From: Candidatus Latescibacterota bacterium
GTDB lineage: Bacteria; Latescibacterota; UBA2968
Direction of reading: 5' to 3'
Assembly (NCBI GenBank): GCA_965116885.1
Contig: OZ220741.1
Location: 1,888,001 to 1,952,000 of the forward strand
Length of the DNA stretch: 64,000 nt
Part shown: positions 1-64,000 of the stretch, in pieces
Numbering within the stretch: the stretch's first letter is position 1
Layout of the letters: each line of letters starts with the position of its first letter
Notes under the pieces: model-generated
What the model saw: only the letters and a program-made list of their open reading frames with translations
Told to the model about the DNA's origin: nothing
Database searches by the model: none
Translations under genes and position numbers: made by a program

Positions 1-1
1 G

Positions 2-235
2 GGCGCGGCTTATTTGATCCGATATCCCGATTTGAGCTATCGGGCCAATGAGGTGAATGGGCGATGGAAACCCGGCGATCCGTTTCTGGTGGCGATACGC
101 ACGATCAAATTGTCGCCTTTTTCAGAGGATGCGGGTCAATATCTCTATTTTGGCGGCTTTGACGCAAATTTCCTCGATGCTCACGACACCGCCTGGATTT
201 ACCGCGCGCATGTGGATACGGTTTTGGAGCTTTAG
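2..235 (+). CDS. C-terminal part of a hypothetical protein (runs in from the left edge)
   Basis: Open frame from the window start to TAG at 233-235 (..YLYFGGFDANFLDAHDTAWIYRA..). Confidence 0.6.
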   Translation, partial: GAAYLIRYPDLSYRANEVNGRWKPGDPFLVAIRTIKLSPFSEDAGQYLYFGGFDANFLDAHDTAWIYRAHVDTVLEL

Positions 236-291
236 ATGTCGTTGCTTACAGGTAAGGTCAGTGATTTTTTGAAGATCGGAGTTTCCGGGAT

Positions 292-540
292 TTGATCGCG
301 CGTGGCGCAGATGTGAATGCGCACAATTACAAGGGCCAGACCGCGTTGCACTGTGCGGCGAGGGCAGGGTTTGTGGATATTGTTTCTCTGCTGATCGAAC
401 ACGGTGCCAAAGTCGATTTGCGAGACCGCGCGGGACATACGCCGCTTATGGCTGCGTTGCGCTCGACGATTAAAAGTAAGGATAAGCTCCGCGAGGTTGT
501 TCGCGTTCTTACAGAAGCAGGCGCAGGTCTCGGTGAATGA
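292..540 (+). pseudogene. Ankyrin-repeat protein, probably a 5'-truncated fragment
   Basis: LIARGADVN..GQTALHCAARAG..IVSLLIEHGAKVD..GHTPLMAA ankyrin consensus; frame begins mid-repeat at TTG with no RBS. Confidence 0.7.
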
Positions 541-578
541 TGAGCTGTAGAGAAAATAAATTTTCAAAGGAAGACAAT

Positions 579-1589
579 ATGAAAGCAAGAATCGTTGGAG
601 AGCGACAGTCAGATGTGGTGCCTGCACCGGTGCCAGAGCCGAAGGAGGATTGGGCGGTGGTGAAGGTGCATGCTTCGGCGATGTGTACCGAGTACAAGGC
701 GTGGATGGCGGGGGATCGGCGCGAGGTGATCGGACACGAGGGGGCGGGCGAGGTGGTGGCGGTGGCGCAGCCGGGGCGGGTGAAGGTGGGGGACCGGGTT
801 ACGGTGATGCCGCAGTACCCGTGTGGCAATTGCGCCCTGTGTCGATCTGGTGATTATATCTATTGTGAGGATACATACAACTTTGCCGAGTTCACGGGTA
901 CCCGCGAAGGCAGTGGTACGTTTGCCCATTACGTGGTCAAGCCCTCATGGCTTTTGTTGCCGATTCCGGAGCGGGTCACGTACGAGCAGGCGACGATGGC
1001 GATTGACGGTATCGGCGCTTCCTTTGGCGGTATGCAGGCTATTGGCGTGGGTGCTTTTGATACGGTGCTGATTACGGGCCTGGGTCCGGTGGGGCTTGGT
1101 GGGATCATCAATGCCCGATTTCGGGGGGCGCGGGTGCTGGCGGTGGAGCCTGCGCCGTGGCGCGCTGCGCTCGGTCTCGAGTTGGGCGCAGAGGTGGTGC
1201 TGCATCCGCAGGATGATCCGCTTGCGCGTATTCGAGATTTGACAGATGGTCGCGGGGTTGATTGCGCGGTGGATTGTTCTGGTTCGGTGGCGGGCGAGCG
1301 GTTGTGTATTGATGCGGTGCGGCGGCGCGGACGGGTGGCATTTGTCGGCGAGTGTTCCCAGGATTTGCCGATTAAGGTGAGTCCGGATTTGATTCGCAAA
1401 GGGTTGCTGGTGTCGGGAAACTGGCTGTACAATATGCAGGATTACGAGGGCGTGATGCAGGTGATTGCGGAGTCGCCTCTGATCGATAAGCTGATCAGTC
1501 ACGTTATGCCGATGAGCAGAATTCAGGAGGCTTTTGGTCTCTTAGCTGCTGGCGAAGCTGCGAAGATCGTACTTCATCCCTGGGCGTAG
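579..1589 (+). CDS. Zn-dependent alcohol/polyol dehydrogenase (MDR family)
   Basis: GHEGAG motif, CGNCALC..C Zn site, GLGPVG Rossmann motif; AAGGA RBS before ATG 579. Confidence 0.92.
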   Translation: MKARIVGERQSDVVPAPVPEPKEDWAVVKVHASAMCTEYKAWMAGDRREVIGHEGAGEVVAVAQPGRVKVGDRVTVMPQYPCGNCALCRSGDYIYCEDTYNFAEFTGTREGSGTFAHYVVKPSWLLLPIPERVTYEQATMAIDGIGASFGGMQAIGVGAFDTVLITGLGPVGLGGIINARFRGARVLAVEPAPWRAALGLELGAEVVLHPQDDPLARIRDLTDGRGVDCAVDCSGSVAGERLCIDAVRRRGRVAFVGECSQDLPIKVSPDLIRKGLLVSGNWLYNMQDYEGVMQVIAESPLIDKLISHVMPMSRIQEAFGLLAAGEAAKIVLHPWA

Positions 1590-2392
1590 TGTGTTTCTTT
1601 TAGCACGCTTTCAAGCCAGGCTTTGGCGCGCTTGCGATACGGACTTTCTCTGTGCATCCACAGGTCTGTATGCGGGTGGACGATTTTGCCTTCGGGGATG
1701 TTGAATATTTGATCGGTTGGCACGTTCAGGAATGTGAATTGCGCCAGATTGAGGTGCGCTTTGAGGAATTGATCTTTTACCCTGCTGGCGTTCTGCCCGC
1801 AGATGAGTACGGGCCTGCCCTTTATCCGTGCGAGGCGGATGAGAGCAGATGCGCGATCACTTTCTGGATAATCCCATTCCCTTTCGCCATCGAAGTGGTC
1901 GTGGGTGAAGATGCCTTTCCAATAGGTTGCAATTTCGTCGTCTGCAAGGCCGATGTAGCTGGTGCCTATGGCACCGCGCGAGAAGCCGCAGATGAATATG
2001 TTATGCGGGTCGCCTCCAAATTTTTCACAGATCCTCGGGAGGTTGGTTTTGCAGTAGTTCACGGTTGCTTGCTTGTCGCCCCACCATGTGACGGCGTTTT
2101 CTTTTTTTCCTTTTTCTATATATGGCATGGTTATCCAGATAAATCCGCTGCCTCCACTTATTCCATAGCCCAGGTTCGCGTCTTCCACCTTACCCGTTGA
2201 TTTACACGGTTCCCATTTGTTGCCGGTGTATTCGACGATGACGGGGTATTTGTGCCCGGGTTGCCAGTCTTTGGGAAGGTATAGCGCGTGGTGTACATCA
2301 GTTCCTCTGTACTCTGGCGCAGTTTGACGCACACGCCTGCCCGGACCAGGTGTTTCATCCGTCATAGCCGGTGTTATGAGGTCTAATGGCAT
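1574..2392 (-). CDS. Putative alpha/beta-hydrolase (esterase-like) protein
   Basis: LYLPKDW..KYPVIVEY N-terminal motif, GFSRG nucleophile elbow, C-terminal HPH. Confidence 0.7.
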   Translation of the reverse strand: MPLDLITPAMTDETPGPGRRVRQTAPEYRGTDVHHALYLPKDWQPGHKYPVIVEYTGNKWEPCKSTGKVEDANLGYGISGGSGFIWITMPYIEKGKKENAVTWWGDKQATVNYCKTNLPRICEKFGGDPHNIFICGFSRGAIGTSYIGLADDEIATYWKGIFTHDHFDGEREWDYPESDRASALIRLARIKGRPVLICGQNASRVKDQFLKAHLNLAQFTFLNVPTDQIFNIPEGKIVHPHTDLWMHRESPYRKRAKAWLESVLKETHYAQG

Positions 2393-2416
2393 GGTCTCTC
2401 ATCTTGCGGGATCTGT

Positions 2417-3448
2417 TCAGGATTCCAATTCGCCGAGCCAGCGCGCTACGACCCGACTGCCTTTTTGTATTTCAGAGATGGCTTCGTGGTCGGGGTGCTC
2501 TTGTTCGTCGATCAGACCTTTTCGCCGGAAGCGATTTCGGAGATAACCGCCGCAAAGATGCGCGCCTATTGCGCCGGGATTTTTCAGGAGGCCGTAGAGG
2601 GCGTCGGCATACCATTCCCCATCCACGAGATGATATTCCCCATCCAGGTATTTTCCGCTGTCATCCGCGATGGTTTCCCGGGGGCGGGAGCCATCTGCCC
2701 ATAGAACCGGTTTTCCCGTGGCTGTGTGCCATTCGCGCATGTGTGTGACCGGGTCTCTGAAGTCCTGAAAGCTGAGTACGTCAACGTACGGGTCGGCAGC
2801 CTGTACAATTTCCATTGGGAGTGGTGCGAGTGCTTCGTATCGGTCTCCGAGGATCAGGTGATGGGGATCATAACGGCGAATGGCGTCGTGGGTGATTTTG
2901 TAGTATCGCTGTGCTAAGTTGAAGAGTTCAGTCCGGCCCGCTTGCGATTTTAGGCGCGCGGGATCAAACATGGGTCCGCGCCATGCCGTGTGTGGGGTTC
3001 GGACGTGAACCCAGGTTGGGCAGTCCGAGTAAAAATAGCCGATTAAGTTCGGTTCTTCGCGTAGTCGGGCGCATTCGGATCTCGCGACATAGTCACACCA
3101 GTCCTCGAAGTCCTTGCTGAAGATGTCGGGGTTTTTGTGCCATGCGTTCCACTGATGTGTTTCGATGAAGGGCAGCAGATGGCAGTAGGGCATGGATAGC
3201 GCGCGATATTCTTCCAGGGTGAAGCTCGGACTGTGCGCGTGTTTTAAGATGGTTACATCCTGTACCCAGCCGACGGTGTTGAATCCCCAGGATTTCAGGT
3301 CGGGCGATACAGATTCACAGATCCATTTGATGCTGTTGTTGTCGTATTTCTGTTTCCAGCGGGGCAGATTTTCTGGATACAGCAGTGGGGAGGAGTCGAT
3401 GTGATTCAGGCCAACTGAGAAGAAGGGCTGTCGATCTGGCGTGAGCAA
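2417..3448 (-). CDS. Agarase-like (clan GH-A) glycoside hydrolase
   Basis: LTPDRQPFFSVGLNH, WGFNTVGW, LIGYF, IRRYDPHHLILGDRY motifs typical of GH50-like proteins; start uncertain. Confidence 0.65.
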   Translation of the reverse strand: MLTPDRQPFFSVGLNHIDSSPLLYPENLPRWKQKYDNNSIKWICESVSPDLKSWGFNTVGWVQDVTILKHAHSPSFTLEEYRALSMPYCHLLPFIETHQWNAWHKNPDIFSKDFEDWCDYVARSECARLREEPNLIGYFYSDCPTWVHVRTPHTAWRGPMFDPARLKSQAGRTELFNLAQRYYKITHDAIRRYDPHHLILGDRYEALAPLPMEIVQAADPYVDVLSFQDFRDPVTHMREWHTATGKPVLWADGSRPRETIADDSGKYLDGEYHLVDGEWYADALYGLLKNPGAIGAHLCGGYLRNRFRRKGLIDEQEHPDHEAISEIQKGSRVVARWLGELES

Positions 3449-3555
3449 GACCCAGCGTTCGCCGAGTTTTGCAAGGGTGAAGAATCCTTCGGGGGATGTT
3501 GTGTTGTTTCGACTGTTTCCAGTATGGTGTTCATTGAGGCTCCTTATCAGGCTGA

Positions 3556-4638
3556 CTACCCCATCCTCAAGTTGCGATCTTCGAGGGGCAGGTCAATGCG
3601 GATGTTGCCGCAGCGATGCGATTCTCTTATGGCGATGCCGATTTCAAGGGCTTCGCGGCCAAACTCGCCTGGGCAGATGTCTTCGCGGCCCTGTTCAATA
3701 GAGCGACAGACGCCTTCGATGGCGTCAACCATTGAGCTTCTGGGATGCCATGGTCCCGGCAGGTGCGTCTGGGTGGGCGCGCCAGTTTCGGGATGTGGGG
3801 TCCATATCTCGAACTGGGCATGGGCGTTGCGGGAGATGATGCGTCCAGTTTCGCCGATGAATTCCAGGGACCAGGCAAAGGGGCTGGTTTCGGAGCGGGA
3901 GTTTAAGATGGTGCGGAGGCCGTTTTCATAGACGATGATTCCCGATCCGGGGATGTCGGTGTTGGACTGTGCCTGTTTGTCTGTGTCGATGAGACCGACT
4001 ACCCATTGGGCTGGCGCACCGGCAAAGAGGCGGAGTAAGGTCAGGGTGTGGCTTTGTATATTGGAAAGGCTGGCGGGGCTGTGGCAGACCATTGTTTTTA
4101 AGGGTCCAATAGCGCCTTCGGCAATGAGTTGGCGGGCGTTTGTGTAGTAGCTATACCAGTTGAGGTGGCAGGCCATTGAGAGGATGACGTTGTTTTTGGC
4201 GCAGGCGTCGATCATGGCATCGGCTTCGGCCAATGTGCGGCACATCGGTTTGGTGGCGAAGATGGCTTTGACGCCCAGTTCGGCCAGGCCGACCGTGATT
4301 TCAGCGCGGGGTTCTGGGCGGGTGGTCAGGCAGACCACGTCGATTTGTTCTTTTTCGACCATTTCCCGGTAATCGGTGTACAGGGCTGATACGTCCCAGC
4401 GCTGTTTGAAGTCCTCGAGTTTGGCGGGGTCATCATCAGCGGCGGCAACGAGATCGATTCCCCGGGCTTCAATCATTGCAGGCGCGTGTGCCCAGGGCCA
4501 CGGGTAATGGGGCATGCCGATGTGTTCGTCGTCAATGGTGCTGCCCATTCTGCCACATCCCACAACAGCGCCTCGATAGGTGTTTTGGGGAGCGGTATCC
4601 CGCACGGTCTGAAAGGCTTTGCCTTTGGGTTCAGCCAT
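3556..4638 (-). CDS. Gfo/Idh/MocA family oxidoreductase
   Basis: VVGCGRMG, YTDYREMV, ATKPM (EKP-like) motifs; GGAG RBS. Confidence 0.9.
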   Translation of the reverse strand: MAEPKGKAFQTVRDTAPQNTYRGAVVGCGRMGSTIDDEHIGMPHYPWPWAHAPAMIEARGIDLVAAADDDPAKLEDFKQRWDVSALYTDYREMVEKEQIDVVCLTTRPEPRAEITVGLAELGVKAIFATKPMCRTLAEADAMIDACAKNNVILSMACHLNWYSYYTNARQLIAEGAIGPLKTMVCHSPASLSNIQSHTLTLLRLFAGAPAQWVVGLIDTDKQAQSNTDIPGSGIIVYENGLRTILNSRSETSPFAWSLEFIGETGRIISRNAHAQFEIWTPHPETGAPTQTHLPGPWHPRSSMVDAIEGVCRSIEQGREDICPGEFGREALEIGIAIRESHRCGNIRIDLPLEDRNLRMG

Positions 4639-4659
4639 TGGGTTCTCCTCTATAAGCTG

Positions 4660-5427
4660 TTAAGCACTCTTCTGTACAATAAGCAACTCGCGGTGTTCGT
4701 TGGTTTCGATGCCCCGCTGAGTGGTGTATTTCTCGAGAATCTGGTTAATGCCTTGCCAGTGTTTTTCGATTTCAAATTTTTCTGGCAATGGGACTGTGTG
4801 TAGCCACAAGAGAAGTGATTCAACATCACAGAACCAATACGCGACGTCGTACTCCATGAGCGCGATGATGCGGTTGCCGCGTTGCTGGAAAGTTTTGGCG
4901 AGTTCTCTATCAGGCGACCACCAATCCTTGCCAAAACTGTTGCTTGTCCAACCGAACGCCGCCAGGATATTGGACGTATTGCGATGTCCCACGCCCTGCG
5001 TGATAAAATACCCTCCTGTGCGTAGAACACGCAAAATCTCATCTATATTGACAACAGAATGTCGATTTAAGACAATATCAAAATTTGAGTCAGGCAATTG
5101 CAGAGCATCAGCACTCATGACGTTGAAAGAGACGTTGTTTATCTGCATTTTGGATTGGTTCTTATGAGCTGTTTGAATCATTTCGTCACTGATGTCGATT
5201 CCAATGCCTCTGCCGAAGTTCGGTGATAGAGTGAGAAACTTTTCACCGCCACCTGTTCCTATGTCAAGGACGCGAGATGATGGCGTGAGGTAGTTGCGAA
5301 CCAGAGTAAGATAATCCCAGGGTACGGGATCCCGTCCATCTCTTACGGCAGAGAAATCCCACCCTTGAATTTTTCCAATAGACGCCGCGATTTGTTTTAG
5401 CTCTTTGAGCGTCATTACGTTGCTCAT
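4660..5427 (-). CDS. Class I SAM-dependent methyltransferase
   Basis: VLDIGTGGGE motif I, GIDIS, FDIVLNRH. Confidence 0.88.
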   Translation of the reverse strand: MSNVMTLKELKQIAASIGKIQGWDFSAVRDGRDPVPWDYLTLVRNYLTPSSRVLDIGTGGGEKFLTLSPNFGRGIGIDISDEMIQTAHKNQSKMQINNVSFNVMSADALQLPDSNFDIVLNRHSVVNIDEILRVLRTGGYFITQGVGHRNTSNILAAFGWTSNSFGKDWWSPDRELAKTFQQRGNRIIALMEYDVAYWFCDVESLLLWLHTVPLPEKFEIEKHWQGINQILEKYTTQRGIETNEHRELLIVQKSA

Positions 5428-5450
5428 ATTTGATCAGTGGCTTCGGCTTG

Positions 5451-5639
5451 TTATTCAAACTCATAGTCGAAACAAGCATGAATATCTTCTTGAGTCAGTG
5501 AAGGATATTCTTCCAGGATATCATCAAAGGTATCCCCATTGGCCATCATCCGGAGGATTAGATGCACTGGGATACGGGTGTCCTTAATACAGGCTTGTCC
5601 ATGACAAACTTTGGGATCAATAGTAATACGTTCATGCAT
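5451..5639 (-). CDS. DUF433 domain protein (antitoxin-like), no adjacent toxin seen
   Basis: ITIDPKVCHGQACIKDTRIPV..ILEEYPSL signature. Confidence 0.85.
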   Translation of the reverse strand: MHERITIDPKVCHGQACIKDTRIPVHLILRMMANGDTFDDILEEYPSLTQEDIHACFDYEFE

Positions 5640-5658
5640 TTTTTATCTCCATTCTTTT

Positions 5659-6300
5659 TTAAGCGTGTAACATCCTCATAAATGTATCGCGGTTTGAAAA
5701 GTCTTCAACCCAAAACTCACATTTTCCCTCTAAGCGTGGTCCTACGCCGATGAAGTGCCATCCCAGTTTTTTGGTTGCCTGGATGTCCCACACAGCATCA
5801 CCGACATATACGATGCGATGGAAGCCATCCCCCAATGTAGATAGGCATTTTTTCATGATCTCCACACGCTCGTCACTGTCATCGCTGGAAAACAGTACCG
5901 TATTTCTCAAGCTAAATCCCGCATGCCTGAGTTTCATTTTGGCGGTATGTTTCCAGCCGCCTGTGGCAATTCCAATTTTATAGTGCCGATCAGATAGAAG
6001 TTTGTCAATCAGGGAAATCGCCCCTTTCTTTGGGCGGCATTCGCCACCATTTTCAAGATACTGCGCAATCAATTCACCGAATTTTTTGCGGATTTCTCCA
6101 ATTTGTTCCTCTTCCTGGATCTTATTCTTTTTCATTATTTGTCGCAAGATACCTGAATCCGTTACGTTTTTGTATTGGCTCCAATCATCGTGGATACAAA
6201 CTTCACCCAGGACATCTCTTATCGCAGAGATGTAATAGGCTCCATCAAAATGAGAACTTTCGACGAGGGTTCCATCGATGTCAAATATCGCGGCGATCAT
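5659..6300 (-). CDS. HAD-family hydrolase
   Basis: FDIDGTL motif I, ATGG motif II, YVGDAVWD motif IV. Confidence 0.9.
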   Translation of the reverse strand: MIAAIFDIDGTLVESSHFDGAYYISAIRDVLGEVCIHDDWSQYKNVTDSGILRQIMKKNKIQEEEQIGEIRKKFGELIAQYLENGGECRPKKGAISLIDKLLSDRHYKIGIATGGWKHTAKMKLRHAGFSLRNTVLFSSDDSDERVEIMKKCLSTLGDGFHRIVYVGDAVWDIQATKKLGWHFIGVGPRLEGKCEFWVEDFSNRDTFMRMLHA

Positions 6301-6492
6301 TTGTTATCGCATTTTGTCATGAGAGTGCGTATTGGTTTTTTAAATTGTTATTCAAATATGGGCAAGGTCAGAATGAATTGCAAGTCCAGATGGGAAAGAT
6401 GATATTCTGAAGTTCGGTGCTGGTTGACTTTGGTAAAATGGGGTTGTATTTTCGGGCGGTTCTATATGTTGGACCGATGTATGGGGGAGAAT

Positions 6493-7590
6493 ATGAAGAT
6501 TACGGATGTCAAATATCATCGTTTGCGCTATCCCGTGACTGAGAAGTTCGGAAATTCTTTTGCGTGGATTACGGAGCGGTCATCTATTCTGGTGGAGATT
6601 TCTACCGATGCGGGTATTACGGGATGGGGACAGGGGGCGGGGTCGATTGGTGAGTCGGATATTCAGCGGCATGTGATCGGGCAGGATCCGTTCGATTGCG
6701 AAGTGATCTGGAATGCGCTGAACAATTCGGGGAGTCTGAGGAATGTGGGCGCGACCAGTGGCGTGGATATTGCATTGTGGGATATTATGGGTAAGGCGCT
6801 TGATGTGCCGGTTTATCGCCTTCTGGGGGGCGCATTTCGGGACCGTATCCCGTGCTATGCCAGCGGGTTGTTCAGGAAGGACAGGCCGGATAATACACAG
6901 GCGTTGATGGATGAGGCCAGGGGATATGTGGATCAAGGTTTTCCCGCGATGAAGATGAAGGTTGGGCTTGGGAAGGCTTACGATGAGCAGAATGTGGCTG
7001 CTGTGCGGAAGGCGATTGGCGATGATATTCTTTTGTGCGTGGATGCAAATTTGGCCTATGATGTGGGTACGGCGATTGAGGTGGGGCGCAGGATGGAGGC
7101 GTACGATCTGTTCTGGTTTGAAGAACCGATTTCGAGAGATGATGTGGCCGGGTATATAGAAATTAAAAGGGCGCTCAAGATGCGGATTGCGGGATGCGAG
7201 GGTTTGCAGGGGCGCTGGGCATTTCGGGAGTTTATTCAGCGACGGGCGGTGGATATTGTGCAGCCAGATATTGCGATTGTCGGCGGGTTTACAGAGGCGA
7301 GAAAGGTTGTGGCGATGGCCAGTGCCAATTATATTCCGGTTATGCCGCATATGTGGGGGGCAGTCGTTGGTCTCGCCGCTACCCTGCACTGGCAGGCGTC
7401 GATGCCAGATGCGTCCGGTTCTGTGAATCCAGTCCCTTCTTTTTTTGAGTGTGATATGACGGAAAATGGGCTTCGAACAGCGTTGTCTAAAGAGCCTATT
7501 TTGCCCGTGGATGGTTTTCTTGCGGTTCCCCAGGGTCCCGGGCTGGGGATTGAGATTGACCGGGATGTTCTTGAGAGATATTCGGTTTGA
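6493..7590 (+). CDS. Mandelate racemase/muconate lactonizing (enolase superfamily) enzyme
   Basis: DIALWDIMGK, KMKVG, VDAN, WFEEP, GCE, QPD, GPGLG motifs. Confidence 0.93.
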   Translation: MKITDVKYHRLRYPVTEKFGNSFAWITERSSILVEISTDAGITGWGQGAGSIGESDIQRHVIGQDPFDCEVIWNALNNSGSLRNVGATSGVDIALWDIMGKALDVPVYRLLGGAFRDRIPCYASGLFRKDRPDNTQALMDEARGYVDQGFPAMKMKVGLGKAYDEQNVAAVRKAIGDDILLCVDANLAYDVGTAIEVGRRMEAYDLFWFEEPISRDDVAGYIEIKRALKMRIAGCEGLQGRWAFREFIQRRAVDIVQPDIAIVGGFTEARKVVAMASANYIPVMPHMWGAVVGLAATLHWQASMPDASGSVNPVPSFFECDMTENGLRTALSKEPILPVDGFLAVPQGPGLGIEIDRDVLERYSV

Positions 7591-7618
7591 CGCGGCGTCT
7601 TTTCAAAGGAGCGATGCG

Positions 7619-8485
7619 ATGGACGAGATGCTGAGATGTTTTGCGGAGAACGGGTATGTCGTGGTGGAGGGGGCGCTTTCACCGGAGGAGGTGGCGGCGA
7701 TTAACGATGGGATTGATGCGGATGTGGCCGCGAACCCGAAGGAATGGGAGCCTGGGCCGCGTCCGGGTCATATAGCGGTGGGCTGCAGGGCGCCGGAGTT
7801 GATGCACAGGACAGAGGCGCTGGATGGCCTGGTTCACCATCCGTCGGTTGCGCCACTGGTGCGCCGCATTCTCGGAGCGGGTGTTCAGTTTAGCAGTCTG
7901 AGTTTTTTGCGGCGCGAGGTGTGTGCCGCCGATCCGCCAGAGGATATTGACGGCGGCGATCCGCTCTGTCTTTCGCGGCAGTGGCACCGGGAATACAACG
8001 GTATTGTGGAGGGTGCGGATAGGAATGCGTTTTTTGCTCCGGCGATACAGGTGATTTACTATCTGGACGATGTGGATGCCGGGTCCCACTGTACGAGCCT
8101 TATTCCAGAGAGTGCCGAGACCAAGCGTCAATTGCCCAAGACGCGGGAGGGGAAATCCGGATGGGGCGAGGGTGTTTTGCGAATTGACGATGGTGAGACG
8201 GCGTATGTGGATCCGGATAAGCCGATGTGGACAGATTCTTTTGGTCGCACAAATCCCCGACGGATCGGTCGGGTCGATGTTCACGCGCCAGCGGGGTCTG
8301 CTGTGATGTTCAATATTGCCAGTTATCACTGCGGAACTGTCCGGCAGACGCAGCGGATTCGGCGCACGGCGCATTTGATGTATCGGCAGCCAGATCCGAT
8401 ATTCTCGCGGCACGCACTGGGTCCCGATTGGGAGAGTGTGGCGGCGTTTAGAGCCGCGCTGCCAAAGCGACCAGCGATTGGATAG
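7619..8485 (+). CDS. Phytanoyl-CoA dioxygenase (PhyH) family protein
   Basis: FAENGYVVVEGALS start, WHRE (HxE), IYYLDD, AGSAVMF..YH; AAGGAG RBS. Confidence 0.85.
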   Translation: MDEMLRCFAENGYVVVEGALSPEEVAAINDGIDADVAANPKEWEPGPRPGHIAVGCRAPELMHRTEALDGLVHHPSVAPLVRRILGAGVQFSSLSFLRREVCAADPPEDIDGGDPLCLSRQWHREYNGIVEGADRNAFFAPAIQVIYYLDDVDAGSHCTSLIPESAETKRQLPKTREGKSGWGEGVLRIDDGETAYVDPDKPMWTDSFGRTNPRRIGRVDVHAPAGSAVMFNIASYHCGTVRQTQRIRRTAHLMYRQPDPIFSRHALGPDWESVAAFRAALPKRPAIG

Positions 8486-8515
8486 AGTGAATAGAGGCTA
8501 ATTGTTATGTGTGTT

Positions 8516-8573
8516 GTAGGGGACGGCCCCCGTGCCGTCCCGTCATCGCGGCATGATTAAAGCCGCGATCCAG
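8516..8573 (+). repeat. GTAG-type REP palindrome followed by a second palindromic repeat
   Basis: GTAGGGGACGGCCCCCGTGCCGTCCC then GTCATCGCGGC-n-GCCGCGATCCAG; same pair at 31644-31705. Confidence 0.8.
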
Positions 8574-8619
8574 GAGGTTTTTGCTGACTACTAACCGCTA
8601 ATTGGCATTTGGAAATAAG

Positions 8620-8819
8620 ATCCGAAAAGAGACGCGGAGCCTGAAGGCTTTCTGGCTGTGAGTCTTTGTTTGCTCTGAGGTTTGAAGCTCAATGGTCTGG
8701 TGCTTTGCCGGACGTTATGAGCGTCACCCCCTCAAGAGGATGGCTTTTACAGATACCATGGTCTGGGCTATGCTCCGTCACCGAAGCAGTCGCACTTGCT
8801 CCCCTGTCTCCTTTCGGAT
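8620..8819 (-). ncRNA. Candidate ~200-nt structured RNA downstream of the DIP1984-like gene
   Basis: 5' AUCCGAAAGGAGAC pairs with 3' GUCUCUUUUCGGAU (one G-U); internal UGCUUCG-GUGA-CGGAGCA GNRA hairpin, CAUCCUC-UUGA-GGGGGUG hairpin, A/C-rich unpaired tract. Confidence 0.55.
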
Positions 8820-8825
8820 GGTTGA

Positions 8826-9365
8826 TTATTGTTCGTCTTGAAAGGCTACTATGGCGTCAAAAGATGCTGCTCGTAGCTTTCTGTTTAACGCCCGAAAAGC
8901 CAACCGCACACGTTCAAGGTCCTGGACGCTGTCGGGGTATGACAATTCGTTGGGTTCTACAATGTCGCGGTCTTCTTTGTAGATTACCCGCTGGTATGCC
9001 GCATCCACGACTTGCGTGTGTAGTTCGCCGATTTGTACATTCAAACCTTTTCGCAATTCCAGCGCCTCGTTGAGGTTGATGGTGTCGCCATCATGTTCCA
9101 TCTGGTGCTGAAAATTGGTCTGCTGAATGGCACTGTTGAGCTTGCGCCGTTTGTATTCCAGCGCTTTGATCTGATCGCGTACTTCAGTGGTGTCAAACCC
9201 GGGACTGGGGCGATATTGGCCCTCTTCATCGCGATTGAAAAATGACCGATTGCGATTTTGCCTGGTTTCTGACTGGCAATCTTTCAGGGTTTTGATTCTG
9301 GCATCGTATTCAGCCCTGAGTTCCAGAGCTTCATAGAGGTAGAGTTTGTTGTTTTCGTCTGGCAT
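8826..9365 (-). CDS. DIP1984-like helical/coiled-coil protein (179 aa)
   Basis: LYEALELRAEY..RIKTL and the repeat LNEALELRK, KLNSAIQQTN; strong GGAG RBS before ATG 9365; the ORF-track extension is antisense to the sulfatase. Confidence 0.7.
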   Translation of the reverse strand: MPDENNKLYLYEALELRAEYDARIKTLKDCQSETRQNRNRSFFNRDEEGQYRPSPGFDTTEVRDQIKALEYKRRKLNSAIQQTNFQHQMEHDGDTINLNEALELRKGLNVQIGELHTQVVDAAYQRVIYKEDRDIVEPNELSYPDSVQDLERVRLAFRALNRKLRAASFDAIVAFQDEQ

Positions 9366-9491
9366 GTTTTCTCCTTCCTTTCTCCTCCCGTCATTTATGC
9401 ATTTATGCATCGCTTTGGTGCGGTATCGACTCTGACAAAGCCGAAAAGATAAAAGATTCAGAGAATGTAAAATTTTTTTAGGGAACAGAAT

Positions 9492-10832
9492 ATGAAACAA
9501 CCCAATGTAGTGTTTATCGACTGTCACGATTTGGGTGATTGGCTCGGTTGTTATGACCGGCCTGATGTATCGACGCCCAATCTGGATCGGTTGGCTTTTC
9601 AGGGTGCCCGGTTTACGCAATTTATCGCGACGGCACCTATTTGTATTCCCAGTCGCGTTGGCTTGTATTGCAGCCAGATGCCGCACATGATTGGTGTGTG
9701 GGGACAATTTCCCTATGCGGATGATGCTGTGTGCATGGCGCGTTATTTTCAGGATGCGGGCTATGAAACGGTGCTGAGCAACCGGTTGATGATTTTGAAT
9801 GATCCATCCTGGGCGGGTTTTTTGCGTGTGATAGAGGGGGAGGATGATGTGGAAGTGTTGGCAGAGCGTTTTTTGCGAGAAGAAGCACCGTCTATTGAGT
9901 GTCCCTTTTTTTTGCAGGTCTCTTTCTCGGAGGTACATAGACCTTTTGGGCTGGATTACGATCCAGAGCTTGCGGAGAGGATGGTTGTGCCTCCGGATCT
10001 GCCCGATTGTTCGGAGGTGCGCAAAGATCTCGCCGCGTTGTGTCGGCAGATTGGGGCGTTGGATAAAAAAGTGGGACGGATTCTGAATGCACTTGATGAT
10101 TGTGGGCTGGCCGATGAGACCGTTGTGGTGTTTACTACCGAACACGGTGTGGCGACTGCGCGGGCAAAACACACGCTTTACGATGCGGGTATCCGAACGA
10201 CGTTGCTTATGAGGTACCCGTCTGAGATTGCCGCTGGAACTGTGTATGGTGATTTGATTAGCAACATGGATCTGTTGCCGACGTTGATGGAGTTGTGCGG
10301 TCTGGAGGAGCCGGATGGTATTCTGGGGCGGAGTTTTCGGGGGTTGTTTTCCGGTGCGGGATGGGCTGGCCGGTCTGTGGTGTTTAGCGAGCAGACCTGG
10401 GGGCGGCGTGCTGGGAACTGGTATTACACGCCAATGCGGTGTGTTCGGTCAGATCAGTTCAAGCTGATCCGCAACTTTGCGCGGGTGCCAAATTATGTCG
10501 ATAATGGGTGGGTGAATCGTTTTCAGAACAGACGAGAGGTTGTTCAGGCGCTTTTTTCAAAACCGGCACCGGAACGGGAGCTTTACAGTTTGGCAGACGA
10601 TCCGTATGAGTTGAACAATGTTGCAGATGATCCGCGTTTTTCAAGGGTTCGCGATGATTTGGAGGGGCAATTAACCGCGTTTCTCGAGGAGACAGAGGAT
10701 CCCATTTTGATGGGGGTTGTGCCGAATAGAGAAGGTCATCCAGATGTTCCGCAGTGGATTAAACAGCCAGACGGCTCGTTTCTGTTGGAGGCGGATCGGG
10801 AGATTTATCACTCAGAGCAGCCTTTTGATTAG
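9492..10832 (+). CDS. Sulfatase (formylglycine-dependent)
   Basis: PNVVFI, TPNLDRLA, CIPSR (CxPxR), ELYSLADDPYELNN. Confidence 0.93.
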   Translation: MKQPNVVFIDCHDLGDWLGCYDRPDVSTPNLDRLAFQGARFTQFIATAPICIPSRVGLYCSQMPHMIGVWGQFPYADDAVCMARYFQDAGYETVLSNRLMILNDPSWAGFLRVIEGEDDVEVLAERFLREEAPSIECPFFLQVSFSEVHRPFGLDYDPELAERMVVPPDLPDCSEVRKDLAALCRQIGALDKKVGRILNALDDCGLADETVVVFTTEHGVATARAKHTLYDAGIRTTLLMRYPSEIAAGTVYGDLISNMDLLPTLMELCGLEEPDGILGRSFRGLFSGAGWAGRSVVFSEQTWGRRAGNWYYTPMRCVRSDQFKLIRNFARVPNYVDNGWVNRFQNRREVVQALFSKPAPERELYSLADDPYELNNVADDPRFSRVRDDLEGQLTAFLEETEDPILMGVVPNREGHPDVPQWIKQPDGSFLLEADREIYHSEQPFD

Positions 10833-10844
10833 AGGAGTTGTGAC

Positions 10845-12344
10845 ATGAATCTGGAATCCTACTGCGCAGGGGAGCCACTTGAGGTTGGTACGGAAACCGT
10901 ATTGCTGATCGACAATGCCACGGTGGAAGACCGCTGGGGGGTAAGTCGTGTGTTGAATGTGCCGATTAAGGATCCGCACAACCCCGTGCTCATGCCCGAC
11001 AGGCCGTGGGAAGATTCGGTGGGTCAGCAAAATGTGATTTACGACGACGAAGCCGGCGTGTTCCGCATGTGGTATGCCGGGACCGATTGGAACGCGTGGA
11101 TGCACCAGTTCCGCTTCAAAGACTGGAAGGCGGAGCGGCACGGGTATCCCTATTTTGTGTGCTATGCCGAGAGCTTGGATGGGGTACACTGGGACAAGCC
11201 GATGTTGGAGGGCAAGCCGTACGGGCAATATGAGAAGACCAATGTGGTGGTTACGGGACAGCAAAAGGCCCAGGGGGTGCGCGTGATGTGGAACCCCCTC
11301 GGTGGCGTGCAGCAGAGCCGTTTTCTGATGACTTACAAGGACAATCTGGCCGAGGGATATGGGTGTCTGTGTCTGGCTTATTCGGATGATGGGATTCACT
11401 GGCGGGAGGATCCGGCGAACCCGGCTTTCATCGGTCTGCGGGACACATGGCAAAACATGGTGTTCGACCCTGTCCGGGAGCGCTGGTTGATGTTCACGCG
11501 GCCCGTGTGTACCGCTGGCGTTGGGGATGTGTCGGGTGGACCGACGGAGCACAACTACAAGCGCCGGACAGCGGTGATGGTCGGGGAGACGCCGTATGAT
11601 TTTGGCCAGCCCCGGGTGGTGATGTGGCCGGAAGAAGTAGATGATCCGGATATCGACCACATGGTGGTTTCTCGGGTGGGCAGCCATTTCATCGGTTTTG
11701 TCGGAATGATGGGGCCGCCGCCGCACATGGCCTTCCATCTGCATCTGGCGTTTAGCAGCGATGGCCTGCACTGGAATATGTTGCCCGACCGGTCTGTATA
11801 TCTTCCCCATGGCGGATCCGACGCCTTCGACTCGGGTTCTACCTCGGGAGCCGGAGGCATTGTGAGCGTGGGAAATACGGATTTTATCTACTATCGCGGA
11901 TCCCGCCACGGCCAGGCACAGGGCAACAGGAACAATGTCTCGGGTATCGGCCGGGCGCAATTTCTCCAGGATCGATTCGTCGCGCAGATGGGTGCGCACA
12001 CGGGTGGCTTTCTGCTCACCCGCGAAATGGTTGTTGCCGCACCGGAACTGATCGTCAATACGACCGTGGCCGACGGTTATAACAGCGATCCGACCACGGC
12101 GATTGTTCCGCCCGAATTCGCTGTCGAAGTGTTGCGTTTCGGTGAGGGCGGTGCCCCGAGTCCCGTGCCCGGGTTCACTCTTGCCGACTGCACCACACAG
12201 GCTGTTGACCTTGTCGAGCACAAAGTGACGTGGAAAGACAAGCAGGATATGGCCGAACTCGTGGGCACGCCTGTGTTCCTCCGCTTCTATCTCAAGAATG
12301 TGGGTCTCTATTCGCTGCGGTTTCGCGATGGAGGATCTGGGTGA
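10845..12344 (+). CDS. Putative five-bladed beta-propeller glycoside hydrolase-like protein
   Basis: NPVLMPDRPWE, FRMWY, YAESLDGVHWDKP, AYSDDGIHW, FSSDGLHW repeats; AGGAG RBS. Confidence 0.75.
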   Translation: MNLESYCAGEPLEVGTETVLLIDNATVEDRWGVSRVLNVPIKDPHNPVLMPDRPWEDSVGQQNVIYDDEAGVFRMWYAGTDWNAWMHQFRFKDWKAERHGYPYFVCYAESLDGVHWDKPMLEGKPYGQYEKTNVVVTGQQKAQGVRVMWNPLGGVQQSRFLMTYKDNLAEGYGCLCLAYSDDGIHWREDPANPAFIGLRDTWQNMVFDPVRERWLMFTRPVCTAGVGDVSGGPTEHNYKRRTAVMVGETPYDFGQPRVVMWPEEVDDPDIDHMVVSRVGSHFIGFVGMMGPPPHMAFHLHLAFSSDGLHWNMLPDRSVYLPHGGSDAFDSGSTSGAGGIVSVGNTDFIYYRGSRHGQAQGNRNNVSGIGRAQFLQDRFVAQMGAHTGGFLLTREMVVAAPELIVNTTVADGYNSDPTTAIVPPEFAVEVLRFGEGGAPSPVPGFTLADCTTQAVDLVEHKVTWKDKQDMAELVGTPVFLRFYLKNVGLYSLRFRDGGSG

Positions 12345-12381
12345 CTACTCCCAACGCTAAAGCAGTTGGGCTTTTTGGCGG

Positions 12382-13506
12382 TCAAGCCCCCTGACGTTGT
12401 AGCCCCAACGTCAATATGTTTATCGCAGCATTGTGGTCTCTGTCCGTCGTATAGCCACACGCTTTGCAATGATGCACACGCTGAGAAAGTGGTTTCTTCT
12501 CTCTATGTCCGCATGCAGAGCAATCTTGTGACGTGTGCTTAGGATCAACGGCCTTGAATCCAATACCAGCCTCTTCCGCTTTGTATTCGAGACAGTGCCG
12601 AAACAATGACCACGCTACGTCTGCTATTGATTTAGCCAATCGCCTGTTCTTCTGCATCTCTTTTACGTCTAATTTCTCGACGGCAATGAAACTGTGACGA
12701 TTGACCATTTTTCTTGATGCTTGATGGGCAAAGTTATGTCGTTTGTTACGGATGCGCTCATGCACTCTACCAGTGACTTTACGACGCTTTTCTCTTACCG
12801 CGTCGGTCTTGGGTCTTTTTTTCACCGCGTCCCATTTGCGCTGTGCTTTGGCAAGAGCCTTTTCCTCTTTGCGAAAGAATCTCTGATTCTCTATTTTCTG
12901 TCCGTCACTGGTCACAGCAAAGGACGTAAGACCCACATCAATGCCAACAGCAGAACCATTGTTATTTTTCCTGTCATTGTCGCCGATATCGCAAGAGATA
13001 GACGCGAACCACTTGCCTGTTGCTGTGCGCGTGATTGTGCAAGACTTAGGGGTACCCTTAAGCGGTCTGTGCTGGACAACACGAATACAGCCTATACTGC
13101 CCAATCGCAAGCCCTTGTTGTCCAATCGGCAACCATTGGCAAACTGAGGATAGGTGATAGAATCATAGCGATTCTCATTCTTGTATCTGGGAAAGCCTGC
13201 TTTCTCGCCTGTCTTTGCTTTCTCTTTGAGACGGCGAAAGAATCCTTTGAATGCCAAATCTACTCTTGCTGACACTTGTTGCAATACCTGGCTATATACT
13301 TGCTTGAAAGCGGTGTGCTGTTGCTTCAGCATTGGTATTGTTTTGGTCTGGTCATATTGCGAGAGGGACTTATTCTCATTTTTCCATGCTTGTATTCTCG
13401 CACAGACAAGTTGGTTGTAGAGAATGCGGCATTGGTCAATATGCGCCAGCAAGATATTCTCTTGCTTTTTGGTTGGGCGCAATCTGTATTTGAATGACTT
13501 AACCAT
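12382..13506 (-). CDS. tnpB: RNA-guided endonuclease TnpB
   Basis: FKYRLRPTKKQ HTH, GIDVG RuvC-I, IAVEKL RuvC-II, TSQDCSACG..CKACG Zn finger, DRDHNAAINI RuvC-III. Confidence 0.95.
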   Translation of the reverse strand: MVKSFKYRLRPTKKQENILLAHIDQCRILYNQLVCARIQAWKNENKSLSQYDQTKTIPMLKQQHTAFKQVYSQVLQQVSARVDLAFKGFFRRLKEKAKTGEKAGFPRYKNENRYDSITYPQFANGCRLDNKGLRLGSIGCIRVVQHRPLKGTPKSCTITRTATGKWFASISCDIGDNDRKNNNGSAVGIDVGLTSFAVTSDGQKIENQRFFRKEEKALAKAQRKWDAVKKRPKTDAVREKRRKVTGRVHERIRNKRHNFAHQASRKMVNRHSFIAVEKLDVKEMQKNRRLAKSIADVAWSLFRHCLEYKAEEAGIGFKAVDPKHTSQDCSACGHREKKPLSQRVHHCKACGYTTDRDHNAAINILTLGLQRQGA

Positions 13507-13512
13507 AAGTAA

Positions 13513-13541
13513 AATATATACTTATGTATCGTTTTTGTCAA
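13513..13541 (-). promoter_or_regulatory. sigma70-type promoter of tnpB (TTGACA-17 bp-TATATT)
   Basis: Perfect -35, 17-bp spacer, -10 ends 6 nt before the ATG. Confidence 0.7.
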
Positions 13542-13699
13542 ACAGAAAGAGCACTCCTGCTAAAGCACTCGCAGAGACCAAAACCACAAGCCCTCCGCCA
13601 TGCGACCCACGCCTAAAGGCTGTGGGTTTTACGGGCTATTTGATAAGATTATTCAGGTTATAATGCGCGTGTGTGCAGTTGAAATACAGGGAGGAGAAT

Positions 13700-14455
13700 A
13701 TGTTGCCCAATTTCATACATGTCGGTGCTGCCAAGTGCGCTTCGTCGTGGTTGTGGAGAGTCTATCAAGAGCATCCAGATGTCTATGTGCCATTACACCT
13801 GGATAATGTGAACTTTTTTGTGGCTGATTACCACAAAGGTCTGGATTGGTATCAGGAGACCTATTTCGACGATTGGTGCGGGGAGAAGGCTGTGGGAGAG
13901 ATGAGCAATTCCTATATGGTATTCGAACCTGCAATTGAGCGGATCGTCCGGGATCTTCCCGGCGTGAAGTTGACCGCAACGGTGCGCAACCCGATTGATC
14001 GCGCGTTTTTGAGCTGGGTACATATGAATAAGCGCCGGTTTCAGCCGGACCAGCGGATGGAGTTCGAGCGGGTGCTGGATCCTCATGGACACGGTTTGTT
14101 TGGGCTGTGGGTGATGCCGAGTCTCTACAGCTTGCATTTCGAGCGGCTGTTCCAATACGTCTCACGTGACCGGCTGCGAATTATGTTCTATGAGGACCTC
14201 GTAACAGATCCAGCGGGCTTTTTGCGTGGGCTTTTCGAATATCTGGAAGTGGATTCGAATTTCCAGCCGTCCATTTTACATCAGCGGGTGAATAAGGTGA
14301 CGCACTATCCCACGCCGGAGGCACCGCAGCCGGAAGATCAGATTATTGCCGAGGGTATCTCAGAAGAGGTGCGGGACTCATTGCGAAAAATTTTCCAGGA
14401 GGATATTGAGGCGTTGCAGGAGATCACGGGGAGAGATTTGAGCCATTGGCAATAG
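13700..14455 (+). CDS. Sulfotransferase family protein
   Basis: PNFIHVGAAKCASSWL PAPS-binding loop, VRNPIDRAFLSW, MFYEDL. Confidence 0.88.
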   Translation: MLPNFIHVGAAKCASSWLWRVYQEHPDVYVPLHLDNVNFFVADYHKGLDWYQETYFDDWCGEKAVGEMSNSYMVFEPAIERIVRDLPGVKLTATVRNPIDRAFLSWVHMNKRRFQPDQRMEFERVLDPHGHGLFGLWVMPSLYSLHFERLFQYVSRDRLRIMFYEDLVTDPAGFLRGLFEYLEVDSNFQPSILHQRVNKVTHYPTPEAPQPEDQIIAEGISEEVRDSLRKIFQEDIEALQEITGRDLSHWQ

Positions 14456-14461
14456 GATCGG

Positions 14462-15220
14462 TTGGACGGGCACCACGAGTTGGCACCCGATATTCAGCCT
14501 GAATTGTACAATCTGGATGCGGTGGCTTATGAGAGCATTATGCTCGGTCTGTTCAGTATCTGGCGTTACCAGCCTGCGGATCGCCCAAAAATCAATGAAG
14601 TGCTATTTGGATTCAGCCGGGATGGGTTCCATTGGGATCGCCCCTGCCGCGAGGCGATGATGGGCATTTCAGATGGAAAAACAAATTGGAACTGGGGAAA
14701 TGTGCAGTTGGCAGGTGGTTGTTGTCTCGTTGTGGGAGATCAGCTCTATTTTTACGTAAGTGGGCGAAACTACGGAGAGGGTGAGACGCGGCTGGAAACG
14801 ATGTCTATGGGTCTGGCGATGATGCGGCGAGATGGATTTGCCGCTATGGAAGCGGACGGTGATACAGGGGAACTCACGACAAGGCCGGTCCGATTTGACG
14901 GCAAATTCCTGTTTGTAAATGCCGTTGTGGATGCCGGAGAACTCCGGGTGCAGGTTCTGGACAAAAGTGGAAAAATCATCGCGCCGTTCACTTTCGAGAA
15001 CTGCACGCCCCTTCGGGAGGATGGCACCTGCCAGGCGGTGTCCTGGGGTAGAGCGACTGATCTGTCGGCGATTTCGAACCGGGAGGTGCGTTTCCAGTTT
15101 CGCCTTAGCAATGGTAGTCTTTACGCTTTCTGGGTCACCTCTGACAGGTGGGGATCCAGTGGGGGATACATGGGCGGCGGCGCACCCGGGGCGTCGGGCT
15201 TCAGAGACTTGCCGCGTTGA
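14462..15220 (+). pseudogene. N-terminally truncated beta-propeller glycosidase-like protein (paralog type of 10845-12344)
   Basis: FSRDGFHW, LAMMRRDGF, GELTTRP, LFVNA and LYAF resemble the C-terminal half of the family; TTG start without RBS. Confidence 0.6.
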
Positions 15221-15306
15221 TGCTGGCGTCTTCTTTCGCGTTCACTGCGATCGCTTTTTCTGTGGCAGGTTTGGATGAGATGATCGCGCTTTACTGGGGG
15301 TTTTCT

Positions 15307-16335
15307 ATGCGCATACAAAACTACTGGCGGTACCCGGGGTGTGGGCCGCATGCGGCGGTGTATCTCGGAGACGGTTTGGTAGCTGCACCGTCAAAATACG
15401 GCAATCGCATCACGTTCTGGAATGTGAGTGACATCGAACGCCCTGAACTGGTTGCGGACTTGCCGGACCGCCCCGATTGCCAGTCGGTCGCCTTCTGCAA
15501 CGGATATCTGATGGTGGGCAGTGATCGCGGGATCGAAAGCATGCGCTTCTCGAAGGCGGATCTCGTCCCCATCGACTGCAGCGCATTTGCCCCGGAAGTC
15601 AATGATTTTGAAGTGGCTGCCGACACGGTGCTCGCCGTCAGCAAGCGAAACGTCATCAAAGTTGTACGCGTTGAGGACGATGGCCAGTTGACTGAAATCG
15701 GCGTGCGCGAAGATGTGCTCGCCCGCTGCCATGGGGCAAGCCATGAGGGATCCCTGGTTGGCGTGATAGGATTCAGAGGCGATGGCAAGGTAGAGACCCC
15801 TCTCGGCCTTTTTCCGGACGCTGTGGATGAGGATGGGCGATTCACCGATCCAGGCGGCTGGACGCTTGCCAACGGAAGTGAGCCTTGGAGGTGGTATATG
15901 AACATTTCGAACCGCATTATCCTGTACCGGAAGCGCGCCTATGTAGCAACTGGTATTTCCAGTATCCAGGATCCCAGGAGGGAATGGTTGCTGGATCCAT
16001 CGGTCACAGTTTTCAATGTGGCGCATCCCGATGCCCCGGAGTTCCTGGGCAATTACCCCTGTACTGGTTCCGAGACCTGTACGGGGCTTTATCTCGACCG
16101 GGACCGCGAGTGCCTGATCGTCGGATCCGGGAATATTGTGCGCCGCTTTGACATCGATGGCGACCTTTTGCACGAAACCGATAGGCTTGCGTTTCCCTAC
16201 GGAGATTTTGGCGATGGATATCCCAGGGGCCCGACGATCCACGATGTGTGCAAGACCGATTTGATCTGTGACGGTCTGCCCGTCTTTTTCGCCGGTGCTC
16301 AGGCGACCGACGATCTATACCTCTTCACGGTTTGA
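15307..16335 (+). CDS. Hypothetical beta-propeller (LVIVD-like) protein
   Basis: WNVSDIERPELV and FNVAHPDAPEFLG repeats, RAYVATG; start uncertain. Confidence 0.6.
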   Translation: MRIQNYWRYPGCGPHAAVYLGDGLVAAPSKYGNRITFWNVSDIERPELVADLPDRPDCQSVAFCNGYLMVGSDRGIESMRFSKADLVPIDCSAFAPEVNDFEVAADTVLAVSKRNVIKVVRVEDDGQLTEIGVREDVLARCHGASHEGSLVGVIGFRGDGKVETPLGLFPDAVDEDGRFTDPGGWTLANGSEPWRWYMNISNRIILYRKRAYVATGISSIQDPRREWLLDPSVTVFNVAHPDAPEFLGNYPCTGSETCTGLYLDRDRECLIVGSGNIVRRFDIDGDLLHETDRLAFPYGDFGDGYPRGPTIHDVCKTDLICDGLPVFFAGAQATDDLYLFTV

Positions 16336-16479
16336 GTAGAATGGGCATTCTCGAATCTGAAAGCGGAGAAGGATTTTTTGGTCGAAACACAGGCGTCCGA
16401 AGGGGAAGCGGTCGCTTCTATTGTGAACTGGCTTGCGGGGATCGCGTGATCCGGTGGCTATTTTTTATGGGAGGCCCGT

Positions 16480-17709
16480 ATGAGGCAGCTTGAAAATGGA
16501 TTGAGTGAACGGACGCTGGCTTTTGAGCCTGGCTCTGAGGTGCATGGTGAGGTGGTGTGTCGCACGTTTCAGCCGTCGTATGTGGTTACGCGCGACGGCG
16601 TGTTGATCGCCTTCTGTCAGGGCAGGTTGCGCGGCGGTCGCGACGACGATCCGAAGGTGATTCTGACGAGCAGGAGCAGCGATTGGGGCGCGACGTGGTC
16701 GCCAGCGAGGGCTGTTTCGGGACGGATCACCCACTACGCGGTGTCTGCGTATCTTTCCGAACGAGATGGACGCGAGCGCGTGTCCGTTCTGTCTATGGTT
16801 GATTTGCGGGGTACGGAGAATATTTACGACAAGGACTATGGCGAGATGCGGGTGCAGTCCGGTATTGATATCGATGCCGTGGGGCGCGATACGCCCATGG
16901 TTCTTTGCCGGTTTGATTCGGATGACGATGGCGATACCTGGACGATGGAGACGTTGCTCGGGGACCGGTCGCCTCTGAATCACCGCTATTCCGATGGGAC
17001 GCTGATTATGTTCAATGCGGTGGGACAGGTTCACGCGATTACTCAGGGTCCTCATCGGGGGCGGTACGTTCTGGGGGGACCTGTTACTGTGGTGCCCGAG
17101 GGAGAGGCCGTTACGAATTATTTTCGCAACCATCCCCAGTCCGGTTCTGCCGTTATCTACAGCGATGATCAGGGTGAGACCTGGCGCGTGGATGGCTTTA
17201 TTACAGATTATTTGGCTAACGAGGCCTCTGCTGTGTCGATTAACCGCGGTGAGGAGTTGCTGCTCATCCGCAGGCTGAATGCGCGCGGTATGCTCAAAGC
17301 CCACACCCCTCTCTCGGATGTGCGTCCCGGTCCTGTGCAGCGCATTGCCCATACTTCGGCGGATTGCGGGAAGACGTGGTCCCGGCCCTTTCTCGTCGAT
17401 ATCAGTGGGGTGCTCTGCCACGGTACGCTTGCCAGGGGCGGGAGGCGTTTGCTCTTTTCTATTCCCAATGGCTCCAGCCTGCCCGAATCTGAGCGGCAGC
17501 ACGCTACAGAGCGGCAGCGCGGTGCGATCTATTTTAGCGATGACGAAGGTCAGACCTGGCGCCACAGGGTTATCGAGCCAGAGACCTTTTCGTACAGTAC
17601 TGTTGGTCCTCTCAATGAATCCCAGTACATCACGCTCTACGCATGCAGTTCCATGGGGCAGGAGGGCGTCGGATGTCGGGTGTTTGAGGATGCGTGGCTG
17701 GATGCTTAG
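16480..17709 (+). CDS. Sialidase-like (GH33/BNR) protein
   Basis: Asp-boxes SSDWGATW, SDDDGDTW, SDDQGETW, SADCGKTW, SDDEGQTW; GGAGG RBS. Confidence 0.88.
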   Translation: MRQLENGLSERTLAFEPGSEVHGEVVCRTFQPSYVVTRDGVLIAFCQGRLRGGRDDDPKVILTSRSSDWGATWSPARAVSGRITHYAVSAYLSERDGRERVSVLSMVDLRGTENIYDKDYGEMRVQSGIDIDAVGRDTPMVLCRFDSDDDGDTWTMETLLGDRSPLNHRYSDGTLIMFNAVGQVHAITQGPHRGRYVLGGPVTVVPEGEAVTNYFRNHPQSGSAVIYSDDQGETWRVDGFITDYLANEASAVSINRGEELLLIRRLNARGMLKAHTPLSDVRPGPVQRIAHTSADCGKTWSRPFLVDISGVLCHGTLARGGRRLLFSIPNGSSLPESERQHATERQRGAIYFSDDEGQTWRHRVIEPETFSYSTVGPLNESQYITLYACSSMGQEGVGCRVFEDAWLDA

Positions 17710-17729
17710 AGGGATCTAGGAGGTATGTT

Positions 17730-18017
17730 ATGATTGGCGAGTCTGAAATTGCACAATTTGAAGAAGTCGGGGCGGTCACTATCGATACGCCTTTTAGTAA
17801 AGCGCGGTTGGATCGCGTTTCGAGGGTTTTTGATCGGATGCTGCCGTTTGCAGGCCCGGAAGATGGGAAATTGGCCCAGTATCGTGTGGGGCAACGGTAT
17901 TTTCTCGAGCCTGAATTGCTGGATCTGATTCAGGATCCGTTTTTGGAGGTTGTGGCGAAAAAGACGTTGGGGGCCGATGCCGTGCATTTTTTTAATGCGT
18001 TTGTTGTCACTTCCTAA
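17730..18017 (+). pseudogene. PhyH-family N-terminal fragment
   Basis: EIAQFEEVGAVTID start typical of PhyH; stops before the HxD motif against the convergent sulfatase. Confidence 0.6.
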
Positions 18018-18034
18018 CAACGATCCCCGGAAAA

Positions 18035-19432
18035 TCAACCCGCGAACCTGGCCCCTGTATAGACCTGACTCTCCATCATTCGTTCCAGGATCCTCAGCTT
18101 CAGAGAATTCTCCACGTCAGCCATATCGGCTCTTCCGGCCAGGTTATTCACCTCACTCGGGTCGTTCTTCACGTCAAACAGCAGGTAGGCCTCTCCTTCT
18201 TTGTTGAGTGCAATCTTCCAATCATGATTCAACAGCATGACATCTCCGCCATATTCCGAAATCGCCTCGCTCCGGTGTTCGATCGAGGGGTCTGCAAGCA
18301 TCGGGCAGAGGGATTTCGCAAACTGGGGATACTCGATTTCCCCTCCCGCTAATTCAGCAAGTGTCGGCCCCGCATCAAACCACTCCGTATGGCTTGCGCA
18401 TGTCTTTCCAGCAGCCGAACGACCGACGGTGTCAGGGGTCCGAATCACCAGGGGTACGCGAACGGCGCCATTCATAAAATTGCTTTTCGCCAGAATTCCA
18501 CAATCACCGTTCATTTCGCCGTGATCAGAGACCAGAAGAATCACCGTATCGTCAAGCTCACCACGTGCTTCGATCGCCAATAGGATCTCTCCGATTTGGT
18601 CGTCAATCAGAGTCACGTTACCGGCGTAATCCGCTCGTAGTATCTTTTCTTCTCCAGGGGCGAATGTGGGCCTGTTGTCCAGGATATCATCCAGGGTTCC
18701 CCGAGGTCGCTTGCGCTCATCTCCGGGATAAGGAACCGGATCGGGCATGGCGTCGGGGTGGTACTTGCTCGCGTACGGTTCAGGTGTGTCATAAGGCATA
18801 TGTGGTCCGCCAAAACTCACCCAGCAAAACCACGGCTCGGAGCGATCATAGCTTTCTATATAGCCTTTGGCCTGCTGGCCTACATATACATCGTAATAGT
18901 CCTCCAGCCCCACTGCCGAGGGCCGCACCAGGTACCGTTTGGTTCTGGAACGCTCAGCGAGGTCCGCTTTGTACTTTTCCCACAGACCCTTTTTTTCCCA
19001 CATCGAAGTCATATGAGAAACGCAGTTTGCGCACGCCCGTGGGCCCCCAATTTCATTCACATCATCCAGCCCATAGGCGTGCAGCAGGTGCTCTCGACTG
19101 CGCAAGTCACCTGACGTAGGATGCAGGTGTGTCTTGCCGAACAGGCTGGTTCGATACCCACAGGACCTGACAACCTGGGTCCACGTTTTCGCGTCGGCCG
19201 ACAGGGTATGGTTCTGATGATTCCACACACCCGTATTGTGAGGGTAGCGTCCCGTAGCCAGGCTCAGCCTTGCAGGTACACAGATAGGCGAATTCGTAAC
19301 GCAATTAGAAAACCTCACGCCTTCATTTGCGATCCGATCCATATTCGGCGTTTCAACCCAGCCACCAGTGCAGCCCATCGCATCTGCACGCTGTTGATCC
19401 GTCATCAAGAGCAGAATATTTGGTTTCGCCAT
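18035..19432 (-). CDS. Sulfatase (choline-sulfatase-like)
   Basis: PNILLLMTDQQR, CVPAR, GKTHL, SDHGEM, LFDVKNDPSEVNNL. Confidence 0.93.
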   Translation of the reverse strand: MAKPNILLLMTDQQRADAMGCTGGWVETPNMDRIANEGVRFSNCVTNSPICVPARLSLATGRYPHNTGVWNHQNHTLSADAKTWTQVVRSCGYRTSLFGKTHLHPTSGDLRSREHLLHAYGLDDVNEIGGPRACANCVSHMTSMWEKKGLWEKYKADLAERSRTKRYLVRPSAVGLEDYYDVYVGQQAKGYIESYDRSEPWFCWVSFGGPHMPYDTPEPYASKYHPDAMPDPVPYPGDERKRPRGTLDDILDNRPTFAPGEEKILRADYAGNVTLIDDQIGEILLAIEARGELDDTVILLVSDHGEMNGDCGILAKSNFMNGAVRVPLVIRTPDTVGRSAAGKTCASHTEWFDAGPTLAELAGGEIEYPQFAKSLCPMLADPSIEHRSEAISEYGGDVMLLNHDWKIALNKEGEAYLLFDVKNDPSEVNNLAGRADMADVENSLKLRILERMMESQVYTGARFAG

Positions 19433-19538
19433 ATGTGATTCTTCCGTTTGTGGGCTTTCACCCAGAATTTAAGGCAACAATACTCCCATTCGTTTCTGTC
19501 GGTTTTGATAGAGAGGTTTATTTATAATCCAACAAGTG

Positions 19539-20351
19539 CTACATATCCCATCTTGCCAATTCCATCCACCGCGTCATCTCTTTTTGCGCTTCATTAAATC
19601 GTTCGCGGATCTCTGGCGGAAGACATCTGTGGTATCCATTTGGCGGCTCGCGCATCATCACATTATAGTGTGCGTGTGTGTAGTTGAAATACAGATTGGA
19701 TCGCACTGGCTCTGTGGTCTTGGGCAGTCCATTGTGGATGACGGTCTCGGAAAAGAGTAAGACATCGCCTGCCTTGCCCGTTACTGCGACGGCGCCTGGA
19801 AGATCCAATCCCTGATATTCCTGCCAGCTCAGATCAAAATTGCTCTTGTGTGAACCCGGTACAGCCACCACACACCCGTCGTCGAGTCCATTATCTGTTA
19901 GAAAATACACGGTATTGAGCATCCGAGAGCGAATATCGCCGTTTCGATAACTGTAATCCGTTGTTGGTACGCCGCGATGCCATCCCCCCTGTTGCGCGCC
20001 CTTGTATTTAGAAATCGACCAGGTGTTGATGAGTTGAGGTTCGCCCATAAATGCTTTCAGATAAGGCACGACTTTCGGATGTGCGATCATCAGGTCAAAA
20101 ACGGGATCAAGCCGTAAGAGACCATTCAAACGGGTCTGAAATTCTCGACTCTTATCACAGGTCGGCAGTGGTTTTGGTCTGCCAAAAGTGGGTGCAGATG
20201 CCATCCATTCATCTTTGTATGTCCGACTTTCCAAATCAGACAGGACATTCAGAGTGGCTTCACATTCTCTGGGTGTCAATACATTGCGCAGGATCAGAAA
20301 GCCACTCAGATCAAAATGGAACCGGTGTTCGATTGGTATATTATCTGCCAT
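19539..20351 (-). CDS. PhyH family dioxygenase
   Basis: FDLSGFLILRNVL, GWHRG, YFLTD, VPGSHK, GDVLLFSETVIH. Confidence 0.88.
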   Translation of the reverse strand: MADNIPIEHRFHFDLSGFLILRNVLTPRECEATLNVLSDLESRTYKDEWMASAPTFGRPKPLPTCDKSREFQTRLNGLLRLDPVFDLMIAHPKVVPYLKAFMGEPQLINTWSISKYKGAQQGGWHRGVPTTDYSYRNGDIRSRMLNTVYFLTDNGLDDGCVVAVPGSHKSNFDLSWQEYQGLDLPGAVAVTGKAGDVLLFSETVIHNGLPKTTEPVRSNLYFNYTHAHYNVMMREPPNGYHRCLPPEIRERFNEAQKEMTRWMELARWDM

Positions 20352-20365
20352 ATTTGACGCTCCTG

Positions 20366-20578
20366 TTATCGCTCACTTCCCCGTGTTCGAGCAAGACGTT
20401 GCACACGCGCTAATACCTCGCGGTCAACCCCTACCAGGTATTGCCGCCGTGCTTCTGGCGCAAAATCGAAATCAACAGGCTCTGTCTGATCCCAATAGTC
20501 GGCAAGACTATGTGTATCCCAAAACGCTGCCATTTCTTCGTAGCTGTCGAATTTTGGAATTTTTTTATCGTCGTGCAT
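20366..20578 (-). pseudogene. BrnA/CopG-like antitoxin, probably truncated, overlapped by a BrnT-toxin C-terminal remnant
   Basis: KIPKFDSYEEMAAFWDTH; the upstream frame ending at 20565 reads ..IFILSARDMDDKERRQHARR*. Confidence 0.7.
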
Positions 20579-20705
20579 GTTGCCTTCTTTCCTTATCATC
20601 CATGTCACGCGCACTCAAAATGAATATAGTTTTGTGAACCAATGGCTGCAAGACGAATTTCTACAACTACAGGCTTGATATTATGCTTAAAAAGTTAGAT
20701 TTTTA

Positions 20706-21491
20706 TTGCGAGGGGTAAATTCTCGGGATATTTTTGTGCTCATTTCTGTTCCCGATCTGCCTGTTGTCATTGAATTTGTGCGTGCTGCCGATCACCGAAA
20801 CTATCTTCGGACCCTTTTTGTCCAAGAAGACGAAGATGCTCAGTTTTTACCACTTTATGAGGCAAAACTCAGAATGACCAGAAATATTCTTGTGCATTCG
20901 GATAAGGATGTGCCAAAGCGCGTGCTCACGGCCTGGAGTCTTGGATGTCCGGATCAGTTGATTGCCACTGCACAGGTTATTGATGATGAGCTTTTTGTCG
21001 TGGCCTGTGACCATACCCTGTTTAGAGTTGGCTTTGAAGAAATGCCCGCACTCAAGCGTATTCCAGAAGAACAGCGTTCTTCATTTACCATCTCCAGTGA
21101 AGGTAGTTATATTCACTGGCCTGAGGCTGATGTACATATCGACCTGGATGCTGTTCGCTACCTGAAAGATGATGAGTGGCGGGAGAAAAAGGATCGGGAA
21201 AGATTGATGTCTGATATTCGGTTCGGAGAGGCTGTTGCCGCACTACGAAAGAAGAGCGGGCTTAAGCAAGCCGATATTCAGGGCCTTTCGGAACGTCAGG
21301 TGCGTAGAATCGAAAAGGGAGAACGGACAAAGGTGGATACGCTGGGGATTCTGGCAAGAAGTCACGGTTTGTCCCTGAAAGCATATCTGGATAAAATCGC
21401 CGAAATACTTTCTGAAGATGGTGAGGTTATCTCCAGAGTCTCGACCTCGATTCCGCAAGACACCATAGACCTGAGTGGGGAGCAGATATGA
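20706..21491 (+). CDS. DUF2442 + HTH domain protein
   Basis: ISSEGSYIHWPEADVHID (DUF2442-like) followed by LRKKSGLKQADI..SERQVRRIEKG HTH; start uncertain. Confidence 0.7.
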   Translation: MRGVNSRDIFVLISVPDLPVVIEFVRAADHRNYLRTLFVQEDEDAQFLPLYEAKLRMTRNILVHSDKDVPKRVLTAWSLGCPDQLIATAQVIDDELFVVACDHTLFRVGFEEMPALKRIPEEQRSSFTISSEGSYIHWPEADVHIDLDAVRYLKDDEWREKKDRERLMSDIRFGEAVAALRKKSGLKQADIQGLSERQVRRIEKGERTKVDTLGILARSHGLSLKAYLDKIAEILSEDGEVISRVSTSIPQDTIDLSGEQI

Positions 21492-21700
21492 TCAAAAATG
21501 AGAGACAATATCGGATCACTAAGGCCCAGATGAGAAAGTTTGAGGGCGCTTTGGCGGAGTTGGCTCAAACTAAAGATAAAAATATTCACCCTCTACTTCA
21601 GAAAGCTCATCAGGATGCATTGAGAAGTCAATGTGAGGAACTCCGTATGCAGTTGGAGGAATACGACGCGCTTGTAGAAGGTAAGCGCGATGTTCTCTGA
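21488..21700 (+). pseudogene. Truncated XRE-type antitoxin N-terminus
   Basis: MIKNERQYRITKAQ..DALRSQ..L..Y; the HTH half that normally follows is missing. Confidence 0.6.
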
Positions 21701-21731
21701 CGTCTTTCACTTACTGATCTTCCTCGTGCTC

Positions 21732-22367
21732 TCATTTGGCTCTCGATGATGCAGCATTTTCTTTCAACAGGTTGATTTGCAAGGACAGGGCTTCTTCGAG
21801 ATTTTTTGCGTTTATCCGCTGTAGAATCTCCTGTTCGTATGCGGGCATGAGGGGCGTTTGAATACCGTTTGCTTTTGCATTGATCAGGTAGCTAATGCCA
21901 TCTCGCCCCTGGTCTTTCTTTTTTAAGCTGACGCTTTGAATAGCCAGATTTGCCAGGTGTGCTGGTGTCAAGGGTTGGATATTAGAGGCAACTCGGGTGT
22001 AATAAACCACATTGATGCCCTTGAAATGTTCCAGCGGTTCCGCATACACTTTGTTATCACCGGGGTTTGCATGGGGTTGGTAGATTTTTCGAGTGTGAAA
22101 AAAGTTCGTTTCCCGGCGCCAGAGCATATTTTTAGCTTCAGTTTCAGATATGCCGTCTCTTAATATGAGGATAACGCCTTTAACAGAAGCACCACCCTCA
22201 GCGACCGGAACTAAAGTGGGTGCATAATTGCGGCTTCGGCTCTTCCGGGCGAATTCAACCATGAATGGTGTATTGACATCTTTGATTTTTGCAGCCGTGT
22301 TCGGTCCAAGTTCTGGACCCGGATTGTCTATTAGAGAGCCGTAGGCGAGAATACCGATTCGTTTCAT
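21732..22367 (-). CDS. Gamma-glutamylcyclotransferase/ChaC-like hypothetical protein
   Basis: ILAYGSLI N-terminal motif, PTLV, LWRRE, GISYL. Confidence 0.6.
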   Translation of the reverse strand: MKRIGILAYGSLIDNPGPELGPNTAAKIKDVNTPFMVEFARKSRSRNYAPTLVPVAEGGASVKGVILILRDGISETEAKNMLWRRETNFFHTRKIYQPHANPGDNKVYAEPLEHFKGINVVYYTRVASNIQPLTPAHLANLAIQSVSLKKKDQGRDGISYLINAKANGIQTPLMPAYEQEILQRINAKNLEEALSLQINLLKENAASSRAK

Positions 22368-22437
22368 GTTCAGATCCCAATCTGTCTGTTGTCACTGAAT
22401 TTGTGTGTGCTGCCAATCACCGAAACCATCTCCGAAT

Positions 22438-23007
22438 ATGAAAACAGACCGATTTCCATCGAAAGTCCCATCCTTCCCAATCGGATCTTATAACCTGCGC
22501 GGGATAAAACCCGAGGACGCACGCTCTCTCTACCATTTTATGTCGGATAAAGAGGTAACCCAATTTACGAGCTTACATGCAGAAACGCTTGAAGAGGTCC
22601 ACTCATGGATTGAACTTATGATGGAACAGTTTGAAAAGAAACAATCGATTTATTGGGTTATAACAGAGGATAATCGTGCCATTGGTCGATGTCACTATAT
22701 TTATCTCGACGCTACACATTCAAGAGCCGAAATTGGATACTACCTCGCAAAAGAGTACTGGGGCTGCGGAATTATGACGAAAGCTGTCACTGCAATTGTA
22801 GAATACGGTTTTGAACACCTCAAATTGAATCGAATCGAAGCAAGGTCGATTTCCAGGAATTATGGTTCCACGCGTGTCCTGGAAAAAGTCGGTTTTTCAA
22901 AAGAAGGTACCCTGAGGCAGCATACTTTCAGAGCCGGTGAGTTTTTCGATGTTGAGGTGTTTTCGTTTTTAAATACAGATTGGCAACAATCGAGAAACTC
23001 TTTATAG
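22438..23007 (+). CDS. GNAT (RimJ/RimL) N-acetyltransferase
   Basis: AEIGYYLAKEYWGCGIM, NYGSTRVLEKVGFSKEG. Confidence 0.9.
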   Translation: MKTDRFPSKVPSFPIGSYNLRGIKPEDARSLYHFMSDKEVTQFTSLHAETLEEVHSWIELMMEQFEKKQSIYWVITEDNRAIGRCHYIYLDATHSRAEIGYYLAKEYWGCGIMTKAVTAIVEYGFEHLKLNRIEARSISRNYGSTRVLEKVGFSKEGTLRQHTFRAGEFFDVEVFSFLNTDWQQSRNSL

Positions 23008-23083
23008 CACAGGACTGAGACTGAAACTGAGGATCGACACTTCTGGATGGTTTGAGAAACCTCTGCTCAATATGGGACCAAAG

Positions 23084-23124
23084 AAAAATGGGTTGCGCAT
23101 CAATTTGCGTAACCCATTGTTTTT
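23084..23124. terminator. Intrinsic terminator between the GNAT gene and the tRNA (probably bidirectional)
   Basis: AATGGGTTGCGCA-loop-TGCGTAACCCATT flanked by A and T runs. Confidence 0.7.
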
Positions 23125-23126
23125 AA

Positions 23127-23203
23127 TGGTGGGCGATACTGGACTTGAACCAGTGACCTCTTGCATGTCAAGCAAGCACTCTAACCACCTGAGCTAATCG
23201 CCC
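23127..23203 (-). tRNA. tRNA-Val(GAC)
   Basis: GGGCGAT acceptor stem, anticodon arm CTTGC-TTGACAT-GCAAG, GGTTCAAGTCC T arm, encoded CCA. Confidence 0.97.
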
Positions 23204-23398
23204 ACTAATTTGAAAGAACACACGGCCTGATATGAGCAAAAGCTATATGGATACAAAAATGTTGTCAAGCGAATTTTCTGACGGACGGTCGATTTTTTGG
23301 TGTGAAAAAGTGGGTAGAAATGCATATCATAGTATTGGAAGGCCAGTAAATTGCCGATAACTTTGAATTGGTTTTGCTGGTTGGCAAAGGAGATAAAA

Positions 23399-24307
23399 AT
23401 GCAATATCGCAATCTTGGGCGCACTGGCATTAAAGTATCTGTTGTCGGTCTGGGAGGACACGAGTTCCATCCTGATTCGCGTGTCGCTGGTTTTGGGGAT
23501 AACAAGGACCTGGCAGTAACTCCTGGTCACATTTTTCCGGGCTTTGGCGGGGAGAACAGACTGCGGATTGTAGAGACAGCTCTGGAAGCTGGGGTCAACC
23601 TCTTTGATCTGACAATCGATTCTGAGAAAGAGGCTATGGGCAGAATTCTGAGAGCGGTGGATGTCAAAGATGAGATCCTCATACAAACCCGGCCAGAGGG
23701 CATGGTCTATACCTATGACCCGCATAACCGGAAGATGGCGGATTACAGCCTCTTGAGAGCTGAAGCGATCCGAGCTTTGAAGCTCATACAGCGGGAGGTG
23801 ATAGACATCTACAATTTTGCCTTCATGGCAGATGCCCTGGAACACGATCCGGACTACCTCGATAAAATTGCGGACAACATCCAGAAGCTCAAGGATGAGG
23901 GGCTGATCCGGTTTGCCTCGGCAGATACATTTTCAGGTCCAGAGACTTATGCCAAACAGTATGACAAGGGCTGCTTTGATACAACTTTCATAAACTGCAA
24001 TCCCCTCGAAAAGACCAAATTTGGTGATACCATTGTGAAAGCGGAAAAGCAAGCGTTAGGCATCCTGGGGCGCGTGCTCTTTCAGAAAGCAAAGGTGTTT
24101 GCGATTGCAGAGAAAAAAGGCTACGCCAACAGAGCGCAAGTTGCTAAGGCTCTGATCAAGTGGGCAGTCAAGGATAGCGGGGTTCACACCATCATGTTGG
24201 GTGTCTCCTTTCCAGAGCAGTTGACAGAGAACCTGACTGCCCTGAAAGATCTAAATTATGATGAAGATGAGAGCAGGATTATAGAGGCGCTGAGCGAGGA
24301 ATCCTGA
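23399..24307 (+). CDS. Aldo/keto reductase
   Basis: MQYRNLGRTGIKVSVVGLGG, GVNLFD, LKDEGLIRF; AAGGAG RBS. Confidence 0.88.
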   Translation: MQYRNLGRTGIKVSVVGLGGHEFHPDSRVAGFGDNKDLAVTPGHIFPGFGGENRLRIVETALEAGVNLFDLTIDSEKEAMGRILRAVDVKDEILIQTRPEGMVYTYDPHNRKMADYSLLRAEAIRALKLIQREVIDIYNFAFMADALEHDPDYLDKIADNIQKLKDEGLIRFASADTFSGPETYAKQYDKGCFDTTFINCNPLEKTKFGDTIVKAEKQALGILGRVLFQKAKVFAIAEKKGYANRAQVAKALIKWAVKDSGVHTIMLGVSFPEQLTENLTALKDLNYDEDESRIIEALSEES

Positions 24308-24463
24308 TATGCAAATTTCACACGGTGCTCTTGACGGTCATTGCCACCGCGCCCTTATCTCAACAGAAGGAATTGTGTTATGAAACCATCTATGTTTCTC
24401 ACTATCGTTTTGGCCGAGTGAGCGTGTCAGTTCGAGCATTCGGGTTTTTTACTGGAGGTGTGT

Positions 24464-25927
24464 ATGTCAAAACCCAATCTTGTTTTTATCTATTCGGATC
24501 AGCATCGCGGCGATGCGGTGGGGTGCGCGGGGCATCCGGTGATCAAAACACCACATTTGGATCGTCTGGGGTCGGAAGGGGTGGTGTTTAGTCAGTGTTA
24601 TACCAATGGGCCGATTTGTATGCCTGCGCGAGCGACGATGATGACGGGGCAGTATGTGCGGGAACACGGTGTCTGGCAGAATATTGTTGCGGCCGATCAG
24701 CGCGGTCCCAGTCATGTGCGAAATGTGCGCGATGCGGGCTATCATACTGCCCTGGTGGGCAAGACCCACTTATATACGCACACGGGCGGAACAAAAAGTC
24801 AGGAAAAGACGGCAATATTGGAAGATTGGGGGTTTGTCGATATTCAGGAGATGCACGGTCCACACGCATCCGGGGTGAATAGATCGCAGTATTCGGATTA
24901 TCTCGAAGAATTGGGTTTGTGGGAGACGCATCGAGACTATGTGGTCAGGTCAAAGACGCGCTTGGAAGAGGGCAAGGCACGGGCGTGGGAAGATCCGCCC
25001 TGTCCATTGCCTTCTGAATGTCATCTGGACAGTTATACCGGACGTACGGCCGCAGAATGGGTGCGCGATTACGATGGCGACAAGCCGTTCTATCTGCAGG
25101 TGTTGTTTCCCGGTCCGCACAATCCTTTTGATTCGCCGCAGGAGTATCGGGATATGTACAGTGTGGATGATATTCCTTTGGGTATTATGGATCTGCCCAA
25201 GGAACCGTATCCCAAATATATCGTGCGGTCGCTCTTTCGCGCTGGCGATGCCAAAACGATGACCGAAGAAGAGAAGAAACAACTGGTTATCAATTATTAT
25301 GCAAAGATTACATTGATTGACAATGCGATTGGGGGTATTATCGAGGCTCTTGAGGCAAAGGGCATTTTGGATAATACCTGGATTATTTACAGTTCAGATC
25401 ACGGTGAGATGGCTGGGGATCATCGGTTGAGCCACAAAGGCGTGTTTTACGATATGGCTGTACGGGTGCCTCTGGTTGTGCGTCCTCCGGGGGGACAGGC
25501 GGGGTGGACCTCTGAAGGATTGACGGATTGTTTGAATATCACGGCTACGATTTTAGATGTTGCAGGGGCAGAATCTCTGGAAGACAGCGATGGGGTTTCG
25601 TTTGTATCTCAGGTGTTGGCAGGTCCGGATGCCGATGGCGCGCAAAAGGGCAAAGACGCTGTGTTTAGTGAGGTAGATGGGTTTACGATGGTTTTCGATG
25701 GGCGATACAAGCTGGTGGTCGAGTCCACGTCTGAGAAGCCGGTTGAGATGTACGATTGTCAAAATGATCCCTGCGAACTGAATAATGTGTTTGAGGATCC
25801 CGTTCTGGAATCTGTGAGGCGAGATTTGATCGAGACGCACTTGAGTGGGATTAGAGACCGATTGGACCGGGAGAAGCTCGAGTTTTATCGGGCGATCCCG
25901 GCAAAGACGTATTCTCCACCGAGATAG
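24464..25927 (+). CDS. Sulfatase
   Basis: PNLVFIYSDQHR, CMPAR, GKTHL, SDHGEM, MYDCQNDPCELNN. Confidence 0.93.
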   Translation: MSKPNLVFIYSDQHRGDAVGCAGHPVIKTPHLDRLGSEGVVFSQCYTNGPICMPARATMMTGQYVREHGVWQNIVAADQRGPSHVRNVRDAGYHTALVGKTHLYTHTGGTKSQEKTAILEDWGFVDIQEMHGPHASGVNRSQYSDYLEELGLWETHRDYVVRSKTRLEEGKARAWEDPPCPLPSECHLDSYTGRTAAEWVRDYDGDKPFYLQVLFPGPHNPFDSPQEYRDMYSVDDIPLGIMDLPKEPYPKYIVRSLFRAGDAKTMTEEEKKQLVINYYAKITLIDNAIGGIIEALEAKGILDNTWIIYSSDHGEMAGDHRLSHKGVFYDMAVRVPLVVRPPGGQAGWTSEGLTDCLNITATILDVAGAESLEDSDGVSFVSQVLAGPDADGAQKGKDAVFSEVDGFTMVFDGRYKLVVESTSEKPVEMYDCQNDPCELNNVFEDPVLESVRRDLIETHLSGIRDRLDREKLEFYRAIPAKTYSPPR

Positions 25928-25998
25928 AAAATTTCTTGTTTCTGCAGATAACTGTCCATAAATTGCACGGCGTTGATCTCACTCCCTCAGAGGATATT

Positions 25999-26787
25999 AT
26001 GGACGCGATTCAAGTTGCCGATAGTATTACAAAGCTCGGCTCGCAGGTGCGGGGAACGGTTCTTGTTGCCGCTTCTCACGGGGGACGATTTTGCGGGTAT
26101 CTCGCAGCGTTGGCTGGTCTTCGAGGTGTTATTTTTAACGATGCGGGCGTTGGGAAAGATAATGCGGGGATTGGGTCGCTCGATTATTTGCAAGGTCTCG
26201 GACTCGCTGCTGCCGCGATTGCACATTCGTCTGCGCGCATTGGAGATGGGGCAGATATGCTCGAGCGCGGGCGTATCAGTTTTTGCAATGAGATAGCCGG
26301 TGCGCTCGGCTGTCAAGAGGGGCAGGCTTGCCAAGAGGCGGCTGAGGTTTTGTGTAATGGCATACCATTTGAAGGGGATATACCGGGCTATGAGGAATCG
26401 CGCTCTGTGTTGCACGAGGTGCCTGTTCTCACTCTTGCGTGTGACTCTGCATCGCTTGTTACGCCTGAGGATGCAGGTGCGTTTATTATTACGGGATCGC
26501 ACGGTGGGGTGATTGCGGGCAGGCCCGATTATGGGATTGCAGCAGAGGCGCGGGGCGCGGTGTTTAACGATGCGGGGGTCGGTGTTGATCGGGCGGGTGT
26601 TCGGCGTCTTGAGATTCTGGATCGCGCCGGTATTCCCGCGGGGACAGTGGATGCGATGACCGCTTGTATTGGCGATGCGGTTTCTGCATGGGAGAGCGGT
26701 GTGCTGTCGTATGTCAATTTACAGGCGGAGAGATGCGGTGTTAAAGCGGGGATGACGGTTCCGGAGTTTGGGGAGAGACTCGTATAA
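25999..26787 (+). CDS. Hypothetical protein with an internal domain duplication
   Basis: Two copies of DS..SHGG..FNDAGVG.D.AG..IGD..G..S..N. Confidence 0.75.
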   Translation: MDAIQVADSITKLGSQVRGTVLVAASHGGRFCGYLAALAGLRGVIFNDAGVGKDNAGIGSLDYLQGLGLAAAAIAHSSARIGDGADMLERGRISFCNEIAGALGCQEGQACQEAAEVLCNGIPFEGDIPGYEESRSVLHEVPVLTLACDSASLVTPEDAGAFIITGSHGGVIAGRPDYGIAAEARGAVFNDAGVGVDRAGVRRLEILDRAGIPAGTVDAMTACIGDAVSAWESGVLSYVNLQAERCGVKAGMTVPEFGERLV

Positions 26788-26803
26788 AACCCCGCCATCC
26801 AAC

Positions 26804-26830
26804 GGGCGGGCACGGGGGCACCGCCCCTAC
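26804..26830 (-). repeat. GTAG-type REP palindrome
   Basis: Reverse complement GTAGGGGCGGTGCCCCCGTGCCCGCCC, related to the 8516 and 31644 copies. Confidence 0.75.
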
Positions 26831-26856
26831 ATTATGTATTTGGATATGGAGTTTTT

Positions 26857-28587
26857 ATGTCTTCAGTTGTACACATGAATGGCGGGCAGGCGCTTGCTGA
26901 GATGTTTCGCCTTCACAATCCTGCGCCTATGTTCGGTATGGGGGGGTTTCAGCTTCTGCCTTTTTACGATGCCGTGCGCGAGTTGGGGCTTTCGCATACG
27001 TTGATCAATGATGAGCGCTGTGGTATTTTTGCCGCGGATGCCTGGGCGCGCGTGACTGGTCGTCCCGGTATATGCGATGGGACGCTGGGTCCCGGAGCGA
27101 CGAATCTGGTTACGGGATTGGTGGAGTCTCTCAATGCGGGTGTTCCGCTTATTGTTGTTGTGGGCAATAGCAATCGCGAGCATTCGTGGAAGAATATGAC
27201 GCAGGAGGCGCGTCAGACGGAGATTTTGGCGCCAGCAGCTAAAGCGCTTATTCGGATTGAGAGCGGCAATCGCATTCCCGAGCTTGTGCGACGCGCGTAC
27301 GCTGTTGCCACGTCTGGGCGACCAGGACCTGTTGTGCTGGATGTGCCCGAGGATGTTGCCCATGGGGAGTATGACTATTCCAAATCGGATTTTTTTGTGG
27401 ATCCAGAGACGCTGCGTATTCCCGCACAGCGTTCGCGCCCGGGGCGAGATGCGGTTGCGCGTGCAGCAGAGCATTTGCGCGATGCCCGGCGTCCGATTAT
27501 TCTGGCTGGCGGTGGTGTCCATCTTTCTGGGGCGTATTGCGAATTGCAGAGTTTTGCGGAGGCGTTTGGTATTCCGGTCGCGCAAACGCTGAGTGGCAAG
27601 GGTGCGATTCCCTGTGTCCATCCGCTCAGCGTGGGGTTGTTCGGGCGCTGGTCGCGGATTGCCAATGATTTGATTGCGTCTGCAGATTGTATTCTGTCTG
27701 TTGGTTGCAAGATGGGCGAGATTGCGACGAAACGCTATGATTTGATTCCGCGCGATGTGCCTTTTATTCATCTCGATATTGTGGCTGAGGAAATTGGGCG
27801 TACGACGCCTGCTACAGTTTCACTCTGGGGCGATGCGGCTGAGGGTTTGCGCGATCTTCAGGCGTGTTTGTCCTCTGACCGGGTGGCGATACAGGAGATG
27901 CGTGCGGGCTATTTGACCGAAATCTCAGAGCGGATGGTTGCCTGGCGCGCCGAGGCAGAGCCGCGTTATGCGTCTGACGAGAGCCCCGTCAATATGGCGC
28001 GGGTGGTGCGCGAGTTGCAAAACGCGATGCCCGAAGACGGTATTCTGGTTGTGGATGGTGGTTTTGCCGCGCATTGGACGGGTTTGCTCTACGATTCTAC
28101 TCGGTCTGGGCGCACGTATATTGCCAACCGCGGATTTGCGTCTATTGGTTATGGGTTGCCGGGTACGATGGGCGCGCAACTCGCGGCGGGGGATTCTCCC
28201 GTTGTTGGTCTGACGGGAGATGCGGGGTTTAATATGGTGCTTGGCGAACTGGAGACAGCCCGGCGTCTTGGGCTTGGGTTTACGCTGGCAATTGTGAATA
28301 ATGCGGCTTCGGGTTATGTCAAAGCGCTTCAGCACAATATGTATGCGGGGCGCTATCAGTCGAGTGATTTGAGCGAGACGGATTATGCGGAGACAGCCCG
28401 CGCGCTCGGCTGTCAGGGTATTCGCGTGGATGATCCCGGGGCATTGCAAGACGCTTTTGCCAAGGGTATTGCCAGTCGCGATATCCCTACGATTATCGAT
28501 GTTATTGTTACGAGAGATCCATCAAAAATGTTGCCGGGCGTTGATAGCCGAACAGCGCCGGTTAAAAAGGGTGATAGGCCAGCATAG
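26857..28587 (+). CDS. TPP-binding enzyme (acetolactate synthase-like family)
   Basis: GPGATN, SGRPGPVVLDVPED, GDAGF..N TPP motif. Confidence 0.9.
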   Translation: MSSVVHMNGGQALAEMFRLHNPAPMFGMGGFQLLPFYDAVRELGLSHTLINDERCGIFAADAWARVTGRPGICDGTLGPGATNLVTGLVESLNAGVPLIVVVGNSNREHSWKNMTQEARQTEILAPAAKALIRIESGNRIPELVRRAYAVATSGRPGPVVLDVPEDVAHGEYDYSKSDFFVDPETLRIPAQRSRPGRDAVARAAEHLRDARRPIILAGGGVHLSGAYCELQSFAEAFGIPVAQTLSGKGAIPCVHPLSVGLFGRWSRIANDLIASADCILSVGCKMGEIATKRYDLIPRDVPFIHLDIVAEEIGRTTPATVSLWGDAAEGLRDLQACLSSDRVAIQEMRAGYLTEISERMVAWRAEAEPRYASDESPVNMARVVRELQNAMPEDGILVVDGGFAAHWTGLLYDSTRSGRTYIANRGFASIGYGLPGTMGAQLAAGDSPVVGLTGDAGFNMVLGELETARRLGLGFTLAIVNNAASGYVKALQHNMYAGRYQSSDLSETDYAETARALGCQGIRVDDPGALQDAFAKGIASRDIPTIIDVIVTRDPSKMLPGVDSRTAPVKKGDRPA

Positions 28588-28600
28588 TGGAGATTATCTT

Positions 28601-29566
28601 ATGGCTCTTACACAAGAGAAACAACTCGAGATGCTGCGGATTATGCAGACGATCCGGCGCTTTGAAGAGCGCGCGTCTGATGATTATCGCGCAGGTGATA
28701 TTTACGGCGTGGTCCATTGCTATATCGGTGAGGAGGCTGTCGCTACAGGTGTCTGTGCCGCGCTCAATCCGGATGATCAGATTATCAGTACGCATCGGGG
28801 GCACGGGCATTGTATTGCCAAGGGTGCGGATTTGAAGCGTATGATGGCTGAGCTTTATGGGCGGGAGACCGGGTATTGCAAGGGCAAAGGGGGGTCAATG
28901 CATATTGCCGATTTTAGCATTGGGATGCTGGGTGCAAATGGCATTGTCGCAGGTGGCATACCGATTGTTACGGGTGCTGGTCTGGCGGCGCAGCTCGAGG
29001 GCAAGGGTCGCGTTGCGGTTTCGTTTTTTGGCGATGGGGCATCCAATGCAGGTCCGTTTCACGAGTCGATCAATATCGCTGCGGCGTGGAAGTTGCCCAT
29101 GATCTATGTTTGCGAGAACAATCTCTATGCGGCGAGCACTCCGGCGGCGAGTACGCTGGCGCATAGAGATGTTGCCGCGCGTGCCGCGGGGTACGATCTC
29201 CCGGGGGTGGTTGTGGATGGGAATGATGTGATGGCGGTTTATGGTGCGACGCAGGAGGCTGTTGCGCGCGCGCGCAAGGGCGAGGGTCCTTCGCTGATTG
29301 AGTGTAAGACCTATCGCTGGCGAGGGCATACGGAGAGGGTTGGCGGGGCTGATCCAAGGCCGCAGGGCGAGATCCGCGCATGGCAGGAGAGAGATCCGAT
29401 TGAGCGGTTTGTCGCGGGTCTGATGGATCAGGGCTGTATTACCCAGGAGGCGTGGCAAGAGATGGATGAAGAAATTCTCGCGGAGATTGAAGAGGCGGTT
29501 CAATTTTCCAAAGAGAGTCCATTTCCAGATTTAGAAGCTGCAGTCGAAGATGTTTTTGCCGAGTGA
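28601..29566 (+). CDS. TPP-dependent 2-oxoacid/acetoin dehydrogenase E1 alpha
   Basis: HRGHGH, KGKGGSMH, GDGASN..ENN, TYRWRGH. Confidence 0.93.
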   Translation: MALTQEKQLEMLRIMQTIRRFEERASDDYRAGDIYGVVHCYIGEEAVATGVCAALNPDDQIISTHRGHGHCIAKGADLKRMMAELYGRETGYCKGKGGSMHIADFSIGMLGANGIVAGGIPIVTGAGLAAQLEGKGRVAVSFFGDGASNAGPFHESINIAAAWKLPMIYVCENNLYAASTPAASTLAHRDVAARAAGYDLPGVVVDGNDVMAVYGATQEAVARARKGEGPSLIECKTYRWRGHTERVGGADPRPQGEIRAWQERDPIERFVAGLMDQGCITQEAWQEMDEEILAEIEEAVQFSKESPFPDLEAAVEDVFAE

Positions 29567-29581
29567 GTCGAGGATAATACG

Positions 29582-30541
29582 ATGAGAAGAATCTCTTATG
29601 CACAGGCCGGGATGGAAGCCCTTGTTGAGGAAATGAGGCGCGATCCTACGACGTTTCATCTTTCAACCGATGCGCCGGATGCGCTCGTCGAAGAGTTTGG
29701 GTCTGAGCGCGTGCGCGCTACGCCCATTGCCGAGGGCGCGCTTACAGGTATTGCTGTCGGCGCTGCCGGGTCTGGCTTCCGTCCGATTATTAACTGGAGT
29801 ATGGTTACGTTTTCTTTTGTGGCGATGGACCAGATTGTGAATCAGGCAGCTAAAATTCACTATATGTTCGGGGGGCAGGTGAAATTTCCGATTACTTTCC
29901 GCACGTCGGTCGGTGGCGGCAGGCGGGTTGCGGCGCAGCACTCGCAGAGTCCGTATTCAATGTTTATGAATCTGGCGGGGTTGAAGATGATTTTGCCTTC
30001 GACGCCTTATGATATGAAGGGGCTTCTTAAGACGGTTATTCGGGATGATAATCCGATTATTTCTTTTGAGTCCAATCGCCTCATGGGTTTTGCAGGTGAA
30101 GTCCCAGAAGAGCCTTATACCGTGCCTCTGGGCAAGGCGGATGTCAAGCGCGAGGGTTCGGATGTCACGATTGTCGCGCTGGCATGGTTGGTTCACGAAG
30201 CGCTGGCGGCTGCGGAGGTGCTGGATAAGGAGGGGGTTTCCGTTGAGGTGCTGGATCCGCGCACACTGGTTCCGCTCGATTGCGATGCTATTCGCGCGTC
30301 TGTGCAAAAGACCGGGCGGCTGGTTATTGCGGATGAGGCGGGTCCCACGGCGGGTGCCTCAGCCGAGATTGCCGCTGTTGCGACCGAAGATGCGGATACT
30401 TTTGCAAAGATGAAAGCACCCGTCAAACGCGTCTGCGCCCTCCATGTGCCCATTCCGTACACGCCCCAGTTGGAAGATCACGTTTTTCCAGATCGGGATA
30501 ATATTATTGCAGGTGTTAGAGACGTGATGAATGCCGGTTAG
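29582..30541 (+). CDS. 2-oxoacid/acetoin dehydrogenase E1 beta
   Basis: TPIAE, DQIVNQAAK, AAQHSQ, EVLDPRTLVPLD, KTGRLV. Confidence 0.93.
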   Translation: MRRISYAQAGMEALVEEMRRDPTTFHLSTDAPDALVEEFGSERVRATPIAEGALTGIAVGAAGSGFRPIINWSMVTFSFVAMDQIVNQAAKIHYMFGGQVKFPITFRTSVGGGRRVAAQHSQSPYSMFMNLAGLKMILPSTPYDMKGLLKTVIRDDNPIISFESNRLMGFAGEVPEEPYTVPLGKADVKREGSDVTIVALAWLVHEALAAAEVLDKEGVSVEVLDPRTLVPLDCDAIRASVQKTGRLVIADEAGPTAGASAEIAAVATEDADTFAKMKAPVKRVCALHVPIPYTPQLEDHVFPDRDNIIAGVRDVMNAG

Positions 30542-30570
30542 GAAAGCGGGGTAACATATTTAGACAAAAT

Positions 30571-30600
30571 AAAAACCACGTCCTTCAGGCGTGGTTTTTT
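30571..30600. terminator. Hairpin with flanking A/T runs (terminator; resembles an IS605 end hairpin)
   Basis: AAAAACCACG-TCCTTCAGG-CGTGGTTTTT. Confidence 0.6.
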
Positions 30601-30628
30601 GTTCTGTTTTCCCAGGAGGTGTAGTTTG

Positions 30629-31633
30629 GTGCCAAATCCAAAATTTTCAGTGATTATTCCGACATATAATCGCGCAAATTATATAGCGGAGGCTGTTGAG
30701 AGCGTTTTGCAACAGACGTATCAGAGGTTTGAACTCATTGTGGTAAATGATGGTTCTACGGATGATACGGCAGAGGTGATCGGGCGGTTTGGAGATCGGA
30801 TCCGCTATATGGAAAAGGCGAATGGCGGGAAGGCGTCTGCTGTGAATCTGGGGCTTAAATATGTGACGGGTGATTATGTTTGGATTTTGGACGATGATGA
30901 TATCGGGTTGCCGAATAAGCTCGAGTTGCACGCGGCGCAATTTGCAGAAGATCCGGATTTGAAATTTGTCTATACGGGTTATGAATTCATAGAGGGGGAG
31001 AGAAGCGATGTGCCCGTTCGATCTTTTGAAGCGAGAATGCCGCCCTTATGCGACATGGTGATGTATTTGTTCGGGCGGTTTGAATTGTGCAGTCCCACTG
31101 TGGTTGCCCATCGGATGTGTTATGACAGGGTCGGCTGTTTTGATGAGCGTTTGATTCGCGGACAAGATTACGATATGTGGATTCGCATGATACGCGCTGG
31201 GTTTAAAATTGGGATTATCGTACAACCCACGCTCCGGTGTCGTATGCACGAGGGCGATCGGGGTTCGGCGTCTGATCGCTTTTCCGCCAGCGATATTGCC
31301 AAAAAGAACCGGGAGTATCTGGGGCTTATTGTGCAGAAGTTGTATTGGGAGTTGCCTTTGGAGGCTTTTTACAGTCGTTTGGCTCAAGATCCAAATGACC
31401 CGGTTTTGATTCTGAAGGCGCTGTTGCGGCGTTTGTGGGTGATGCCCCTGCCTGCGCTACAGGACGAGGTGTTGCGCGATCTGGATATGCTGGAAAGACA
31501 TGTCGAGCAGCATCGCTTGTCGTTTGATGACTCTGCCCACCGTTTTTTGATAAGTCTGAAGGATACAACAGGACAAACTACGCCCCGTGTTGCCAAAAAG
31601 GTTGAAAAAATTCTGAACATGACACATGATTAA
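30629..31633 (+). CDS. Glycosyltransferase family 2
   Basis: SVIIPTYNR, VVNDGSTD, ILDDDD, QDYDMW; AGGAGG RBS. Confidence 0.92.
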   Translation: MPNPKFSVIIPTYNRANYIAEAVESVLQQTYQRFELIVVNDGSTDDTAEVIGRFGDRIRYMEKANGGKASAVNLGLKYVTGDYVWILDDDDIGLPNKLELHAAQFAEDPDLKFVYTGYEFIEGERSDVPVRSFEARMPPLCDMVMYLFGRFELCSPTVVAHRMCYDRVGCFDERLIRGQDYDMWIRMIRAGFKIGIIVQPTLRCRMHEGDRGSASDRFSASDIAKKNREYLGLIVQKLYWELPLEAFYSRLAQDPNDPVLILKALLRRLWVMPLPALQDEVLRDLDMLERHVEQHRLSFDDSAHRFLISLKDTTGQTTPRVAKKVEKILNMTHD

Positions 31634-31643
31634 CCATCGAGTT

Positions 31644-31705
31644 GTAGGGGACGGCCCCCGTGCCGTCCCGTGTGTCATCGCGGCATGTTTTTAGCCGCGA
31701 TCCAG
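31644..31705 (+). repeat. GTAG-type REP plus second palindrome
   Basis: Near-identical to 8516-8573. Confidence 0.8.
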
Positions 31706-31812
31706 TGTTTTGCTTTTGATTTTTATCCTGTTCATCCTTTAATCTTGCACATCCTGATGAACTGGTCTGGAAAACGACCAGTTGTACATCGCTCCTGACG
31801 GTGGTTGCATTT

Positions 31813-34800
31813 ATGTTTAAAATCGGCACAATTCTCGACAAAAGATATCAAATCCAGGCGCATCTGGGAGCCGGGGGCATGGGGGAAGTTTATCGGGTTC
31901 TGGACCTGGAGCAAGGCCAGAACTGCGCGCTCAAGATTTTGAATGCCATGGTAGATCAGAAGGCGGTACATCGCCGTTTTCACAGGGAATTTCAGGTGTT
32001 GAACAGATTTCAGCACCCGCGCCTGGTACGCACCTTTGCCTGGGGTTTTGCCGAAGAGCGTCCCTATTTTACAATGGAATATTTGCCCGGGAAGACGTTG
32101 GAAAAAATCATTGTCGATCATGCATTGTTGGGACAATTCCGAACTTCGTACTTTTTTGTTCTGATGCAACAAATTGTCGAGGGATTGGCATATATCCACG
32201 CGCAGGGTGCGGTGCATCGCGATCTCAAGCCATCCAATATTATGGTTTTGGAAACCGAAGAGGGGATTGAGACCACGATTCTGGATCTGGGGTTGGCTAA
32301 ATTCAGGCATTTGCATAGCGTGTCTATTACACAGACGGGCGCGACGCTTGGCACCGCAGAGTATATGTCGCCAGAACAGGGTAAAGGGTTGTGGGTGGAT
32401 CATCGGTCAGATTTGTACTCATTGGGCGTGATTTTATACGAGATGTTCCTGGGCGCGCCGCCCTTTTCTGGGCAGAATCCAGTATCTGTTATTATGAAGC
32501 ATATTCGAGAGTCACCGCCACCAATGGTTGAAGCCCCTGCCCAGACGCAACAAATTGTGTTGAAGTTGCTGGCAAAGGAGCCTGTTGATCGCTACCAGTC
32601 GGCAGAGGAGGTGGTGCAGGCGTTAAATGGTGTGGCATCATCGAGTTTTGTGCTATCGGATGACGAGCAGCGCGATGTGCCTCTGAAAGTGATGCGGCCG
32701 CAATTTGTCGGGCGCGAGTCCGAGATGAAGACGTTGCGCGCGATGTTGCGGGATGTACAGGCTGGCGAGCAGCGCGTGGTTCTGATCTCCGGTGAGGCGG
32801 GGGTGGGTAAATCGAGAGTGGTCGAAGAACTGCTGGGCGATGCTTTGATCCACGATTTTCTGTGTTTGAAAGGTGCAGGGCGGGAAGAGGGTGGACAAAT
32901 ATACGGTGCGTTGATTGATGCTTTTCGAGGGACGACGGATTTGGTGGCAGAATTGCCCGATTCATTAGAGACGGACAAGTTTTCTGTTATGGAGCGCTGG
33001 TTGCAGTTATTAAAGCGTCTGCGACAGAAACAGCCCATTGTGTTGTGTTTGGAAGATATTCAATGGCTTGATGAATTGTCATTGGAATTTTTGCAGTATG
33101 TGTTGCGCGATCCAGAACCGTGTCCTCTTTTGTTATGCCTGACCTGTCAAGGGTCTAACAGAGAATCCATTCCAAAGGAAATTGAGAATTTTATACACGG
33201 CAATGAATTTTCTGAAGCGATCCGGATTCAGTTGAAGAATCTACCGCGAGAAGAAGTGGGGTATTTAGCGGCGTCGATGTTTGGGGAGCGATCTATACCG
33301 CCGGATGCATTGCAACCCCTGTTCAGAGAAACGGGTGGGCAACCCCTGTTTGTCGTAGAGGCTGTGAGGACGTTGGTGCATGCCGATGTGGTTCGGCAAA
33401 ATGTGTACGGCGATTGGGAGTGGGGAGAATTTCCAGAAACTTTGTTGTCCGATGATATTTCAGAGGTTTTGAACAGGCGCATAACTGCTCTGTCGGCAGT
33501 GCAACGTCAGGTAATGGAATACGCATGTGTTTTTCTCAATGATTTTTCTTTTGAGTTATTGGCTGCTATCTGGCTCGGTGATGAGCTGGAGTTGGTGGAT
33601 GTGCTTGATAGCCTGATTGCAGAAGGGCTGTTAATTACTTATGGCGATGAAGAGCGGTATCGTTTTTCACAGGGTTTGTATCGGCGGGCAACTTACGACC
33701 GCATGCAAGATGTGCGGCGGCGGTTGTTGCATCGAGAAATTGGCAATGCTTTGGACAAGATGGAGGATGCAGAAGAATTGACAGAAGAATTGGCGGATCA
33801 TTTTGCCGCGGCGGGAGAACAAGATAAGGCTGTGAAATATATGCGTCTATCGGGCAAAAAAGCATTGAAAAAACACGCTTATCTCCGGGCATTGAGAAGG
33901 TTCGAGGCTGTGCAGCAGGCGGATGACGCTTTTGAATCGCATGCAGATGAGATCGACTTTTTGTGCGATTATGCAGATGTGCTGCGCTATTGTGGCCAGT
34001 ACAATAGGGCACTGGAATTTTTAGACGAGGCAAAGGCGTTATTGCCCGATGATCGGAATGATTTGAAGGCGCGTATTCTGAATCGTGAAGGTGGTATTCA
34101 CAGCGTACTTCAACACAGGGAAATTGCCGAAGAATATATGCTGAAGGCATTGCAACTTTATCGTGAACTCGGTGATTTCGACGGAGAAATCCAGGCTTTG
34201 GGAGGTTTGGCTTATTTGTGTGATGTATCTGGACGGCACGAAGAAGCGATTGTGTATATGCGTCGGGAAATAGAAAAACGTCATATGCTGGGAGATCCGC
34301 CAAAGGACGTTTTTATACAAGGTCGAGAAGGTCAGGCCGCATTGATGGGATTTCGATTTGAGACAGCTAAAGCACACCTGAAAGCGGCTGTAAAAACATC
34401 TCAGCAACTTGGACTTGAACACTATCGTATTGGGGCACTTAATTTACTTCAAAGAGTTTATTTTTATCTGGGTGATCTCCACCGTTCAGAAGCTGTTTGC
34501 AAGGAAGTCATTGGGGAATGGCAGAAGCGAGGGTTTATACACTGGGAGGCAGCGAATTTTTTATGGCTGGGAGAATTGGCACTGGAACGCGGTGATTTTG
34601 CCGGGGCATTGGAATATGCCGAGACCTCAATAGAGCGATTTTTGCAAACACCGCGAAAAGATTATATTTATCGCGCTTACGCTATTGCGGCAACGGCTGC
34701 TGCGAAAATGGGAGATACAGAAATAGCACTCGAATGGGCAGAAAAAGCCAGCGAAGGTACGCAACAAACATCGGGGATGTACACGGGTATATTGCCTTTG

Positions 34801-36573
34801 GTACATTGTGGTATTGGTGTTGCTTTGGCTCAAGCAGGGCGGATAACCGAGGCTGAAGAGGCTTTTGAGCAGGCGATTGAATGCCGGAGAGAATCCAAAG
34901 GTGACCATTGGGCGCGTGCATTGCTTATGGCAGGGGAGTTTTATCTCCAGCGCGATGATGTACCAAAAGCGCAAGCACATCTCAAAGCGGCAAAACAGGC
35001 GTTTAAAGAGATGGAGATGTCTTACTTTTTGGAGAAAACACAGGTGCTATTAAATCAATTGCGTGAATCTTCTCGCGGTGAGGATGCCGTATCCGGTTCT
35101 GGGATTTTATCTGTTGATCGCTGGCGCTTGCTTTACAATGTGAGCCGGGAGTTGACTACAGAGCGCGATGCCAAAGTATTATTAGATCGGATTTTGGGTA
35201 ATTTGTTAGCTGTTTATGCGGCAGAGCGAGTGCTTGTTGCGATTAAAAATGAGACCCCAAAAGGCTTTATAGTTGATGCTGTGCGCTACTACAATGTAGA
35301 AGCAGATGATGCAGAAGCACTGAGTCAGGGTATTATTCGTAGCGTTATTGAGACAAATGAACCCGTTTTGAGTATGGATGCCCAGACAGATAAAAGGCTC
35401 AATCAATATCAAAGCGTAATAGACTACCACCTCCGGTCTGTATTGTGTGTGCCCGTATTTCATTTTAACGAAGGTGTTATCGGTGCGTTATATGTAGATC
35501 ATCGCGGTATAGGCAACGCATTTTCTGAAGAAGATCAGACGTTTTTACAAGCATTTGCCAATCTGGTGGGAGTAGCGCTGGTCAATGCGAGGATGTATGC
35601 ACGAGTGGAAGAGAAAGCACAATATTTGCAGCAAGAGGTCGAAAAGCGGTACCAGCTTGGCGACATGGTCGGACAAAGTGATGCCATGCAGAGGATCTAC
35701 CAGCTGATAGAAACTGCTGCAAAGAGCGATATTCCCGTGCTTGTGCAGGGCGAAACAGGTACGGGCAAAGAATTGGCTGCGCGTGCCATACACTACAATA
35801 GCACACGCAAAGACCAGCGATTTTTGTCGCAAAATTGTGCCACACTCTCACCAGAGTTGTTGCAGAGTGAGTTGTTTGGGCACAAAAAAGGTGCGTTTAC
35901 TGGCGCGACTGAAGATCATAAGGGGATTTTTGAGGCTGCCAATGGAGGTACGGTTCTTCTCGATGAAATCGCCGATGCCCCACCGCAGTTGCAAAGGAGT
36001 TTGTTGCGAGTGTTGCAAGAAGGAGAGATTAGGCGTGTGGGAGAAACAGAGGATCGCGAAGTGGATGTGCGCATTATTGCAGCGACCAATCGAGACTTAA
36101 AAAAGGAAGTTGGGAAAGGCTCTTTCCGGGAAGATTTGTATTATCGGTTGCAGGGGATTCAGATCGATATGCCGCCTTTGCGAGAACGCATTGAAGATGT
36201 GCCAGTATTGGCCGAACATCTGCTCATTCGCGCAAAAGAAGATGCAAACAAGTCGGTTGGAGGGCTGACAGTGGGTACAATCAGGGTGCTCACAAGTTAT
36301 GACTGGCCGGGCAATGTGCGCGAGTTGAAGAACAAGATTCAACTTGCGGTGGCATTGGCAGAAGAAGAGGGTGATATTACGCCCGATTTGTTTTCAGAAA
36401 CTGTCGAGCAGGAATTTCAGGGCTATTTACAAGACCGCATCCAGGAGTATGAGAAACGGGTGATTCGAGACGCACTCGAGAAATACGAGGGCAATATTAC
36501 GCATACAGCTAAAGAACTGGGAATAACGCGCGTTGGTTTGCATAAAAAGATCAATCGTTTGGGGTTGAGATAG
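31813..36573 (+). CDS. Ser/Thr kinase-AAA ATPase-TPR-GAF-sigma54 activator-HTH fusion
   Basis: GAGGMGEVY, HRDLKPSN, DLG, YMSPE; GEAGVGKS; TPR-like helices; GAF SVLCVP..GALYVD; GETGTGKE, GAFTGA, WPGNVREL; C-terminal Fis-type HTH. Confidence 0.95.
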   Translation: MFKIGTILDKRYQIQAHLGAGGMGEVYRVLDLEQGQNCALKILNAMVDQKAVHRRFHREFQVLNRFQHPRLVRTFAWGFAEERPYFTMEYLPGKTLEKIIVDHALLGQFRTSYFFVLMQQIVEGLAYIHAQGAVHRDLKPSNIMVLETEEGIETTILDLGLAKFRHLHSVSITQTGATLGTAEYMSPEQGKGLWVDHRSDLYSLGVILYEMFLGAPPFSGQNPVSVIMKHIRESPPPMVEAPAQTQQIVLKLLAKEPVDRYQSAEEVVQALNGVASSSFVLSDDEQRDVPLKVMRPQFVGRESEMKTLRAMLRDVQAGEQRVVLISGEAGVGKSRVVEELLGDALIHDFLCLKGAGREEGGQIYGALIDAFRGTTDLVAELPDSLETDKFSVMERWLQLLKRLRQKQPIVLCLEDIQWLDELSLEFLQYVLRDPEPCPLLLCLTCQGSNRESIPKEIENFIHGNEFSEAIRIQLKNLPREEVGYLAASMFGERSIPPDALQPLFRETGGQPLFVVEAVRTLVHADVVRQNVYGDWEWGEFPETLLSDDISEVLNRRITALSAVQRQVMEYACVFLNDFSFELLAAIWLGDELELVDVLDSLIAEGLLITYGDEERYRFSQGLYRRATYDRMQDVRRRLLHREIGNALDKMEDAEELTEELADHFAAAGEQDKAVKYMRLSGKKALKKHAYLRALRRFEAVQQADDAFESHADEIDFLCDYADVLRYCGQYNRALEFLDEAKALLPDDRNDLKARILNREGGIHSVLQHREIAEEYMLKALQLYRELGDFDGEIQALGGLAYLCDVSGRHEEAIVYMRREIEKRHMLGDPPKDVFIQGREGQAALMGFRFETAKAHLKAAVKTSQQLGLEHYRIGALNLLQRVYFYLGDLHRSEAVCKEVIGEWQKRGFIHWEAANFLWLGELALERGDFAGALEYAETSIERFLQTPRKDYIYRAYAIAATAAAKMGDTEIALEWAEKASEGTQQTSGMYTGILPLVHCGIGVALAQAGRITEAEEAFEQAIECRRESKGDHWARALLMAGEFYLQRDDVPKAQAHLKAAKQAFKEMEMSYFLEKTQVLLNQLRESSRGEDAVSGSGILSVDRWRLLYNVSRELTTERDAKVLLDRILGNLLAVYAAERVLVAIKNETPKGFIVDAVRYYNVEADDAEALSQGIIRSVIETNEPVLSMDAQTDKRLNQYQSVIDYHLRSVLCVPVFHFNEGVIGALYVDHRGIGNAFSEEDQTFLQAFANLVGVALVNARMYARVEEKAQYLQQEVEKRYQLGDMVGQSDAMQRIYQLIETAAKSDIPVLVQGETGTGKELAARAIHYNSTRKDQRFLSQNCATLSPELLQSELFGHKKGAFTGATEDHKGIFEAANGGTVLLDEIADAPPQLQRSLLRVLQEGEIRRVGETEDREVDVRIIAATNRDLKKEVGKGSFREDLYYRLQGIQIDMPPLRERIEDVPVLAEHLLIRAKEDANKSVGGLTVGTIRVLTSYDWPGNVRELKNKIQLAVALAEEEGDITPDLFSETVEQEFQGYLQDRIQEYEKRVIRDALEKYEGNITHTAKELGITRVGLHKKINRLGLR

Positions 36574-36585
36574 ACGTTGAATAGG

Positions 36586-36705
36586 TGTAAACCATCATTT
36601 ACAGTGGTGTATATCGACGTTTACACTTGTTTATTTTTATATGAATCAAGTATTTATGTGTAATTTTTGTGAATAAATGATTATAAATGTAAACTTGCGT
36701 TTACA
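36586..36705. promoter_or_regulatory. Three TGT-N12-ACA palindromes (putative enhancer/UAS of the sigma54 activator)
   Basis: TGTAAACCATCATTTACA 36586, TGTATATCGACGTTTACA 36608, TGTAAACTTGCGTTTACA 36688. Confidence 0.75.
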
Positions 36706-36815
36706 TTTGTGCCTGGATGTTGCATTTGCTACACAAATAATTCTTAAATTTTATCTCTTTGTTTCTCAAGCACTTGAGATTTTTCAAGTGCTTTTTTTTA
36801 TACCAAAACGATTTT

Positions 36816-36831
36816 AGGCACGGTTCTTGCA
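36816..36831 (+). promoter_or_regulatory. sigma54 -24/-12 promoter
   Basis: AGGCACGGTTCTTGCA versus consensus TGGCACG-N4-TTGCW. Confidence 0.88.
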
Positions 36832-36885
36832 ATATACAGGCGGATAGTGACCGTATTTTAGATTTTTGCATTGGAGGAGGGTAAA

Positions 36886-37068
36886 ATGGCGATTCGACGT
36901 AAGTTGACTCTGATCAATGGAACGATGGACAAAGAAGGTGGTATTCATACATATCAGGCGACGGACAGTTTTAAAATGGGCGGCTGTGAACCTGGCTGGA
37001 TAGCTGTTCCTCCCCTGCCCTTTCCCGATGACGATGATGATTGGGACGATTTTGATCGCACCGAGTAA
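36886..37068 (+). CDS. Putative RiPP precursor peptide (60 aa, single Cys, poly-Asp tail)
   Basis: GGAGGAGG RBS; first gene after the sigma54 promoter, directly upstream of the RRE-rSAM; MAIRRKLTLINGT..MGGCEPGW..DDDDDWDDFDRTE. Confidence 0.8.
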   Translation: MAIRRKLTLINGTMDKEGGIHTYQATDSFKMGGCEPGWIAVPPLPFPDDDDDWDDFDRTE

Positions 37069-37087
37069 TCTGTCTCTGTTCTGAGGA

Positions 37088-38539
37088 GTGTCTGGCATGA
37101 TGTGCATTCAGAAATGCGATATGCATCTTTTTCAAACTGAAGAACAAAAACAGCCGATTGTCTATCAAGTTGAGACGGGTCTGTTTTTTGAACTGGACAC
37201 CCTTTTCCAGGCGATTTTAGAGTGTTGTGAGGGTTTGTCTGTTGACCAGGTTGTTCAGGTGCTGGCCGATCAATACGAGGCAGAGGAAATTGCCGAGGCT
37301 ATTGAGGAATTGGCGCAGGTGGGTTTGATTTCGGATGGTGCATTGCCTGTGGTATCCAATGTGCCGACGACAGAAGGGGTGGCAGCCTGTGGGGTTTCGC
37401 AGACAGATCGTTTGCAGGTGTCCTTGCACGTTTCGCATACATGCAATATTCAGTGTGCTTATTGCTTTGCCCATGGCGGGGATTACGGCGGTAAGGCGAT
37501 GCTGATGCAACCGGACGTTGCCGAGCAAGCCATACGATGGATTGTCACCGAGGCTCAGGTGTTCGGACGGTGCCAGATTGATTTTTTTGGCGGGGAGCCG
37601 CTTTTGAACTTTCCATTGATGCAGGAGCTTGTCCCATTTGCCAAATCCCTGGGCGCGCGATTGGGTGTACAGGTTGGTTTTGGCATTGTGACCAATGGCA
37701 CGTTGTTGACCGACGAGATGAAGCAGTTTTTGGTCGATGAAAAGTTTCAGATTAAGGTCAGCCTGGATGGGGGGCGTAAGACACAGGATCGCATTCGCAA
37801 GTTTCACAATGGTTCTGGGACTTATGATGTTGTGGCAAAGAATGTGGAGAAACTGACTGCTGAGGCACCTGAGCGCGTGTATTTGCAGGCTGTTATGACA
37901 GCGTATGATATGGATGAGGATCAGATTGCCGATGCGTTGCGTTCATTGGGTACTGATAACGCGCTTGTTGGTCCGGCTGTCGTTTCACCGGATGCGCCCT
38001 ATGCGATTCGGGAAGAACACATACCCGTTTTGAAGCAACAAATTTACAAGCGAAGCCGACGTGCGCTCAAAGCCATTCTGAATGGTGAAGAGAGTGAAGA
38101 GTTTGATCCGAGAATTCAAAAACTTTTGACGCGTGAAAAATCTTGTCATGGATGCTTGGGTGGTAAGCAGTATCTGGCTGTTGCGGCAGATGGGTCGATT
38201 TATTTTTGTTCGAGTTTGGCCGATGCGCCCGAGTTTAAGATGGGTGATGTGTTTGCGGGTATTGATCGCGAAAAGCAGCAGCATTTTGACGCGCAGTTCA
38301 ATGTGAATAATCGGCCTGAGTGCAAGACGTGCTGGGCGCGCAACTTGTGTGGTGGTGGATGTCTTTGGGATGCGCGGACGACGACGGGTGATCCGATGTC
38401 TCCCAACCCTGTTGCTTGTGAACAGACGCGCTATCGCTATGAACTGGCGATGGAGATGTGTATGGAGATTGCAGAAACGGATGCGTCTTTGTTACAGCGA
38501 CGATATGATCTGGAAATGGCATCTGAATCGGAGAAGTAA
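37088..38539 (+). CDS. Radical SAM/SPASM peptide maturase with N-terminal RRE (PqqD-like) domain
   Basis: N-terminal 3-strand/3-helix pattern, CNIQCAYC, FFGGEPLL, SPASM cysteines CHGC..C..CKTC..CGGGC..C. Confidence 0.92.
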   Translation: MSGMMCIQKCDMHLFQTEEQKQPIVYQVETGLFFELDTLFQAILECCEGLSVDQVVQVLADQYEAEEIAEAIEELAQVGLISDGALPVVSNVPTTEGVAACGVSQTDRLQVSLHVSHTCNIQCAYCFAHGGDYGGKAMLMQPDVAEQAIRWIVTEAQVFGRCQIDFFGGEPLLNFPLMQELVPFAKSLGARLGVQVGFGIVTNGTLLTDEMKQFLVDEKFQIKVSLDGGRKTQDRIRKFHNGSGTYDVVAKNVEKLTAEAPERVYLQAVMTAYDMDEDQIADALRSLGTDNALVGPAVVSPDAPYAIREEHIPVLKQQIYKRSRRALKAILNGEESEEFDPRIQKLLTREKSCHGCLGGKQYLAVAADGSIYFCSSLADAPEFKMGDVFAGIDREKQQHFDAQFNVNNRPECKTCWARNLCGGGCLWDARTTTGDPMSPNPVACEQTRYRYELAMEMCMEIAETDASLLQRRYDLEMASESEK

Positions 38540-38542
38540 GGC

Positions 38543-39451
38543 ATGCATAAAATTTCAAACCTCAAAATACCGGATCGGCTTAATCTGGACACTGGCTGGA
38601 GCATTGGTGAGACGGCGTTTGAGAGAATTACAACCACGCTTCTTGAGATGTCTTCAGTAGAAAGAATTCTCGAATTTGGAAGTGGTCCGAGTTCTATCCG
38701 TCTGGCAATGGCGTTCCCTGAAGCCGAGGTTCTGTCTATAGAAGGCGACTGGCGGAATTTTGCAGAGACCATGAATCTGATGCGAACATTATGGGATAAG
38801 CGCAATCTGTCGATCAAATATCGTCCAATTACTCTTGAATCTTATGGAGATGCGGAATTTTTGACTTATGAAGATGGGATGTTCTGGGAGGAAGAGATAG
38901 ATTGCGTGATTATTGATGGTCCGCCTGTCTATACCTTGCGAGGTCGGGAGGCGTGTCTTTACCAGGTTTATGATCAGATCAAGATTGGTGGTCGGGTTAT
39001 TCTGGACGATTTCAGAAGGTCTTATGAGAAGCAGATTGTTGAGAATTGGCTGTCCGTCTATCCCGGTAGTTTTACAGTGGAAATTATACGCGAAGACCAC
39101 CATCTGGCCGTGCTGCGTAAGGCCAGATCCACGACACCATGTTGGGATGCGCCTTCCAGATTGTCGGATGTTCAGTCTGTCAGTGAGACGCGCGCCCGAA
39201 TAGCAACGGCATTATCCCTTGTTGATGATGTGTATTTGAGAGCACTGGCTAAAGTGAATAATTGCTGTGAGACAGATCTGACTGGTTTGTTCAATACCCT
39301 TCGCAATATCTATGAGGTTACATCTGGGCGCATCCAGGAGTCCACGAGCCGACATTCTACCCTCCCACCAGACGCGAAAAAAAGAAAACAGAATGCCTGT
39401 TATATGACAATCGTCAATGCGTTTTTTCGAGACTTCCAGTTTTCACATTAA
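38543..39451 (+). CDS. Class I SAM-dependent methyltransferase-like protein
   Basis: ILEFGSGPSS, SIEGD, IIDGPP, VILDD. Confidence 0.75.
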   Translation: MHKISNLKIPDRLNLDTGWSIGETAFERITTTLLEMSSVERILEFGSGPSSIRLAMAFPEAEVLSIEGDWRNFAETMNLMRTLWDKRNLSIKYRPITLESYGDAEFLTYEDGMFWEEEIDCVIIDGPPVYTLRGREACLYQVYDQIKIGGRVILDDFRRSYEKQIVENWLSVYPGSFTVEIIREDHHLAVLRKARSTTPCWDAPSRLSDVQSVSETRARIATALSLVDDVYLRALAKVNNCCETDLTGLFNTLRNIYEVTSGRIQESTSRHSTLPPDAKKRKQNACYMTIVNAFFRDFQFSH

Positions 39452-39507
39452 GGGGCAGTAATTCCCAGTTGCGAATAACGATTTGATTGAACGCGTTGTG
39501 GAAAGGG

Positions 39508-39557
39508 TTGGTGGCATTTTAAACCTTCTTGCTCTTAAGCGATAAAATGTCCGCCAA
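39508..39557. repeat. 50-bp direct repeat, copy 1 (att-like)
   Basis: TTGGTGGCATTTTAAACCTTCTTGCTCTTAAGCGATAAAATGTCCGCCAA, identical at 41659-41708. Confidence 0.92.
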
Positions 39558-39670
39558 AATGAGGCAAGTCCAACCTTTTTACAGAACTTTTCGGACTTGT
39601 TCTTTTTGATTCTGGGTACTGCGTGTACTACCAACCCACCGCGACAACGTTTATGGAAGGAGAAGTAGCG

Positions 39671-41530
39671 ATGTATCGAAAGAACTTCACTGAACTGACC
39701 TCCACCGAGCTAAGCCGCCTAGCCAACGCCCTCAACGCTCTGTGGGAGGACGGCACCATCTCGGCTAATGCAATCCTGCACAATGAAAACTTCAGAAAAG
39801 GCATCCACTGGGGGCCTGCTTTCTTGCCATGGCACCGTGACTTCTTGCTCAAGTTCGAGCAGGCCCTACAGGGTATTGACCCCACTGTGACGTTGCCCTA
39901 CTGGGACTGGACCCGGTCTGACTCACGGAACCTGAACTCAGGCCCTTGGAAGACATTCTTTGGGGGCCGCAACAACAAAGATGGCCGGTTCGATCACTGG
40001 ACCTACACTCGGCGGCTGACCGATCCGCCGCCTGAGGTCAGTGATCCTCTCCCTGAGCTTGCCGATATCATCGCCGAGTTGCAGGCCACCACCTTCACAG
40101 CCTACCGCGCCATGGAGGGGAATGGAGGCAGTCATGTGCCAGGCCATACCTGGACCGGCGGCTCCATGAGGGGGGGTAACTCACCGTTCGATCCCTTGTT
40201 CTATCTCCACCACTGCAACTTGGACCGACTGTGGGCCATCTGGCAGCAAAACAATCCAGGGGCGGAGCAATACAACCACATCGACGCAATAAGCAGTGAC
40301 AGTGTGGATGCTGCCAGGGTGCCTCTGAACGGTCAGATGATTGGCGGATCCACGCCAGCCTCCATGCTGAATCACAGCGACCTGGGATATCGCTATGAGC
40401 GCGACGTACTCTTGGAGATCGCTTGGTTTGAAGGCGGCCATGGCAACTTGCAAACAGGAGACCCGCGCGATGTCGATGTGTACATCCGAGATGCCTCAGG
40501 CGACACTGGGGAGACCCCAAGCCCGAAAATTCACTGGGCATCGCCAGACATCTGGGTACGCAACGAAGACCCTACGAAAGACGGCGAGAATCCCGACGAC
40601 GGACACCAAGTTCCAATCGTGAACACTGAAAACTATCTGTATGTGCGGATACATAACCGAGGCACTGAAGACTCAGGCCAACAGGAAGTGACCACATACC
40701 ACTGCAATCCTGGCACTACTATGCTGTGGTCAGACCACTTTACACCTATATCCACGATACCTGTAGATAACGTCCCGAGTGGGCAATCAGTACGTGTGGG
40801 TCCATTTAAATGGGTCCCCACTGTTGTTGATCATGAGTGCTTGCTGGCCATCACTTCCGGGGTCAATGATCCGTCCGTGGTGCCTCAATTCATTGGTAAC
40901 GTACCTCACTGGAAACTCGTGCGCTTCGCCAACAATGTAGGACAACGCAATGTTGCCCCGATTCGCATACCCTTAGGTATGGGGGCCCGCAGTGCTATGA
41001 GAGTAAGTGGTTCAGTGCATAAGACAAACAACCGGCTCCGTCTGGACGCCACTAAATTTCCAAAGGACACTGCTATTCAAGTTAGGGTACCCAACAGCGT
41101 GGCGGACAATGCACAGATGACCAGGCTCGCCTCCCTGTCTCGAAACAGCCGCTTCTCCACACTGTCCTTGAGGGGTGGCACTGCTGGAGTCATAGACACC
41201 CTCCCATTGCGTGCTCGACAAGACATCAACATGATCCTGGCCTTCGACTTCTCTATCCTGTCTGTCCCCAGCCAGCAGTACCCATTCATAGCGACCCAGT
41301 GGCAGGATGGCCAGCTTGCAGGACAACTCACCTTGGATGTAATCGCTGTCAAGGACCCCGAGGATTTCGTGTATGGCAACATCCGCTCCAAGGAGCTTCA
41401 TACAGTTAAGTGCCCTTTCTGGCCCCACTTATCCGACCGGAATAAGCGTCCCTTTGGCAGCATCAAGGAAGGGCTGGCCCGTGGCTACAATGGCTGCGCG
41501 TTCTGCCTGGCGGACTACCATACGGACTGA
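39671..41530 (+). CDS. Tyrosinase-domain fusion protein with C-terminal Ada-like Zn-binding domain
   Basis: CuA H..HWGPAFLPWHR, LPYWDW, CuB HVPGH..DPLFYLHH; middle SPDIWVRN domain; C-terminal ELH..C..GYNGCAFC. Confidence 0.88.
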   Translation: MYRKNFTELTSTELSRLANALNALWEDGTISANAILHNENFRKGIHWGPAFLPWHRDFLLKFEQALQGIDPTVTLPYWDWTRSDSRNLNSGPWKTFFGGRNNKDGRFDHWTYTRRLTDPPPEVSDPLPELADIIAELQATTFTAYRAMEGNGGSHVPGHTWTGGSMRGGNSPFDPLFYLHHCNLDRLWAIWQQNNPGAEQYNHIDAISSDSVDAARVPLNGQMIGGSTPASMLNHSDLGYRYERDVLLEIAWFEGGHGNLQTGDPRDVDVYIRDASGDTGETPSPKIHWASPDIWVRNEDPTKDGENPDDGHQVPIVNTENYLYVRIHNRGTEDSGQQEVTTYHCNPGTTMLWSDHFTPISTIPVDNVPSGQSVRVGPFKWVPTVVDHECLLAITSGVNDPSVVPQFIGNVPHWKLVRFANNVGQRNVAPIRIPLGMGARSAMRVSGSVHKTNNRLRLDATKFPKDTAIQVRVPNSVADNAQMTRLASLSRNSRFSTLSLRGGTAGVIDTLPLRARQDINMILAFDFSILSVPSQQYPFIATQWQDGQLAGQLTLDVIAVKDPEDFVYGNIRSKELHTVKCPFWPHLSDRNKRPFGSIKEGLARGYNGCAFCLADYHTD

Positions 41531-41658
41531 TCGTTGTGACGGCGTCCAGCGGTCAGACCCGCCGGGCCCTGAAGAGAGTCCCGTCTCGATATTGAAGAAT
41601 CGGATCATAAAACTCTGTACGCGGGAGTTCGGGCGGCAAGGCGTTGTTGAGGAATGGT

Positions 41659-41718
41659 TTGGTGGCATTTTAAACCTTCTTGCTCTTAAGCGATAAAATG
41701 TCCGCCAATGTCCGCCAA
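41659..41718. repeat. 50-bp direct repeat, copy 2, with an extra tandem TGTCCGCCAA
   Basis: Identical to 39508-39557, followed by a 10-bp duplication. Confidence 0.92.
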
Positions 41719-41758
41719 AACGGGGCAAGTCCATCATTACAGTGAAGGATGGATCAGC

Positions 41759-43510
41759 ATGAAGGACACATCAAAAGATGAGGCCACTTTGAAATCTACT
41801 CGGATCGGTCTTGCTCTTTCTGGCGGCGGGTTTCGAGCTTCCATCTTCCACCTGGGAGTGATTCGCCGCCTCGAAGAACTCGGAATCATGAAGTACGTCC
41901 ATACGATCTCTGCTGTTTCGGGTGGCTCAATTATAGCAGCCTATTACGCGATCGAGATGGAGAAGCGCCTGCGTCAACGCCGGGAAGAGTTGGCAGATAA
42001 TCCTGACCAGCTCGACGAGATCCGACTTCAGATATTCGAAGAAATCGCCGACTGTTTTTTCCAAGCCCTTAACCACAACCTGCGGTCCCGAGCGATGATG
42101 TTCGGTCCCTTCTACCATCCAATTCTCTTTCTCAAGAGCTTGTGGCCTTCTTGTTCCCGTTCCGACATAATGCAGAAAGAATACGACAATTGGTTTTATC
42201 ACGACGATACGCTGGACCATTTGCCCTCAGTCACTTTACGCCACAACGATGCACGTTCCGAAGAAGAGAAGAGCCCTCTTTTCTTCGCTGGACCGGAGGT
42301 TGTACTGAACACGACATCGTTGCTTACAGGTGAGCGAATAGGGTTCAGCCGAGATCCGGTATCCCGCCTGCAAGAACTTCATCGGGTAAATCAGAATACG
42401 TTGAAGTTGTCGAAGGTCGTAGGAGCATCTTCCGGAGTACCCGGCCTATTTCCCCCTACGACAATATGGGGAGACAAACTTGTAGATGGGGGCGTCGCAG
42501 ACAACCAGGGAATAGATGCTTTGGTTGGCCTTGATCGCTTACTGGATGACGAAGAAAGTTCAGTGACAGGCTGTGACGATTTCGATGTCCTGCTCGTCAG
42601 CGATGCCTCCGGACAGATGGAGTCGGTTCATCGACAAGGAAATCGGGCATTCGCCGTTATGGGTCGAACCTTTTCCATCTTTCAGTTTCAGCTTCGGAGA
42701 AAAATGCTCAAGATACTCCGTTTGTGGCAGAGAAAGGACAGCAGCAGTCGTGAATTTGCGTTTGTGCATTTGTTTTTAAACCTCAAGGATAGGCCCAACA
42801 CGCCGCGCGTACCTTCCGAATACATCCCCGCGTTGGGTGGTATCCGAACTGATCTGGATCAGTTTAGTTTCATTGAACGAGAAGTCTTGATGTACCACGG
42901 CTATACTCTCATTAACGCACAGATCCAAAAGTATTGTGAAAGGTTAAAGGCAATCATCGGCAACAAGACCGGTGACTTACCAAAGTTGGCACAACCGCCT
43001 CTCTTTCTTGACCGGCCAAGTTCAGACCCGGCTGCCGAGAAATGCGTCAGCGAAACCAGGCTACGAAAGCGCGTGAAGGATGTGTTGGTAGCCGGGAGCG
43101 GTCGTGTGTTCTTATATCGTTCGTGGCGAAAGTATCGCAAGAAATCATGGCTGGTCTTTTTCCCTGCCCTGTTATTGTTTCTCGGAGGTTGGTGGGCTAT
43201 TCGGTACCATTTGGAGTCGCTCTACGCTCTCACCTTGCTATTCGAGAGATGGTTGTCCCGTATCATGCCTGATTGGGTGCGGTGGGTTTTGGAGAAGATC
43301 GTCGGGAGCAGCAACTTTCCTCTGGACACTCAAGAGCTAACGTTCGTAGGCTGGATTGCCTTGTGGCTTTATGTTGTTGCGTTTCTGACGTACGTGGCGA
43401 TGCGACGGATGATCAGGCGATGGGATCACAGGGACTATCAGTCACTGACCGATAAGGACTACACCATTCACTGGACCACAAACGACGCCTCTTCAGAGGA
43501 TCGGCGATGA
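41759..43510 (+). CDS. Patatin-like phospholipase with C-terminal membrane helices
   Basis: LALSGGGFRA, AVSGG nucleophile, DGG; two hydrophobic segments near the C-terminus. Confidence 0.88.
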   Translation: MKDTSKDEATLKSTRIGLALSGGGFRASIFHLGVIRRLEELGIMKYVHTISAVSGGSIIAAYYAIEMEKRLRQRREELADNPDQLDEIRLQIFEEIADCFFQALNHNLRSRAMMFGPFYHPILFLKSLWPSCSRSDIMQKEYDNWFYHDDTLDHLPSVTLRHNDARSEEEKSPLFFAGPEVVLNTTSLLTGERIGFSRDPVSRLQELHRVNQNTLKLSKVVGASSGVPGLFPPTTIWGDKLVDGGVADNQGIDALVGLDRLLDDEESSVTGCDDFDVLLVSDASGQMESVHRQGNRAFAVMGRTFSIFQFQLRRKMLKILRLWQRKDSSSREFAFVHLFLNLKDRPNTPRVPSEYIPALGGIRTDLDQFSFIEREVLMYHGYTLINAQIQKYCERLKAIIGNKTGDLPKLAQPPLFLDRPSSDPAAEKCVSETRLRKRVKDVLVAGSGRVFLYRSWRKYRKKSWLVFFPALLLFLGGWWAIRYHLESLYALTLLFERWLSRIMPDWVRWVLEKIVGSSNFPLDTQELTFVGWIALWLYVVAFLTYVAMRRMIRRWDHRDYQSLTDKDYTIHWTTNDASSEDRR

Positions 43511-43520
43511 GGATGAATAT

Positions 43521-43748
43521 ATGGAACGCTATAGAAACAGAGGCGGTGATTCTGGAATCGTAGCCTACGAGATAGGACCTGATTCCATCACGGTGATGTT
43601 TAGTGATAGATCCATCTATCTCTATACGTATCAGAGCGCGGGGAGTGCTAACATTGAGCGCATGAAGCGATTGGCTATTGCCGGTAAGGGCCTGCACAGC
43701 TTCATTAATCGTCGTGTTAAGAAAAAATACGCCAGAAGGCTCCGCTAA
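43521..43748 (+). CDS. Small KTSC-like hypothetical protein
   Basis: SGIVAYEIG..ITVMF..IYLY..GKGLHSFIN pattern; GAGG RBS. Confidence 0.7.
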   Translation: MERYRNRGGDSGIVAYEIGPDSITVMFSDRSIYLYTYQSAGSANIERMKRLAIAGKGLHSFINRRVKKKYARRLR

Positions 43749-43813
43749 AAAAATTTAATCTATTAAAATCCAAAGCATTCAATACCAGTTGGATCTTCAG
43801 AAAAGAGAATCGT

Positions 43814-44566
43814 ATGTTCAAATTTCTTATTCCTTGCCTGTTAGTTTTTTCTGGACTTACTAATGCCTATGGACATGGAGGAGGTTTGGATCAGAATGGA
43901 GGGCATTGGGATCGAAAGGCTGGAACTTACCATTATCACCGTCCCCGTTCAGGAAGCTCAGAGAACTCACAGAGATCACAAAATTCACTCGTGCAAATGA
44001 ACAAAAATACAAAAGATATATCTATGTTAGGGGTTCAAGTATCTGGCATCCTTGCTTCGCTGACGAATATACAGTCTAGGATTTCAACACTGGAAGCAAT
44101 GGTGGAGAGTAAATTATCCAGACTTCTCACCCGCGTAGATAGTATTCAGATTGCAAGGCCAGAGATAAAAAGAGAAACAATTGTAAGGTGGATAAATGAT
44201 CCTGTATCTATAGGGTGGAGTACCAGTTCTGATCAAACTGATTATAGTACCGCACAATTCAGTTTCAGGTTATCAGACTTCGCCGAAGATATGAAAATAG
44301 ATGTTTCGGAAGTGGAAAATTATACGTATTTCGTTTTAGATATTGCTTTGGGAACAGGAGAAGATGGCTTACCGACGCCCAATGTTGCTGTCCCTGTGCA
44401 TCTTGCGACCGCATTTTCGTCTGTTCTGTCAGAGGATCGTATAATTTTTGTTTTGGAAGTAGAGCCAAAGGACTTTTATAGAGATAAAATTGAGTCTGTT
44501 CAATCTCTAAGTAATCGTACTCGACCAAGAAATTCATATCTTCACCTTCTTGCTGTTAGGAAATGA
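43814..44566 (+). CDS. Secreted YHYH-motif protein
   Basis: Signal peptide then HGGGLDQNGGH..TYHYH. Confidence 0.75.
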   Translation: MFKFLIPCLLVFSGLTNAYGHGGGLDQNGGHWDRKAGTYHYHRPRSGSSENSQRSQNSLVQMNKNTKDISMLGVQVSGILASLTNIQSRISTLEAMVESKLSRLLTRVDSIQIARPEIKRETIVRWINDPVSIGWSTSSDQTDYSTAQFSFRLSDFAEDMKIDVSEVENYTYFVLDIALGTGEDGLPTPNVAVPVHLATAFSSVLSEDRIIFVLEVEPKDFYRDKIESVQSLSNRTRPRNSYLHLLAVRK

Positions 44567-44597
44567 CGTAAGAGGATGACCAACCAGGGAGATTTGA

Positions 44598-44999
44598 GTG
44601 ATGATACAGTATTACTATAAGCGGTATGGCGAGGACAGAGTTAATATGATGTCGGAAGCACTTGATGATGCAATGGAGATGTCACCATGCCACTTGATCC
44701 TGTGCATACATACGAAGAGCCAGTTGGACCAGGCAGACAGTATTATCGATGCCCTACCGAATGACTTGGTAAAGGACCTCCAGAAGAATAACGAGGGGAC
44801 CTATCGGCAGGTCAATATGTATCTCTTGACGGAGAGAATTACCCCAAGCGTGCAAGGGGGCGTAGCAATTGCACCATTCGTCAATCCCGAGTTAATTTCT
44901 CGTATAGAGCATTGTGCCCCTAATGCAATTATCTACATTCCTTGGGGAGAGAGCGAGCTTTCTGCATATCAGGCTCAGACAAATGTCGAAGAGATATAA
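44598..44999 (+). CDS. Hypothetical protein
   Basis: 133-aa ORF with GGAG RBS; no motif recognised. Confidence 0.55.
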   Translation: MMIQYYYKRYGEDRVNMMSEALDDAMEMSPCHLILCIHTKSQLDQADSIIDALPNDLVKDLQKNNEGTYRQVNMYLLTERITPSVQGGVAIAPFVNPELISRIEHCAPNAIIYIPWGESELSAYQAQTNVEEI

Positions 45000-45103
45000 G
45001 AGGGAATGATACCTGCGAAGGACCTCACTCTTCTATCCACAATTCGAGGGTTTGTATCGCGATTTAGCTAAACGATACGAATAAAAATCACATTTCAATT
45101 TGG

Positions 45104-45138
45104 AGCCTGACGGTCTCCACTAAACCGTTGGGCTTTTT
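45104..45138 (+). terminator. Intrinsic terminator
   Basis: AGCCTGACGG-loop-CCGTTGGGCT followed by TTTT. Confidence 0.65.
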
Positions 45139-45326
45139 CTGTTAAGGTTTCGCTACTGACTTTTCAAGTGCTTTTATTTTTTTCAAAGTTGTGGAGATGC
45201 TGAGCGGATTCCGTCAGTTTAATCAACCTCTTGTGGCCTGATAATTATTATTAACCTAAATTATTAAGAGAAATACTTATGATCAGATTGCAACCGTAAA
45301 CACAATTCATTGCAATAGGAGGGTCA

Positions 45327-46007
45327 ATGGACAAGCAGCAAATTTTGATTGTAGATGATGAACCACTGGTAATATCAGAGCTTGTAGGATTTTTGAGAGA
45401 TGAACCTTATGAGATATTCACCGCGAGAAATGGGATAGAAGGTTTTGAAATTTTAAGAAAAGAGGAGATCGCCCTTGCCGTCGTCGAGATGAAGATAAAG
45501 GATATGGATGGAATAACGCTGTTGAAGCGTGTGAAGGAGGAGAAAATTCAAACGGTTATGCTGATCATGACAAGTTCGGGGAACATGGAATTGGGCGCGG
45601 AAGTGATCAAGGCTGGCGCAGTGAGTGTATTTGATAAACCGATAGAAAAAGATGTGTTTTTGGCGAAGGTCAAAAAATATATACCTCTGCAAGATATTTG
45701 GAAGACCTGGTTGGAATCATTTTTGGAGGCTAATTACAGCAATCCAAAGCTGAGATTTGAAGATGTCATGGGTCATTTCAGGTTCTCGGAAAGCTATGGA
45801 TATAAATTGTTTAAGAAGCACCTGGGAATGTCATTCCGGATGTGCCTTCGGAATGTACGCCTGACAAAGGCTGAGGAAGCGTTGAAGAACACATCATATA
45901 CCCTTTCAGAAATTGCTTGCCTGTGTGGGTTTGCATCTTTATCGACTTTTAGCAAGGTTTTCAAAGAGACGTATGGGGTTAGTCCGACCACATATCGAAA
46001 AAAGTAG
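45327..46007 (+). CDS. Receiver-domain + AraC HTH transcriptional regulator
   Basis: ILIVDDE receiver (Glu at the apparent phospho-acceptor position, AVVEMK); EIACLCGFASLSTFSKVFKETYGVSPTTYR. Confidence 0.92.
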   Translation: MDKQQILIVDDEPLVISELVGFLRDEPYEIFTARNGIEGFEILRKEEIALAVVEMKIKDMDGITLLKRVKEEKIQTVMLIMTSSGNMELGAEVIKAGAVSVFDKPIEKDVFLAKVKKYIPLQDIWKTWLESFLEANYSNPKLRFEDVMGHFRFSESYGYKLFKKHLGMSFRMCLRNVRLTKAEEALKNTSYTLSEIACLCGFASLSTFSKVFKETYGVSPTTYRKK

Positions 46008-46098
46008 CGACTGGAACAAATTTTTGCAGGTTAGGACAAACTTTCGGGCTTGGAACTTAAGAGCAATCAAATCATATTATCATCCACATCACAAAAAA

Positions 46099-46135
46099 GC
46101 TGCCGACAGACCCTAACAGGTCGAGTGTCGGCGGT
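46099..46135 (+). repeat. Leader hairpin motif, copy A
   Basis: GCTGCCGACA-GACC..GGTC-GAG-TGTCGGCGGT. Confidence 0.85.
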
Positions 46136-46220
46136 AAGCAGCATCTTGAGTTATAAGAGAACCCTTGCACATTCAAAAGATAGTGTTGATGAGAATAATC
46201 GGATCCGAGCGGATAACACA

Positions 46221-47567
46221 ATGGCTATAACAGAAAGAGAGCTTCTGGAAATTGCCGATTCCAGACAGATGCTGAAAGAAAAAATCGCATCGCACGAAGC
46301 GCGGATAGCGGTGATGGGATTGGGGTATGTGGGATTGCCTTTATCTGTGGCATTGGGCAAGGTGGGATTTTCCGTCACGGGAATCGATACATCGGCGCGC
46401 AAAGTAGATCTGGTGGAATCGGGAAAGTCCGATGTGCAGGGTGTATCGGAATTTGAAGTAGCAGGTCTCAAAGCTGTGGGAAAATTGACAGCAACGCGAG
46501 AATGCGATGTGCTCAATGAGGCCGATGTGATTGTGGTATGCGTGCCCACACCTTTAAATAAAACACGCGACCCGGATGTCTCGTTTATTTTGCAAGCATG
46601 TGGTGCAATCAAAGACCGACTGCGCTGCGGACAACTGGTGATTTTGGAGAGCACGACGTATCCAGGGACGACCCATGAACTGGTATTGCCCCTGCTCGAA
46701 GAAAGTGGCTTGAAAGTTGGTCGAGATTTTTTTCTGGTATTTTCTCCAGAGCGCGTCGATCCGGGCAATAAAGTTTATACCATCACCAATACGCCCAAAG
46801 TCGTGGGGGGTATTACCCCGTCTTGCACAGAAATAGGCACGCATTTTTACCGGCAATTGATCGGCGAAGTCGTACCGGTCTCATCAACCCAGGCTGCTGA
46901 AATGACCAAGTTGCTCGAAAATACTTTTCGCAGTGTAAATATCGGCCTGGTCAATGAAGTGGCACTGATGTGTGATCGCCTGAGGGTGGATGTTTGGGAA
47001 GTAATCGATGCCGCAGCGACCAAGCCGTTTGGGTTTATGCCGTTTTATCCCGGTCCTGGGTTGGGCGGGCATTGTATCCCGGTTGATCCGCACTTTCTGG
47101 CCTGGAAGCTCAAGACCTTGAATTACAATGCGCGCTTTATCGAATTGGCCAGTGAAGTCACGCGCAGTATGCCGGGCTATGTGGTCGAAAAAATCACCGA
47201 CGCACTCAACGAATACGAGCGGTGTTTGAAAGGCTCGAACATCCTGATATTGGGCGTGACGTATAAACCCGATGTGCGCGATATTCGCGAGTCGCCGGCA
47301 TTGGATATTATAGAAATGCTTCAGGAGAAAGGGGCGAAAGTCTCGTATTGCGATCCGTTTGTAGATCACTTGCAGACAGAAAATTTGGACTTGAAGAGTA
47401 CCTCTTTAAACAAAAAAAATATAACAGAAGCCCATTGTATGGTGATTGTGACGCATCACAGCGATTGGGATTATGAATGGGTCGTAAAGCACGCACGTTG
47501 TATTGTCGATACGCGCAATGCCACGCAGGCTGTATCTGGAAACAAAGATCACGTCTTTAAACTATAG
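46221..47567 (+). CDS. UDP-N-acetylhexosamine 6-dehydrogenase (WbpA/WecC-type)
   Basis: GLGYVGLP, CVPTP, ESTTYPG, SPERVDPG, KLLEN, GGHCIPVDP. Confidence 0.92.
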   Translation: MAITERELLEIADSRQMLKEKIASHEARIAVMGLGYVGLPLSVALGKVGFSVTGIDTSARKVDLVESGKSDVQGVSEFEVAGLKAVGKLTATRECDVLNEADVIVVCVPTPLNKTRDPDVSFILQACGAIKDRLRCGQLVILESTTYPGTTHELVLPLLEESGLKVGRDFFLVFSPERVDPGNKVYTITNTPKVVGGITPSCTEIGTHFYRQLIGEVVPVSSTQAAEMTKLLENTFRSVNIGLVNEVALMCDRLRVDVWEVIDAAATKPFGFMPFYPGPGLGGHCIPVDPHFLAWKLKTLNYNARFIELASEVTRSMPGYVVEKITDALNEYERCLKGSNILILGVTYKPDVRDIRESPALDIIEMLQEKGAKVSYCDPFVDHLQTENLDLKSTSLNKKNITEAHCMVIVTHHSDWDYEWVVKHARCIVDTRNATQAVSGNKDHVFKL

Positions 47568-47625
47568 CATTACAAGATTGCGCTTCTCCAGTCCAATCCT
47601 CGACAGATCACCTGACTAATTTGGG

Positions 47626-48627
47626 ATGCTACCTTTGAAGATTCTATTTGATATTCTCCACGTTGCACATCTTAATTTTTTCAAGTCAGCCATCGAATCG
47701 TTGAAGGCCAGACACGATGTGTCGGCTGTTGTCAGGCAAAGAGGTAATCTTGTTGCCATAGCGGAGTCAGATCTCCCTTGTTCCTTTCGTGTAATGGGCG
47801 CTCATAGAACTGGTGTTAGAAAGATGGTTGGGGTATGGGAAAGGGTCGTTGATCTCAAGAAGATAGTATGCGAAATGGAGACAGATGTTTTGGCGAGTTG
47901 TGGATTCTATTCGGGCATAGTTTCGCGGTTTTGTCGCGTGCGGTCTGTGATTTTTTATGACGACTTCGAATACAAGCTAAATTTTTGGCCGTGTCTTTTA
48001 TTTGCTCATCAACTTGTCTTACCTGAAGCACTCGGAGCGGCAGGCAGAAACATCATTCAATACAAGGGGTTCAAAGAGTTGGCTTACTTGAACCGATTTG
48101 TCCCGCAACCGAAGATTTTAGGTGGGTATGGCGTTCAGCCAGGAGAGTATGTTTTCGTCAGGTATGTTGCACCTATCAGCATGAACTATCGACGCCTGGG
48201 TCAGAAAGAAGTTACGCAAGCGACCAATGCGATTTTAAATACTGGAATGATCATCATAGCCTCCCTTGAGCGGGGAATAAATCTCGAATTCGAACACCCC
48301 AATTTCCGAAAGGTTGTTGAACCTTGTCCCAGTATCCATTCCCTGATTTACTATTCAGCCCTGGTGGTAACTACTGGAGATACTGTTGCAAGGGAAGGCG
48401 CTCTCTTAGGAGTGCCTACTATCTATCTTGGAAGAAGGGAAATGCGCATAAATCGAGAATTAGTCGAGTGTGGACAATTAATAATCCCTGATCCTGGTGA
48501 GGCGACTAAAGAAATATTGGCAAATCTTAGCAATAGAGTTCCGCGAGTCAAACCTGAGAATAAAAAGTGGGAAGACACAACGGAGGTCATTGTCTCCTGT
48601 ATTGAGCAACAGAAATTCACAAAGTAG
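47626..48627 (+). CDS. DUF354-like GT-B fold protein
   Basis: ILFDILHVAHLNFFK, YKGFKELAYL, GDTVAREGALLGVPTI. Confidence 0.75.
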   Translation: MLPLKILFDILHVAHLNFFKSAIESLKARHDVSAVVRQRGNLVAIAESDLPCSFRVMGAHRTGVRKMVGVWERVVDLKKIVCEMETDVLASCGFYSGIVSRFCRVRSVIFYDDFEYKLNFWPCLLFAHQLVLPEALGAAGRNIIQYKGFKELAYLNRFVPQPKILGGYGVQPGEYVFVRYVAPISMNYRRLGQKEVTQATNAILNTGMIIIASLERGINLEFEHPNFRKVVEPCPSIHSLIYYSALVVTTGDTVAREGALLGVPTIYLGRREMRINRELVECGQLIIPDPGEATKEILANLSNRVPRVKPENKKWEDTTEVIVSCIEQQKFTK

Positions 48628-48768
48628 TTTTGTCCGATATCAGATGATATTGGATTGTCCGGCAAATGGTAATTCAATCTGGTAAATATAGATTTGATGC
48701 GATGAAAATATTGGGATAATCAATCGGGATTAGGATTGATGTAGGTATATGGAAGGTAAGGGTGCAGG

Positions 48769-50139
48769 ATGAAAATTTGTGTGGTTGGTTTGGGCCATGT
48801 TGGCACTGTGAATATTGCCTACTTGCTTGAACGAGGTCATATCGTCACAGGCATGGATGTCTCCCAGGAGAGAATCCGCCATCTTTTTGCCGGTGAGCCT
48901 GAACCAGAACCCCGCGTAAGCGACCTGCTAAGTTCAGCACTTAGAAGTGGGAGGCTCCAGCTTTCGACTGACTACTTCAAAGCCGTTGAGGAGGCGAGTG
49001 TAGCGATCATCTGTGTAGGTACTCCGCGAGGTGAGAAAGACGGAATACCAAATCTGAGTTTTCTTTATCAGGCTGTAACGTCACTGGTTGAGATAGTCAA
49101 CAAGAAAAGAGGTACGTTTGACGTCGTTCTGCGCAGCACTGTTCCGCCCGGGACGACGCGTGATATCGTCTCTGGAGCCTTCGGGAATTTTGGCAATGTC
49201 TGGTATTACCCGGAGTTCTTGAGAGAAGGAAGCGCAATGGAGGACATGAATGATCCCCCGATTCGGATCGTTGGTGCTCCAAAGACTGGTTATTGTCAGC
49301 GCGTGTTAGATATTTACGGTGAGGCTGGGCCGGTGTACATTACCGAATACGAAATAGCTGAAATGGTAAAGTATGTATGCAATGCTTTTCATGCTATGAA
49401 GGTTACTTTCACGAATGAGATATCGAATATTTGTAGATATCTCGGGATAGACAGCAATAGAGTAATGGAAGTCGTGTGCTCAGACAACAAGCTCAATATG
49501 TCAAAAGCCTATATGAGGCCGGGATTCGCATTCGGAGGATCCTGTCTTCCAAAGGATCTTACAGCACTCCTGCGGCTATCGAACGGACGACAAGGACCTG
49601 AATTGCCTCTGCTGACCAATATCATCGTCAGTAATGATCTTCACATCAAGTCCACGGTCAGGAGGGTAAGGTCACTTGCCGTTCGAGGAACATTGGGTAT
49701 GTTGGGTTTGAGTTTTAAGCCCAATACAGGCGACTTGAGGGATAGTCCGTTCGTAAAACTCGGAAATATGCTCATCTCAGAAGGGTATCATGTGATCGCA
49801 TACGACCCGTCAGTGGAGTTGGGTTTCCTGGACGTAGAGCAGACTTATATTCAAAGCGATGCCAGAGAGATGTGGCAGGGACAATTGACCAGATCCCTCA
49901 ATTCGCTGTGTGAGTGTTCCCTGCTGTTGATCGCACATCCCATTTCCTCATTTCCTACACCGATTTTACCCATCTTGAAGGGCAAGCACGTTCTTGATTT
50001 GTGCAACGATCCTTTGCGAGAGCAAATCGCTGCTATTGCTGACTATGAAGGTGTGGGCTGGGAATGCCGTTCAGGATGTGTTCGGAATGTCAGCTTAGCA
50101 AAGGCTGAAGAAGCGTTAAAGAACACATCATATTCATAA
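48769..50139 (+). CDS. GDP-mannose/UDP-glucose 6-dehydrogenase family protein with foreign C-terminal tail
   Basis: GLGHVG, CVGTP, RSTVPPG, PEFLREGSA, FGGSCLPKD, EGVGW followed by an AraC-derived tail. Confidence 0.9.
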   Translation: MKICVVGLGHVGTVNIAYLLERGHIVTGMDVSQERIRHLFAGEPEPEPRVSDLLSSALRSGRLQLSTDYFKAVEEASVAIICVGTPRGEKDGIPNLSFLYQAVTSLVEIVNKKRGTFDVVLRSTVPPGTTRDIVSGAFGNFGNVWYYPEFLREGSAMEDMNDPPIRIVGAPKTGYCQRVLDIYGEAGPVYITEYEIAEMVKYVCNAFHAMKVTFTNEISNICRYLGIDSNRVMEVVCSDNKLNMSKAYMRPGFAFGGSCLPKDLTALLRLSNGRQGPELPLLTNIIVSNDLHIKSTVRRVRSLAVRGTLGMLGLSFKPNTGDLRDSPFVKLGNMLISEGYHVIAYDPSVELGFLDVEQTYIQSDAREMWQGQLTRSLNSLCECSLLLIAHPISSFPTPILPILKGKHVLDLCNDPLREQIAAIADYEGVGWECRSGCVRNVSLAKAEEALKNTSYS

Positions 50140-50143
50140 AAAA

Positions 50144-50219
50144 GCCGCCGACAGACCCTGGCAAGTCGAATGTCGGCGGCAGACTGCAGTTCAAAGCTCA
50201 AGCATTTGGGAATGTGAGC
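50144..50219 (+). repeat. Two-hairpin leader motif, copy B
   Basis: GCCGCCGACA..TGTCGGCGGC, GCAGTTCAAA linker, GCTC..GCATT-TGGG-AATGT-GAGC. Confidence 0.9.
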
Positions 50220-50248
50220 TTGATGATTTAAGATACCTCAGGTGCCCC

Positions 50249-51070
50249 ATGTACCAATCTCTAAAATCTCTCAACTATCTTCGAAAGAAGGTAGCGGTTA
50301 CAACATATAGACAATGGAGTAATCGGTGGCGATGTCTTCCAGACTATTTACTCATTGGCGCTCAAAAATCTGGAACTACGTCGCTGTACAAATATCTGGT
50401 TTCACACCCCGAAGTCCATCGGTGCTTGAAAAAGGAGGTTGGTTACTTTGACCAGCATATCAATAGGGGATTGGCGTGGTATCTTGCTCATTTCCCGATC
50501 AAGGGTTCTGCGGGATTTCAGCAAGTAACTGGCGAGGCAACGGCTGAATATTATTATTTGCCACAAGTGCCCCAAAGAGTACTCTCGGTTGTACCTCAGG
50601 CTAAGTTAATCATACTGTTAAGAAACCCCTTAGAAAGAGCACACTCTCATTATTGGCATCTTTTTAATACAGGCCGCGAGCGAAGACCTTTCGCGAAAGC
50701 AGTTGAAGACGAATTACGTCTTTTGAGCACCGATAGTCATCTCATGAAAATAGGATTCAGTGGCAGTCCTGGCTATGTTGCTCGGGGAATGTACTCCAGG
50801 CATTTGAAAAGGTGGTTAAGTTTGTTTCCGGAGCGTAATTTAAGAGTACTTATTTCAGAAGATTTTTTTTCCAAACCGGCTGTTGGTTACAACGAGATAA
50901 CAGATTTTCTGCAGGTGCGCAGACACCTGCCTGAGGCGTTCAAGGTTTACAACTCTGCAGCCTATAAGACACCCATGCCCAATCGCACAAGAGAGATGCT
51001 GATTGAGTTCTATCATGGCGTTAATATGGAACTGTCTAATTTGCTCGGACGCCGTGTCCCATGGCCATAG
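50249..51070 (+). CDS. Sulfotransferase (heparan-sulfate O-sulfotransferase-like)
   Basis: LPDYLLIGAQKSGTTSL, KEVGYFD, GEATAEY, LRNPLERAHSHY. Confidence 0.92.
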   Translation: MYQSLKSLNYLRKKVAVTTYRQWSNRWRCLPDYLLIGAQKSGTTSLYKYLVSHPEVHRCLKKEVGYFDQHINRGLAWYLAHFPIKGSAGFQQVTGEATAEYYYLPQVPQRVLSVVPQAKLIILLRNPLERAHSHYWHLFNTGRERRPFAKAVEDELRLLSTDSHLMKIGFSGSPGYVARGMYSRHLKRWLSLFPERNLRVLISEDFFSKPAVGYNEITDFLQVRRHLPEAFKVYNSAAYKTPMPNRTREMLIEFYHGVNMELSNLLGRRVPWP

Positions 51071-51164
51071 TGAGTATGTCTTAAAAGGCTCGCGGCTTGT
51101 GTTCACGATTACACATTTGGTGGATAACGAGAAATTGAAGAGGTAAGCGTGCTATCATGAAAAA

Positions 51165-51240
51165 GCCGCCGACAGACCCTGGCAAGTCGAGTGTCGGCGG
51201 CAGACTGCAGTTCAAAGCTCAAGCATTTGGGAATGCGAGC
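51165..51240 (+). repeat. Two-hairpin leader motif, copy C
   Basis: Differs from copy B at only two positions. Confidence 0.9.
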
Positions 51241-51304
51241 TTAATGGTAAGATAGCTTTTGGTGGGTAGGTTGTCAACTATCGTGTAACTGGATATAAAA
51301 ATTT

Positions 51305-51598
51305 ATGAAGAAAAACACAGTAACAATATCTGAGATTGAGAATCAGATTCAAGGTTTGGTTCTGAAGGCATTAGACTGTGAAGCCTTATCTGATGATATA
51401 GATTGGGACAATCTTCCTCTGGCTTCTATACTCGATTCTATTTCCACTCTGGCCCTGGTGACAGGCTTAGAGGATGCATTTGATGTAATCGTAGAAGACG
51501 AAGAACTCACAGAAGAGATGCTGACTTCGACACGTTCGGTAGCACAGTATATATATGAGAAATTAACCACTGATACACATTCACTTGTTCCCGAATAG
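51305..51598 (+). CDS. Acyl carrier protein-like
   Basis: Acidic 97 aa; LDSISTLALVTGLEDAFDV contains the phosphopantetheine-site Ser. Confidence 0.85.
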   Translation: MKKNTVTISEIENQIQGLVLKALDCEALSDDIDWDNLPLASILDSISTLALVTGLEDAFDVIVEDEELTEEMLTSTRSVAQYIYEKLTTDTHSLVPE

Positions 51599-51636
51599 AT
51601 CAATACCATGAACTAAACACTGCGAGAGGTTTTTTG

Positions 51637-53541
51637 ATGGAGTATTTTTTTTCTGGGTTGACAGGTACAGGAACACGCGTAGGCGTCATTGATAGCGGTT
51701 TTAATGCAGGAAAAAAAAACGTGCATGTGTTGAATGGCACCAGTTTCTGTAATGGCGATTCCCAACCAGATTCAAAGTATAAAGATATGATAGGCCACGG
51801 CACAGCAGGTATTGGCGTCATCCACTCTAAAGCTCCCAATGCTGAATTTTTGCCTGTCAAAATTTTTGAGTCAGAGCTGATAGCGACAATGGATATTTTG
51901 TGCAAGGCGATTTACTGGTGTGTTGAACATCACTGTCACATTATCAATTTGAGTTTAGGCACTCTGGATGAGAGTAATAGCGATATTTTGAAGAATGCCT
52001 GTGATTTTGCACACAAACACCAGACGTTCATTGTTGCTGCGACATCAAATGATGGACAACCGAGTATTCCCGCGTCTTTTCCCAATGTCTTTGGCGTAGC
52101 AGGGGGAAAAGTTAATGGAAAATTTGATTACTTTTATGATCCGCACGAAAAAATACAATTTGTCGCGCGGGGTGATCGTCAACGCTTGGATTGGCTGGGA
52201 GGCAAACAGATATTTATGGGCGGGTCGAGCTTCGCGGCTCCGCATATTTCTGGCTTGATTGCTCTGATCATAGAGAAATATAATGGCATAACTTTCAACG
52301 ATCTGATAGAAATTTTGCAGAAACATTCCTTAACTCAATGTCCCAAGCTGGTAGATAGTAGCACTTATGCGATGAGCGAGATGCCCAGGTCCCGCTCAGA
52401 CGTTTCTATCCGCGATCTCAATAAGGCAAACACGCCAGGCTGGATAGAAGAGGCTGTTATTTTTCCATATAACAAAGAAATGCATGGATTGGTGCGGTTT
52501 CGGGAGTTATTGCCATTTAGACTTACAAGGGTAGTTGACGTTATTGGTAAAAGAACCATAGGCAAAGATTGTGGAAAGGTTATTGGTGGGTCCGAATCTA
52601 ATTTGATCATACAACAAAATTTGGAAGACTGCCTGCAATACGGCGATACGCTCGTTTTGGGTTATTTGGATGAAATTAGCCGGATTAAGAAACGCGATGT
52701 GTTACAAGAATCTCTGGAATTGGCATTGAAGCATAACAAGAATGTTTATAGTCTGAGTCCCATTGCAAATAAGCAATACGAAAGCATAAGCAAAGCATTT
52801 GAAGAAAAACATCTGTATTATGCAGCACCAACCATAGATTTTGCAACTTATGAGGTTTTGACCAAAACTTATGATTGGAGAAGCAGAAGCCAGAAACCTG
52901 TCGTGGGCATATTTGGGACAGGACCGCAGCAAGGCAAGTTCACTGCACAATTGGCACTGAGAAAACAATTACAAAAAATTGGCTATAAAGTTGGTCAATT
53001 GGGTACAGAACATCAATCTGCGTTATTTGATTTCGATTTTACATTTCCAAATGGATATGATGGGCATCAGAGCATCCAAATTCCCATGGATTTGCACATT
53101 CCACTTCTAAATTCCGCTATGGTCGGTATCGAACAATTAGACCCGGATATCATCGTTGTTGGCGGTCAGTCCGGTATTATACCTCATAACTTTTACGAAA
53201 AATCTCAGAGTTATACTTTGCCCTCATTGATCTTGCTTTTTGGAACCGTTCCCGATGCTTATGTCCTGCTCGTTAATTCTATCGACGAGCCTGAATTTAT
53301 ACAAGAAAATATCCGAGTATTAGAGAGCCTGGGAAAAGGAAAAGTGATTCTGCTTGTTTTTAGTGATAAGAAAAAAATTGTTAATAACACTGTTAATACA
53401 GTCGTCAACCAGCCGCTTTGTAGAGAGGAAATTTGTCAAACGATATTGACTTTGGAATCAACGCATTGCATTCCTGCGACTGAGATAATTAGCGCAGAAG
53501 GACAAAAAAAGATGGCCGATGTTGTTGTTGATTTTTTCTGA
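51637..53541 (+). CDS. S8 subtilase fused to a DUF1611/TIGR04066-like P-loop domain
   Basis: Triad VIDSG / GHGT / GSSFAAP; then FPYNKEMHGLVR, GIFGTGPQQGKFT, GQLGTE, IIVVGGQSG; no signal peptide. Confidence 0.85.
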   Translation: MEYFFSGLTGTGTRVGVIDSGFNAGKKNVHVLNGTSFCNGDSQPDSKYKDMIGHGTAGIGVIHSKAPNAEFLPVKIFESELIATMDILCKAIYWCVEHHCHIINLSLGTLDESNSDILKNACDFAHKHQTFIVAATSNDGQPSIPASFPNVFGVAGGKVNGKFDYFYDPHEKIQFVARGDRQRLDWLGGKQIFMGGSSFAAPHISGLIALIIEKYNGITFNDLIEILQKHSLTQCPKLVDSSTYAMSEMPRSRSDVSIRDLNKANTPGWIEEAVIFPYNKEMHGLVRFRELLPFRLTRVVDVIGKRTIGKDCGKVIGGSESNLIIQQNLEDCLQYGDTLVLGYLDEISRIKKRDVLQESLELALKHNKNVYSLSPIANKQYESISKAFEEKHLYYAAPTIDFATYEVLTKTYDWRSRSQKPVVGIFGTGPQQGKFTAQLALRKQLQKIGYKVGQLGTEHQSALFDFDFTFPNGYDGHQSIQIPMDLHIPLLNSAMVGIEQLDPDIIVVGGQSGIIPHNFYEKSQSYTLPSLILLFGTVPDAYVLLVNSIDEPEFIQENIRVLESLGKGKVILLVFSDKKKIVNNTVNTVVNQPLCREEICQTILTLESTHCIPATEIISAEGQKKMADVVVDFF

Positions 53542-53572
53542 GATCAAGACCTCAAGGATAGGGAGAAAGTAA

Positions 53573-54295
53573 ATGCAAGAAATTCGGAAAATGTCGCTGA
53601 TTTTGAATATCCTGTTATCTGTTTTTCTTATGGTTGCGTTATTTGGGATATGGAAGTTGAAAAATACGAACGCTCGTCGTTGGGAGGAAATCAGAGAGCT
53701 TCGAAAAGAGAATGCAGATTATAAGGAGCACATAAATACTTCTACTTATGCATCCAATTTTCAAGGACAGGAATTTCCGAAGTTGCAATTGAAAAACATA
53801 AATGGCGATTGGATTTCAACAGACTTTTCTAAAACAGGAAAAGGATTGGTTCTGGTCTTCAAGCCGCGAGACTGTCAGCCTTGTCTAATCACCCAGATAA
53901 AGTTATTGGAGCATGTGTACCAAAATCAAGATCCCTCAAAACGCTTTCCAATTTATGCTTTTGCCAATGCTACTCCAGAAGTATTGAAAAAATTTAAAAA
54001 GAGTTTTGATCTCCATTACGAGTTGCTTCCGGATACTGAGAACAAGTTATTCGAAAATCAATTACTTACCCGTCGTACCCCTGCTATCTTTGTTGTGAAC
54101 AAACAAAATATTATAACGCATTGTCATTTGCCCTCAAAGGACCGCCCTCAAAATACAGTCCTCTTTTTTGGTGTGATTCAAAGACATTTGCCTTTGCAAA
54201 AACCACTTCTGAACGATCATCTTGAAGGAGTAACCTATTCTCAAATTATTGCCAAAGATTTTGATATTGATCCTTTATCTACATTGATGTATTGA
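53573..54295 (+). CDS. Membrane-anchored thioredoxin-fold (redoxin) protein
   Basis: N-terminal TM helix, FPKLQLKNING, CQPC, TPAIFVVNK. Confidence 0.8.
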   Translation: MQEIRKMSLILNILLSVFLMVALFGIWKLKNTNARRWEEIRELRKENADYKEHINTSTYASNFQGQEFPKLQLKNINGDWISTDFSKTGKGLVLVFKPRDCQPCLITQIKLLEHVYQNQDPSKRFPIYAFANATPEVLKKFKKSFDLHYELLPDTENKLFENQLLTRRTPAIFVVNKQNIITHCHLPSKDRPQNTVLFFGVIQRHLPLQKPLLNDHLEGVTYSQIIAKDFDIDPLSTLMY

Positions 54296-54340
54296 TATTT
54301 ACGAACAAGATGTGGCAGGGCAAAAAGATTGATATAAATA

Positions 54341-54422
54341 GCCGCTGACAGGCCCTGGTGAGTCGAGTGTCGGTGGTAGGGCGCAACAGCAGTTCAAAGT
54401 CCAAGCATTTGAGAATATGAGC
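54341..54422 (+). repeat. Two-hairpin leader motif, copy D
   Basis: GCCGCTGACA..TGTCGGTGGT, GCAGTTCAAAG, AAGCATTTGAGAAT. Confidence 0.85.
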
Positions 54423-54522
54423 ATGAGAGCCTGATTTTACTTGAAGCCCATCAAGTAAAGAGTCGCTTATACGCACGCAGGTCCATGCAGAATATGACTC
54501 AAAAAGTAAAGGAGGTGATACT

Positions 54523-54738
54523 ATGAAAGCATTGACCAAGCCGAAGAAGTTTCAGGCTATGTCTCGTATCTATGGATACGAGTTAGAATGGGATGTGGAC
54601 CCCCCGGCTGTCTGTGTCACAACAGGAAGTATCAATGTTAACGACGAGGATCCAGATAATCCTAAAGAGGAGATATACGTGTGCGAGGGTACGTGTGAAC
54701 CGTATTACGATTGCGACGTCGACAGCGACTGTGAATGA
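54523..54738 (+). CDS. Putative precursor peptide 1 (Cys/Asp/Glu-rich core)
   Basis: AAGGAGGTG RBS; leader MKALTKPKKFQAMSRIYGYEL shared with 59084-59284; 5 Cys. Confidence 0.85.
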   Translation: MKALTKPKKFQAMSRIYGYELEWDVDPPAVCVTTGSINVNDEDPDNPKEEIYVCEGTCEPYYDCDVDSDCE

Positions 54739-54843
54739 CCTCAATTATCAATGCCGGCTCATTTTGGTGTGAAGAGGTATTCGATTGCAACGAATGCTGA
54801 TCCGTGGCTGTCGTTTAAAAAGCGAGCTTGATGGGCTTCAAGT

Positions 54844-54887
54844 TTGGATCGGTGTTCTCGGTAAACAGGCTTGGAACACCGATCCAA
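54844..54887 (+). other. Strong 3' hairpin after precursor 1
   Basis: TTGGATCGGTGTTC/GAACACCGATCCAA 14-bp stem; repeated after precursor 2. Confidence 0.8.
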
Positions 54888-54912
54888 CGATAAATAATAA
54901 GGATTATCATTA

Positions 54913-56019
54913 ATGAAGAAAAAAAAATTATTGGTTTCAGTGGAGTGGCTAACACTCCTCTTTCTCATCCTTGGAGGTTGCGAAAAGAGTGCGGTTGAAA
55001 ACCAGAAAGCGGTTGAAAATCAGAAAGATGCAATCGTTCTCGATACGCAAACACAAGGAACCCATCTCTCATTGGTTGGTGATATCACGCTGGAGCTCCC
55101 AGAGGCTGGCCCCGCACTCGGTAGGGTAGGTTCTGTGACGATTGCGGAGGACTATATCATAATTTTAGATAACCTGAGAAAAAGTGTTGAAGTTTTTGAC
55201 AGAGAGGGAAACTACAAGTGGCCTATTGGCAGTCGGGGGGACGGAGTAGGCCAGTACAAGATACCGAGCGGGTCTGCTATTATACCCAATACCGACCAAA
55301 TACTGATCTACGATGGAGGTCCCATAAAAATTCTTCGTTTCTCACTCAAAGGTGAATTTATAGGGCGGGTAAGGCTATCTGAGAGACGCGCCATTAATCG
55401 TATGGTGGTTTCTGAAGGTCACAATTTCATTCATACTTATGTTGATAGAAACAGAAACGGTATGCTTTGTGTAACTTCTCTGGACACAGGTGAAGACCTC
55501 GCTAAGTTCAAAGTCTGCGAGCCTGAATATAGACGCCTATTTTTTGCTTTTAAGCGTTTTCAAGGGCTTGCTTATGACGAAGCGCGAAAAATCATATACT
55601 TTGTCCTACCGTGGGGTGGTGAGGTTGTGCGGATTGATTTGGCAACGCAGGAGTTTCTCCCTTCTCTAACTATAAATCATCCCAAATTTATCAGTCTTAA
55701 ATTAGAAGAGGACAAAACTGCAAAAAAATTATTAAAAACTAAGTTTAGTAGATTGTACGGCATGTCTCTTCTGTCTTCGGGAGATGTTTTACTCAGGTAC
55801 CTGTTCAGGGATTCATCAAACAGTACTGCGTTTATACTTTTTTCTGACCTGAGCGTGGAGCCTTATGCCCAAGAGATGAAAAATGAACTGAGATACAATA
55901 GTTTCACTTCTCAGGGGATGTCTATATATGAGTATTTATCGCCTGCCGATGACGAGGATACGAATGGTAAGATTCGTATCTATCGTCTTATCGATACTCC
56001 TGAATCCCCTACCGGCTAA
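54913..56019 (+). CDS. Six-bladed beta-propeller lipoprotein
   Basis: Lipobox LGGC; VFDREGNY..IGSRGDGVGQY NHL-like blade. Confidence 0.8.
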   Translation: MKKKKLLVSVEWLTLLFLILGGCEKSAVENQKAVENQKDAIVLDTQTQGTHLSLVGDITLELPEAGPALGRVGSVTIAEDYIIILDNLRKSVEVFDREGNYKWPIGSRGDGVGQYKIPSGSAIIPNTDQILIYDGGPIKILRFSLKGEFIGRVRLSERRAINRMVVSEGHNFIHTYVDRNRNGMLCVTSLDTGEDLAKFKVCEPEYRRLFFAFKRFQGLAYDEARKIIYFVLPWGGEVVRIDLATQEFLPSLTINHPKFISLKLEEDKTAKKLLKTKFSRLYGMSLLSSGDVLLRYLFRDSSNSTAFILFSDLSVEPYAQEMKNELRYNSFTSQGMSIYEYLSPADDEDTNGKIRIYRLIDTPESPTG

Positions 56020-56120
56020 TAGCGAAAGTCAACTCGTTGAGCATCTCTATCATCACTATTTTCAATGATTAATCCGACGACATTTTTCACGGGTATTCTT
56101 CGTTTATATCACGGGTGAAT

Positions 56121-57890
56121 ATGAAGGACAAACAACAAGTCATATCAGCTATTTCCAATATCTCTAAGCAGAGACACGTCTTTTATCATTTTTTGAAATT
56201 TCTAAGACCGTATTGGATACACGAAAGCATTGTTTTCGTCCTCATGATTTTAGGGACCGTTAGCTCGCTGGCCTTTCCCTATATCATGAAAATTATTATT
56301 GATGACGTGTTTCCAAACAAAGATTATGAACTCTTGATATTTATTTTGCTTCTGCTCCTGGGCATTACAGTAGGCAATATCATTATTAGTTTTTGTTCAA
56401 ACTATTTATTTGCCTGGATAAAAAATCGCGTTATGCTGGATATAAGAAGCCATCTTTTTGACCACTTAATCCAGTTGCCATTGAGCTTTTATGATCGCAA
56501 TAAATCTGGGGATATTGTTTATAGAATGAGCAACGAAGTTGATAGAATACAGTCGTTTATCACTTCAAGTGCTTTGAGTCTTGTACATAGCTTGCTGACA
56601 CTCATAGGGCTTACTGTGGCTCTCTGCTGGTTGAACTGGCAGCTATTTTTGGTTTCTATTATTGTAATACCTTTTCTGGCACTCAATATTCGCTACTTCC
56701 AGCCCAAGATAAGAGATATTACGGAACGAGGACGAAAGAAAGGCTCTGAAGTTATGAGCTATTTGATTGAGCGATTTGAGACTGTCCAATTGATTCAGGT
56801 CTATAATGCCTATCATTACGAAAACAATAGATTGTGGTCGCAGCTAAATGATCTCCTGAGTATCAATATGCAAAATGTAACCTGCTCTGGAGCTATGAGG
56901 TCCATTTCGAGATTTTTAACGTCATTGACGCCTGCAATCATTCTGGGATGGGGAGGGCATAAGGTGATGTTGGGGGTTATGAGCCTGGGGGCATTGGTTG
57001 CTTTTTTGCAATACCTGTCGCGCCTTTTTGCACCATTTAGAAATCTCAACCGCCTTTATATCGCCCTCATCCGTGTATCTGTTTCAATGAAACGAGTATT
57101 CGAATTTCTCGAGATTGATGTTCAGAAAATAACAGATGGGTCTGCCGCCAGTCCGTTTTCTTTTCAAAAGGAGATTGCGTTCACCAACCTCAATTTTGGA
57201 TATAATGGACAACCCGTTTTGCAGGACTTCAGTTTAAGACTGGAGAAAGGAAAAAAATATGCTCTGGTGGGGTCAAGTGGTTGTGGCAAGAGTTCATTAG
57301 TAAATGTACTGTGTCGTTTTTATGACTTGAATACAGGTGTGATTACTATTGACCATACACCGATTACCGATATCAAGCTGTATGATCTGAGAGAGCATAT
57401 TGGTCTGGTAACCCAGGAGAATCAAGTTTTTCATGATACAATCTGGAATAATATCCGATACAGCAAGCTGGAAAGTACGCCTGAAGAAATCAATCGAGCG
57501 ATCAGCATAGCTGGTTTGAATGAATTTATTGAGAGGGCTGAAGATGGTGCGCTTACGCTTATCGGTGACCGAGGTAACACACTGTCGGCTGGACAAAGGC
57601 AGCGTATTGCTATTGCGCGTGCAATTTTGAGAGACTCGGATATTCTGATCCTGGATGAAGCTACGTCGGCACTGGATTCTGAAAGCGAAGGTGAAATTAT
57701 AGCAAATTTACAGGATCTATATGAAAATAAGACGATGATTGTGATTAGCCACAGACTCAGCACGATCCAGCAGGTAGATGAGATTATTTGCTTGGATGAG
57801 GGGAGAGTTGTGGAGCAAGGAGCACATGAGGAGTTGATGGAGAAGAAGGGGTATTATTGGCGTCTTTTTCGCAAGCAACTTATCGCATAG
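56121..57890 (+). CDS. ABC exporter, fused permease/ATPase (no C39 peptidase domain)
   Basis: TM domain, GSSGCGKS, LSAGQRQR, ILDEATSALD, ISHRL. Confidence 0.95.
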   Translation: MKDKQQVISAISNISKQRHVFYHFLKFLRPYWIHESIVFVLMILGTVSSLAFPYIMKIIIDDVFPNKDYELLIFILLLLLGITVGNIIISFCSNYLFAWIKNRVMLDIRSHLFDHLIQLPLSFYDRNKSGDIVYRMSNEVDRIQSFITSSALSLVHSLLTLIGLTVALCWLNWQLFLVSIIVIPFLALNIRYFQPKIRDITERGRKKGSEVMSYLIERFETVQLIQVYNAYHYENNRLWSQLNDLLSINMQNVTCSGAMRSISRFLTSLTPAIILGWGGHKVMLGVMSLGALVAFLQYLSRLFAPFRNLNRLYIALIRVSVSMKRVFEFLEIDVQKITDGSAASPFSFQKEIAFTNLNFGYNGQPVLQDFSLRLEKGKKYALVGSSGCGKSSLVNVLCRFYDLNTGVITIDHTPITDIKLYDLREHIGLVTQENQVFHDTIWNNIRYSKLESTPEEINRAISIAGLNEFIERAEDGALTLIGDRGNTLSAGQRQRIAIARAILRDSDILILDEATSALDSESEGEIIANLQDLYENKTMIVISHRLSTIQQVDEIICLDEGRVVEQGAHEELMEKKGYYWRLFRKQLIA

Positions 57891-57893
57891 GGA

Positions 57894-58403
57894 ATGGAAC
57901 TGGTGAGTTTAGAATTTCGCAATCCTGACATAAAATTAATTCTCCTGCGTGTATTGGTCATCCAAGTTTTGGGAATAGGCACAGGATTGATTTATACTGT
58001 TATTTTTAGTGAACAGCTTTTGTTCGGCGAGGTTGAAACCTCTGAAAAACAAGATGATATAACGTATGTCTCTTTAGAAGTTCTTCAAAATATAATTCAT
58101 TCGAAATCAAAAATATTACTCATCGATGGGCGTTCTGAATCTGCTTATCACAGAGGCCATATTCCAGGGGCTGTGAACATACCGTATATTCAGCGCGATT
58201 ATTTTTTTCGTCAGCTTTTGGCTGATGTTGCTCGTGAGACCCTAATAATTGTCTATTGTTCTGGCAAGAATTGTAATATCAGTGTCAAATTGGCGAGGTC
58301 TCTATCAGGGGAATTTGGATTTATACATGTTCGAGTTTTTGAGGGAGGATGGGAGGAATGGGTAAAGGGAAAAAATCCGATCCAAACGAGTTTTGACAGA
58401 TGA
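57894..58403 (+). CDS. Membrane-anchored rhodanese-like protein
   Basis: LIDGR, GHIPGAVNIP, IVYCSG, FEGGWEEW. Confidence 0.88.
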   Translation: MELVSLEFRNPDIKLILLRVLVIQVLGIGTGLIYTVIFSEQLLFGEVETSEKQDDITYVSLEVLQNIIHSKSKILLIDGRSESAYHRGHIPGAVNIPYIQRDYFFRQLLADVARETLIIVYCSGKNCNISVKLARSLSGEFGFIHVRVFEGGWEEWVKGKNPIQTSFDR

Positions 58404-58867
58404 TTATACCTGCTAAATTAGCCTGGACAGGAACCGTAGTCCGGATATTTCTGGGACTTATTCTCGGATGGGCCGGGGTTGTAAAAATCCGTAATCCGAA
58501 AGCATTTATTGAAATTGTTAAAGCCTACAATTTGCTACCTGAGGAATTGGTCGTGCTATGGGGGATCTTCTTGCCCTGGATTGAGCTTGTGACAGGTTTA
58601 TTTTTATTTCTCGGTTTGTGGCACAGGAGTGCCGTGCTCAGTTGTTCTGGTCTCTTTTTTGTATTTGCAGCAGCCGTAGGCATTAATATTCTCCGGGGGG
58701 CAGATATCGCCTGTGGTTGTTTTGGGTTCAATGACACCAATTTGTATGTTGTGTTGTTCCAGGACCTGGTTTTCTTGCTTTGCTGTTATTTTTTGGTTTT
58801 TCTAAAATCTACACCTTATTCTCTGGACCATTGCTTTTCTACTTCTCAAAGTGGTGGACTTTCGTAA
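58400..58867 (+). CDS. MauE/DoxX family redox-associated membrane protein
   Basis: RIFLG..AGVVK, LPWIELVTG, CGCFG. Confidence 0.88.
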   Translation: MIIPAKLAWTGTVVRIFLGLILGWAGVVKIRNPKAFIEIVKAYNLLPEELVVLWGIFLPWIELVTGLFLFLGLWHRSAVLSCSGLFFVFAAAVGINILRGADIACGCFGFNDTNLYVVLFQDLVFLLCCYFLVFLKSTPYSLDHCFSTSQSGGLS

Positions 58868-58884
58868 AGTATTCCCTGGCAAAA

Positions 58885-58979
58885 GCCGCCGACAGACCCT
58901 GGCGAGTCGAGTGTCGGTGGTAGCCCCCAGGGGTAGGTTGTAGTAGCAGTTCAAAGCGCAAGCATTTGGGAATGTGAGC
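58885..58979 (+). repeat. Two-hairpin leader motif, copy E
   Basis: GCCGCCGACA..TGTCGGTGGT, longer linker, AAGCATTTGGGAATGTGAGC. Confidence 0.88.
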
Positions 58980-59083
58980 GTGAGAGCATGCATGGTTTTA
59001 CTTGAAGCCCATCAAGTAAGGTGCCTCTTATATGCACGCATATTCATGCAGGATATGACTGAAAAAGTAAAGGAGGTGATACT

Positions 59084-59284
59084 ATGAAAGCTTTGACCAA
59101 GCCGGAGAAGTTTCGATCTATGTCTCGTATCTATGGATATGAGCTACCAGATGATATAATAGGATATCAATGTGAATTTCAAGGCTATACCGATATTGTC
59201 GTAGATGGTGTGGTCGTTGGTCAAACGGAAGATTGGGACTGCGTGAGTGTAGTTGATGAGATATTCGATTGCGACGGCTGCTAA
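59084..59284 (+). CDS. Putative precursor peptide 2
   Basis: Same RBS and leader (MKALTKPEKFRSMSRIYGYEL); different core with 4 Cys ending FDCDGC. Confidence 0.85.
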   Translation: MKALTKPEKFRSMSRIYGYELPDDIIGYQCEFQGYTDIVVDGVVVGQTEDWDCVSVVDEIFDCDGC

Positions 59285-59545
59285 TCCGTGGCTCTCGTTG
59301 AAAAACTAAGGTGTGCTACTGAGCTTGATGGGTTTCAAGTTTGGATCGGTGTTCTCGGTAAACAGGCTGGGGATACCGATCCAACGATAATAGTAAGGAT
59401 TATCATTGGGGATGGCGTAGGCCAGTTGAAGATTGCGATATTCTCGTATCGGAACCGTGTCTTTTATGATACATCAAAAGGACAATCCAATGAACAAGGC
59501 GATATGTAGTTGGCCTGAATTTGATATCGAAGAAGAATTGAACAG

Positions 59546-60199
59546 ATGATTGTGAATGATAGGTTTAAGAGGATCGTTAGGACGATTTTGTGCAAAGTAT
59601 TTAGTCAAGGTATCATTTTTTTAATTTTGATTTTTGGGGGAAGCGGAGTAGTTGCCATTTATGCTTATCCCTTTTTTGCGATAAGTAAACCACTACATGG
59701 CGACATTATGGTCGTAGAAGGATGGTTGCGTGGTGAAGAACTAAGATCGGCATTACAGATTTACAGAGCTGGCAAATACTCTCAGATTGTCGTGACTGGA
59801 GGTCATTTCGCCTATAGCACTGCAACAACTCTTGCCTCAGAATGGCAAATTGATCCCGACCGCGTCAAGGTGGCTGTTCGCGACATGCCGAATGGGAAGT
59901 TTGAGCGAGATCGCACATTTAATTCCGCATTAGGACTTCGTCACTGGCTACTCGAGGCGAATCAAAAAGAAAAAAAAGTTGATATAGTTACGAGAGGTCA
60001 TCATGCCAGGCGTTCGTTTATTTTATTTAAAACCGCCCTTGATGGCGTGGCACAAGTAGGCGTTATAGCTGTTTCCCCCTATAACTACGATCCTGATTAC
60101 TGGTATGATTCAAGTGCAGGGTTCAGGTCGGTTATAGGTGAAATCATCGCCTACATTTATGTAAAACTTATTTTCACTCCTGAGTTTCCCAAAATATAG
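59546..60199 (+). CDS. YdcF/DUF218 family protein
   Basis: MVVEGW, IVVTGG, RTFNSA, VTRGHHARRS, EIIAYIY. Confidence 0.8.
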   Translation: MIVNDRFKRIVRTILCKVFSQGIIFLILIFGGSGVVAIYAYPFFAISKPLHGDIMVVEGWLRGEELRSALQIYRAGKYSQIVVTGGHFAYSTATTLASEWQIDPDRVKVAVRDMPNGKFERDRTFNSALGLRHWLLEANQKEKKVDIVTRGHHARRSFILFKTALDGVAQVGVIAVSPYNYDPDYWYDSSAGFRSVIGEIIAYIYVKLIFTPEFPKI

Positions 60200-60255
60200 A
60201 GAACAATCTAACATTGATCATCAGGTTTTTCTCCCAATAAACGCGATCTTTTCTT

Positions 60256-61533
60256 ATGAGAGGTGTGATTTTGAGAACAGTTTTGATGGTCACACAAAAA
60301 TTTCCCCCTTTTAATGGTGTTGGGGTTCTGCGGGTTACCAAATTTGTGAAGTATATTCAGGATTTTGGATGGCGACCAGTTGTTCTGACTTGCAAACGGG
60401 AAGAAGATCATTTAGACGCTGTGGATGAAAAACTGCTATATGGTGTTCCGGAAGATTTAAGCATTCATCGGGTAAATGCACCTTCCCTGTATGACGTTTA
60501 CAGACAGGTAGGCGGACGGGCAAAACAAGGATCTTTTTCATTGTCTAAAAATTCCTTGGCTTCTTTAATCCGATCTCTATTTGTGCCTGATCAATATGTC
60601 GCCTGGTATTTTACGGGTGTTCGTAAGGCGAAAGAGATTTTCCAGGTGGAGAATATAGACGCGATCTATTCTACATCTCCTCGTGAAACATCTCATCTAA
60701 TAGGAAGAACGCTCCATCTAAAGTATAAGTGTCCCTGGATAGCCGATTTTAGAGATCCCTGGATCGAGAAACAACACCGTCCCAAACGTATCCAGCCTCT
60801 TGAACAGTTCGAGAAGTACTTAGAAAAAATTGTGCTTCGCGATGCAGATTGTATTCTTGCTGCCTGGCCTGGAATTGTCCGAAGTTTTGAGCCTGCTGTA
60901 GAGGGGAAGTCGCAAGTTTTGACAAATGGATTTGATGAAGAGGACTTCAGGGGTCTAAAGCCTCATGTATTCCCCAAATTCACTTTTTTGTTTGCTGGAT
61001 CACTTTTTAAAGAATTGTTTCCCCTACCAATGTTCGAAGCATTGGATGTGCTGCTGCGAACACGTCCAAAACTACGACAAAGAATTCAATTGGTTCTCTT
61101 AGGAAGGCAAGACGCATTTATCCGAGATACGATAAAGAAATACAAGTTAGAATATTGTGTAAATATCATCCCACAAGTACCACACAGAGAATGTTTGCAG
61201 TACATATTAGGAGCTGATGCATTGATTTTTTGTATTCCAGATAAACAGTGTATTCCCAGCAAAATTTTTGAGTATTTAAGAGCCAACCGACCAATACTGG
61301 CAATAGCAGACCAGGATTCAGACGCTGTACAGATTATCGCGCGTGTAAACCCGAGTTTATGTTTAGCAAGCCGAGACCCTGAGCATATAGCACGTTATAT
61401 GTCAAACTTAGTGCGAGATCGCGAGGTTTCGGATTGTGAAATTCAAAACAACAGGCGACTCTGGGAGTTTGAGCGAAGACAGTTAGCAAAACAACTTGCT
61501 CATACCCTCGATACGCTCGTCAATCAGGTTTAG
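60256..61533 (+). CDS. Glycosyltransferase family 4
   Basis: FPPFNGVGVLR, WIADFRDPW, TNGFD, PSKIFEYL. Confidence 0.9.
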   Translation: MRGVILRTVLMVTQKFPPFNGVGVLRVTKFVKYIQDFGWRPVVLTCKREEDHLDAVDEKLLYGVPEDLSIHRVNAPSLYDVYRQVGGRAKQGSFSLSKNSLASLIRSLFVPDQYVAWYFTGVRKAKEIFQVENIDAIYSTSPRETSHLIGRTLHLKYKCPWIADFRDPWIEKQHRPKRIQPLEQFEKYLEKIVLRDADCILAAWPGIVRSFEPAVEGKSQVLTNGFDEEDFRGLKPHVFPKFTFLFAGSLFKELFPLPMFEALDVLLRTRPKLRQRIQLVLLGRQDAFIRDTIKKYKLEYCVNIIPQVPHRECLQYILGADALIFCIPDKQCIPSKIFEYLRANRPILAIADQDSDAVQIIARVNPSLCLASRDPEHIARYMSNLVRDREVSDCEIQNNRRLWEFERRQLAKQLAHTLDTLVNQV

Positions 61534-61536
61534 GAA

Positions 61537-62220
61537 ATGGGCCGTTTGAATAAAATGTTAAAAGTGCTGTGTGCCCTGAGTTTTCTCATAATACTCTTAC
61601 CGCTCGTGATTCTGGGTATCATATTGATCTGGATAGAGACTCGGGATAGATGCTTGTTCAAGCAAGTCCGGGTGGGGAAAAATTTGAGAACCTTTACCAT
61701 TTATAAACTTAAAACAATGATTGACCGTAAAAAAACAGATCAAAATGATCTCTTTGTAGATAAGGAAAAATATACGACAAAAAGCGGACATTTGCTCAGG
61801 ATGTCAAAAATTGACGAAATACCGCAACTTTGGAATATCATCAAGGGGGATATGGATTTTATAGGTCCGAGGCCGATTAGAGAACCACTACACAATTTTT
61901 ATATGAAAAATATCCCAAACTTTGAACGCCGATACCAAACGTTACCTGGCCTTACTGGTATCTCTCAAATTGTTGATCCTGAGAATACAGATCGCAGTCT
62001 CGGCCTGGCTTGTGACTGTTACTATATCAATAACAAATCTGTGAAACTCAATGTCCAGATCATTGTATCGACGGTCGTATATTTGATGTACAGTCTATCA
62101 CGAGAGATTTACAACTGGACAACTACAAGATGGCTCAGGTGTATCAATGTGGAAAATATCCCCAATATTCAAGCTGATAATTTGCAGCATATGAGTTTGT
62201 CAAAATGGAAACGTCAATGA
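61537..62220 (+). CDS. Bacterial sugar transferase (priming phosphoglycosyl transferase)
   Basis: FKQVRVG, YKLKTM, DEIPQLWNIIKGDM..GPRP, PGLTG. Confidence 0.9.
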   Translation: MGRLNKMLKVLCALSFLIILLPLVILGIILIWIETRDRCLFKQVRVGKNLRTFTIYKLKTMIDRKKTDQNDLFVDKEKYTTKSGHLLRMSKIDEIPQLWNIIKGDMDFIGPRPIREPLHNFYMKNIPNFERRYQTLPGLTGISQIVDPENTDRSLGLACDCYYINNKSVKLNVQIIVSTVVYLMYSLSREIYNWTTTRWLRCINVENIPNIQADNLQHMSLSKWKRQ

Positions 62221-62221
62221 A

Positions 62222-63331
62222 ATGAAAACAGTGATCAGTGATATTGAATTCTATCGGCCTGCACAAGGTAAATCGAAACATATGGTTTGCAGTAGTACTT
62301 TCTTGAACATTTTGGCCTATCACAATCCATTTTTTAAAAAACCTATCCTGTACGATCTGCTGAGAGTTGGGTGGACATTTTGGTATTCTCCCAAAAAGAG
62401 AAGACTGAGCTCAATGTATGCAACAAATGGCTTTTTATTTAATTTGAGTTCTCTGTTTTCTGTAAACGCGGAGTCCATATTCTGCTCGGACTTAAGTCAC
62501 TTTAGAGCGTGTTTGAGAGAGCGACTTATTGAAAAACGCCCATTATATGTTAATCTATCCGGGGCGCCCGTTTTGATAGGAAATGAGCTTAAGTTCATAG
62601 ATCTACAACTAAAACATTTCACGTATGTTGTCTTTGGTTTCGACAGCAAAAATGATACTGTCTTACTTTTGACAAACGAAGCTTCAAAGGTGGGTTGGGC
62701 ATCAGTTTCTGAGGTTGCGAGCAGGCTTAAGAGAAATGAAATTGTAGATTTTATGAATCCTTTAGACTTACAGATGCCTGATCAAAAAAAATTTGCGGGC
62801 TTTTTTTTGCGAAAAATAAGAAGCAACTTTAAAACCTGTGCTACAATAGGCACTTTGAGGAGGATAAATCACTATGTATGGGGAAATATTACGAGGAAGT
62901 CTATCCCTATAGATTTACCTCCAGTAAGGATCCTGAGTGGCATAGGAGGTATAGAAAAATTTTCGAAAGATCTCGTACACTTATACGGATTAGAGAAGAA
63001 TGAGATAAACGATTTTTCAAAGCATACATGCCGCAAGATAATAGGATTCCGAGATGAACGAGCGATATTTATGAGGTCGTTATTAGGGTTAGCTCGTTTT
63101 AACAAGAAAGATCATATCATAAAAGAAATTGAACGTCTATCGCAAGATTTAGAACTAACCTGGGTATCTTTGGCTAAATCCTTTGCCAGAGTTTATATGT
63201 CAGAGAAGAAAGATTCTGTAGATCGACTACAGGAAAAATTACTTAATATAAAGAGTCGAGAGAAGGCTCTCCTATTACTGATGCAGGATTTTTTAAAAAA
63301 AGGGGGGTTAGATGGTATTGAATCCTTATAA
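62222..63331 (+). CDS. BtrH-like (papain-fold) protein
   Basis: N-terminal C..T..IL, RPLYV, HFTYVVFGFD, SGIGGIEKF pattern reminiscent of BtrH_N proteins. Confidence 0.5.
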   Translation: MKTVISDIEFYRPAQGKSKHMVCSSTFLNILAYHNPFFKKPILYDLLRVGWTFWYSPKKRRLSSMYATNGFLFNLSSLFSVNAESIFCSDLSHFRACLRERLIEKRPLYVNLSGAPVLIGNELKFIDLQLKHFTYVVFGFDSKNDTVLLLTNEASKVGWASVSEVASRLKRNEIVDFMNPLDLQMPDQKKFAGFFLRKIRSNFKTCATIGTLRRINHYVWGNITRKSIPIDLPPVRILSGIGGIEKFSKDLVHLYGLEKNEINDFSKHTCRKIIGFRDERAIFMRSLLGLARFNKKDHIIKEIERLSQDLELTWVSLAKSFARVYMSEKKDSVDRLQEKLLNIKSREKALLLLMQDFLKKGGLDGIESL

Positions 63332-63398
63332 ATGAATCATTGGAGTTTGGAGTTATTCAATCAGTCTCTATTATTTTCACTAAAAATAGGATTTGACC

Positions 63399-64000
63399 AT
63401 GAAAAAAAAAGTAAAAATAGCTTATATCTTTACACGGTTTCCCTGTTTGACTGAATTGTTTGCTTTACGTGAGGTAGAAGAATTGAGAAGATTGGGAATT
63501 GATGTTCAGCCTTATTCTTTAAACAGGGTGCGGGCAGAAGAGATGCAAGATCCTCTCATGGAATTTTGGTTTGATAAAACCATATATGTTCCTTCTTCCA
63601 CCAGTTTTCAATGTCTTGTATCGCTGCCTAAGATCGGTATTAAGCGCTTTAGAATTTTTTGGGGAGGTCTCATAGTTAAATGTATCTCTGGAAATATACG
63701 AAACTTAAGATACTTGTTTTCTTCGCTTGCAGTATTTTCTCAGGCTACGCATATAACACAAGAGTTAGTAAAAACAAACGTTATGTGGGTCCATGCACAT
63801 TTTGCGACCAATGCTACAACTGTTGCCTGGATAATCAAGCACCTATCGGGTATCCCTTATAGCTTTACACCTCACGCCTATGATATATTCAAACGAGAAT
63901 TCCAAACGGGATTTCTCAAGACAAAGATTCAAGATGCCCATTTTGTTGTTGCGGTCTCTCAATTTAACAAATTTTTCCTTCAAAATTTTAGCGGACAAAA
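63399..64000 (+). CDS. Glycosyltransferase family 4 (WcaL-like), truncated by the window end
   Basis: Frame open to the edge (absent from the ORF track): IAYIFTRFPCLTELFALREV..VHAHFA..YSFTPHAYDIF..VAVSQFN. Confidence 0.88.
   Translation, partial: MKKKVKIAYIFTRFPCLTELFALREVEELRRLGIDVQPYSLNRVRAEEMQDPLMEFWFDKTIYVPSSTSFQCLVSLPKIGIKRFRIFWGGLIVKCISGNIRNLRYLFSSLAVFSQATHITQELVKTNVMWVHAHFATNATTVAWIIKHLSGIPYSFTPHAYDIFKREFQTGFLKTKIQDAHFVVAVSQFNKFFLQNFSGQ

Follow-up and report, generated by a model that had tools for sequence, protein, structure and literature searches.

The stretch of DNA analysed here, 64,000 nucleotides from a Candidatus Latescibacterota genome (the window), carries on its minus strand a gene of the DUF6847 type that is directly followed by a large structured RNA, and the linkage between gene and RNA is obligate. 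The RNA has a covarying fold that encloses a periodic tract, and gene and RNA together have the distribution of an accessory module. As the best reading of these results we tentatively suggest, at somewhat less than an even chance, that the pair is a self-contained ribonucleoprotein, several copies of the protein putatively docking on the periodic tract. The features of the locus are collected in Table 1.

Table 1. Features of the module in the window (nt, nucleotides of the RNA core counted from its 5' end).
Feature	Position	Strand	Remarks
Gene of the DUF6847 protein with predicted DIP1984 fold	8826..9365	-	ATG at 9365; stop TAA 8828-8826 included; 179 aa
Structured RNA core	8628..8811	-	184 nt, P1 5' strand to P1 3' strand; covariance model R1 174.2 bits, E 6e-51
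P1 extension, 5' strand	8812..8819	-	8 bp, lineage-specific; partner 8620-8627
P1 extension, 3' strand	8620..8627	-	U-rich stretch comes next
P1, 5' strand	8806..8811	-	nt 1-6; partner 8628-8633; 4 of 6 pairs with two-sided changes
P2, 5' strand	8798..8802	-	nt 10-14; partner 8636-8640; 2 of 5 pairs with two-sided changes
P3 hairpin	8771..8788	-	nt 24-41; 7 bp; GNRA (GUGA) tetraloop; 7 of 7 pairs with two-sided changes, top mutual-information pairs
First probable H-type pseudoknot	8741..8767	-	nt 45-71; CAG/CUG helix PK1 crosses hairpin P4
Second probable pseudoknot	8711..8729	-	nt 83-101; P5 crosses PK2 (GACG/CGUC)
Unpaired A/C-rich periodic tract	8641..8707	-	nt 105-171; about 9 anchor triplets, mostly A-G-C, about 8-nt spacing
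Block of promoter region, gene, RNA and tail	8490..9479	-	990 bp; a same-genus genome has 58 nt instead

The RNA accompanies the gene

In the 5.56-Mb genome, the window RNA is the sole match of covariance model R1. Of 79 homologous loci, 73 have a single match to the model, located immediately 3' of the gene and on its strand, and the six loci without a match have truncated genes or lie at contig ends. An independent scan with a DNA pattern gave at least 121 loci; among the matches listed, 71 pass an extended regular expression, and three of these were judged to be chance, leaving 68 real RNAs. Among these, the gene lies 10-48 nt upstream in 63, the upstream sequence is too short in 3, and 2 are apparent orphans (L189, and L092, in which the gene is absent within 820 nt). 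The RNA might therefore act alone, a point that we count against the ribonucleoprotein reading. When 151 genomes of the phylum were analysed, all 21 with a full-length or nearly full-length gene had the RNA, whole in 20 and cut by a contig end in the other; remnants of gene and RNA decay jointly, and loss is joint.

The RNA is conserved across more than 10 phyla. An earlier note on this DNA had proposed that the gene and its RNA form a stand-alone protein-ncRNA module, which should show as conserved, covarying structure downstream of the homologues. The RNA is indeed kept, and covaries, 3' of essentially every intact homologue, and the lack of a third conserved gene adds to this; the proposal is strongly supported.

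A closed RNA with a probably pseudoknotted core

With its lineage-specific stem extension the RNA spans 8620-8819 of the minus strand. The 14-bp terminal stem described 6 nt past the stop codon is present as described: it starts at 8819, pairs with 8620-8633 with one G-U, and is followed by the GGAGC/GCUCC helix. Among 112 distinct RNAs, 31 have an extension of at least 4 bp. The GUGA hairpin is confirmed as well, and more structure does lie within the stem, although not as the "two or three" further hairpins of the earlier note; a better description is hairpin P4 together with the helix pair P5/PK2, each of which takes part in a probable pseudoknot. All four pairs of P4 covary, as does one pair of PK1 (AU 91, GC 4), the others being invariant; for the second pseudoknot, four of four PK2 pairs and one of three P5 pairs covary. 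Read by eye, P5 is shifted by one column in the window's own alignment row.

The fold was scored over 97 distinct RNAs. Of the cells of the alignment, 93.2% pair, compared to 84.0% in shuffled alignments (0 of 500 reach 93.2%) and 32-46% in slid controls, and these figures come from the very sequences from which the structure was derived. Compensatory changes, on both sides, were seen in 23 of the 33 pairs. The pairing percentages of P1 (99.5%) and P2 (100%) lean high because these two helices partly guided the choice of sequences for A3. G-U pairs recur, such as UG in 20-22 of the 97 sequences at two P3 pairs, and fit the preference for the gene's strand that had been read from the window. 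The window RNA itself has a minimum free energy of -74 kcal/mol (z = -3.57), which none of 200 shuffled sequences reaches. The core also has invariant single-stranded nucleotides.

A tract with a fixed register

The periodicity first noticed in the window is found throughout the main clade. In 102 distinct main-clade RNAs, 275 of 597 successive RGC spacings (46%) measure 7-9 nt, compared to 13% after shuffling, with 6.9 RGC per tract against 2.6 in the shuffles, and the Fourier power of A and C in the tract is maximal at period 8. The anchor columns are nearly invariant for A, G and C in the alignment, the final anchor continuing into the 3' strand of P2, and the register is kept while the spacers, of only about 5 nt, drift. 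A mutual-information analysis found no covarying pairs inside the tract.

In a divergent protein clade (32-42% identity), UUAC or UGAC every 7 nt or so stands in place of AGC every 8 nt or so, and the AGC clade and the UUAC/UGAC clade have different residues at seven protein positions that are conserved elsewhere. The conserved register and the switch of motif and period with the protein clade favour, at the level of sequence, the idea that an oligomeric protein binds the periodic tract, and we consider this plausible. The argument from the co-variation of motif and protein is a weak one, because one motif switch within the subfamily represents a single evolutionary event.

A distant subfamily with a predicted DIP1984 fold

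The end of the gene at 9365, as given in the earlier note, is right. Its 179-aa product is a helical bundle that contains an internal duplication; residues 31-58 form a disordered loop rich in Arg. The N- and C-terminal halves could be aligned with each other, the two L.EAL.LR repeats previously seen are placed at residues 10-17 and 98-105, and each half of the window-type proteins matches positions 59-140 of the DUF6847 profile. The protein scores 29.6 bits on Pfam DUF6847 (PF20935), above the gathering cut-off of 27, and only 24.3 bits on NCBIfam DIP1984_fam (NF038048), whose curated cut-off is 70; its close relatives score 21-22 bits there. Because of these scores below the NCBIfam cut-off, the window protein is a distant subfamily and, under the NCBI rule, a non-member. 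The AlphaFold2 model (pLDDT 83.8) matches PDB 3kdq, a Corynebacterium diphtheriae protein of unknown function, with TM 0.72/0.84 in Foldseek and with Z 13.8 and rmsd 2.8 over 151 of 152 residues in VIA, in which the runner-up has Z 8.8. This superposition is clear of generic helical matches, and the model thus predicts a DIP1984 fold. Of the original description as a DIP1984-like protein, the fold and the DUF6847 match stand, whereas membership by the NCBIfam cut-off does not.

There are 678 homologues at E<=1e-3, and the window-type proteins keep 60-96% identity across phyla. Only 206 representatives were reached at E<=0.001 by an exhaustive profile search, so the subfamily is compact and its profile stops short of canonical DIP1984. 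Conserved Arg, Lys and Asn residues are found on helices H2 and H4 as well as on the second beta hairpin. No similarity to nucleases or recombinases was found with Pfam, Foldseek or VIA; PADLOC gave zero matches, PHROGs at most a weak match to a functionally uncharacterised family, a profile search of PDB sequences a chance match only (E 0.36), and BFVD only uncharacterised phage proteins, none at E<=0.001. Fused or longer forms of the protein were not found either, which is weak evidence. An Atlas search returned the protein's own cluster and a "Siphovirus Gp157" lead at 0.94.

Patchy distribution among accessory genes

The module is single-copy in the genome and is present in 10 of 19 same-genus genomes. 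The site is empty in G013, where inspection revealed no target-site duplication or terminal repeats, and in G052 and L081 a deletion inside the block has removed 8503-9250. The gene-RNA pair has spread horizontally. No partner gene is conserved at a fixed place beside it: the commonest neighbour, an AAA_14/DUF4143 ATPase, occurs at 13 of 80 loci and varies in position and strand. Among the neighbouring ORFs with any Pfam match, 19 of 36 are of toxin-antitoxin, nuclease, transposase, CRISPR or Wadjet types, and the genes next door include TacA/TacT and HTH. Because the pair has a patchy distribution, shows frequent decay and horizontal spread, and is located among toxin-antitoxin and defence genes, we regard it as an autonomous accessory module. 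The window-type protein had zero matches in 72,556 plasmids and 50,697 phages; two viral-contig matches of a 17-mer were dismissed as chance.

Comparison with known RNAs and systems

When the window region and 10 diverse loci were searched against Rfam 15 at permissive thresholds, the only matches were one unrelated tRNA and chance ones of at most 16 bits. ARAGORN found 0 tRNA or tmRNA genes in positions 7000-11000 of the window and 0 in L072, L074, L076, L213 and L214. In the literature searched, neither the RNA core sequence as a text string nor septicolysin together with an sRNA was found, and nothing relevant turned up on DUF6847/DIP1984; among the matches listed, papers on septicolysin, 3kdq or PF20935 deal with plasmids or annotation. 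The RNA class, outside Rfam 15 and the searched literature, is previously undescribed, and adds to the large, complex structured RNAs one of about 180 nt with two probable pseudoknots and a periodic single-stranded platform.

Type III toxin-antitoxin systems have, upstream of the toxin gene, an RNA antitoxin that consists of direct repeats of about 35-45 nt arranged in tandem. The module resembles these systems (ToxIN, CptIN, TenpIN) in that a self-contained protein is paired with a cis-encoded RNA, is horizontally mobile and occurs in accessory or defence contexts, and also, putatively, in that each transcript offers several binding units. It differs in that its RNA lies 3' rather than 5' of the gene and has a single closed fold in which anchors of 3-4 nt stand in a row, TRF detecting no tandem array in 8620-8819, and in that its protein is a predicted DIP1984-fold helical bundle, matching only 3kdq in fold and without a ToxN/AbiQ-type endoribonuclease match in Pfam or PADLOC. 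The module, which the earlier note took as possibly type III TA-like, is therefore no member of these systems; a toxin-antitoxin-like logic is possible.

The closest known logic for the tract is that of the TRAP and HutP targets. TRAP on the trp leader and HutP on the hut mRNA are beta-rich rings that read evenly spaced triplets, in a 5-7-nt register, in the leaders of other genes. Shared with the window are the unpaired tract, the 3-nt motif at fixed spacing and the non-conserved spacers, whereas the window protein is helical, the register is 7-8 nt, and the tract, to which binding would be analogous, lies within a closed RNA behind the protein's own gene. Among gene-linked bacterial ribonucleoproteins, Ro60/Rsr with Y RNA and OLE RNA with the Oap proteins combine, as the module does, a structured ncRNA with paired termini and an adjoining gene for a dedicated protein partner; they differ from it in protein fold and in being lineage-wide, the module being patchy, accessory and without an Rfam match. 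In retrons and DRT systems, and in TnpB/IscB with their omega RNAs, a structured RNA with clamped ends lies beside the partner gene or derives from its 3' end. The module has this location and these ends in common with them, but it is single-copy, and no nuclease domain was found in its protein and no RVT_1 reverse transcriptase in its 98%-complete genome.

A putative ribonucleoprotein and its alternatives

We propose that the DUF6847-type gene and the 184-nt RNA would be one transcription unit and one functional unit. The transcript would continue past the stop codon into the RNA, whose ends P1 and P2 clamp; the 5' half folds into a compact core, with the GNRA hairpin and both probable pseudoknots, and the 3' half, kept unpaired by its A/C-rich composition, displays some nine anchor triplets in a fixed register of about 8 nt. 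Several copies of the protein, a helical bundle of pseudo-dimeric build whose conserved helices H2 and H4 are basic and which has an Arg-rich loop, may dock side by side on these anchors, with the folded core as nucleation or capping site, so that a multimer of defined size would sit on the very transcript that encodes it. The RNA would titrate or scaffold the protein, with a toxin-antitoxin-like or infection-sensing output that may be toxic or defensive. If so, the fixed-register tract may be a rare natural case of sequence-phased protein assembly on a bacterial RNA, and the module points to an unrecognised bacterial protein-RNA machine. Besides the orphan RNAs, we count against this proposal that the protein is acidic overall (pI 5.2), that Pfam and structural comparison revealed no recognised RNA-binding domain in it, and that it matched nothing in PADLOC or in the phage and plasmid collections.

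That the RNA always lies in cis, at the 10-48 nt from the stop codon given above for the matches listed, is also what would be expected of a 3' UTR that stabilises, terminates or autoregulates the DUF6847 mRNA, as a block to 3' exonucleases or as a terminator with a large branched loop; no stable ribonucleoprotein would form, and the tract would merely keep its stretch unpaired. The U-rich sequence after P1 agrees with this: the T fraction in the 10 nt past the stem is 0.44, compared to 0.24 at a control 100 nt further on, and a T-run of at least 4 follows the RNA in 42 of 112, a U-run in part of the loci that we also count against a ribonucleoprotein. A sigma-70 promoter and terminator scan of 8400-9600 found no separate promoter between gene and RNA, and was uninformative: its single promoter-like site is on the wrong strand, and it gave 0 terminators. 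We consider a 3' UTR unlikely, since an RNA of some 180 nt that contains two probable pseudoknots and unpaired nucleotides with hardly any variation, and is kept over more than 10 phyla, far exceeds what stability or termination needs, the register of the anchors is conserved despite the drifting spacers, and an insertion of 60-250 nt between stop codon and P1 is tolerated (L004, L039, L070, L072-76).

The RNA could also be the main actor, as ribozyme, ligand or tRNA sensor, or decoy, and the protein a mere chaperone or regulator. This would account for the invariant single-stranded nucleotides of the pseudoknotted core, for a T-arm-like hairpin in some relatives (the L072 clade and the canonical L213 and L214 RNAs) and for the two gene-less orphans among the matches listed. 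It is distinctly unlikely in view of the lack of any ribozyme or riboswitch match in Rfam even at permissive thresholds and of any tRNA or tmRNA with ARAGORN, and of a protein that is conserved as strongly as the RNA and lost jointly with it. Far less credible is a role in a mobile element, the RNA directing, as guide, bridge or template, either a rearrangement of DNA or reverse transcription, by analogy with omega RNAs, bridge RNAs, retrons or DRT ncRNAs. In favour, the RNA would derive from the 3' end of the protein's transcript, its ends are clamped in the manner of retron a1/a2, the pair has spread horizontally, and a 990-bp block is present or absent. But the module is single-copy, its empty site showed on inspection neither target-site duplication nor terminal repeats, the protein has no nuclease or recombinase match, and successive anchors are separated by only about 5 nt. 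Moreover, no RVT_1 reverse transcriptase was found in the 98%-complete genome (the control was positive in 3 of 14 genomes), nor any reverse transcriptase among the neighbouring ORFs.

Canonical DIP1984 relatives

Canonical DIP1984/DUF6847 genes, annotated as "septicolysin", occur on Acinetobacter, Enterococcus and Picosynechococcus plasmids and in Deinococcus. They have in common with the window the protein fold and superfamily and a closed 3' RNA, here of 136-190 nt, with covarying P1 and P2; at 8 canonical loci, 99.1% of it is paired, compared to 60.2% after shuffling, with compensatory changes in 14 of 14 pairs. The window-type protein differs from the canonical ones as a variant with a duplicated half-domain. 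The canonical RNAs differ by an internal loop between P1 and P2 (GGC-GA opposite UGA) and by a weaker periodicity (NAC), and some have a T-arm-like hairpin. Their AC periodicity exceeds that of shuffles in only 4 of 8, which we count against the ribonucleoprotein reading. Run with filters off on the canonical loci, R1 found noise only, and homology of the window RNA to these RNAs was rejected; we therefore claim a shared architecture, not a shared family. Rfam gave nothing relevant on the canonical loci.

A kink-turn consists of a 3-nt bulge followed by tandem G-A and A-G pairs, between two helices. The canonical loop, between the covarying P1 and P2, fits this consensus and is a candidate kink-turn; the window's loop between P1 and P2 (AGG opposite GC) does not fit it.

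It is possible, on balance doubtful, that the whole DIP1984/DUF6847 superfamily, "septicolysin" included, supplies the protein of bacterial ribonucleoproteins that form an ancient class so far unrecognised. Each gene would have its clamped 3' RNA, on whose unpaired tract a helical protein would polymerise at a 7-8-nt register, in the manner of a nucleocapsid or of TRAP, as a sensor of infection or stress or as an addiction module. The "septicolysin" genes of Acinetobacter and Enterococcus plasmids would then have long been mislabelled as cytolysins. The members on A. baumannii and E. faecium plasmids have been discussed as virulence factors, and a helical bundle with an RNA partner has little in common with a pore-forming toxin. 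The obligate RNA partner offers a first functional handle on this widespread protein family of unknown function, and with cultured carriers at hand (Picosynechococcus PCC 7117, and Deinococcus radiodurans, positive as a control) the hypothesis is directly testable. Plasmid GQ377752 is named in PMC3358182.

The DUF6847-type gene is paired with a structured RNA

The gene and the RNA that follows it form an obligate, co-oriented pair. The earlier note had described a protein gene succeeded by a closed structured RNA, and the reading frame and 14-bp stem listed in the table bear this out. Together with a 5-bp helix this stem encloses ~170 nt, and the folding energy of the region (-74 kcal/mol, z -3.57) was equalled by none of 200 shuffles. 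Scanning a single genome per species yielded 79 loci which, by the group names in the record titles, span Latescibacterota, Desulfobacterota, Dehalococcoidales, Acidobacteriota, Spirochaetia, Gemmatimonadota, PVC-group phyla, Nitrospinota, Nitrospirae, Chromatiaceae and others, three archaeal bins among them. Nearly all share one core at the start of the sequence that follows the stop codon. R1, a covariance model of the window-type RNA built from 97 distinct aligned RNAs (A3), was run on both strands of the window plus these loci (482,813 nt) and gave 74 matches, one per source, each directly 3' of the gene and on its strand. No match came from six loci (L063, L071, L078-L081), each of which has a truncated gene or ends at a contig edge.

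We also ran the test in reverse, matching a 17-mer of the RNA core against metagenome contigs (at least 119 stretches) and viral contigs (2), which gave at least 121 loci. Among the matches listed, 71 passed an extended regular expression and three of these were judged to be chance, leaving 68 real RNAs; the remaining 50 loci listed were chance matches. The gene lies 10-48 nt upstream of 63 of these 68 RNAs, three have too little upstream sequence to judge, and two (L092 and L189) are apparent orphans. No DUF6847 gene is present in the 300 nt available upstream of L189 or in the 820 nt available upstream of L092. The 3' strands of helices P1 and P2 are mutated in L189, which adjoins a small upstream ORF with an RNxxxH-type HEPN-like motif, seen by eye.

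The module is an accessory element that decays and spreads horizontally. In a phylum set of 151 genomes the protein profile matched 28, R1 matched 24, and both matched 23. Every genome with a (near) full-length gene has the RNA (21/21), whole in 20 and cut in G139 by the contig end 68 nt after the gene. Four other genomes have no RNA and, of the gene, just its first 36-49 codons, G070 retains the 3' half of the RNA, and G087 holds fragments of both gene and RNA. In the 5.56-Mb genome of the window the module is single-copy. G013, a genome of the same genus, has 58 nt in place of window 8490-9479, and neither target duplication nor terminal repeats were seen at this empty site. In G052 (locus L204) and in locus L081 the module is deleted for 8503-9250, and an extra 847-nt gene, whose product by eye resembles an AbiEi-type antitoxin, sits at its upstream boundary (window 9480). 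This intergenic site has the look of a small variable islet.

Two copies of the module (L060 and L062) lie on one 17-kb Alkalispirochaeta contig with identical downstream sequence, and one Verrucomicrobiota bin has two divergent copies (L053 and L056; 54-56% identity to the query). The archaeal-bin contigs (L036, from a Thermoplasmata bin, L016 and L064) are short (2.3-3.1 kb). The RNA and flanks of L036 are the same as in the Desulfatibia contig L022, so that mis-binning, and not transfer, may explain why the module turns up in archaeal bins.

Features of the module and its surroundings (window coordinates, except for nt of the 184-nt RNA and for L213)
Feature	Position	Strand	Remark
DUF6847-type ORF	ATG 9365 to stop 8828-8826	-	179 aa
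14-bp stem	8806-8819 with 8620-8633	-	starts 6 nt past the stop codon
P1	nt 1-6 with 179-184
P2	nt 10-14 with 172-176
P3	nt 24-30 with 35-41		closes GNRA loop
PK1	nt 47-49 with 60-62		crosses hairpin P4
P4	nt 54-57 with 68-71
P5	nt 81-83 with 91-93		consensus; crosses PK2
PK2	nt 86-89 with 98-101		consensus; in the window RNA, 87-90 pair with 98-101
Anchor C positions	about nt 110, 118, 125, 132, 140, 149, 157, 165, 173		alignment A3
Two further hairpins	8490-8619	-	G+C-rich
8-nt repeat	9392-9410	+	unit CATTTATG, 2.4 copies
Putative TnpB/OrfB ORF	12382-13506	-	374 aa
Closed 3' RNA behind canonical genes	L213 (locus 1972-2137), L214, L227-L231, L233

The RNA has a complex, covarying fold

The fold was derived from A3, an alignment of 97 distinct RNAs, and a mutual-information scan. 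Standard pairs fill 93.2% of 3201 cells, compared to 84.0% in shuffled alignments (reached by 0 of 500), although the structure is here tested on the sequences it was derived from; controls with slid partners pair at 32-46%. Changes on both sides occur at 23 of the 33 pairs, and with R1 matches in the window and 73 of the 79 loci, the conserved, covarying 3' structure on which the earlier proposal hinged is present at homologues, so that its central inference withstands the refuting check set for it. Covariation runs throughout P3 (7/7), P4 (4/4) and PK2 (4/4), and appears wherever P1 (4/6) and P2 (2/5) vary, the 3' strands of these last two being constrained by the expression that gathered the sequences. 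PK1 is supported by one covarying pair plus invariant pairs and P5 by one covarying pair, and we therefore consider the two pseudoknots probable. G-U pairs in several helices are compatible with the gene strand only, and P1 is extended by at least 4 bp in 31 of 112 RNAs. The 12 members of a divergent clade keep P1, P2, P3, a P4-like and a P5-like hairpin and, by eye, a PK2 analogue of different sequence.

Neither Rfam 15, one of the checks that the earlier note had called for, nor ARAGORN returned a match. We found no description of the RNA in the open literature (PMC3358182 included); as far as this literature and Rfam were searched, it belongs to no described family.

Beyond the RNA, the two further hairpins lie inside the 990-bp block; their conservation is confined to Latescibacterota relatives, and they may be the true transcription stop.

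An unpaired tract is conserved in register

Between a conserved CCGG and P2 lies a tract of ~65 nt (A 37%, C 27%, G 22%, U 14%) with no covarying pairs in the mutual-information scan. Its near-invariant columns in A3 are anchors of the form A-G-C or A-N-C, ~8 nt apart. Across 102 distinct RNAs, each tract has 6.9 RGC compared to 2.6 after shuffling, successive RGC are spaced by 7-9 nt in 275 of 597 cases (46%, against 13% shuffled) and by two periods (15-17 nt) in a further 145, and the Fourier power of C and of A is maximal at period 8. TRF found no tandem repeat in the RNA; the recurrence is limited to the anchors and the spacers are not repeated. The divergent clade, whose protein is 32-42% identical, has UUAC/UGAC anchors with ~7-nt spacing and a power maximum at 7-7.5, and seven protein positions (T26, R63, Q118, Y129, R154, N161, R165) are clade-specific and conserved within each clade. 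These differences, a single evolutionary switch, would fit recognition of the anchors by the protein.

The protein resembles one structure of unknown function

The window protein scores just above the Pfam DUF6847 cut-off (29.6 bits, cut-off 27) and far below that of the NCBIfam DIP1984 family (24.3 bits, cut-off 70). An AlphaFold2 model (pLDDT 83.8, 18 homologues as input) predicts four long helices and two small beta hairpins, with residues 31-58 as a disordered Arg-rich loop. Among known structures it has just one clear relative, PDB 3kdq, which is a protein of unknown function from C. diphtheriae; VIA superposes the two at Z 13.8 (rmsd 2.8 across 151 residues; runner-up Z 8.8), and Foldseek gives TM 0.72/0.84. 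The two L.EAL.LR motifs noticed earlier align with each other when the halves of the protein are self-aligned, and in close relatives, G120 and G144 among them, both halves match one shared segment of the DUF6847 profile. The pI of the whole protein is acidic (5.2), and helices H2 and H4 are net-basic. There are 678 homologues at E<=1e-3, with 62-96% identity among the 120 listed; no fused forms were found, and the plasmid collection, the phage collection and PADLOC gave no match.

Canonical DIP1984 genes show a parallel pairing

A PF20935 search of other genomes yielded eight full-profile DUF6847 genes (L213, L214, L225-L230), and tblastn with one of them yielded 368 plasmid records that carry the annotation 'DIP1984 family protein' or 'septicolysin' (340 Acinetobacter, 17 Enterococcus, also Picosynechococcus, Streptomyces and Mycobacterium). 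All 12 canonical loci examined have an unannotated stretch of ~140-200 nt behind the gene, and those with a closed RNA include an 8.7-kb plasmid of A. baumannii and one of Picosynechococcus. The pairing of gene and RNA reaches a plasmid-borne protein family previously discussed as a toxin.

A long-range closing stem beats shuffles (at most 7/100 reach it) in 7/8 genome and 2/4 plasmid loci; for E. faecium and Picosynechococcus the best scripted stems were equalled in 46 and 66 of 100 shuffles, E. faecium having instead a 6-bp bulged stem, seen by eye. P1 has 9-14 bp in 9 of 10 GGCG-anchored loci. On eight aligned canonical RNAs, P1 (9 bp) and P2 (5 bp) are 99.1% paired (60.2% shuffled; slid controls 24-39%) with both-side changes at 14/14 pairs, P1 being partly circular, having helped to choose the RNA ends, and P2 not. 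Between them an internal loop, GGC-GA opposite UGA, presumably fits the kink-turn consensus. AC periodicity of 6-9 nt exceeds shuffles in 4 of 8. R1 detected none of the canonical RNAs and none is in Rfam; they are a separate family of the same design.

Perfect tRNA T-arm-like hairpins occur in some subfamilies, in the downstream elements of L213 and L214 and in the RNAs of L072-L076 (5-bp stem, loop UUCGAGU or UUCAAUU); ARAGORN called no tRNA or tmRNA there.

Possible modes of action

Gene and RNA almost certainly form a functional unit, in which the RNA would be the 3' part of the gene's own transcript and the protein probably binds it directly. TRAP/HutP read triplets, and tobacco mosaic virus has a phased origin of assembly; by analogy, several protomers may dock on the anchors, and the RNA would then scaffold or titrate the protein, in the manner of a toxin-antitoxin or defence module. 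Taken from transcript to titration, this chain is tentative. The type III toxin-antitoxin likeness put forward earlier does not hold as membership and survives as a possible working analogy.

A U-rich stretch past P1 (T fraction 0.44 versus 0.24; a T-run of at least 4 in 42/112 RNAs) and the invariable position behind the gene would also suit a purely cis-acting 3' UTR, a reading that we find unlikely. A function centred on the RNA itself, as ribozyme, sensor or decoy, we rate slightly lower still. That the RNA is the guide or template of a mobile element is very improbable: the module is single-copy in the window's genome, which has no RVT_1 reverse transcriptase.

Genomic neighbourhood

In the window, the genes on either side of the module encode a PhyH-family dioxygenase (convergent) and a sulfatase (divergent). 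No conserved partner gene was found among the neighbours of 80 loci; the commonest, an AAA_14/DUF4143 ATPase, occurs at 13 of them in varying position and strand. Half of the flanking ORFs scanned (36/72) have a Pfam match, 19 of these 36 to TA, nuclease, transposase, HTH, CRISPR type III or Wadjet families, and in Spirochaetia TacA/TacT pairs adjoin the module.

Upstream of the module, an XRE-type HTH gene is conserved at seven PVC loci (L050, L051, L053, L054, L056, L057, L059), and downstream of it there is a conserved ~380-aa protein at seven (L049, L050, L051, L053, L054, L057, L059), which has no Pfam match and starts ~30-70 nt past the RNA (L049, L051, L053); these may represent a lineage-specific three-gene version of the module. 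The putative TnpB/OrfB ORF, which by eye we take to be of the IS200/IS605 family with a C-terminal zinc ribbon, is 3 kb from the module and not linked to it. Just upstream of the ribosome-binding site of the DUF6847 gene, the 8-nt repeat could be an operator or promoter element.

Follow-up and report, generated by a model that had tools for sequence, protein, structure and literature searches.

PMC12865890 presents CtaG, BtrH, AsbE and MllDE as papain-like, thiotemplated ligases that have a Cys-His-Asp triad. According to the same account, BtrH uses a donor bound to a carrier protein and takes part in biosynthesis of butirosin, an aminoglycoside, and CcbD, in lincosamide biosynthesis, transfers an acyl group from a carrier protein to an amino sugar (PMC12865890). 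Here we analyse positions 45327-64000 of a 64-kb window (the whole stretch of DNA examined, 64,000 nucleotides, from a Candidatus Latescibacterota bacterium), in which a candidate protein of this papain-fold type is encoded together with small peptides, an acyl-carrier-like protein (ACP) and sugar genes.

Gene content and boundaries of the locus

By using Pfam and NCBIfam searches, we recovered every gene that an earlier note had named in 45327-64000, and all of these lie on the + strand (Table 1). The AT-richer character noted previously is likewise evident, with a GC content of 0.422 for 45327-64000 versus 0.514 for positions 1-44000. The co-directional run begins at about 23351, well before position 45327, and an upstream block with a radical SAM (rSAM)/SPASM maturase gene is probably associated with the locus. 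In two related loci (L001 and L007), the rSAM gene is located immediately 5′ of the genes for DUF354, dehydrogenase 2, ACP and the fusion protein described below, and in L001 the gene for the 302-aa protein comes after the rSAM gene.

Note that the ORF for dehydrogenase 1 was listed from TTG 46050. Its Pfam domain begins at residue 85 of this long ORF and, because the first copy of the leader element described below falls within the longer ORF, the start is most likely ATG 46221.

Table 1. Features of the locus and the upstream block, all on the + strand, in window coordinates.
Feature	Coordinates	Match or remark
Upstream block, probably associated	36886..39451	small ORF, rSAM/SPASM maturase, 302-aa protein
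Small ORF	36886-37068	upstream block
rSAM/SPASM maturase	37088-38539	upstream block
302-aa protein	38543-39451	upstream block
Response-regulator receiver + AraC-type HTH (RR-AraC; "AraC regulator")	45327..46007	Pfam Response_reg 8e-21, HTH_18 4e-22
Element copy 1	46082..46172	nhmmer 8.9e-19; pattern at 46105; second hairpin diverged
NDP-sugar dehydrogenase 1 (UDP-ManNAc/UDP-GlcNAc dehydrogenase-like)	46221..47567	TIGR03026 7.7e-131
DUF354 (GT-B-like) protein	47626..48627	PF04007 3.8e-10
NDP-sugar dehydrogenase 2 (UDP-glucose dehydrogenase-like)	48769..50139	TIGR03026 9.5e-92
Element copy 2	50127..50231	nhmmer 4.1e-31
PAPS-type sulfotransferase, carbohydrate kind	50249..51070	Sulfotransfer_1 1.4e-14
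Element copy 3	51149..51253	nhmmer 2.6e-31
ACP	51305..51598	PP-binding 0.0032; weak ACP models
Cytoplasmic subtilisin (S8) + DUF1611/TIGR04066 two-domain fusion	51634..53541	Peptidase_S8 2.5e-23, DUF1611 1.9e-9
Membrane-anchored redoxin	53573..54295	AhpC-TSA 1.3e-10, Redoxin 6.5e-8; CQPC motif
Element copy 4	54328..54436	nhmmer 2.9e-27
Precursor peptide 1	54523..54738	71 aa, 5 Cys, acidic core
Strong hairpin 3′ of precursor 1	54824..54893	13-bp stem
Six-bladed beta-propeller lipoprotein (DUF5128)	54913..56019	PF17170 4.4e-14; lipobox LILGGC
MsbA-type ABC exporter	56115..57890	ABC_membrane 1.5e-53 from residue 39; ABC_tran 1.1e-30
Membrane-anchored rhodanese	57894..58403	PF00581 3.3e-18
MauE/DoxX redox-associated membrane protein	58400..58867	PF07291 2.1e-24
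Element copy 5	58867..58992	nhmmer 4.6e-28
Precursor peptide 2	59084..59284	66 aa, 4 Cys; leader same as precursor 1
DUF218 (YdcF/SanA-like) membrane protein	59546..60199	PF02698 2.1e-7
GT4 glycosyltransferase a	60256..61533	Glycos_transf_1 8e-7; 89-92% identical in L001, L004
Polyprenyl-phosphate sugar-phosphate transferase (priming)	61537..62220	Bac_transf 1.4e-45, TIGR03025 1.3e-46
BtrH/CtaG-like papain-fold protein, candidate Cys23-His132-Asp141	62222..63331	DUF4872 0.0011, below Pfam cutoff
GT4 glycosyltransferase b, cut by window edge	63393..64000	Glyco_transf_4 9e-6, EpsE 9.7e-15

A peptide-maturation core built on a subtilisin-DUF1611 fusion

The core of the locus belongs to a large uncharacterised family built on a subtilisin-DUF1611 fusion, and the peptide genes represent a real maturation system that is undescribed, as the earlier note had supposed. 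At least 234 proteins are related to the fusion, 249 genome stretches encode such a protein, and up to five paralogous loci occur in one genome. For comparison, we fetched 77 loci, mostly from Latescibacterota, of which 8 are close (orthologous) and 68 distant. Genes in these loci were taken crudely as the longest non-overlapping ORFs, with singleton ORFs of <150 aa left unannotated. When the 77 loci and the window are counted together, the recurring partners of the fusion are ABC (58), ACP (50), HlyD (39), BtrH-like (26+11), redoxin (20), rhodanese (19), propeller (18), CAAX protease (18), RR-AraC (17) and MauE (13) genes.

The protease and the DUF1611 module share one polypeptide in 20/20 aligned family members. 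Of the 79 fusion-cluster ORFs that the fetched loci contain, 72 reach full length (≥610 aa). The S8 domain carries no signal peptide, and its residues D20, H55, N139 and S199 are invariant across 20 sequences, which leaves the catalytic triad intact. In NCBIfam the fusion matches QhpE (1.3e-41) and TIGR04066 (9.7e-35). An AF2 model of residues 265-635 (pLDDT 89) finds its best folds in 2g0t, 2obn and 7xrj, "N-acetyltransferase DgcN" (TMq 0.59-0.69). DgcN is the sole characterised DUF1611 relative in this fold search, and its label is that of an N-acetyltransferase rather than a ligase. The ACP gene adjoins that of the fusion in 50 loci, and the attachment serine of the ACP is invariant in 51/51 family members. 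Because the window contains no enzyme recognised as acyl-activating (an adenylating ligase or ATP-grasp), we can only guess that DUF1611 loads the ACP. The ABC exporter has no C39 peptidase domain.

Alignment of precursor 1 with nine other precursors (10 in total) revealed an invariant MK.LTKP...IYGYE leader and two invariant cysteines. The precursor family comprises 62 proteins, with IYGYE in 59 and C-x6-11-C in 58. Leaders of 20-21 residues are followed by hypervariable, Cys-containing cores, 60 of which are distinct. A 181-nt segment containing the hairpin after precursor 1 folds with a z of -3.67, and 0/200 shuffles fold equally well. A copy of this hairpin that is 94% identical to 54824..54893 is present at 59321-59390, and the block 58881-59433, which includes precursor 2, is a segmental duplicate of 54337-55262. 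We rejected ORF 59288-59509 as a gene, since it consists of the duplicated hairpin and a propeller-gene remnant (59408-59433); it matches at 93% over 88 nt and then at 85% over 26 nt, the latter part mapping 325 nt deeper into the propeller gene.

A BtrH/CtaG-like candidate ligase

Several weak lines of sequence and model evidence suggest that 62222..63331 encodes a BtrH-like protein. Comparison by hhalign with the BtrH-like set of the family gave a probability of 72% (E 3e-5), and a language-model search gave matches of 0.97 to BtrH_N/DUF4872 clusters. The candidate Cys and His find counterparts in an alignment with the BtrHb subgroup, whereas the larger BtrHa subgroup is without the Cys. The predicted structure matches AziU3/U2, CtaG and CcbD (E 1e-5 to 5e-4, TM 0.37-0.45), but these matches are fragile because the model is of low confidence (pLDDT 59, with the N-terminal half <50).

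The BtrH-like family accompanies the fusion and ACP in 32/76 loci. Its place is taken by an NRPS C-PCP protein in L022, L066, L068 and L069, and by a PP-binding/transglutaminase fusion in L047, replacements that fit carrier-protein-dependent acyl transfer. Family-wide, ACP and the BtrH-like gene belong to the peptide core and not to the glycan part. The pairing of ACP with a BtrH/CtaG-like ligase has added support to the acylated peptide that the earlier note offered as one of several products.

A shared leader element and its candidate regulator

We searched the 64-kb window with a degenerate 25-nt core pattern and used 100 dinucleotide-preserving shuffles as a control. The pattern occurs five times, always on the + strand (46105, 50150, 51171, 54347 and 58891), nowhere else in the window, and in none of the 100 shuffles. 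These matches define exactly five copies of an element of ~100 nt, which precede the genes for dehydrogenase 1, the sulfotransferase, ACP, precursor 1 and precursor 2. A common leader motif in front of both sugar and peptide genes was noticed in the earlier note, and it holds in relatives too, where the element is also found 5′ of GT4 or DUF218 genes (directly 5′ of the GT4 a homologue in L001 and L004, and 5′ of DUF218 in L005, L006 and L009). Copy 3 retains its position 5′ of the ACP gene in 7/7 ACP-bearing orthologous loci (of eight; L004 has no ACP), and distant paralogous clusters have one copy at the operon head, 5′ of RR-AraC. Across loci, 37/37 nhmmer matches are intergenic and on the coding strand.

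The first 40 nt of the element can form a hairpin that is 90.8% paired, versus 19-53% when slid. A CG-to-UA compensatory change is present in nine sequences and G-U pairs are numerous, with covariation that is modest overall (three pairs with double changes versus a shuffled mean of 2.4). An Rfam search gave no match to the element, and a sigma-70-type scan detected no promoter where its copies lie, with shuffled sequences giving more sites in total. Several copies overlap the upstream gene or begin 0-1 nt past its end, and therefore the element need not be a promoter and could act inside a long transcript. In the 77 loci plus the window, RR-AraC and the element occur together in 14, the element only in 4, the regulator only in 3 and neither in 57 (Fisher p 1.7e-9, uncorrected for relatedness). 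Co-regulation of sugar and peptide genes is likely, and the two sets may form one single regulated unit.

Sugar genes and signs of recombination

Sugar genes lie no more than three genes from the core in 4/8 orthologous and 9/68 distant loci, and those near the core represent different families (GT28-like, GT2, GT4, and epimerase plus DegT). The case that the earlier note had set against its own reading, in which peptide and glycan genes never co-occur, is thereby contradicted. No sugar gene is near the core in the other 59/68 distant and 4/8 close loci, and sugar genes are accessory, variable add-ons that are dispensable for the family. Among the 77 loci, the DUF354 gene recurs only in L001 and L007 (96-97% identity), and none holds a homologue of the sulfotransferase or of dehydrogenase 1, which are confined to the window. 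What the earlier note observed in this locus therefore stands, and its interpretation as a hybrid peptide and sulfated-glycan locus is supported in part.

The solved structures nearest to the sulfotransferase are of carbohydrate enzymes, namely heparan-sulfate glucosamine 3-O-sulfotransferases and the sulfotransferase domain of NDST (E 4e-24). The full-length GT4 b homologue in L004 matches Glycos_transf_1 at 5e-41, and in both the window and L004 the BtrH-like gene is flanked by the priming transferase and a GT4. That the priming enzyme is of the polyprenyl-phosphate type suggests a lipid-linked polymer and not direct glycosylation of a peptide.

The last ~55 nt of dehydrogenase 2 come from an RR-AraC gene fragment (50081-50133 versus 45847-45899, 87% identity), and this fragment marks one junction. 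Copies 2 and 3 of the element are 96% identical across 92 nt, and the sulfotransferase gene is located between them. In L020, the same RR-AraC (90%) and element are followed by a different paralogous cluster. L001 and L007 carry the DUF354/dehydrogenase pair between the rSAM block and the ACP and fusion genes. Note that close relatives are 88-93% identical, and therefore shared gene order may reflect simple inheritance.

Proposed pathway and alternative explanations

We propose that the RR-AraC protein turns on units starting with the shared element, which would serve as a 5′ leader with its hairpin in the first 40 nt. The S8 domain would then, in the cytoplasm, cut off the precursor leader at IYGYE or close to it, a group would be loaded onto or handled on ACP by the DUF1611 module, and the BtrH/CtaG-like ligase would transfer this group from its ACP thioester to an amine to form an amide bond. 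The peptide would leave via the ABC exporter, and redoxin, MauE and rhodanese would set a disulfide between the two conserved cysteines. Sugar modules (two NDP-sugar dehydrogenases, DUF354, the heparan-sulfate-type sulfotransferase, the priming transferase and two GT4s) may have joined the regulon later, through recombination at element copies. Their product would most likely be a sulfated glycan containing uronic acid, which could either serve the ligase, as its amine acceptor or partner, or be a surface polymer made alongside the peptides. We consider this reading as a whole, a mosaic and co-regulated peptide core with sugar modules recruited at element copies and a six-step mechanism, to have an even chance of being correct.

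A possible but less probable explanation is that a bacteriocin-like peptide cluster adjoins a locus for an exopolysaccharide or capsule and the two have simply been interleaved by recombination, with chemically separate products and an element that is a shared promoter or a locally spreading repeat. The variability of sugar genes among close relatives and their scarcity near the core elsewhere agree with this, as do a sulfotransferase of the carbohydrate kind, its restriction with dehydrogenase 1 to the window, and a priming transferase and GT4s typical of lipid-linked polysaccharide loci; the recombination scars and duplicated element copies would be traces of cassettes moving in and out. However, adjacency does not readily account for a BtrH-like gene, from a family that travels with the fusion and ACP, having the priming transferase on one side and a GT4 on the other, or for distant paralogous clusters in which three unrelated GT families are direct neighbours of BtrH-like, ACP or fusion genes. 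The placement of the DUF354/dehydrogenase pair in L001 and L007, and of the element at the head of sugar genes in the window, L001 and L004, also argues against it. We think it unlikely that the element itself is non-regulatory, a REP/MITE-like repeat or recombination site that is intergenic by chance. Its copies do mark cassette junctions, and neither an Rfam match nor a consensus promoter was found in the searches above, but the uniform coding-strand orientation, the lack of copies in the remaining 45 kb of the window, the hairpin kept in diverged copies by compensatory and G-U changes, and the single operon-head copy before RR-AraC in distant clusters speak for a regulatory role.

It is similarly improbable that the glycan is the acyl acceptor, with one of its amino sugars N-acylated by ACP, the DUF1611 module and the BtrH-like ligase, while the peptides are only cut by S8 and exported separately. 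BtrH and CcbD provide precedents as described in the relevant parts of PMC12865890, CcbD is among the fold matches, GT genes surround the BtrH-like gene, and in L049 sugar aminotransferase and epimerase genes adjoin the fusion. Yet loci with ACP and BtrH-like genes are mostly without any sugar gene, and the presence of protease and DUF1611 in one polypeptide argues for the same substrate for both. Most improbable, to a degree that we would hardly entertain it, is a Qhp/Mau-like role in maturing a small Cys-rich subunit of a quinoprotein-type dehydrogenase instead of a secreted peptide. QhpE is indeed the best model for the S8 domain (142 bits), the upstream rSAM protein and the AraC part match QhpD (5.7e-75) and QhpR (2e-11), and MauE and redoxin are in the locus. 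These QhpE, QhpD and QhpR scores fall under the model cutoffs of 165, 453 and 250 bits, no dehydrogenase large-subunit match (Pfam/NCBIfam) was obtained among the 22 region and 17 upstream ORFs scanned, and both the hypervariable cores and the occurrence of up to five paralogous loci in one genome are contrary to such a role.

The recruitment reading keeps the peptide system and shared element of the earlier interpretation, although sugar genes are not constant partners of the core. The peptide and the glycan may be chemically joined. The locus is probably a mosaic gene set, with a RiPP-type peptide maturation and export core and sugar genes under co-regulation, and the region encodes an uncharacterised pathway to small secreted cysteine-containing peptides.

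Gene content and composition of the region

ORF calls place all sizeable ORFs from position 45327 to the end of the window on the plus strand, and Pfam and NCBIfam searches recovered the gene families that the earlier note had listed. Its description of the region as AT-richer is borne out by a GC profile, in which the GC content is 0.422 for 45327–64000 versus 0.514 for 1–44000. The protein it called an AraC regulator does carry an AraC HTH, but the call was incomplete because the protein is a response-regulator receiver fused to this domain (RR-AraC). Dehydrogenase 1 probably starts at the downstream ATG entered in the table, because a copy of a repeated motif sits in the 5′ part of the ORF as listed.

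Features of the window and their positions
Feature	Position	Strand	Remarks
Sulfatase gene	18035–19432	−
tRNA gene	23130–23203	−	Sole Rfam match at gathering score in the whole window
Sulfatase gene	24458–25927	+
Regulator of 1590 residues	31801–36573
Sigma-54-type promoter and rSAM block	36819–39451
Tyrosinase-domain and patatin-like proteins	39623–43510
RR-AraC	45327–46007	+
Dehydrogenase 1	from 46221	+	Probable start; listed from 46050
Repeated element, five copies	46082, 50127, 51149, 54328, 58867	+
Dehydrogenase 2	48769–50139	+
Segment at dehydrogenase 2 3′ end	50081–50133		Resembles 45847–45899 inside the RR-AraC gene
Sulfotransferase	50249–51070	+
ACP	51305–51598	+
S8–DUF1611 fusion	51634–53541	+
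Precursor 1	54523–54738	+
Small hairpin regions	54436–54520, 58992–59080
Segmental duplicate	58881–59433		Of 54337–55262, with an internal deletion of ~325 nt
Precursor 2	59084–59284	+
ORF rejected as a gene	59288–59509		Copy of the post-precursor hairpin plus a short propeller-gene remnant
GT4a, priming Bac_transf, BtrH-like, GT4b	60256–64000	+
BtrH-like protein	62222–63331	+

The S8–DUF1611 fusion defines a large family of loci

At least 234 relatives share the architecture of the fusion protein, in which a subtilisin (S8) domain is joined to a DUF1611/TIGR04066 module, and a genome scan found 249 stretches that encode such relatives. The nearest are 88–93% identical and derive nearly all from Candidatus Latescibacterota MAGs. 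Two contigs with other phylum labels carry relatives at about 90% identity, and these labels look like binning noise. We kept 77 of the 249 stretches with 10-kb flanks (loci named with the prefix L, among them eight close and 68 distant ones). ORFs were called crudely (longest, non-overlapping) and clustered by BLAST, and cluster representatives were annotated, so gene calls are approximate. Counted over the 77 loci plus the window, and uncorrected for relatedness, the neighbors are an ABC exporter (58 loci), an ACP-like protein (50), HlyD (39), BtrH_N/DUF4872 proteins in two subgroups (26 and 11), a redoxin (20, plus seven of a second type), rhodanese (19), a DUF5128 propeller (18), a CAAX-type protease (18), RR-AraC (17), MauE (13), AcrB (13), GNAT (11), and rSAM/SPASM (8).

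Single genomes hold up to five S8–DUF1611 loci. Paralogous clusters with different accessory genes are found on OZ244847.1 (L005, L013, L024, L025, and L035) and on OZ242195.1 (L007, L027, and L032). Between the propeller and ABC genes of L001, L003, L005, L006, L007, and L009 lies an FtsX/MacB-type duplicated permease of ~830 residues that has a weak likeness to the darobactin export permease and is absent from the window and L004. No paper on the fusion family was found in the literature searched, where only genome-mining mentions of the DUF1611/TIGR04066 module turned up; the mined CtaG-like clusters in the supplementary tables of PMC12865890 might include relatives.

The S8 domain of the window protein starts at residue 1 and has its catalytic Asp at position 20, which leaves no space for a signal peptide or prodomain. 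Residues D20, H55, N139, and S199 are invariant in 20 sequences. The best model is QhpE, the leader protease for quinohemoprotein amine dehydrogenase, just below its cutoff. The C-terminal 370 residues match TIGR04066, and the DUF1611 Pfam model is passed with 37.7 bits against a gathering cutoff of 25. A structure model of this part (pLDDT 89) has the two-domain DUF1611 fold and matches 2g0t (E 1e-16), 2obn, and 7xrj (titled N-acetyltransferase DgcN) with TMq values of 0.59–0.69, whereas P-loop enzymes such as Mur ligases and MeaB trail far behind. We take DgcN to be a D-glutamate N-acetyltransferase. Complex predictions for the fusion protein with precursor 1 gave scores of 0.00, 0.48, and 0.00 relative to a mark of 0.32 and thus no verdict either way.

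The other proteins of the set have recognizable features. All 51 members of the ACP family retain the attachment Ser. Both the redoxin and the rhodanese carry an anchor, in the redoxin a membrane anchor together with a CQPC motif, and a lipobox marks the propeller protein. The ABC exporter, which has no C39 domain, and the putative leader protease are encoded beside the precursor, whose cleavage is predicted from the S8 triad.

Precursor peptides have a fixed leader and a variable core

Both precursor ORFs of the window share MKALTKP.KF..MSRIYGYE, each is followed by a strong hairpin, and seven related loci have one or two such ORFs at the same place. In all ten aligned precursors, leader residues M1, K2, L4, K6, and I-Y-G-Y-E are invariant, as are two Cys residues 8–10 positions apart, and the remainder is variable. 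A large protein collection holds 62 members of this family with 60 distinct cores; IYGYE is present in 59 members, C-x6-11-C in 58, and two, four, or six Cys residues in 44. Such a fixed leader with a variable core is typical of RiPP precursor families that are under diversifying selection.

The BtrH-like protein is a candidate carrier-dependent ligase

The label BtrH-like had been given to the protein encoded between the priming transferase and the second GT4. Its Pfam match is below threshold, and four further, weaker lines of evidence point the same way. Only 13 homologues, 85–93% identical and none with a Pfam label, occur in the large protein collection. BLAST of the protein against the BtrH-like clusters of the fusion family gave nothing significant (best E 4.3), a profile–profile comparison with the same family proteins gave a match of 72% probability over 201 columns, and language-model neighbors at 0.97 are BtrH_N/DUF4872 clusters. 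Cys23, His132, and Asp141 align with the Cys-bearing BtrHb subgroup; the Cys is absent from BtrHa, the subgroup commonest in the family. The order of secondary-structure elements would fit a papain-like N-terminal domain followed by a helical C-terminal region in a low-confidence model (pLDDT 59), and all fold matches listed for this model (15 of 16, E ≤ 4.7e-4) are AziU3/U2, CtaG, or CcbD, which we treat only as a lead.

In the available text of PMC12865890, a 2026 paper, CtaG, BtrH, AsbE, and MllDE are described as papain-like ligases that form an amide bond from a carrier-protein donor, CcbD acylates an amino sugar, and ribosomal peptides and subtilisin are not mentioned. The candidate carrier partner in the window is the ACP with its invariant Ser. 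Alternative partners of the fusion and ACP occupy the usual place of the BtrH-like gene in other loci. In L022 (12312–15014), L066, L068, and L069, this is an NRPS PCP-condensation protein after the ACP, and in L047 (8264–9616), the place is taken by a protein that combines a PP-binding domain with a transglutaminase-core (papain-like) domain.

A repeated leader element precedes peptide and sugar genes

An element of ~100 nt occurs five times in the window. A degenerate pattern for its 25-nt core yields exactly five matches, all on the plus strand and none elsewhere in the window, and 0 of 100 shuffles match. The earlier claim that one motif lies ahead of both sugar and peptide genes holds, with copies in front of dehydrogenase 1, the sulfotransferase, the ACP gene, and both precursors. 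Rfam gave no match to the element, either at the gathering score over the whole window or at E ≤ 5 over 45000–60000, where one chance miRNA hit was the only return. By using an nhmmer profile, we found 37 copies, spread over the window and 17 of the 77 related loci; every copy is intergenic and lies on the coding strand. In close relatives, copies lie ahead of the ACP gene, precursors, the ABC exporter, and a GT4 or DUF218 gene, and in distant paralogous clusters, a single diverged copy heads the operon before the RR-AraC gene. Neither nhmmer nor inspection by eye revealed a copy before the RR-AraC gene of the window itself. Element and RR-AraC occur together in 14 loci, the element alone in four, the regulator alone in three, and neither in 57 (Fisher p 1.7e-9, uncorrected for shared ancestry).

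The first 40 nt of the element form a hairpin (GCCGCCGACA...TGTCGGCGGC), in which 90.8% of cells are paired across 36 copies versus 19–53% when the partner is slid. One pair changes from CG to UA in nine sequences, and G-U pairs are many. This segment fits a sense-strand RNA hairpin, for which the covariation statistics are modest and the sequences related. The whole 195-nt leader before precursor 1 has an unremarkable fold z of −1.42, and the first hairpin is the only well-supported part. A scan of 44900–64000 for sigma-70 promoters and intrinsic terminators found fewer sites than shuffled sequences gave, and no site coincides with a motif copy. Inspection of the alignment tentatively identifies a −10-like box (TATCAT/TATAAT) 6–8 nt upstream of the hairpin, although the consensus promoter scan does not support it. 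Because some copies abut the upstream gene and the promoter scan is unsupportive, the element may act inside a longer transcript.

Note that a second, small conserved hairpin (TTTTACTTGA...TCAAGTAAAG) lies between the element and each precursor start. It also occurs in most of the relatives' copies that precede precursors or ABC genes and is absent from copies ahead of ACP or sugar genes.

Sugar genes as probable later additions to the peptide core

The sulfotransferase gene is bracketed by two element copies that are 96% identical. The last ~55 nt of the dehydrogenase 2 gene are 87% identical to a segment inside the RR-AraC gene, and the same is seen in L001. From this similarity, the 3′ end of dehydrogenase 2 is read as a recombination scar, and it suggests that most of a regulator gene ahead of the motif gave way to the sugar pair. 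In L020, the same RR-AraC (90%) and motif stand before another paralogous cluster. Because of the bracketing copies, the RR-AraC fragment, and the L020 arrangement, the evidence points to acquisition of the sugar genes by recombination at the element.

The sugar genes might also be nothing but neighbors of the peptide genes, a reading of plain adjacency that we consider less likely. Several facts speak against a fixed link. In four of the eight close relatives (L003, L005, L006, and L009), the ACP gene comes directly after RR-AraC and sugar genes are absent, none of the 77 loci has a homologue of the sulfotransferase or dehydrogenase 1, and the core lacks a nearby sugar gene in 59 of the 68 distant loci. 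Others favor a functional link. The remaining nine distant loci have GT28-like, GT2, GT4, or sugar epimerase/aminotransferase genes at most three genes from the core, and L017, L038, L046, and L063 have a GT beside a BtrH-like gene, outside a strict same-strand run. Among closer loci, the rSAM block and ACP/fusion flank DUF354 and dehydrogenase 2 in L001 and L007, the priming transferase and a GT4 flank the BtrH-like gene in the window and L004, and the element heads a GT4 gene in L001 and L004. We put at about even the chances of the account preferred here, in which a RiPP-type pathway forms the core and the sugar genes came under the same control element later.

The nearest solved relatives of the sulfotransferase are heparan-sulfate glucosamine sulfotransferases. 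Because this enzyme type is accompanied by two uronic-acid-forming dehydrogenases, the predicted gene functions point to an acidic sulfated glycan. Sulfation of Tyr in the acidic, Tyr-rich cores was set aside, as the nearest solved relatives, the sole comparison made, are carbohydrate sulfotransferases. In addition to this heparan-sulfate-type sulfotransferase, the window has two sulfatase genes, and the organism may both make and degrade sulfated glycans.

The upstream rSAM block

A sigma-54-type promoter (TGGCACGGTTCTTGCA) precedes an ORF of 60 residues that has a single Cys and an Asp-rich tail and is followed by an rSAM/SPASM peptide maturase and a 302-aa protein with a methyltransferase-like lead. 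The best models for the rSAM protein are SCIFF, nif11, QhpD, and PapB, all below cutoff. Assignment as an anaerobic sulfatase maturase was rejected, because peptide-maturase models score 266 versus 115 bits. In L001 and L007, the block directly abuts the DUF354/dehydrogenase/ACP/fusion genes, and because of this adjacency, it may be the start of the same cluster.

Just upstream of the promoter is the gene for a 1590-residue regulator with Ser/Thr kinase, AAA, TPR, GAF, and sigma-54 activator modules. Homologous activator genes lie upstream of the rSAM gene in L001, L007, L055, and L056, immediately so only in the last two; in L001 and L007, short ORFs separate the two genes. The stretch from the rSAM block to RR-AraC encodes a tyrosinase-domain protein of 635 aa and a patatin-like phospholipase of 600 aa, of which L020 keeps only the latter.

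Comparison with known systems

Among described sets, the CLI_3235/CcpM system of Firmicutes (TIGR04065–TIGR04069) comes closest, with the Qhp/Mau maturation genes as the next analogue. A Paenibacillus cluster table in the available part of PMC10731318 lists a Cys-rich precursor, TIGR04066, an ACP-related protein, a subtilisin-like protease, an ABC transporter, and an rSAM/SPASM protein, and these six part types have counterparts in the window. The fusion scores 120.2 bits (E 9.7e-35) against TIGR04066, below the cutoff of 200, and by this measure is homologous but not an equivalog. The upstream rSAM protein scores 170.2 bits (E 7.4e-50) against CcpM (TIGR04068; cutoff 500). The window ACP has no match to TIGR04069 at E ≤ 0.01, one paralogous ACP (from L025) reaches 29.6 bits against a cutoff of 70, and the precursors match no NCBIfam model, TIGR04065 included. 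Unlike the Firmicutes set, the window family has the protease and TIGR04066/DUF1611 in one protein, an rSAM gene that lies 8 kb away in the window and is found in 8 of 78 loci, and additional BtrH-like, redoxin/rhodanese/MauE, propeller, and sugar genes. No demonstration of the CLI_3235/CcpM chemistry was found in the searchable literature.

The likeness to the Qhp/Mau genes lies in a cytoplasmic subtilisin that, by analogy, would trim the leader of a Cys-rich peptide in both, together with an rSAM/SPASM enzyme, an ABC exporter, an AraC-type regulator, and MauE plus a thioredoxin-fold protein. All Qhp models fall below their cutoffs (QhpE 142.4/165, QhpD 252.7/453, and QhpR 43.5/250 bits). The window family differs in its hypervariable cores, multi-copy loci, and lack of dehydrogenase subunits; no QhpABC structural subunit was found among the ORFs of the scanned region and upstream.

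Like the CtaG/BtrH/AsbE/CcbD systems, the window pairs a carrier protein with a putative papain-fold enzyme, and its candidate Cys-His-Asp spacing is similar to that implied by the CtaG variant entries C11A, H128A, and D144N, a comparison made without direct alignment to CtaG. However, known members belong to non-ribosomal pathways, whereas the window enzyme is encoded in company with ribosomal precursors and a leader protease; its sequence is only marginally similar, and the family's commonest subgroup has no Cys. With Wzx/Wzy loci, the window shares a priming Bac_transf (155.5 bits), two GT4s, and NDP-sugar dehydrogenases, but its sugar genes alternate with those of the peptide set and stand behind the control element of the peptide cluster. 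Up to position 64000, neither a flippase nor a polymerase nor an export protein was found, and L001 and L004, which reach this part, also end there.

Proposed pathway and significance

By analogy with family functions, the cytoplasmic S8 domain would cut off the leader, and the BtrH/CtaG-like ligase would install an ACP-borne group with the DUF1611 module as its probable ACP-handling partner. The ABC transporter would then move the peptide out, and redoxin, MauE, and rhodanese would form the disulfide. A bolder proposal, which we regard as improbable, is a covalent conjugate in which a ribosomal disulfide-bridged peptide and a sulfated, uronic-acid-containing glycan are joined by the carrier-protein-dependent papain-like ligase, within a regulon switched by the new 5′ leader RNA and the response-regulator/AraC protein. 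If true, a Latescibacterota-like organism would be making a bacterial, proteoglycan-like molecule in which the peptide part is hypervariable.

The fusion family is large and concentrated in an uncultured phylum that is noted for its biosynthetic potential in the available text of PMC9426513. That the cores are hypervariable while the leader stays fixed suggests strong diversifying selection of the kind seen in bacteriocins or host-interaction factors. The repeated leader element, a candidate for a new cis-regulatory RNA, also marks how cassettes, including one with a heparan-sulfate-type sulfotransferase, plug into an existing regulon. The core model, if true, would join ribosomal precursors and a leader protease with carrier-fed, thiotemplated papain-like amide ligases, which have so far been studied apart, and would provide a first functional handle on the DUF1611/TIGR04066 module.

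Follow-up and report, generated by a model that had tools for sequence, protein, structure and literature searches.

Two short genes, cassA and cassB, in a 64,000-nucleotide stretch of a Candidatus Latescibacterota genome (hereafter the window) are probably paralogous precursors of leader-dependent secreted peptides of the RiPP or bacteriocin type, framed by flanks that would serve as functional RNA or regulatory elements. This reading draws on family membership, synteny, co-occurrence, base pairing with covariation, substitution rates, and rearrangement junctions. We propose that a leader of 20 to 21 residues ending in IYGYE acts as a constant handle for the neighbouring machinery, that a fusion of a QhpE-like subtilase with a TIGR04066 domain would remove it, and that the peptide would leave through an ABC exporter. 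Extracytoplasmic oxidation or other handling of its cysteines, mostly even in number, may fall to the TlpA-like, MauE, and rhodanese proteins, and the beta-propeller lipoprotein (together with a MacB/FtsX permease in relatives) would be a core-specific partner, most likely in immunity or handling. The flanks appear to be under purifying selection as functional RNA or regulatory elements; these would comprise a promoter-proximal 5' element common to the operons of the cluster, a long-range stem between the 5' and 3' untranslated regions (UTRs) that could serve as a panhandle for processing or stabilisation, uncoupling precursor dosage from the downstream genes, and a 3' hairpin. The cores would evolve almost neutrally or under diversifying selection, through substitutions, indels, and small duplications. 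The genes may look like cassettes because constraints differ along the transcript.

The precursor family and its gene neighbourhood

A genome-wide search found cassA and cassB as the sole two copies in the 5.56-Mb genome (Table 1). A repeat search of the window paired them over 157 nt on the 5' side (54429-54585 and 58990-59146, 88% identity) and 70 nt on the 3' side (54824-54893 and 59321-59390, 94%). By segment, identity is 73.5% in the outer 5' element, 87.2% in the 5' UTR, and 93% from the 3' box through the ribosome-binding site (RBS) of the propeller gene; leader codons 1 to 21 agree at 56 of 63 nt, with three synonymous and three non-synonymous codon differences. The matching 5' UTRs, RBS, and 21 leader codons reported in the first-pass annotation are thus confirmed at 87-89% nucleotide identity.

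Table 1 Features of the cassA and cassB region, in window coordinates
Feature	Coordinates	Strand	Details and basis
ACP-like protein	51305..51598	+	Pfam PP-binding at E 0.0032, short of the cut-off; NCBIfam ACP models match weakly
QhpE-like S8 subtilase joined to a domain of TIGR04066 type ("peptide maturation system") that has a DUF1611 P-loop	51634..53541	+	
Membrane-anchored TlpA/ResA-like thiol-disulfide oxidoreductase	53573..54295	+	Pfam AhpC-TSA and Redoxin
5' element before cassA	54330..54428	+	Hairpin GCCGCTGACA...TGTCGGTGGT, then CAGTTCAAAG..CAAGCATTTGAGAATATGAGC; repeat search; nhmmer E 7e-32
cassA 5' box	54440..54455	+	CTTGAAGCCCATCAAG, complementary to 3' box; duplex -32.3 kcal/mol with 54827-54842; MFE and centroid folds
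cassA RBS	54508..54519	+	AAAGGAGGTGAT; read from sequence
cassA precursor	54523..54738	+	71 aa; leader MKALTKPKKFQAMSRIYGYE and 51-aa core, 16 acidic residues, 5 Cys
cassA out-of-frame relic of older C-terminus	54735..54800	+	MTSIINAGSFWCEEVFDCNEC, then stop; alignment scores against shuffles
cassA 3' box	54827..54842	+	CTTGATGGGCTTCAAG, partner of 5' box; duplex, covariation, folds
cassA 3' hairpin	54844..54887	+	14-bp stem between precursor and propeller gene, no U-tract after
DUF5128 six-bladed beta-propeller lipoprotein	54913..56019	+	Pfam DUF5128 52.8 bits
ABC exporter	56115..57890	+	Permease and ATPase in one chain, C39 peptidase domain absent; Pfam ABC_membrane and ABC_tran
Membrane-anchored rhodanese	57894..58403	+	Pfam Rhodanese
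MauE/DoxX membrane protein	58400..58867	+	Pfam MauE 86.7 bits
5' element before cassB	58874..58989	+	In relatives directly precedes DUF218 or GT4
cassB 5' box	59001..59016	+	Duplex, fold
cassB precursor	59084..59284	+	66 aa; leader MKALTKPEKFRSMSRIYGYE and 46-aa core, 12 acidic residues, 4 Cys, C-terminal C
cassB 3' box and 3' hairpin	59324..59384	+	Box 59324-59339 (one G-U against 5' box); hairpin 59341-59384
Propeller-gene fragment, 26 nt	59408..59433	+	Right-hand junction of inserted cassB unit; 22 of 26 identical to 55237-55262

The refuting condition named in the first-pass annotation, a leader without other homologs, does not hold, since an exhaustive search of 1.84 billion representatives returned 20 short peptides at E<=0.001; two other database searches gave 19 and 23 relatives. 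Within the genus, eight additional copies are spread across seven genomes, and intact copies number nine, in seven of 21 genomes, all carrying AAAGGAGGTGATAnTATG. Each is a short open reading frame with its own RBS that stays open across genomes. An RBS followed by ATGAAR occurs at nine sites, each a precursor gene with the strong RBS kept (9/9); these sites lie in seven of the 31 family genomes, and the control gave no hits. In a 20-row alignment the leader (consensus MKxLxKPxxF...IYGYE) is invariant at 15 of its first 20 positions, and its codons vary synonymously across the genus. Among 32 peptides, leaders of 20-21 aa precede cores of 17-61 aa that are 27% acidic versus 3% basic; 25 have an even number of cysteines (mostly two, four, or six) and 21 end in cysteine. 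The cassA and cassB precursors matched no Pfam model and no NCBIfam family at E<=0.01. Their similarity to these peptides places both in a rare, unannotated family, and the constant leader and hypervariable core noted previously are borne out by the invariant leader positions, a core z score of 0.4 between cassA and cassB, and omega values of 0.32 (leader) and 0.82 (core).

Related loci keep the order ACP-like, S8/TIGR04066, TlpA-like, precursor, propeller, (permease), ABC, rhodanese, and MauE. The ACP-like gene, the first after a 5' element copy at 51154, is syntenic in all six related loci covering its position, and the TlpA-like gene immediately precedes the precursor wherever a related locus carries it (six loci). 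A protease and an exporter thus co-occur with the precursor: orthologs of the S8/TIGR04066 protein (Pfam S8, 83 bits; DUF1611, 37.7 bits), 88-93% identical, are found only in the six other genomes with an intact precursor (seven genomes in total), and the ABC exporter is 83-89% identical in relatives. The S8/TIGR04066 fusion is a candidate leader protease. The window locus itself is rearranged, with the permease elsewhere and cassB lacking a propeller gene, and may be partly decayed.

The radical SAM enzyme at 37088-38539 was rejected as a dedicated precursor enzyme: it is multi-copy, lies 16 kb away behind a peptide of its own, and is distributed independently of the cassettes, being also present in nine of the 14 genus genomes without an intact precursor. 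Because this enzyme is not specific to the precursor family, core modification may amount to no more than disulfides.

The same neighbourhood could be read as that of small Cys-bearing partner subunits of the beta-propeller lipoprotein. Their maturation would then follow that of small subunits in quinoprotein amine dehydrogenases: the QhpE-like protease would cleave the leader, an ABC transporter would export the peptide, and MauD/MauE-like proteins would assist with redox chemistry. The partner subunits of quinoprotein amine dehydrogenases are indeed beta-propellers. In every intact locus a propeller gene follows the precursor, directly or behind the permease, and QhpE-like, QhpD-like, MauE, and TlpA-like matches are all present. 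Propeller and core similarity also coincide in one close pair: propellers are 62-77% identical between species (S8 proteins, 88-93%) save for one pair at 89%, which is also the pair with alignable cores. The Qhp pathway as described (PMC7876137) is consistent with such a route. However, the cores are hypervariable and lack conserved Trp/Cys cofactor positions, G014, G005, and G007 contain propeller-permease units that lack a precursor, cassB comes without its own propeller gene, and the family scores all fall below curated cut-offs, so that we regard partner subunits as rather unlikely and favour secreted peptides.

Divergence of the cores and movement of whole units

A forced global alignment of the cassA and cassB cores gives 50% identity, which amounts to no real alignment, and local similarity of the core proteins is no better than that of shuffles (score 31, z 0.4, p 0.34). 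Each core nevertheless matches intermediate peptides (P0006, z 8.0 and 11.2; P0005, z 3.8 and 8.9), so that the cores described at first as unrelated are dissimilar when compared directly but linked through intermediates. The acidity and cysteine content attributed to both are as claimed (Table 1), and their common ending is present at the DNA level (TATT(A)CGATTGCGACG, p 0.004). In the one species pair with alignable cores (G005 and G013), the core has dN 0.55, dS 0.67, and omega 0.82, with indels and conserved cysteines, compared with dN 0.02-0.08 and omega 0.12-0.20 in five neighbouring genes and a dN/dS of 0.32 in the leader. The cores diverge in place.

The first-pass annotation had instead inferred that cores are swapped through recombination between conserved flanks. 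Spelled out, the flanks would act as homology arms, and homologous recombination with other cassettes, in the same genome or in other cells, would keep replacing cores and yield a shuffled repertoire. Several patterns would fit such exchange: similarity falls sharply at codon 22 and resumes about 10 codons before the cassB stop, an untranslated cassB-like core end lies behind the cassA stop, the left junction of cassB falls within the shared 5' element, the same leader is joined to very different core classes in other organisms, and A-like and B-like peptides appear to share contigs elsewhere (longest contigs 627,435 and 46,943). However, flank likeness within the genome is no higher than between species. 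The 5' UTRs are 75-94% identical between species, versus 86% between cassA and cassB, and that of cassB is closer to G013 (92%); since similarity at the species level equals that between copies, flank conservation requires neither recent duplication nor gene conversion. The alignable cores diverged gradually, and the genome holds two copies only and no silent store of cores.

The sequence behind the cassA stop also has a local explanation. Positions 54767-54800 are an out-of-frame remnant of a cassB-like C-terminus (...WCEEVFDCNEC, then stop), scoring 33 against the cassB 3' coding end and 25 against the end of cassA itself (p 0.0 for both), and 54767-54792 repeats 54693-54719 at an offset of 74 nt. 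The cassA end was thus remodelled via an out-of-frame repeat of itself. The roughly 120 nt of similar 3' flank claimed earlier holds from the 3' box to the propeller RBS, but part of the cassA flank is this relic.

The other visible rearrangements moved or duplicated whole units, propeller RBS or gene included (the cassB insertion and tandem 4.3-kb units in G017), and no core-only exchange was found among the rearrangements visible at the compared same-genus loci. The match of the propeller fragment at the right-hand junction of cassB was equalled by one of 500 shuffles, and in relatives the sequence from 59434 on directly follows the 5' element. The cassB cassette was inserted as a complete unit into the 5' leader of the DUF218 operon, with its left junction in the shared 5' element. 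Taken with the covarying pairings that the flanks carry (see below), these observations make core exchange unlikely, although it may still occur among the closest relatives, and divergence in place between constrained flanks is preferred.

Structured flanks of the precursor genes

The 5' element is present in five copies in the window and is common to at least five operons there; copies other than those of cassA and cassB lie at 46088, 50133, and 51154, ahead of other genes, and the outer 100 nt or so of the 5' flank is thus not specific to the precursors. Its stem-loop borders a -10-like box, near where the transcript probably starts. Across 23 aligned copies, 94.7% of stem cells are paired, many as G-U, and covariation showed no excess over the shuffle control; the element could be a DNA operator or promoter instead of RNA.

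Downstream of this element, a 5' box and a 3' box form a predicted stem of 15-18 bp that encloses the RBS and the open reading frame. The duplex has a predicted energy of -20.9 to -32.3 kcal/mol in all eight intact cassettes tested, and the closing stem is present in the MFE and centroid folds of both cassA and cassB (z -4.1 and -5.45). In an alignment of nine related, non-independent sequences, 96.9% of cells in a 12-pair helix are paired (slid controls, 27-48%), two pairs are changed on both sides (CG:5/UA:3; UA:6/CG:1/UG:1), and the covariation score exceeded 498 of 500 shuffles, although the count of further pair types did not exceed its shuffles (168/500). The 5' boxes of cassA and cassB each have a 1-nt insertion, and each 3' box has a corresponding one. 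The alignment (A3) omits the second G017 cassette, which has the 5' box but whose 3' flank did not align to the 3' box. The 3' hairpin helix is 89.3% paired in the genus alignment, with compensatory changes at four pairs; the cassA hairpin was not called as an intrinsic terminator. Pairing is thus conserved with compensatory change in this small sample of related sequences. A search with Rfam 15 returned a tRNA as the only match at the gathering threshold in the whole window, and no covariance-model match at E<=1 in 45900-59600. On these predictions, the conserved flanks look like functional RNA elements and not like sites for swapping tails.

The two boxes might alternatively be inverted repeats that act at the DNA level, in a cassette that inverts or moves (phase-variable or MITE-like): they are 16 bp long, bracket the RBS and open reading frame, and change together across species, and cassB did move as a unit. 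We consider this very improbable, since all nine intact cassettes have the same orientation relative to the 5' element and propeller gene, no recombinase gene is among the Pfam hits of the cluster, arm mismatches in cassB and G002 are G-U on the coding strand, and the two junctions of cassB fall beyond the boxes, one in the 5' element and the other in the propeller fragment. That the open reading frames are regulatory upstream frames, or arose by chance within a conserved leader transcript of the propeller operon, is scarcely credible; they are very short, match no protein family, and sit in highly structured RNA, but the leader peptide is kept while its codons vary synonymously (omega 0.32), the frame stays open in nine copies from the genus and at least 20 peptides from metagenomes although the core cannot be aligned, and the Cys and acidic composition is maintained.

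Relation to known systems

Among described systems, the SacP23/CLI_3235 type of Paenibacillus and clostridia comes closest. Its bacteriocin cluster has been described with genes of the same kinds (PMC10731318): a short precursor with a leader of about 19-20 aa and a Cys-bearing core, and TIGR04066-type, ACP-like, subtilisin-like protease, and ABC exporter genes in one cluster. The reference models are TIGR04065 (precursor), TIGR04066, TIGR04068 (radical SAM CcpM), and TIGR04069 (ACP-related). Unlike that system, the cassA and cassB precursors do not match TIGR04065, TIGR04069 is absent from the 10 matches of the ACP-like protein at E<=0.01, and the TIGR04066 domain (120 bits, E 9.7e-35, residues 273-522; cut-off 200) is fused to a subtilase. 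The radical SAM enzyme reaches 170 bits against the CcpM cut-off of 500 and is not dedicated to the precursor. None of the S8/TIGR04066, ACP-like, and radical SAM proteins reaches the curated cut-off of a named family. The cores here are also strongly acidic, propeller, MauE, rhodanese, and TlpA-like genes are added, and the phylum is another.

In the Qhp system (QhpC with QhpD, QhpE, QhpF, and QhpR), QhpE removes a 28-residue leader before export by an ABC transporter (PMC7876137). Its leader-bearing small peptide rich in Cys and Asp/Glu resembles the precursors, as do a QhpE-like subtilase, an ABC exporter without peptidase domain, a nearby QhpD-like radical SAM enzyme, and AraC-type regulators. 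However, the window proteins score below the curated cut-offs (QhpE, 142.4 versus 165 bits; QhpD, 252.7 versus 453), and the hypervariable cores differ from QhpC, a conserved cofactor-bearing subunit.

Ranthipeptides, including SCIFF peptides, carry Cys-to-Asp/Glu thioethers made by radical SAM enzymes. The cores resemble them in being rich in Cys, Asp, and Glu, and the best NCBIfam match of the window enzyme is the SCIFF maturase (266 bits), but the precursors match no SCIFF model and that enzyme has its own upstream peptide, lies 16 kb away, and is distributed independently of the cassettes. Prochlorosins and cyanobactins are families with a constant leader and hypervariable cores, and Bacteroidota GG-type precursors adjoin DUF5128-like propellers. 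All share with cassA and cassB one conserved recognition leader for many unrelated-looking cores; the leader sequence and enzymes here are different, with one or two copies per genome. We know of no counterpart in constant-leader families to the pairings that frame the open reading frame. Long-range 5'/3' stems bracket rRNA precursors and are cut by RNase III, and a 5'-terminal hairpin stabilises ompA mRNA. The 15-18-bp stem around a whole reading frame recalls the former, and the stem-loop beside the -10-like box the latter; in contrast to both, the predicted stem here would enclose a peptide-precursor gene inside a protein-coding operon.

A peptide family with a constant leader and variable cores

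cassA and cassB are leader-dependent precursors of secreted peptides with hypervariable cores. The first-pass annotation described the two cassettes as sharing their 5' UTR, ribosome-binding site (RBS), leader and 3' flank, and a comparison by segment agrees with this. Identity is 73.5% in the outer 5' element (a 5' flank common to several operons), 87.2% in the UTR, 88.9% over leader codons 1-21 (three synonymous and three non-synonymous codon differences) and 93% from the 3' box to the RBS of the propeller, a DUF5128 lipoprotein. A repeat search of the window pairs 54429-54585 with 58990-59146 (157 nt, 88%) and 54824-54893 with 59321-59390 (70 nt, 94%). A tblastn search of the whole genome (5.56 Mb) found these two as the sole copies.

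Features of the precursor cluster and of the radical SAM loci (window positions unless prefixed; G000:C1, contig of the window's own genome)
Feature	Position	Basis or remark
cassA	54523-54738	71 aa
cassB	59084-59284	66 aa
5' element, five copies in the window	46088, 50133, 51154, 54330, 58874	repeat search
5' box	cassA 54440-54455; cassB 59001-59016	complementary to 3' box
3' box	cassA 54827-54842; cassB 59324-59339	partner of 5' box
3' hairpin, 14 bp	cassA 54844-54887; cassB 59341-59384	alignment
ACP-like protein	51305	Pfam/NCBIfam
Subtilase fused to TIGR04066-type domain (S8/TIGR04066)	51634	QhpE 142 bits (cut-off 165); TIGR04066 120 (cut-off 200)
TlpA-like redoxin	53573	Pfam/NCBIfam
DUF5128 six-bladed propeller lipoprotein	54913	directly after cassA
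ABC exporter without peptidase domain	56115	Pfam/NCBIfam
Rhodanese	57894	Pfam/NCBIfam
MauE/DoxX	58400	Pfam/NCBIfam
DUF218, then glycosyltransferases	3' of cassB	Pfam/NCBIfam
Radical SAM/SPASM gene (rSAM)	37088-38539	best NCBIfam models SCIFF, Nif11, QhpD and PapB maturase, all below cut-off
rSAM + peptide loci	36871-38539; G000:C1:82666-84102; G000:C1:258739-260175	

Relatives of the precursor peptides numbered 19 by word-indexed search and 23 with a profile. When 1.84 billion representatives were searched exhaustively with HMMER, 23 matched at E<=0.001, of which 20 are peptides of 37-82 aa; the remaining matches, to three long proteins (816-3684 aa), are partial and were regarded as spurious. 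Source names are available for just two relatives, Candidatus Poribacteria and Candidatus Latescibacteria. A single-protein search of 61 relatives returned weak matches only, so that a profile search was required; applied to 168 genomes of the phylum, it matched eight including the window's own, all of the same genus. The RBS and start pattern occurs at nine sites in 7 of the 31 family genomes, with no control matches, and relative G001 has one further precursor copy, truncated at its 5' end. Alignment of the peptides against a genome-contig collection matched 25 stretches, none of them confirmed, and a degenerate back-translated leader had no matches in genome or metagenome contigs. Pfam, NCBIfam and the protein Atlas gave no usable match for either peptide. 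With about 20 representatives found among 1.84 billion proteins, this is a newly added, unannotated precursor family in a phylum, Latescibacterota, that is known almost only from metagenomes.

Among 32 peptides compared, the leader spans 20-21 aa (MKxLxKPxxF...IYGYE), and the core ranges from 17 to 61 aa, with 27% acidic and 3% basic residues. Cores contain one to seven Cys; the count is even for 25 of the 32 peptides, and 21 end in Cys. The 20 short relatives and this comparison support the proposal of a real precursor family with a constant leader and a hypervariable core. The same annotation considered the two cores unrelated, which did not hold up. Compared directly, they do not align (forcing a global alignment gives 50%), and their protein similarity is at shuffle level (z 0.4, p 0.34). 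Both are nevertheless significantly similar to intermediates from the protein catalogue: P0006 (z 8.0 to the cassA core and 11.2 to that of cassB), P0005 (3.8 and 8.9), P0002 (4.2 and 12.0) and P0004 (3.9 and 10.2). The cores are thus divergent. Since some members with the same leader match neither core (for example, the class CNDILENEDD...DPDINEC), several core classes exist per leader.

Probable RNA or regulatory elements in the conserved flanks

Each ORF is bracketed by complementary stretches, the 5' box and the 3' box. Their predicted duplex has an energy of -20.9 to -32.3 kcal/mol in all eight intact cassettes tested, and several non-cognate pairs are much weaker (-14.3 for the cassA 5' box with the 3' box of relative G006). 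We aligned nine cassette regions, one of which (G001) is mostly gaps; the second cassette of G017 was omitted, as its 3' flank could not be aligned. In this alignment, the 12-pair box helix is 96.9% paired, compared with 27-48% for slid controls, and two pairs are altered on both sides. The cassA and cassB boxes contain a 1-nt insertion that is matched on both sides, and the two apparently unpaired cells are therefore an alignment artefact. The 3' hairpin is 89.3% paired, with four compensatory pairs. Taken over the complete structure, 2 of 500 shuffles reached the observed covariation score and 8 of 500 the number of double-change cells; "further pair types" were not significant (168 of 500). 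Minimum free energy and centroid folds of the whole cassette RNAs both contain the closing stem and the hairpin (z -4.1 and -5.45). No Rfam family matched these RNA elements. The 3' hairpin was also considered as an intrinsic terminator and rejected, as it lacks a U-tract and the scan made no terminator call.

The 5' element precedes the genes for a UDP-sugar dehydrogenase, a sulfotransferase and the ACP-like protein as well as both cassettes, and nhmmer identified 20 copies in seven related loci (E<=0.001). The 23 copies aligned comprise the five of the window and 18 of these 20; the alignment omits the two weakest and four of the five additional copies found in the window's genome. In most copies, the stem is immediately preceded by an A/T-rich, -10-like box, and we read the element as a promoter-proximal leader. 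The alternative is a DNA operator; 94.7% of stem cells pair, many of them as G-U, and no excess of covariation over shuffles was detected in the 23 aligned copies. A possible sigma-54 promoter inside the 5' element was also considered: the sequence TGGCAAGTCGAGTGTC has the -24 GG, but GT replaces the -12 GC; canonical sites (TGGCACAGAAATTGC) exist elsewhere in these genomes. Weaker variants of the 5' element occur at G000:C1:1758747, 1833825, 2396422 and 4280491 (+) and at 5488306-5488414 (-), each with a REC-AraC response-regulator gene 3' of it. The variant has two hairpins, GCCGCCGACAAGACC...CTGTCAGCGGC and CTCAAG...CTTGAG, preceded by an extended -10-like box.

Several other repeats were seen in the window. 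Positions 45847-45899 and 50081-50133 share a 53-nt repeat (87%), and the dehydrogenase ORF at 48769-50139 ends in a piece (...AKAEEALKNTSYS) of the AraC-type regulator gene at 45327-46007, fused beside a copy of the 5' element; the repeat is another sign of duplication at this element. A GC-rich palindromic element of about 60 nt, which looks REP-like, is present at 8513-8573 and 31641-31705, with the first 31 nt (GTTGTAGGGGACGGCCCCCGTGCCGTCCCGT) 100% identical. A repeat of about 80 nt (39495-39577 and 41646-41738, 88-95%) lies upstream of a tyrosinase-domain gene (39623-41530) and a patatin-like gene (41708-43510) and may be a shared regulatory leader.

Functional RNA or regulatory elements are the best explanation for the conserved flanks of the cassettes. 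With compensatory changes, among them those in a stem around the whole ORF, this reading can be tested against the one in which conservation of flanks is taken as a mark of recombination. Should processing or stability be under the control of the stem, the amount of precursor relative to enzyme would be set in a novel way.

Rearrangement and divergence of the cassettes

Exchange of cores by recombination between the flanks, as the first-pass annotation proposed, was not borne out: the rearrangements observed are whole-unit moves or end remodelling, no core-only swap was seen in the window's genome or the related loci of the genus, and we found no evidence of programmed core exchange. Behind the cassA stop codon (54735-54800) lies a relic of an older C-terminus, MTSIINAGSFWCEEVFDCNEC*, in which 54767-54792 repeats 54693-54719 out of frame at an offset of 74 nt; the relic is also similar to the last codons of cassB. 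At the site of cassB, four relatives (G002, G005, G013 and G006) lack the insert: there the 5' element leads directly to DUF218 or GT4, and the window has about 450 nt extra. The left junction of this insert is the end of the shared 5' element, and the right junction lies past the propeller RBS and 26 nt of propeller sequence (22/26 identical; equal score in 1 of 500 shuffles). In G017, precursor, propeller and permease form two tandem units. At least one relocation of a unit resulted from recombination at the shared 5' element. Elsewhere in the window, an IS605-family OrfB/TnpB gene with a Cas12f1-like TNB domain is located at 12382-13506 (-).

Over the 95 nt that precede the start codon, identity is 75-94% between species and 86% between cassA and cassB. 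In this region, cassB is nearer to G013 (92%) than to cassA, and the two G017 copies are 86% identical to each other, with the second 94% identical to G002; no sign of within-genome homogenisation was detected in these 95 nt in the window's genome or G017. G005 and G013, the only pair with alignable cores, gave dN 0.55, dS 0.67 and omega 0.82 for the core and omega 0.32 for the leader, compared with dN 0.02-0.08 and omega 0.12-0.20 for five neighbouring genes.

Neighbouring genes and comparison with known systems

Gene order is maintained in seven related loci of the genus, and orthologs of the S8/TIGR04066 protein (88-93% identity) occur in all six other genomes that carry an intact precursor and in none besides. 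In related loci, a MacB/FtsX-type permease of ~830 aa follows the propeller; in the window's genome, it lies 1.3 Mb from the cluster. Propeller (62-77% identity between species, 89% in one pair) and permease (71-84%) evolve faster than the S8 protein. Precursor-less propeller-permease units (L049 in G014, L050 on G005 contig 24, L051 in G007) are preceded by a conserved upstream region and by a sigma-54 promoter of canonical sequence, TGGCACAGAAATTGC, and at G000:C1:581298-583781 the permease alone is left at such a site. Three S8/TIGR04066 paralogs (33-41% identity; G000:C1:1765854-1767704, 1842333-1844225 and 5478475-5480172) probably belong to parallel peptide systems; each is clustered with genes for an AraC-type regulator and an ABC exporter, and in two of the clusters an ACP-like gene is present as well.

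The rSAM gene adjoins the precursor cluster in G006 and G017. As the maturase of cassA and cassB it was downgraded, since it is multi-copy (three copies in the window's genome, 94% identical mutually), has its own upstream peptide and is found in genomes without precursors (16 of 21 genus genomes have it, 9 of them without an intact precursor). The ORFs of ~65-70 aa upstream of its copies in the window's genome conserve a KLTL(I/V)NGT start and a PFPDDDDDWDDFD end around a variable middle with one or two Cys. This locus is a second, separate peptide system, and its enzyme is probably not the cassette maturase. Immediately upstream (31801-36573) is a 1590-aa protein with Ser/Thr kinase, AAA/TPR, GAF, sigma-54 activator and HTH domains. 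Mostly even Cys counts and the presence of TlpA-like, MauE and rhodanese proteins suggest that the cassA and cassB products have at least disulfides.

The roles of the stems, protease, redox proteins and propeller are ones we infer. In one scheme, the covarying 5'/3' panhandle and the regulon-wide 5' leader would cause the precursor mRNA to be cut from, or stabilised within, the operon transcript, and each hypervariable peptide would form a co-diversifying toxin-immunity module together with a beta-propeller lipoprotein and a MacB-type permease of its own. We regard this combination as rather unlikely. If true, the precursor-less units behind sigma-54 promoters would be orphan immunity genes, and a little-studied phylum would harbor an arms race fought with peptides, in which a novel RNA device sets precursor dosage. 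Peptide-mediated competition can be approached through the propeller and permease, both fast-evolving partners, and through their copies that lack a precursor.

Searches for radical SAM RiPPs in Poribacteria, or for ranthipeptides with subtilisin and an acyl carrier, returned no relevant literature. As excerpted, the account of the SacP23/CLI_3235 bacteriocin cluster lists a Cys-rich precursor with a 19-aa leader, a TIGR04066 protein, an ACP-related protein, a subtilase, an ABC transporter and a radical SAM enzyme (PMC10731318). The cassA/cassB cluster is related to it and has the same kinds of genes, yet falls outside that group in its membership tests. In the Qhp system, according to the excerpted description, a subtilase removes a 28-residue leader and ABC export follows (PMC7876137); the cluster is related to this system, yet its membership tests likewise place it outside. 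The gene set of cassA and cassB combines SacP23-type and Qhp-type maturation features.
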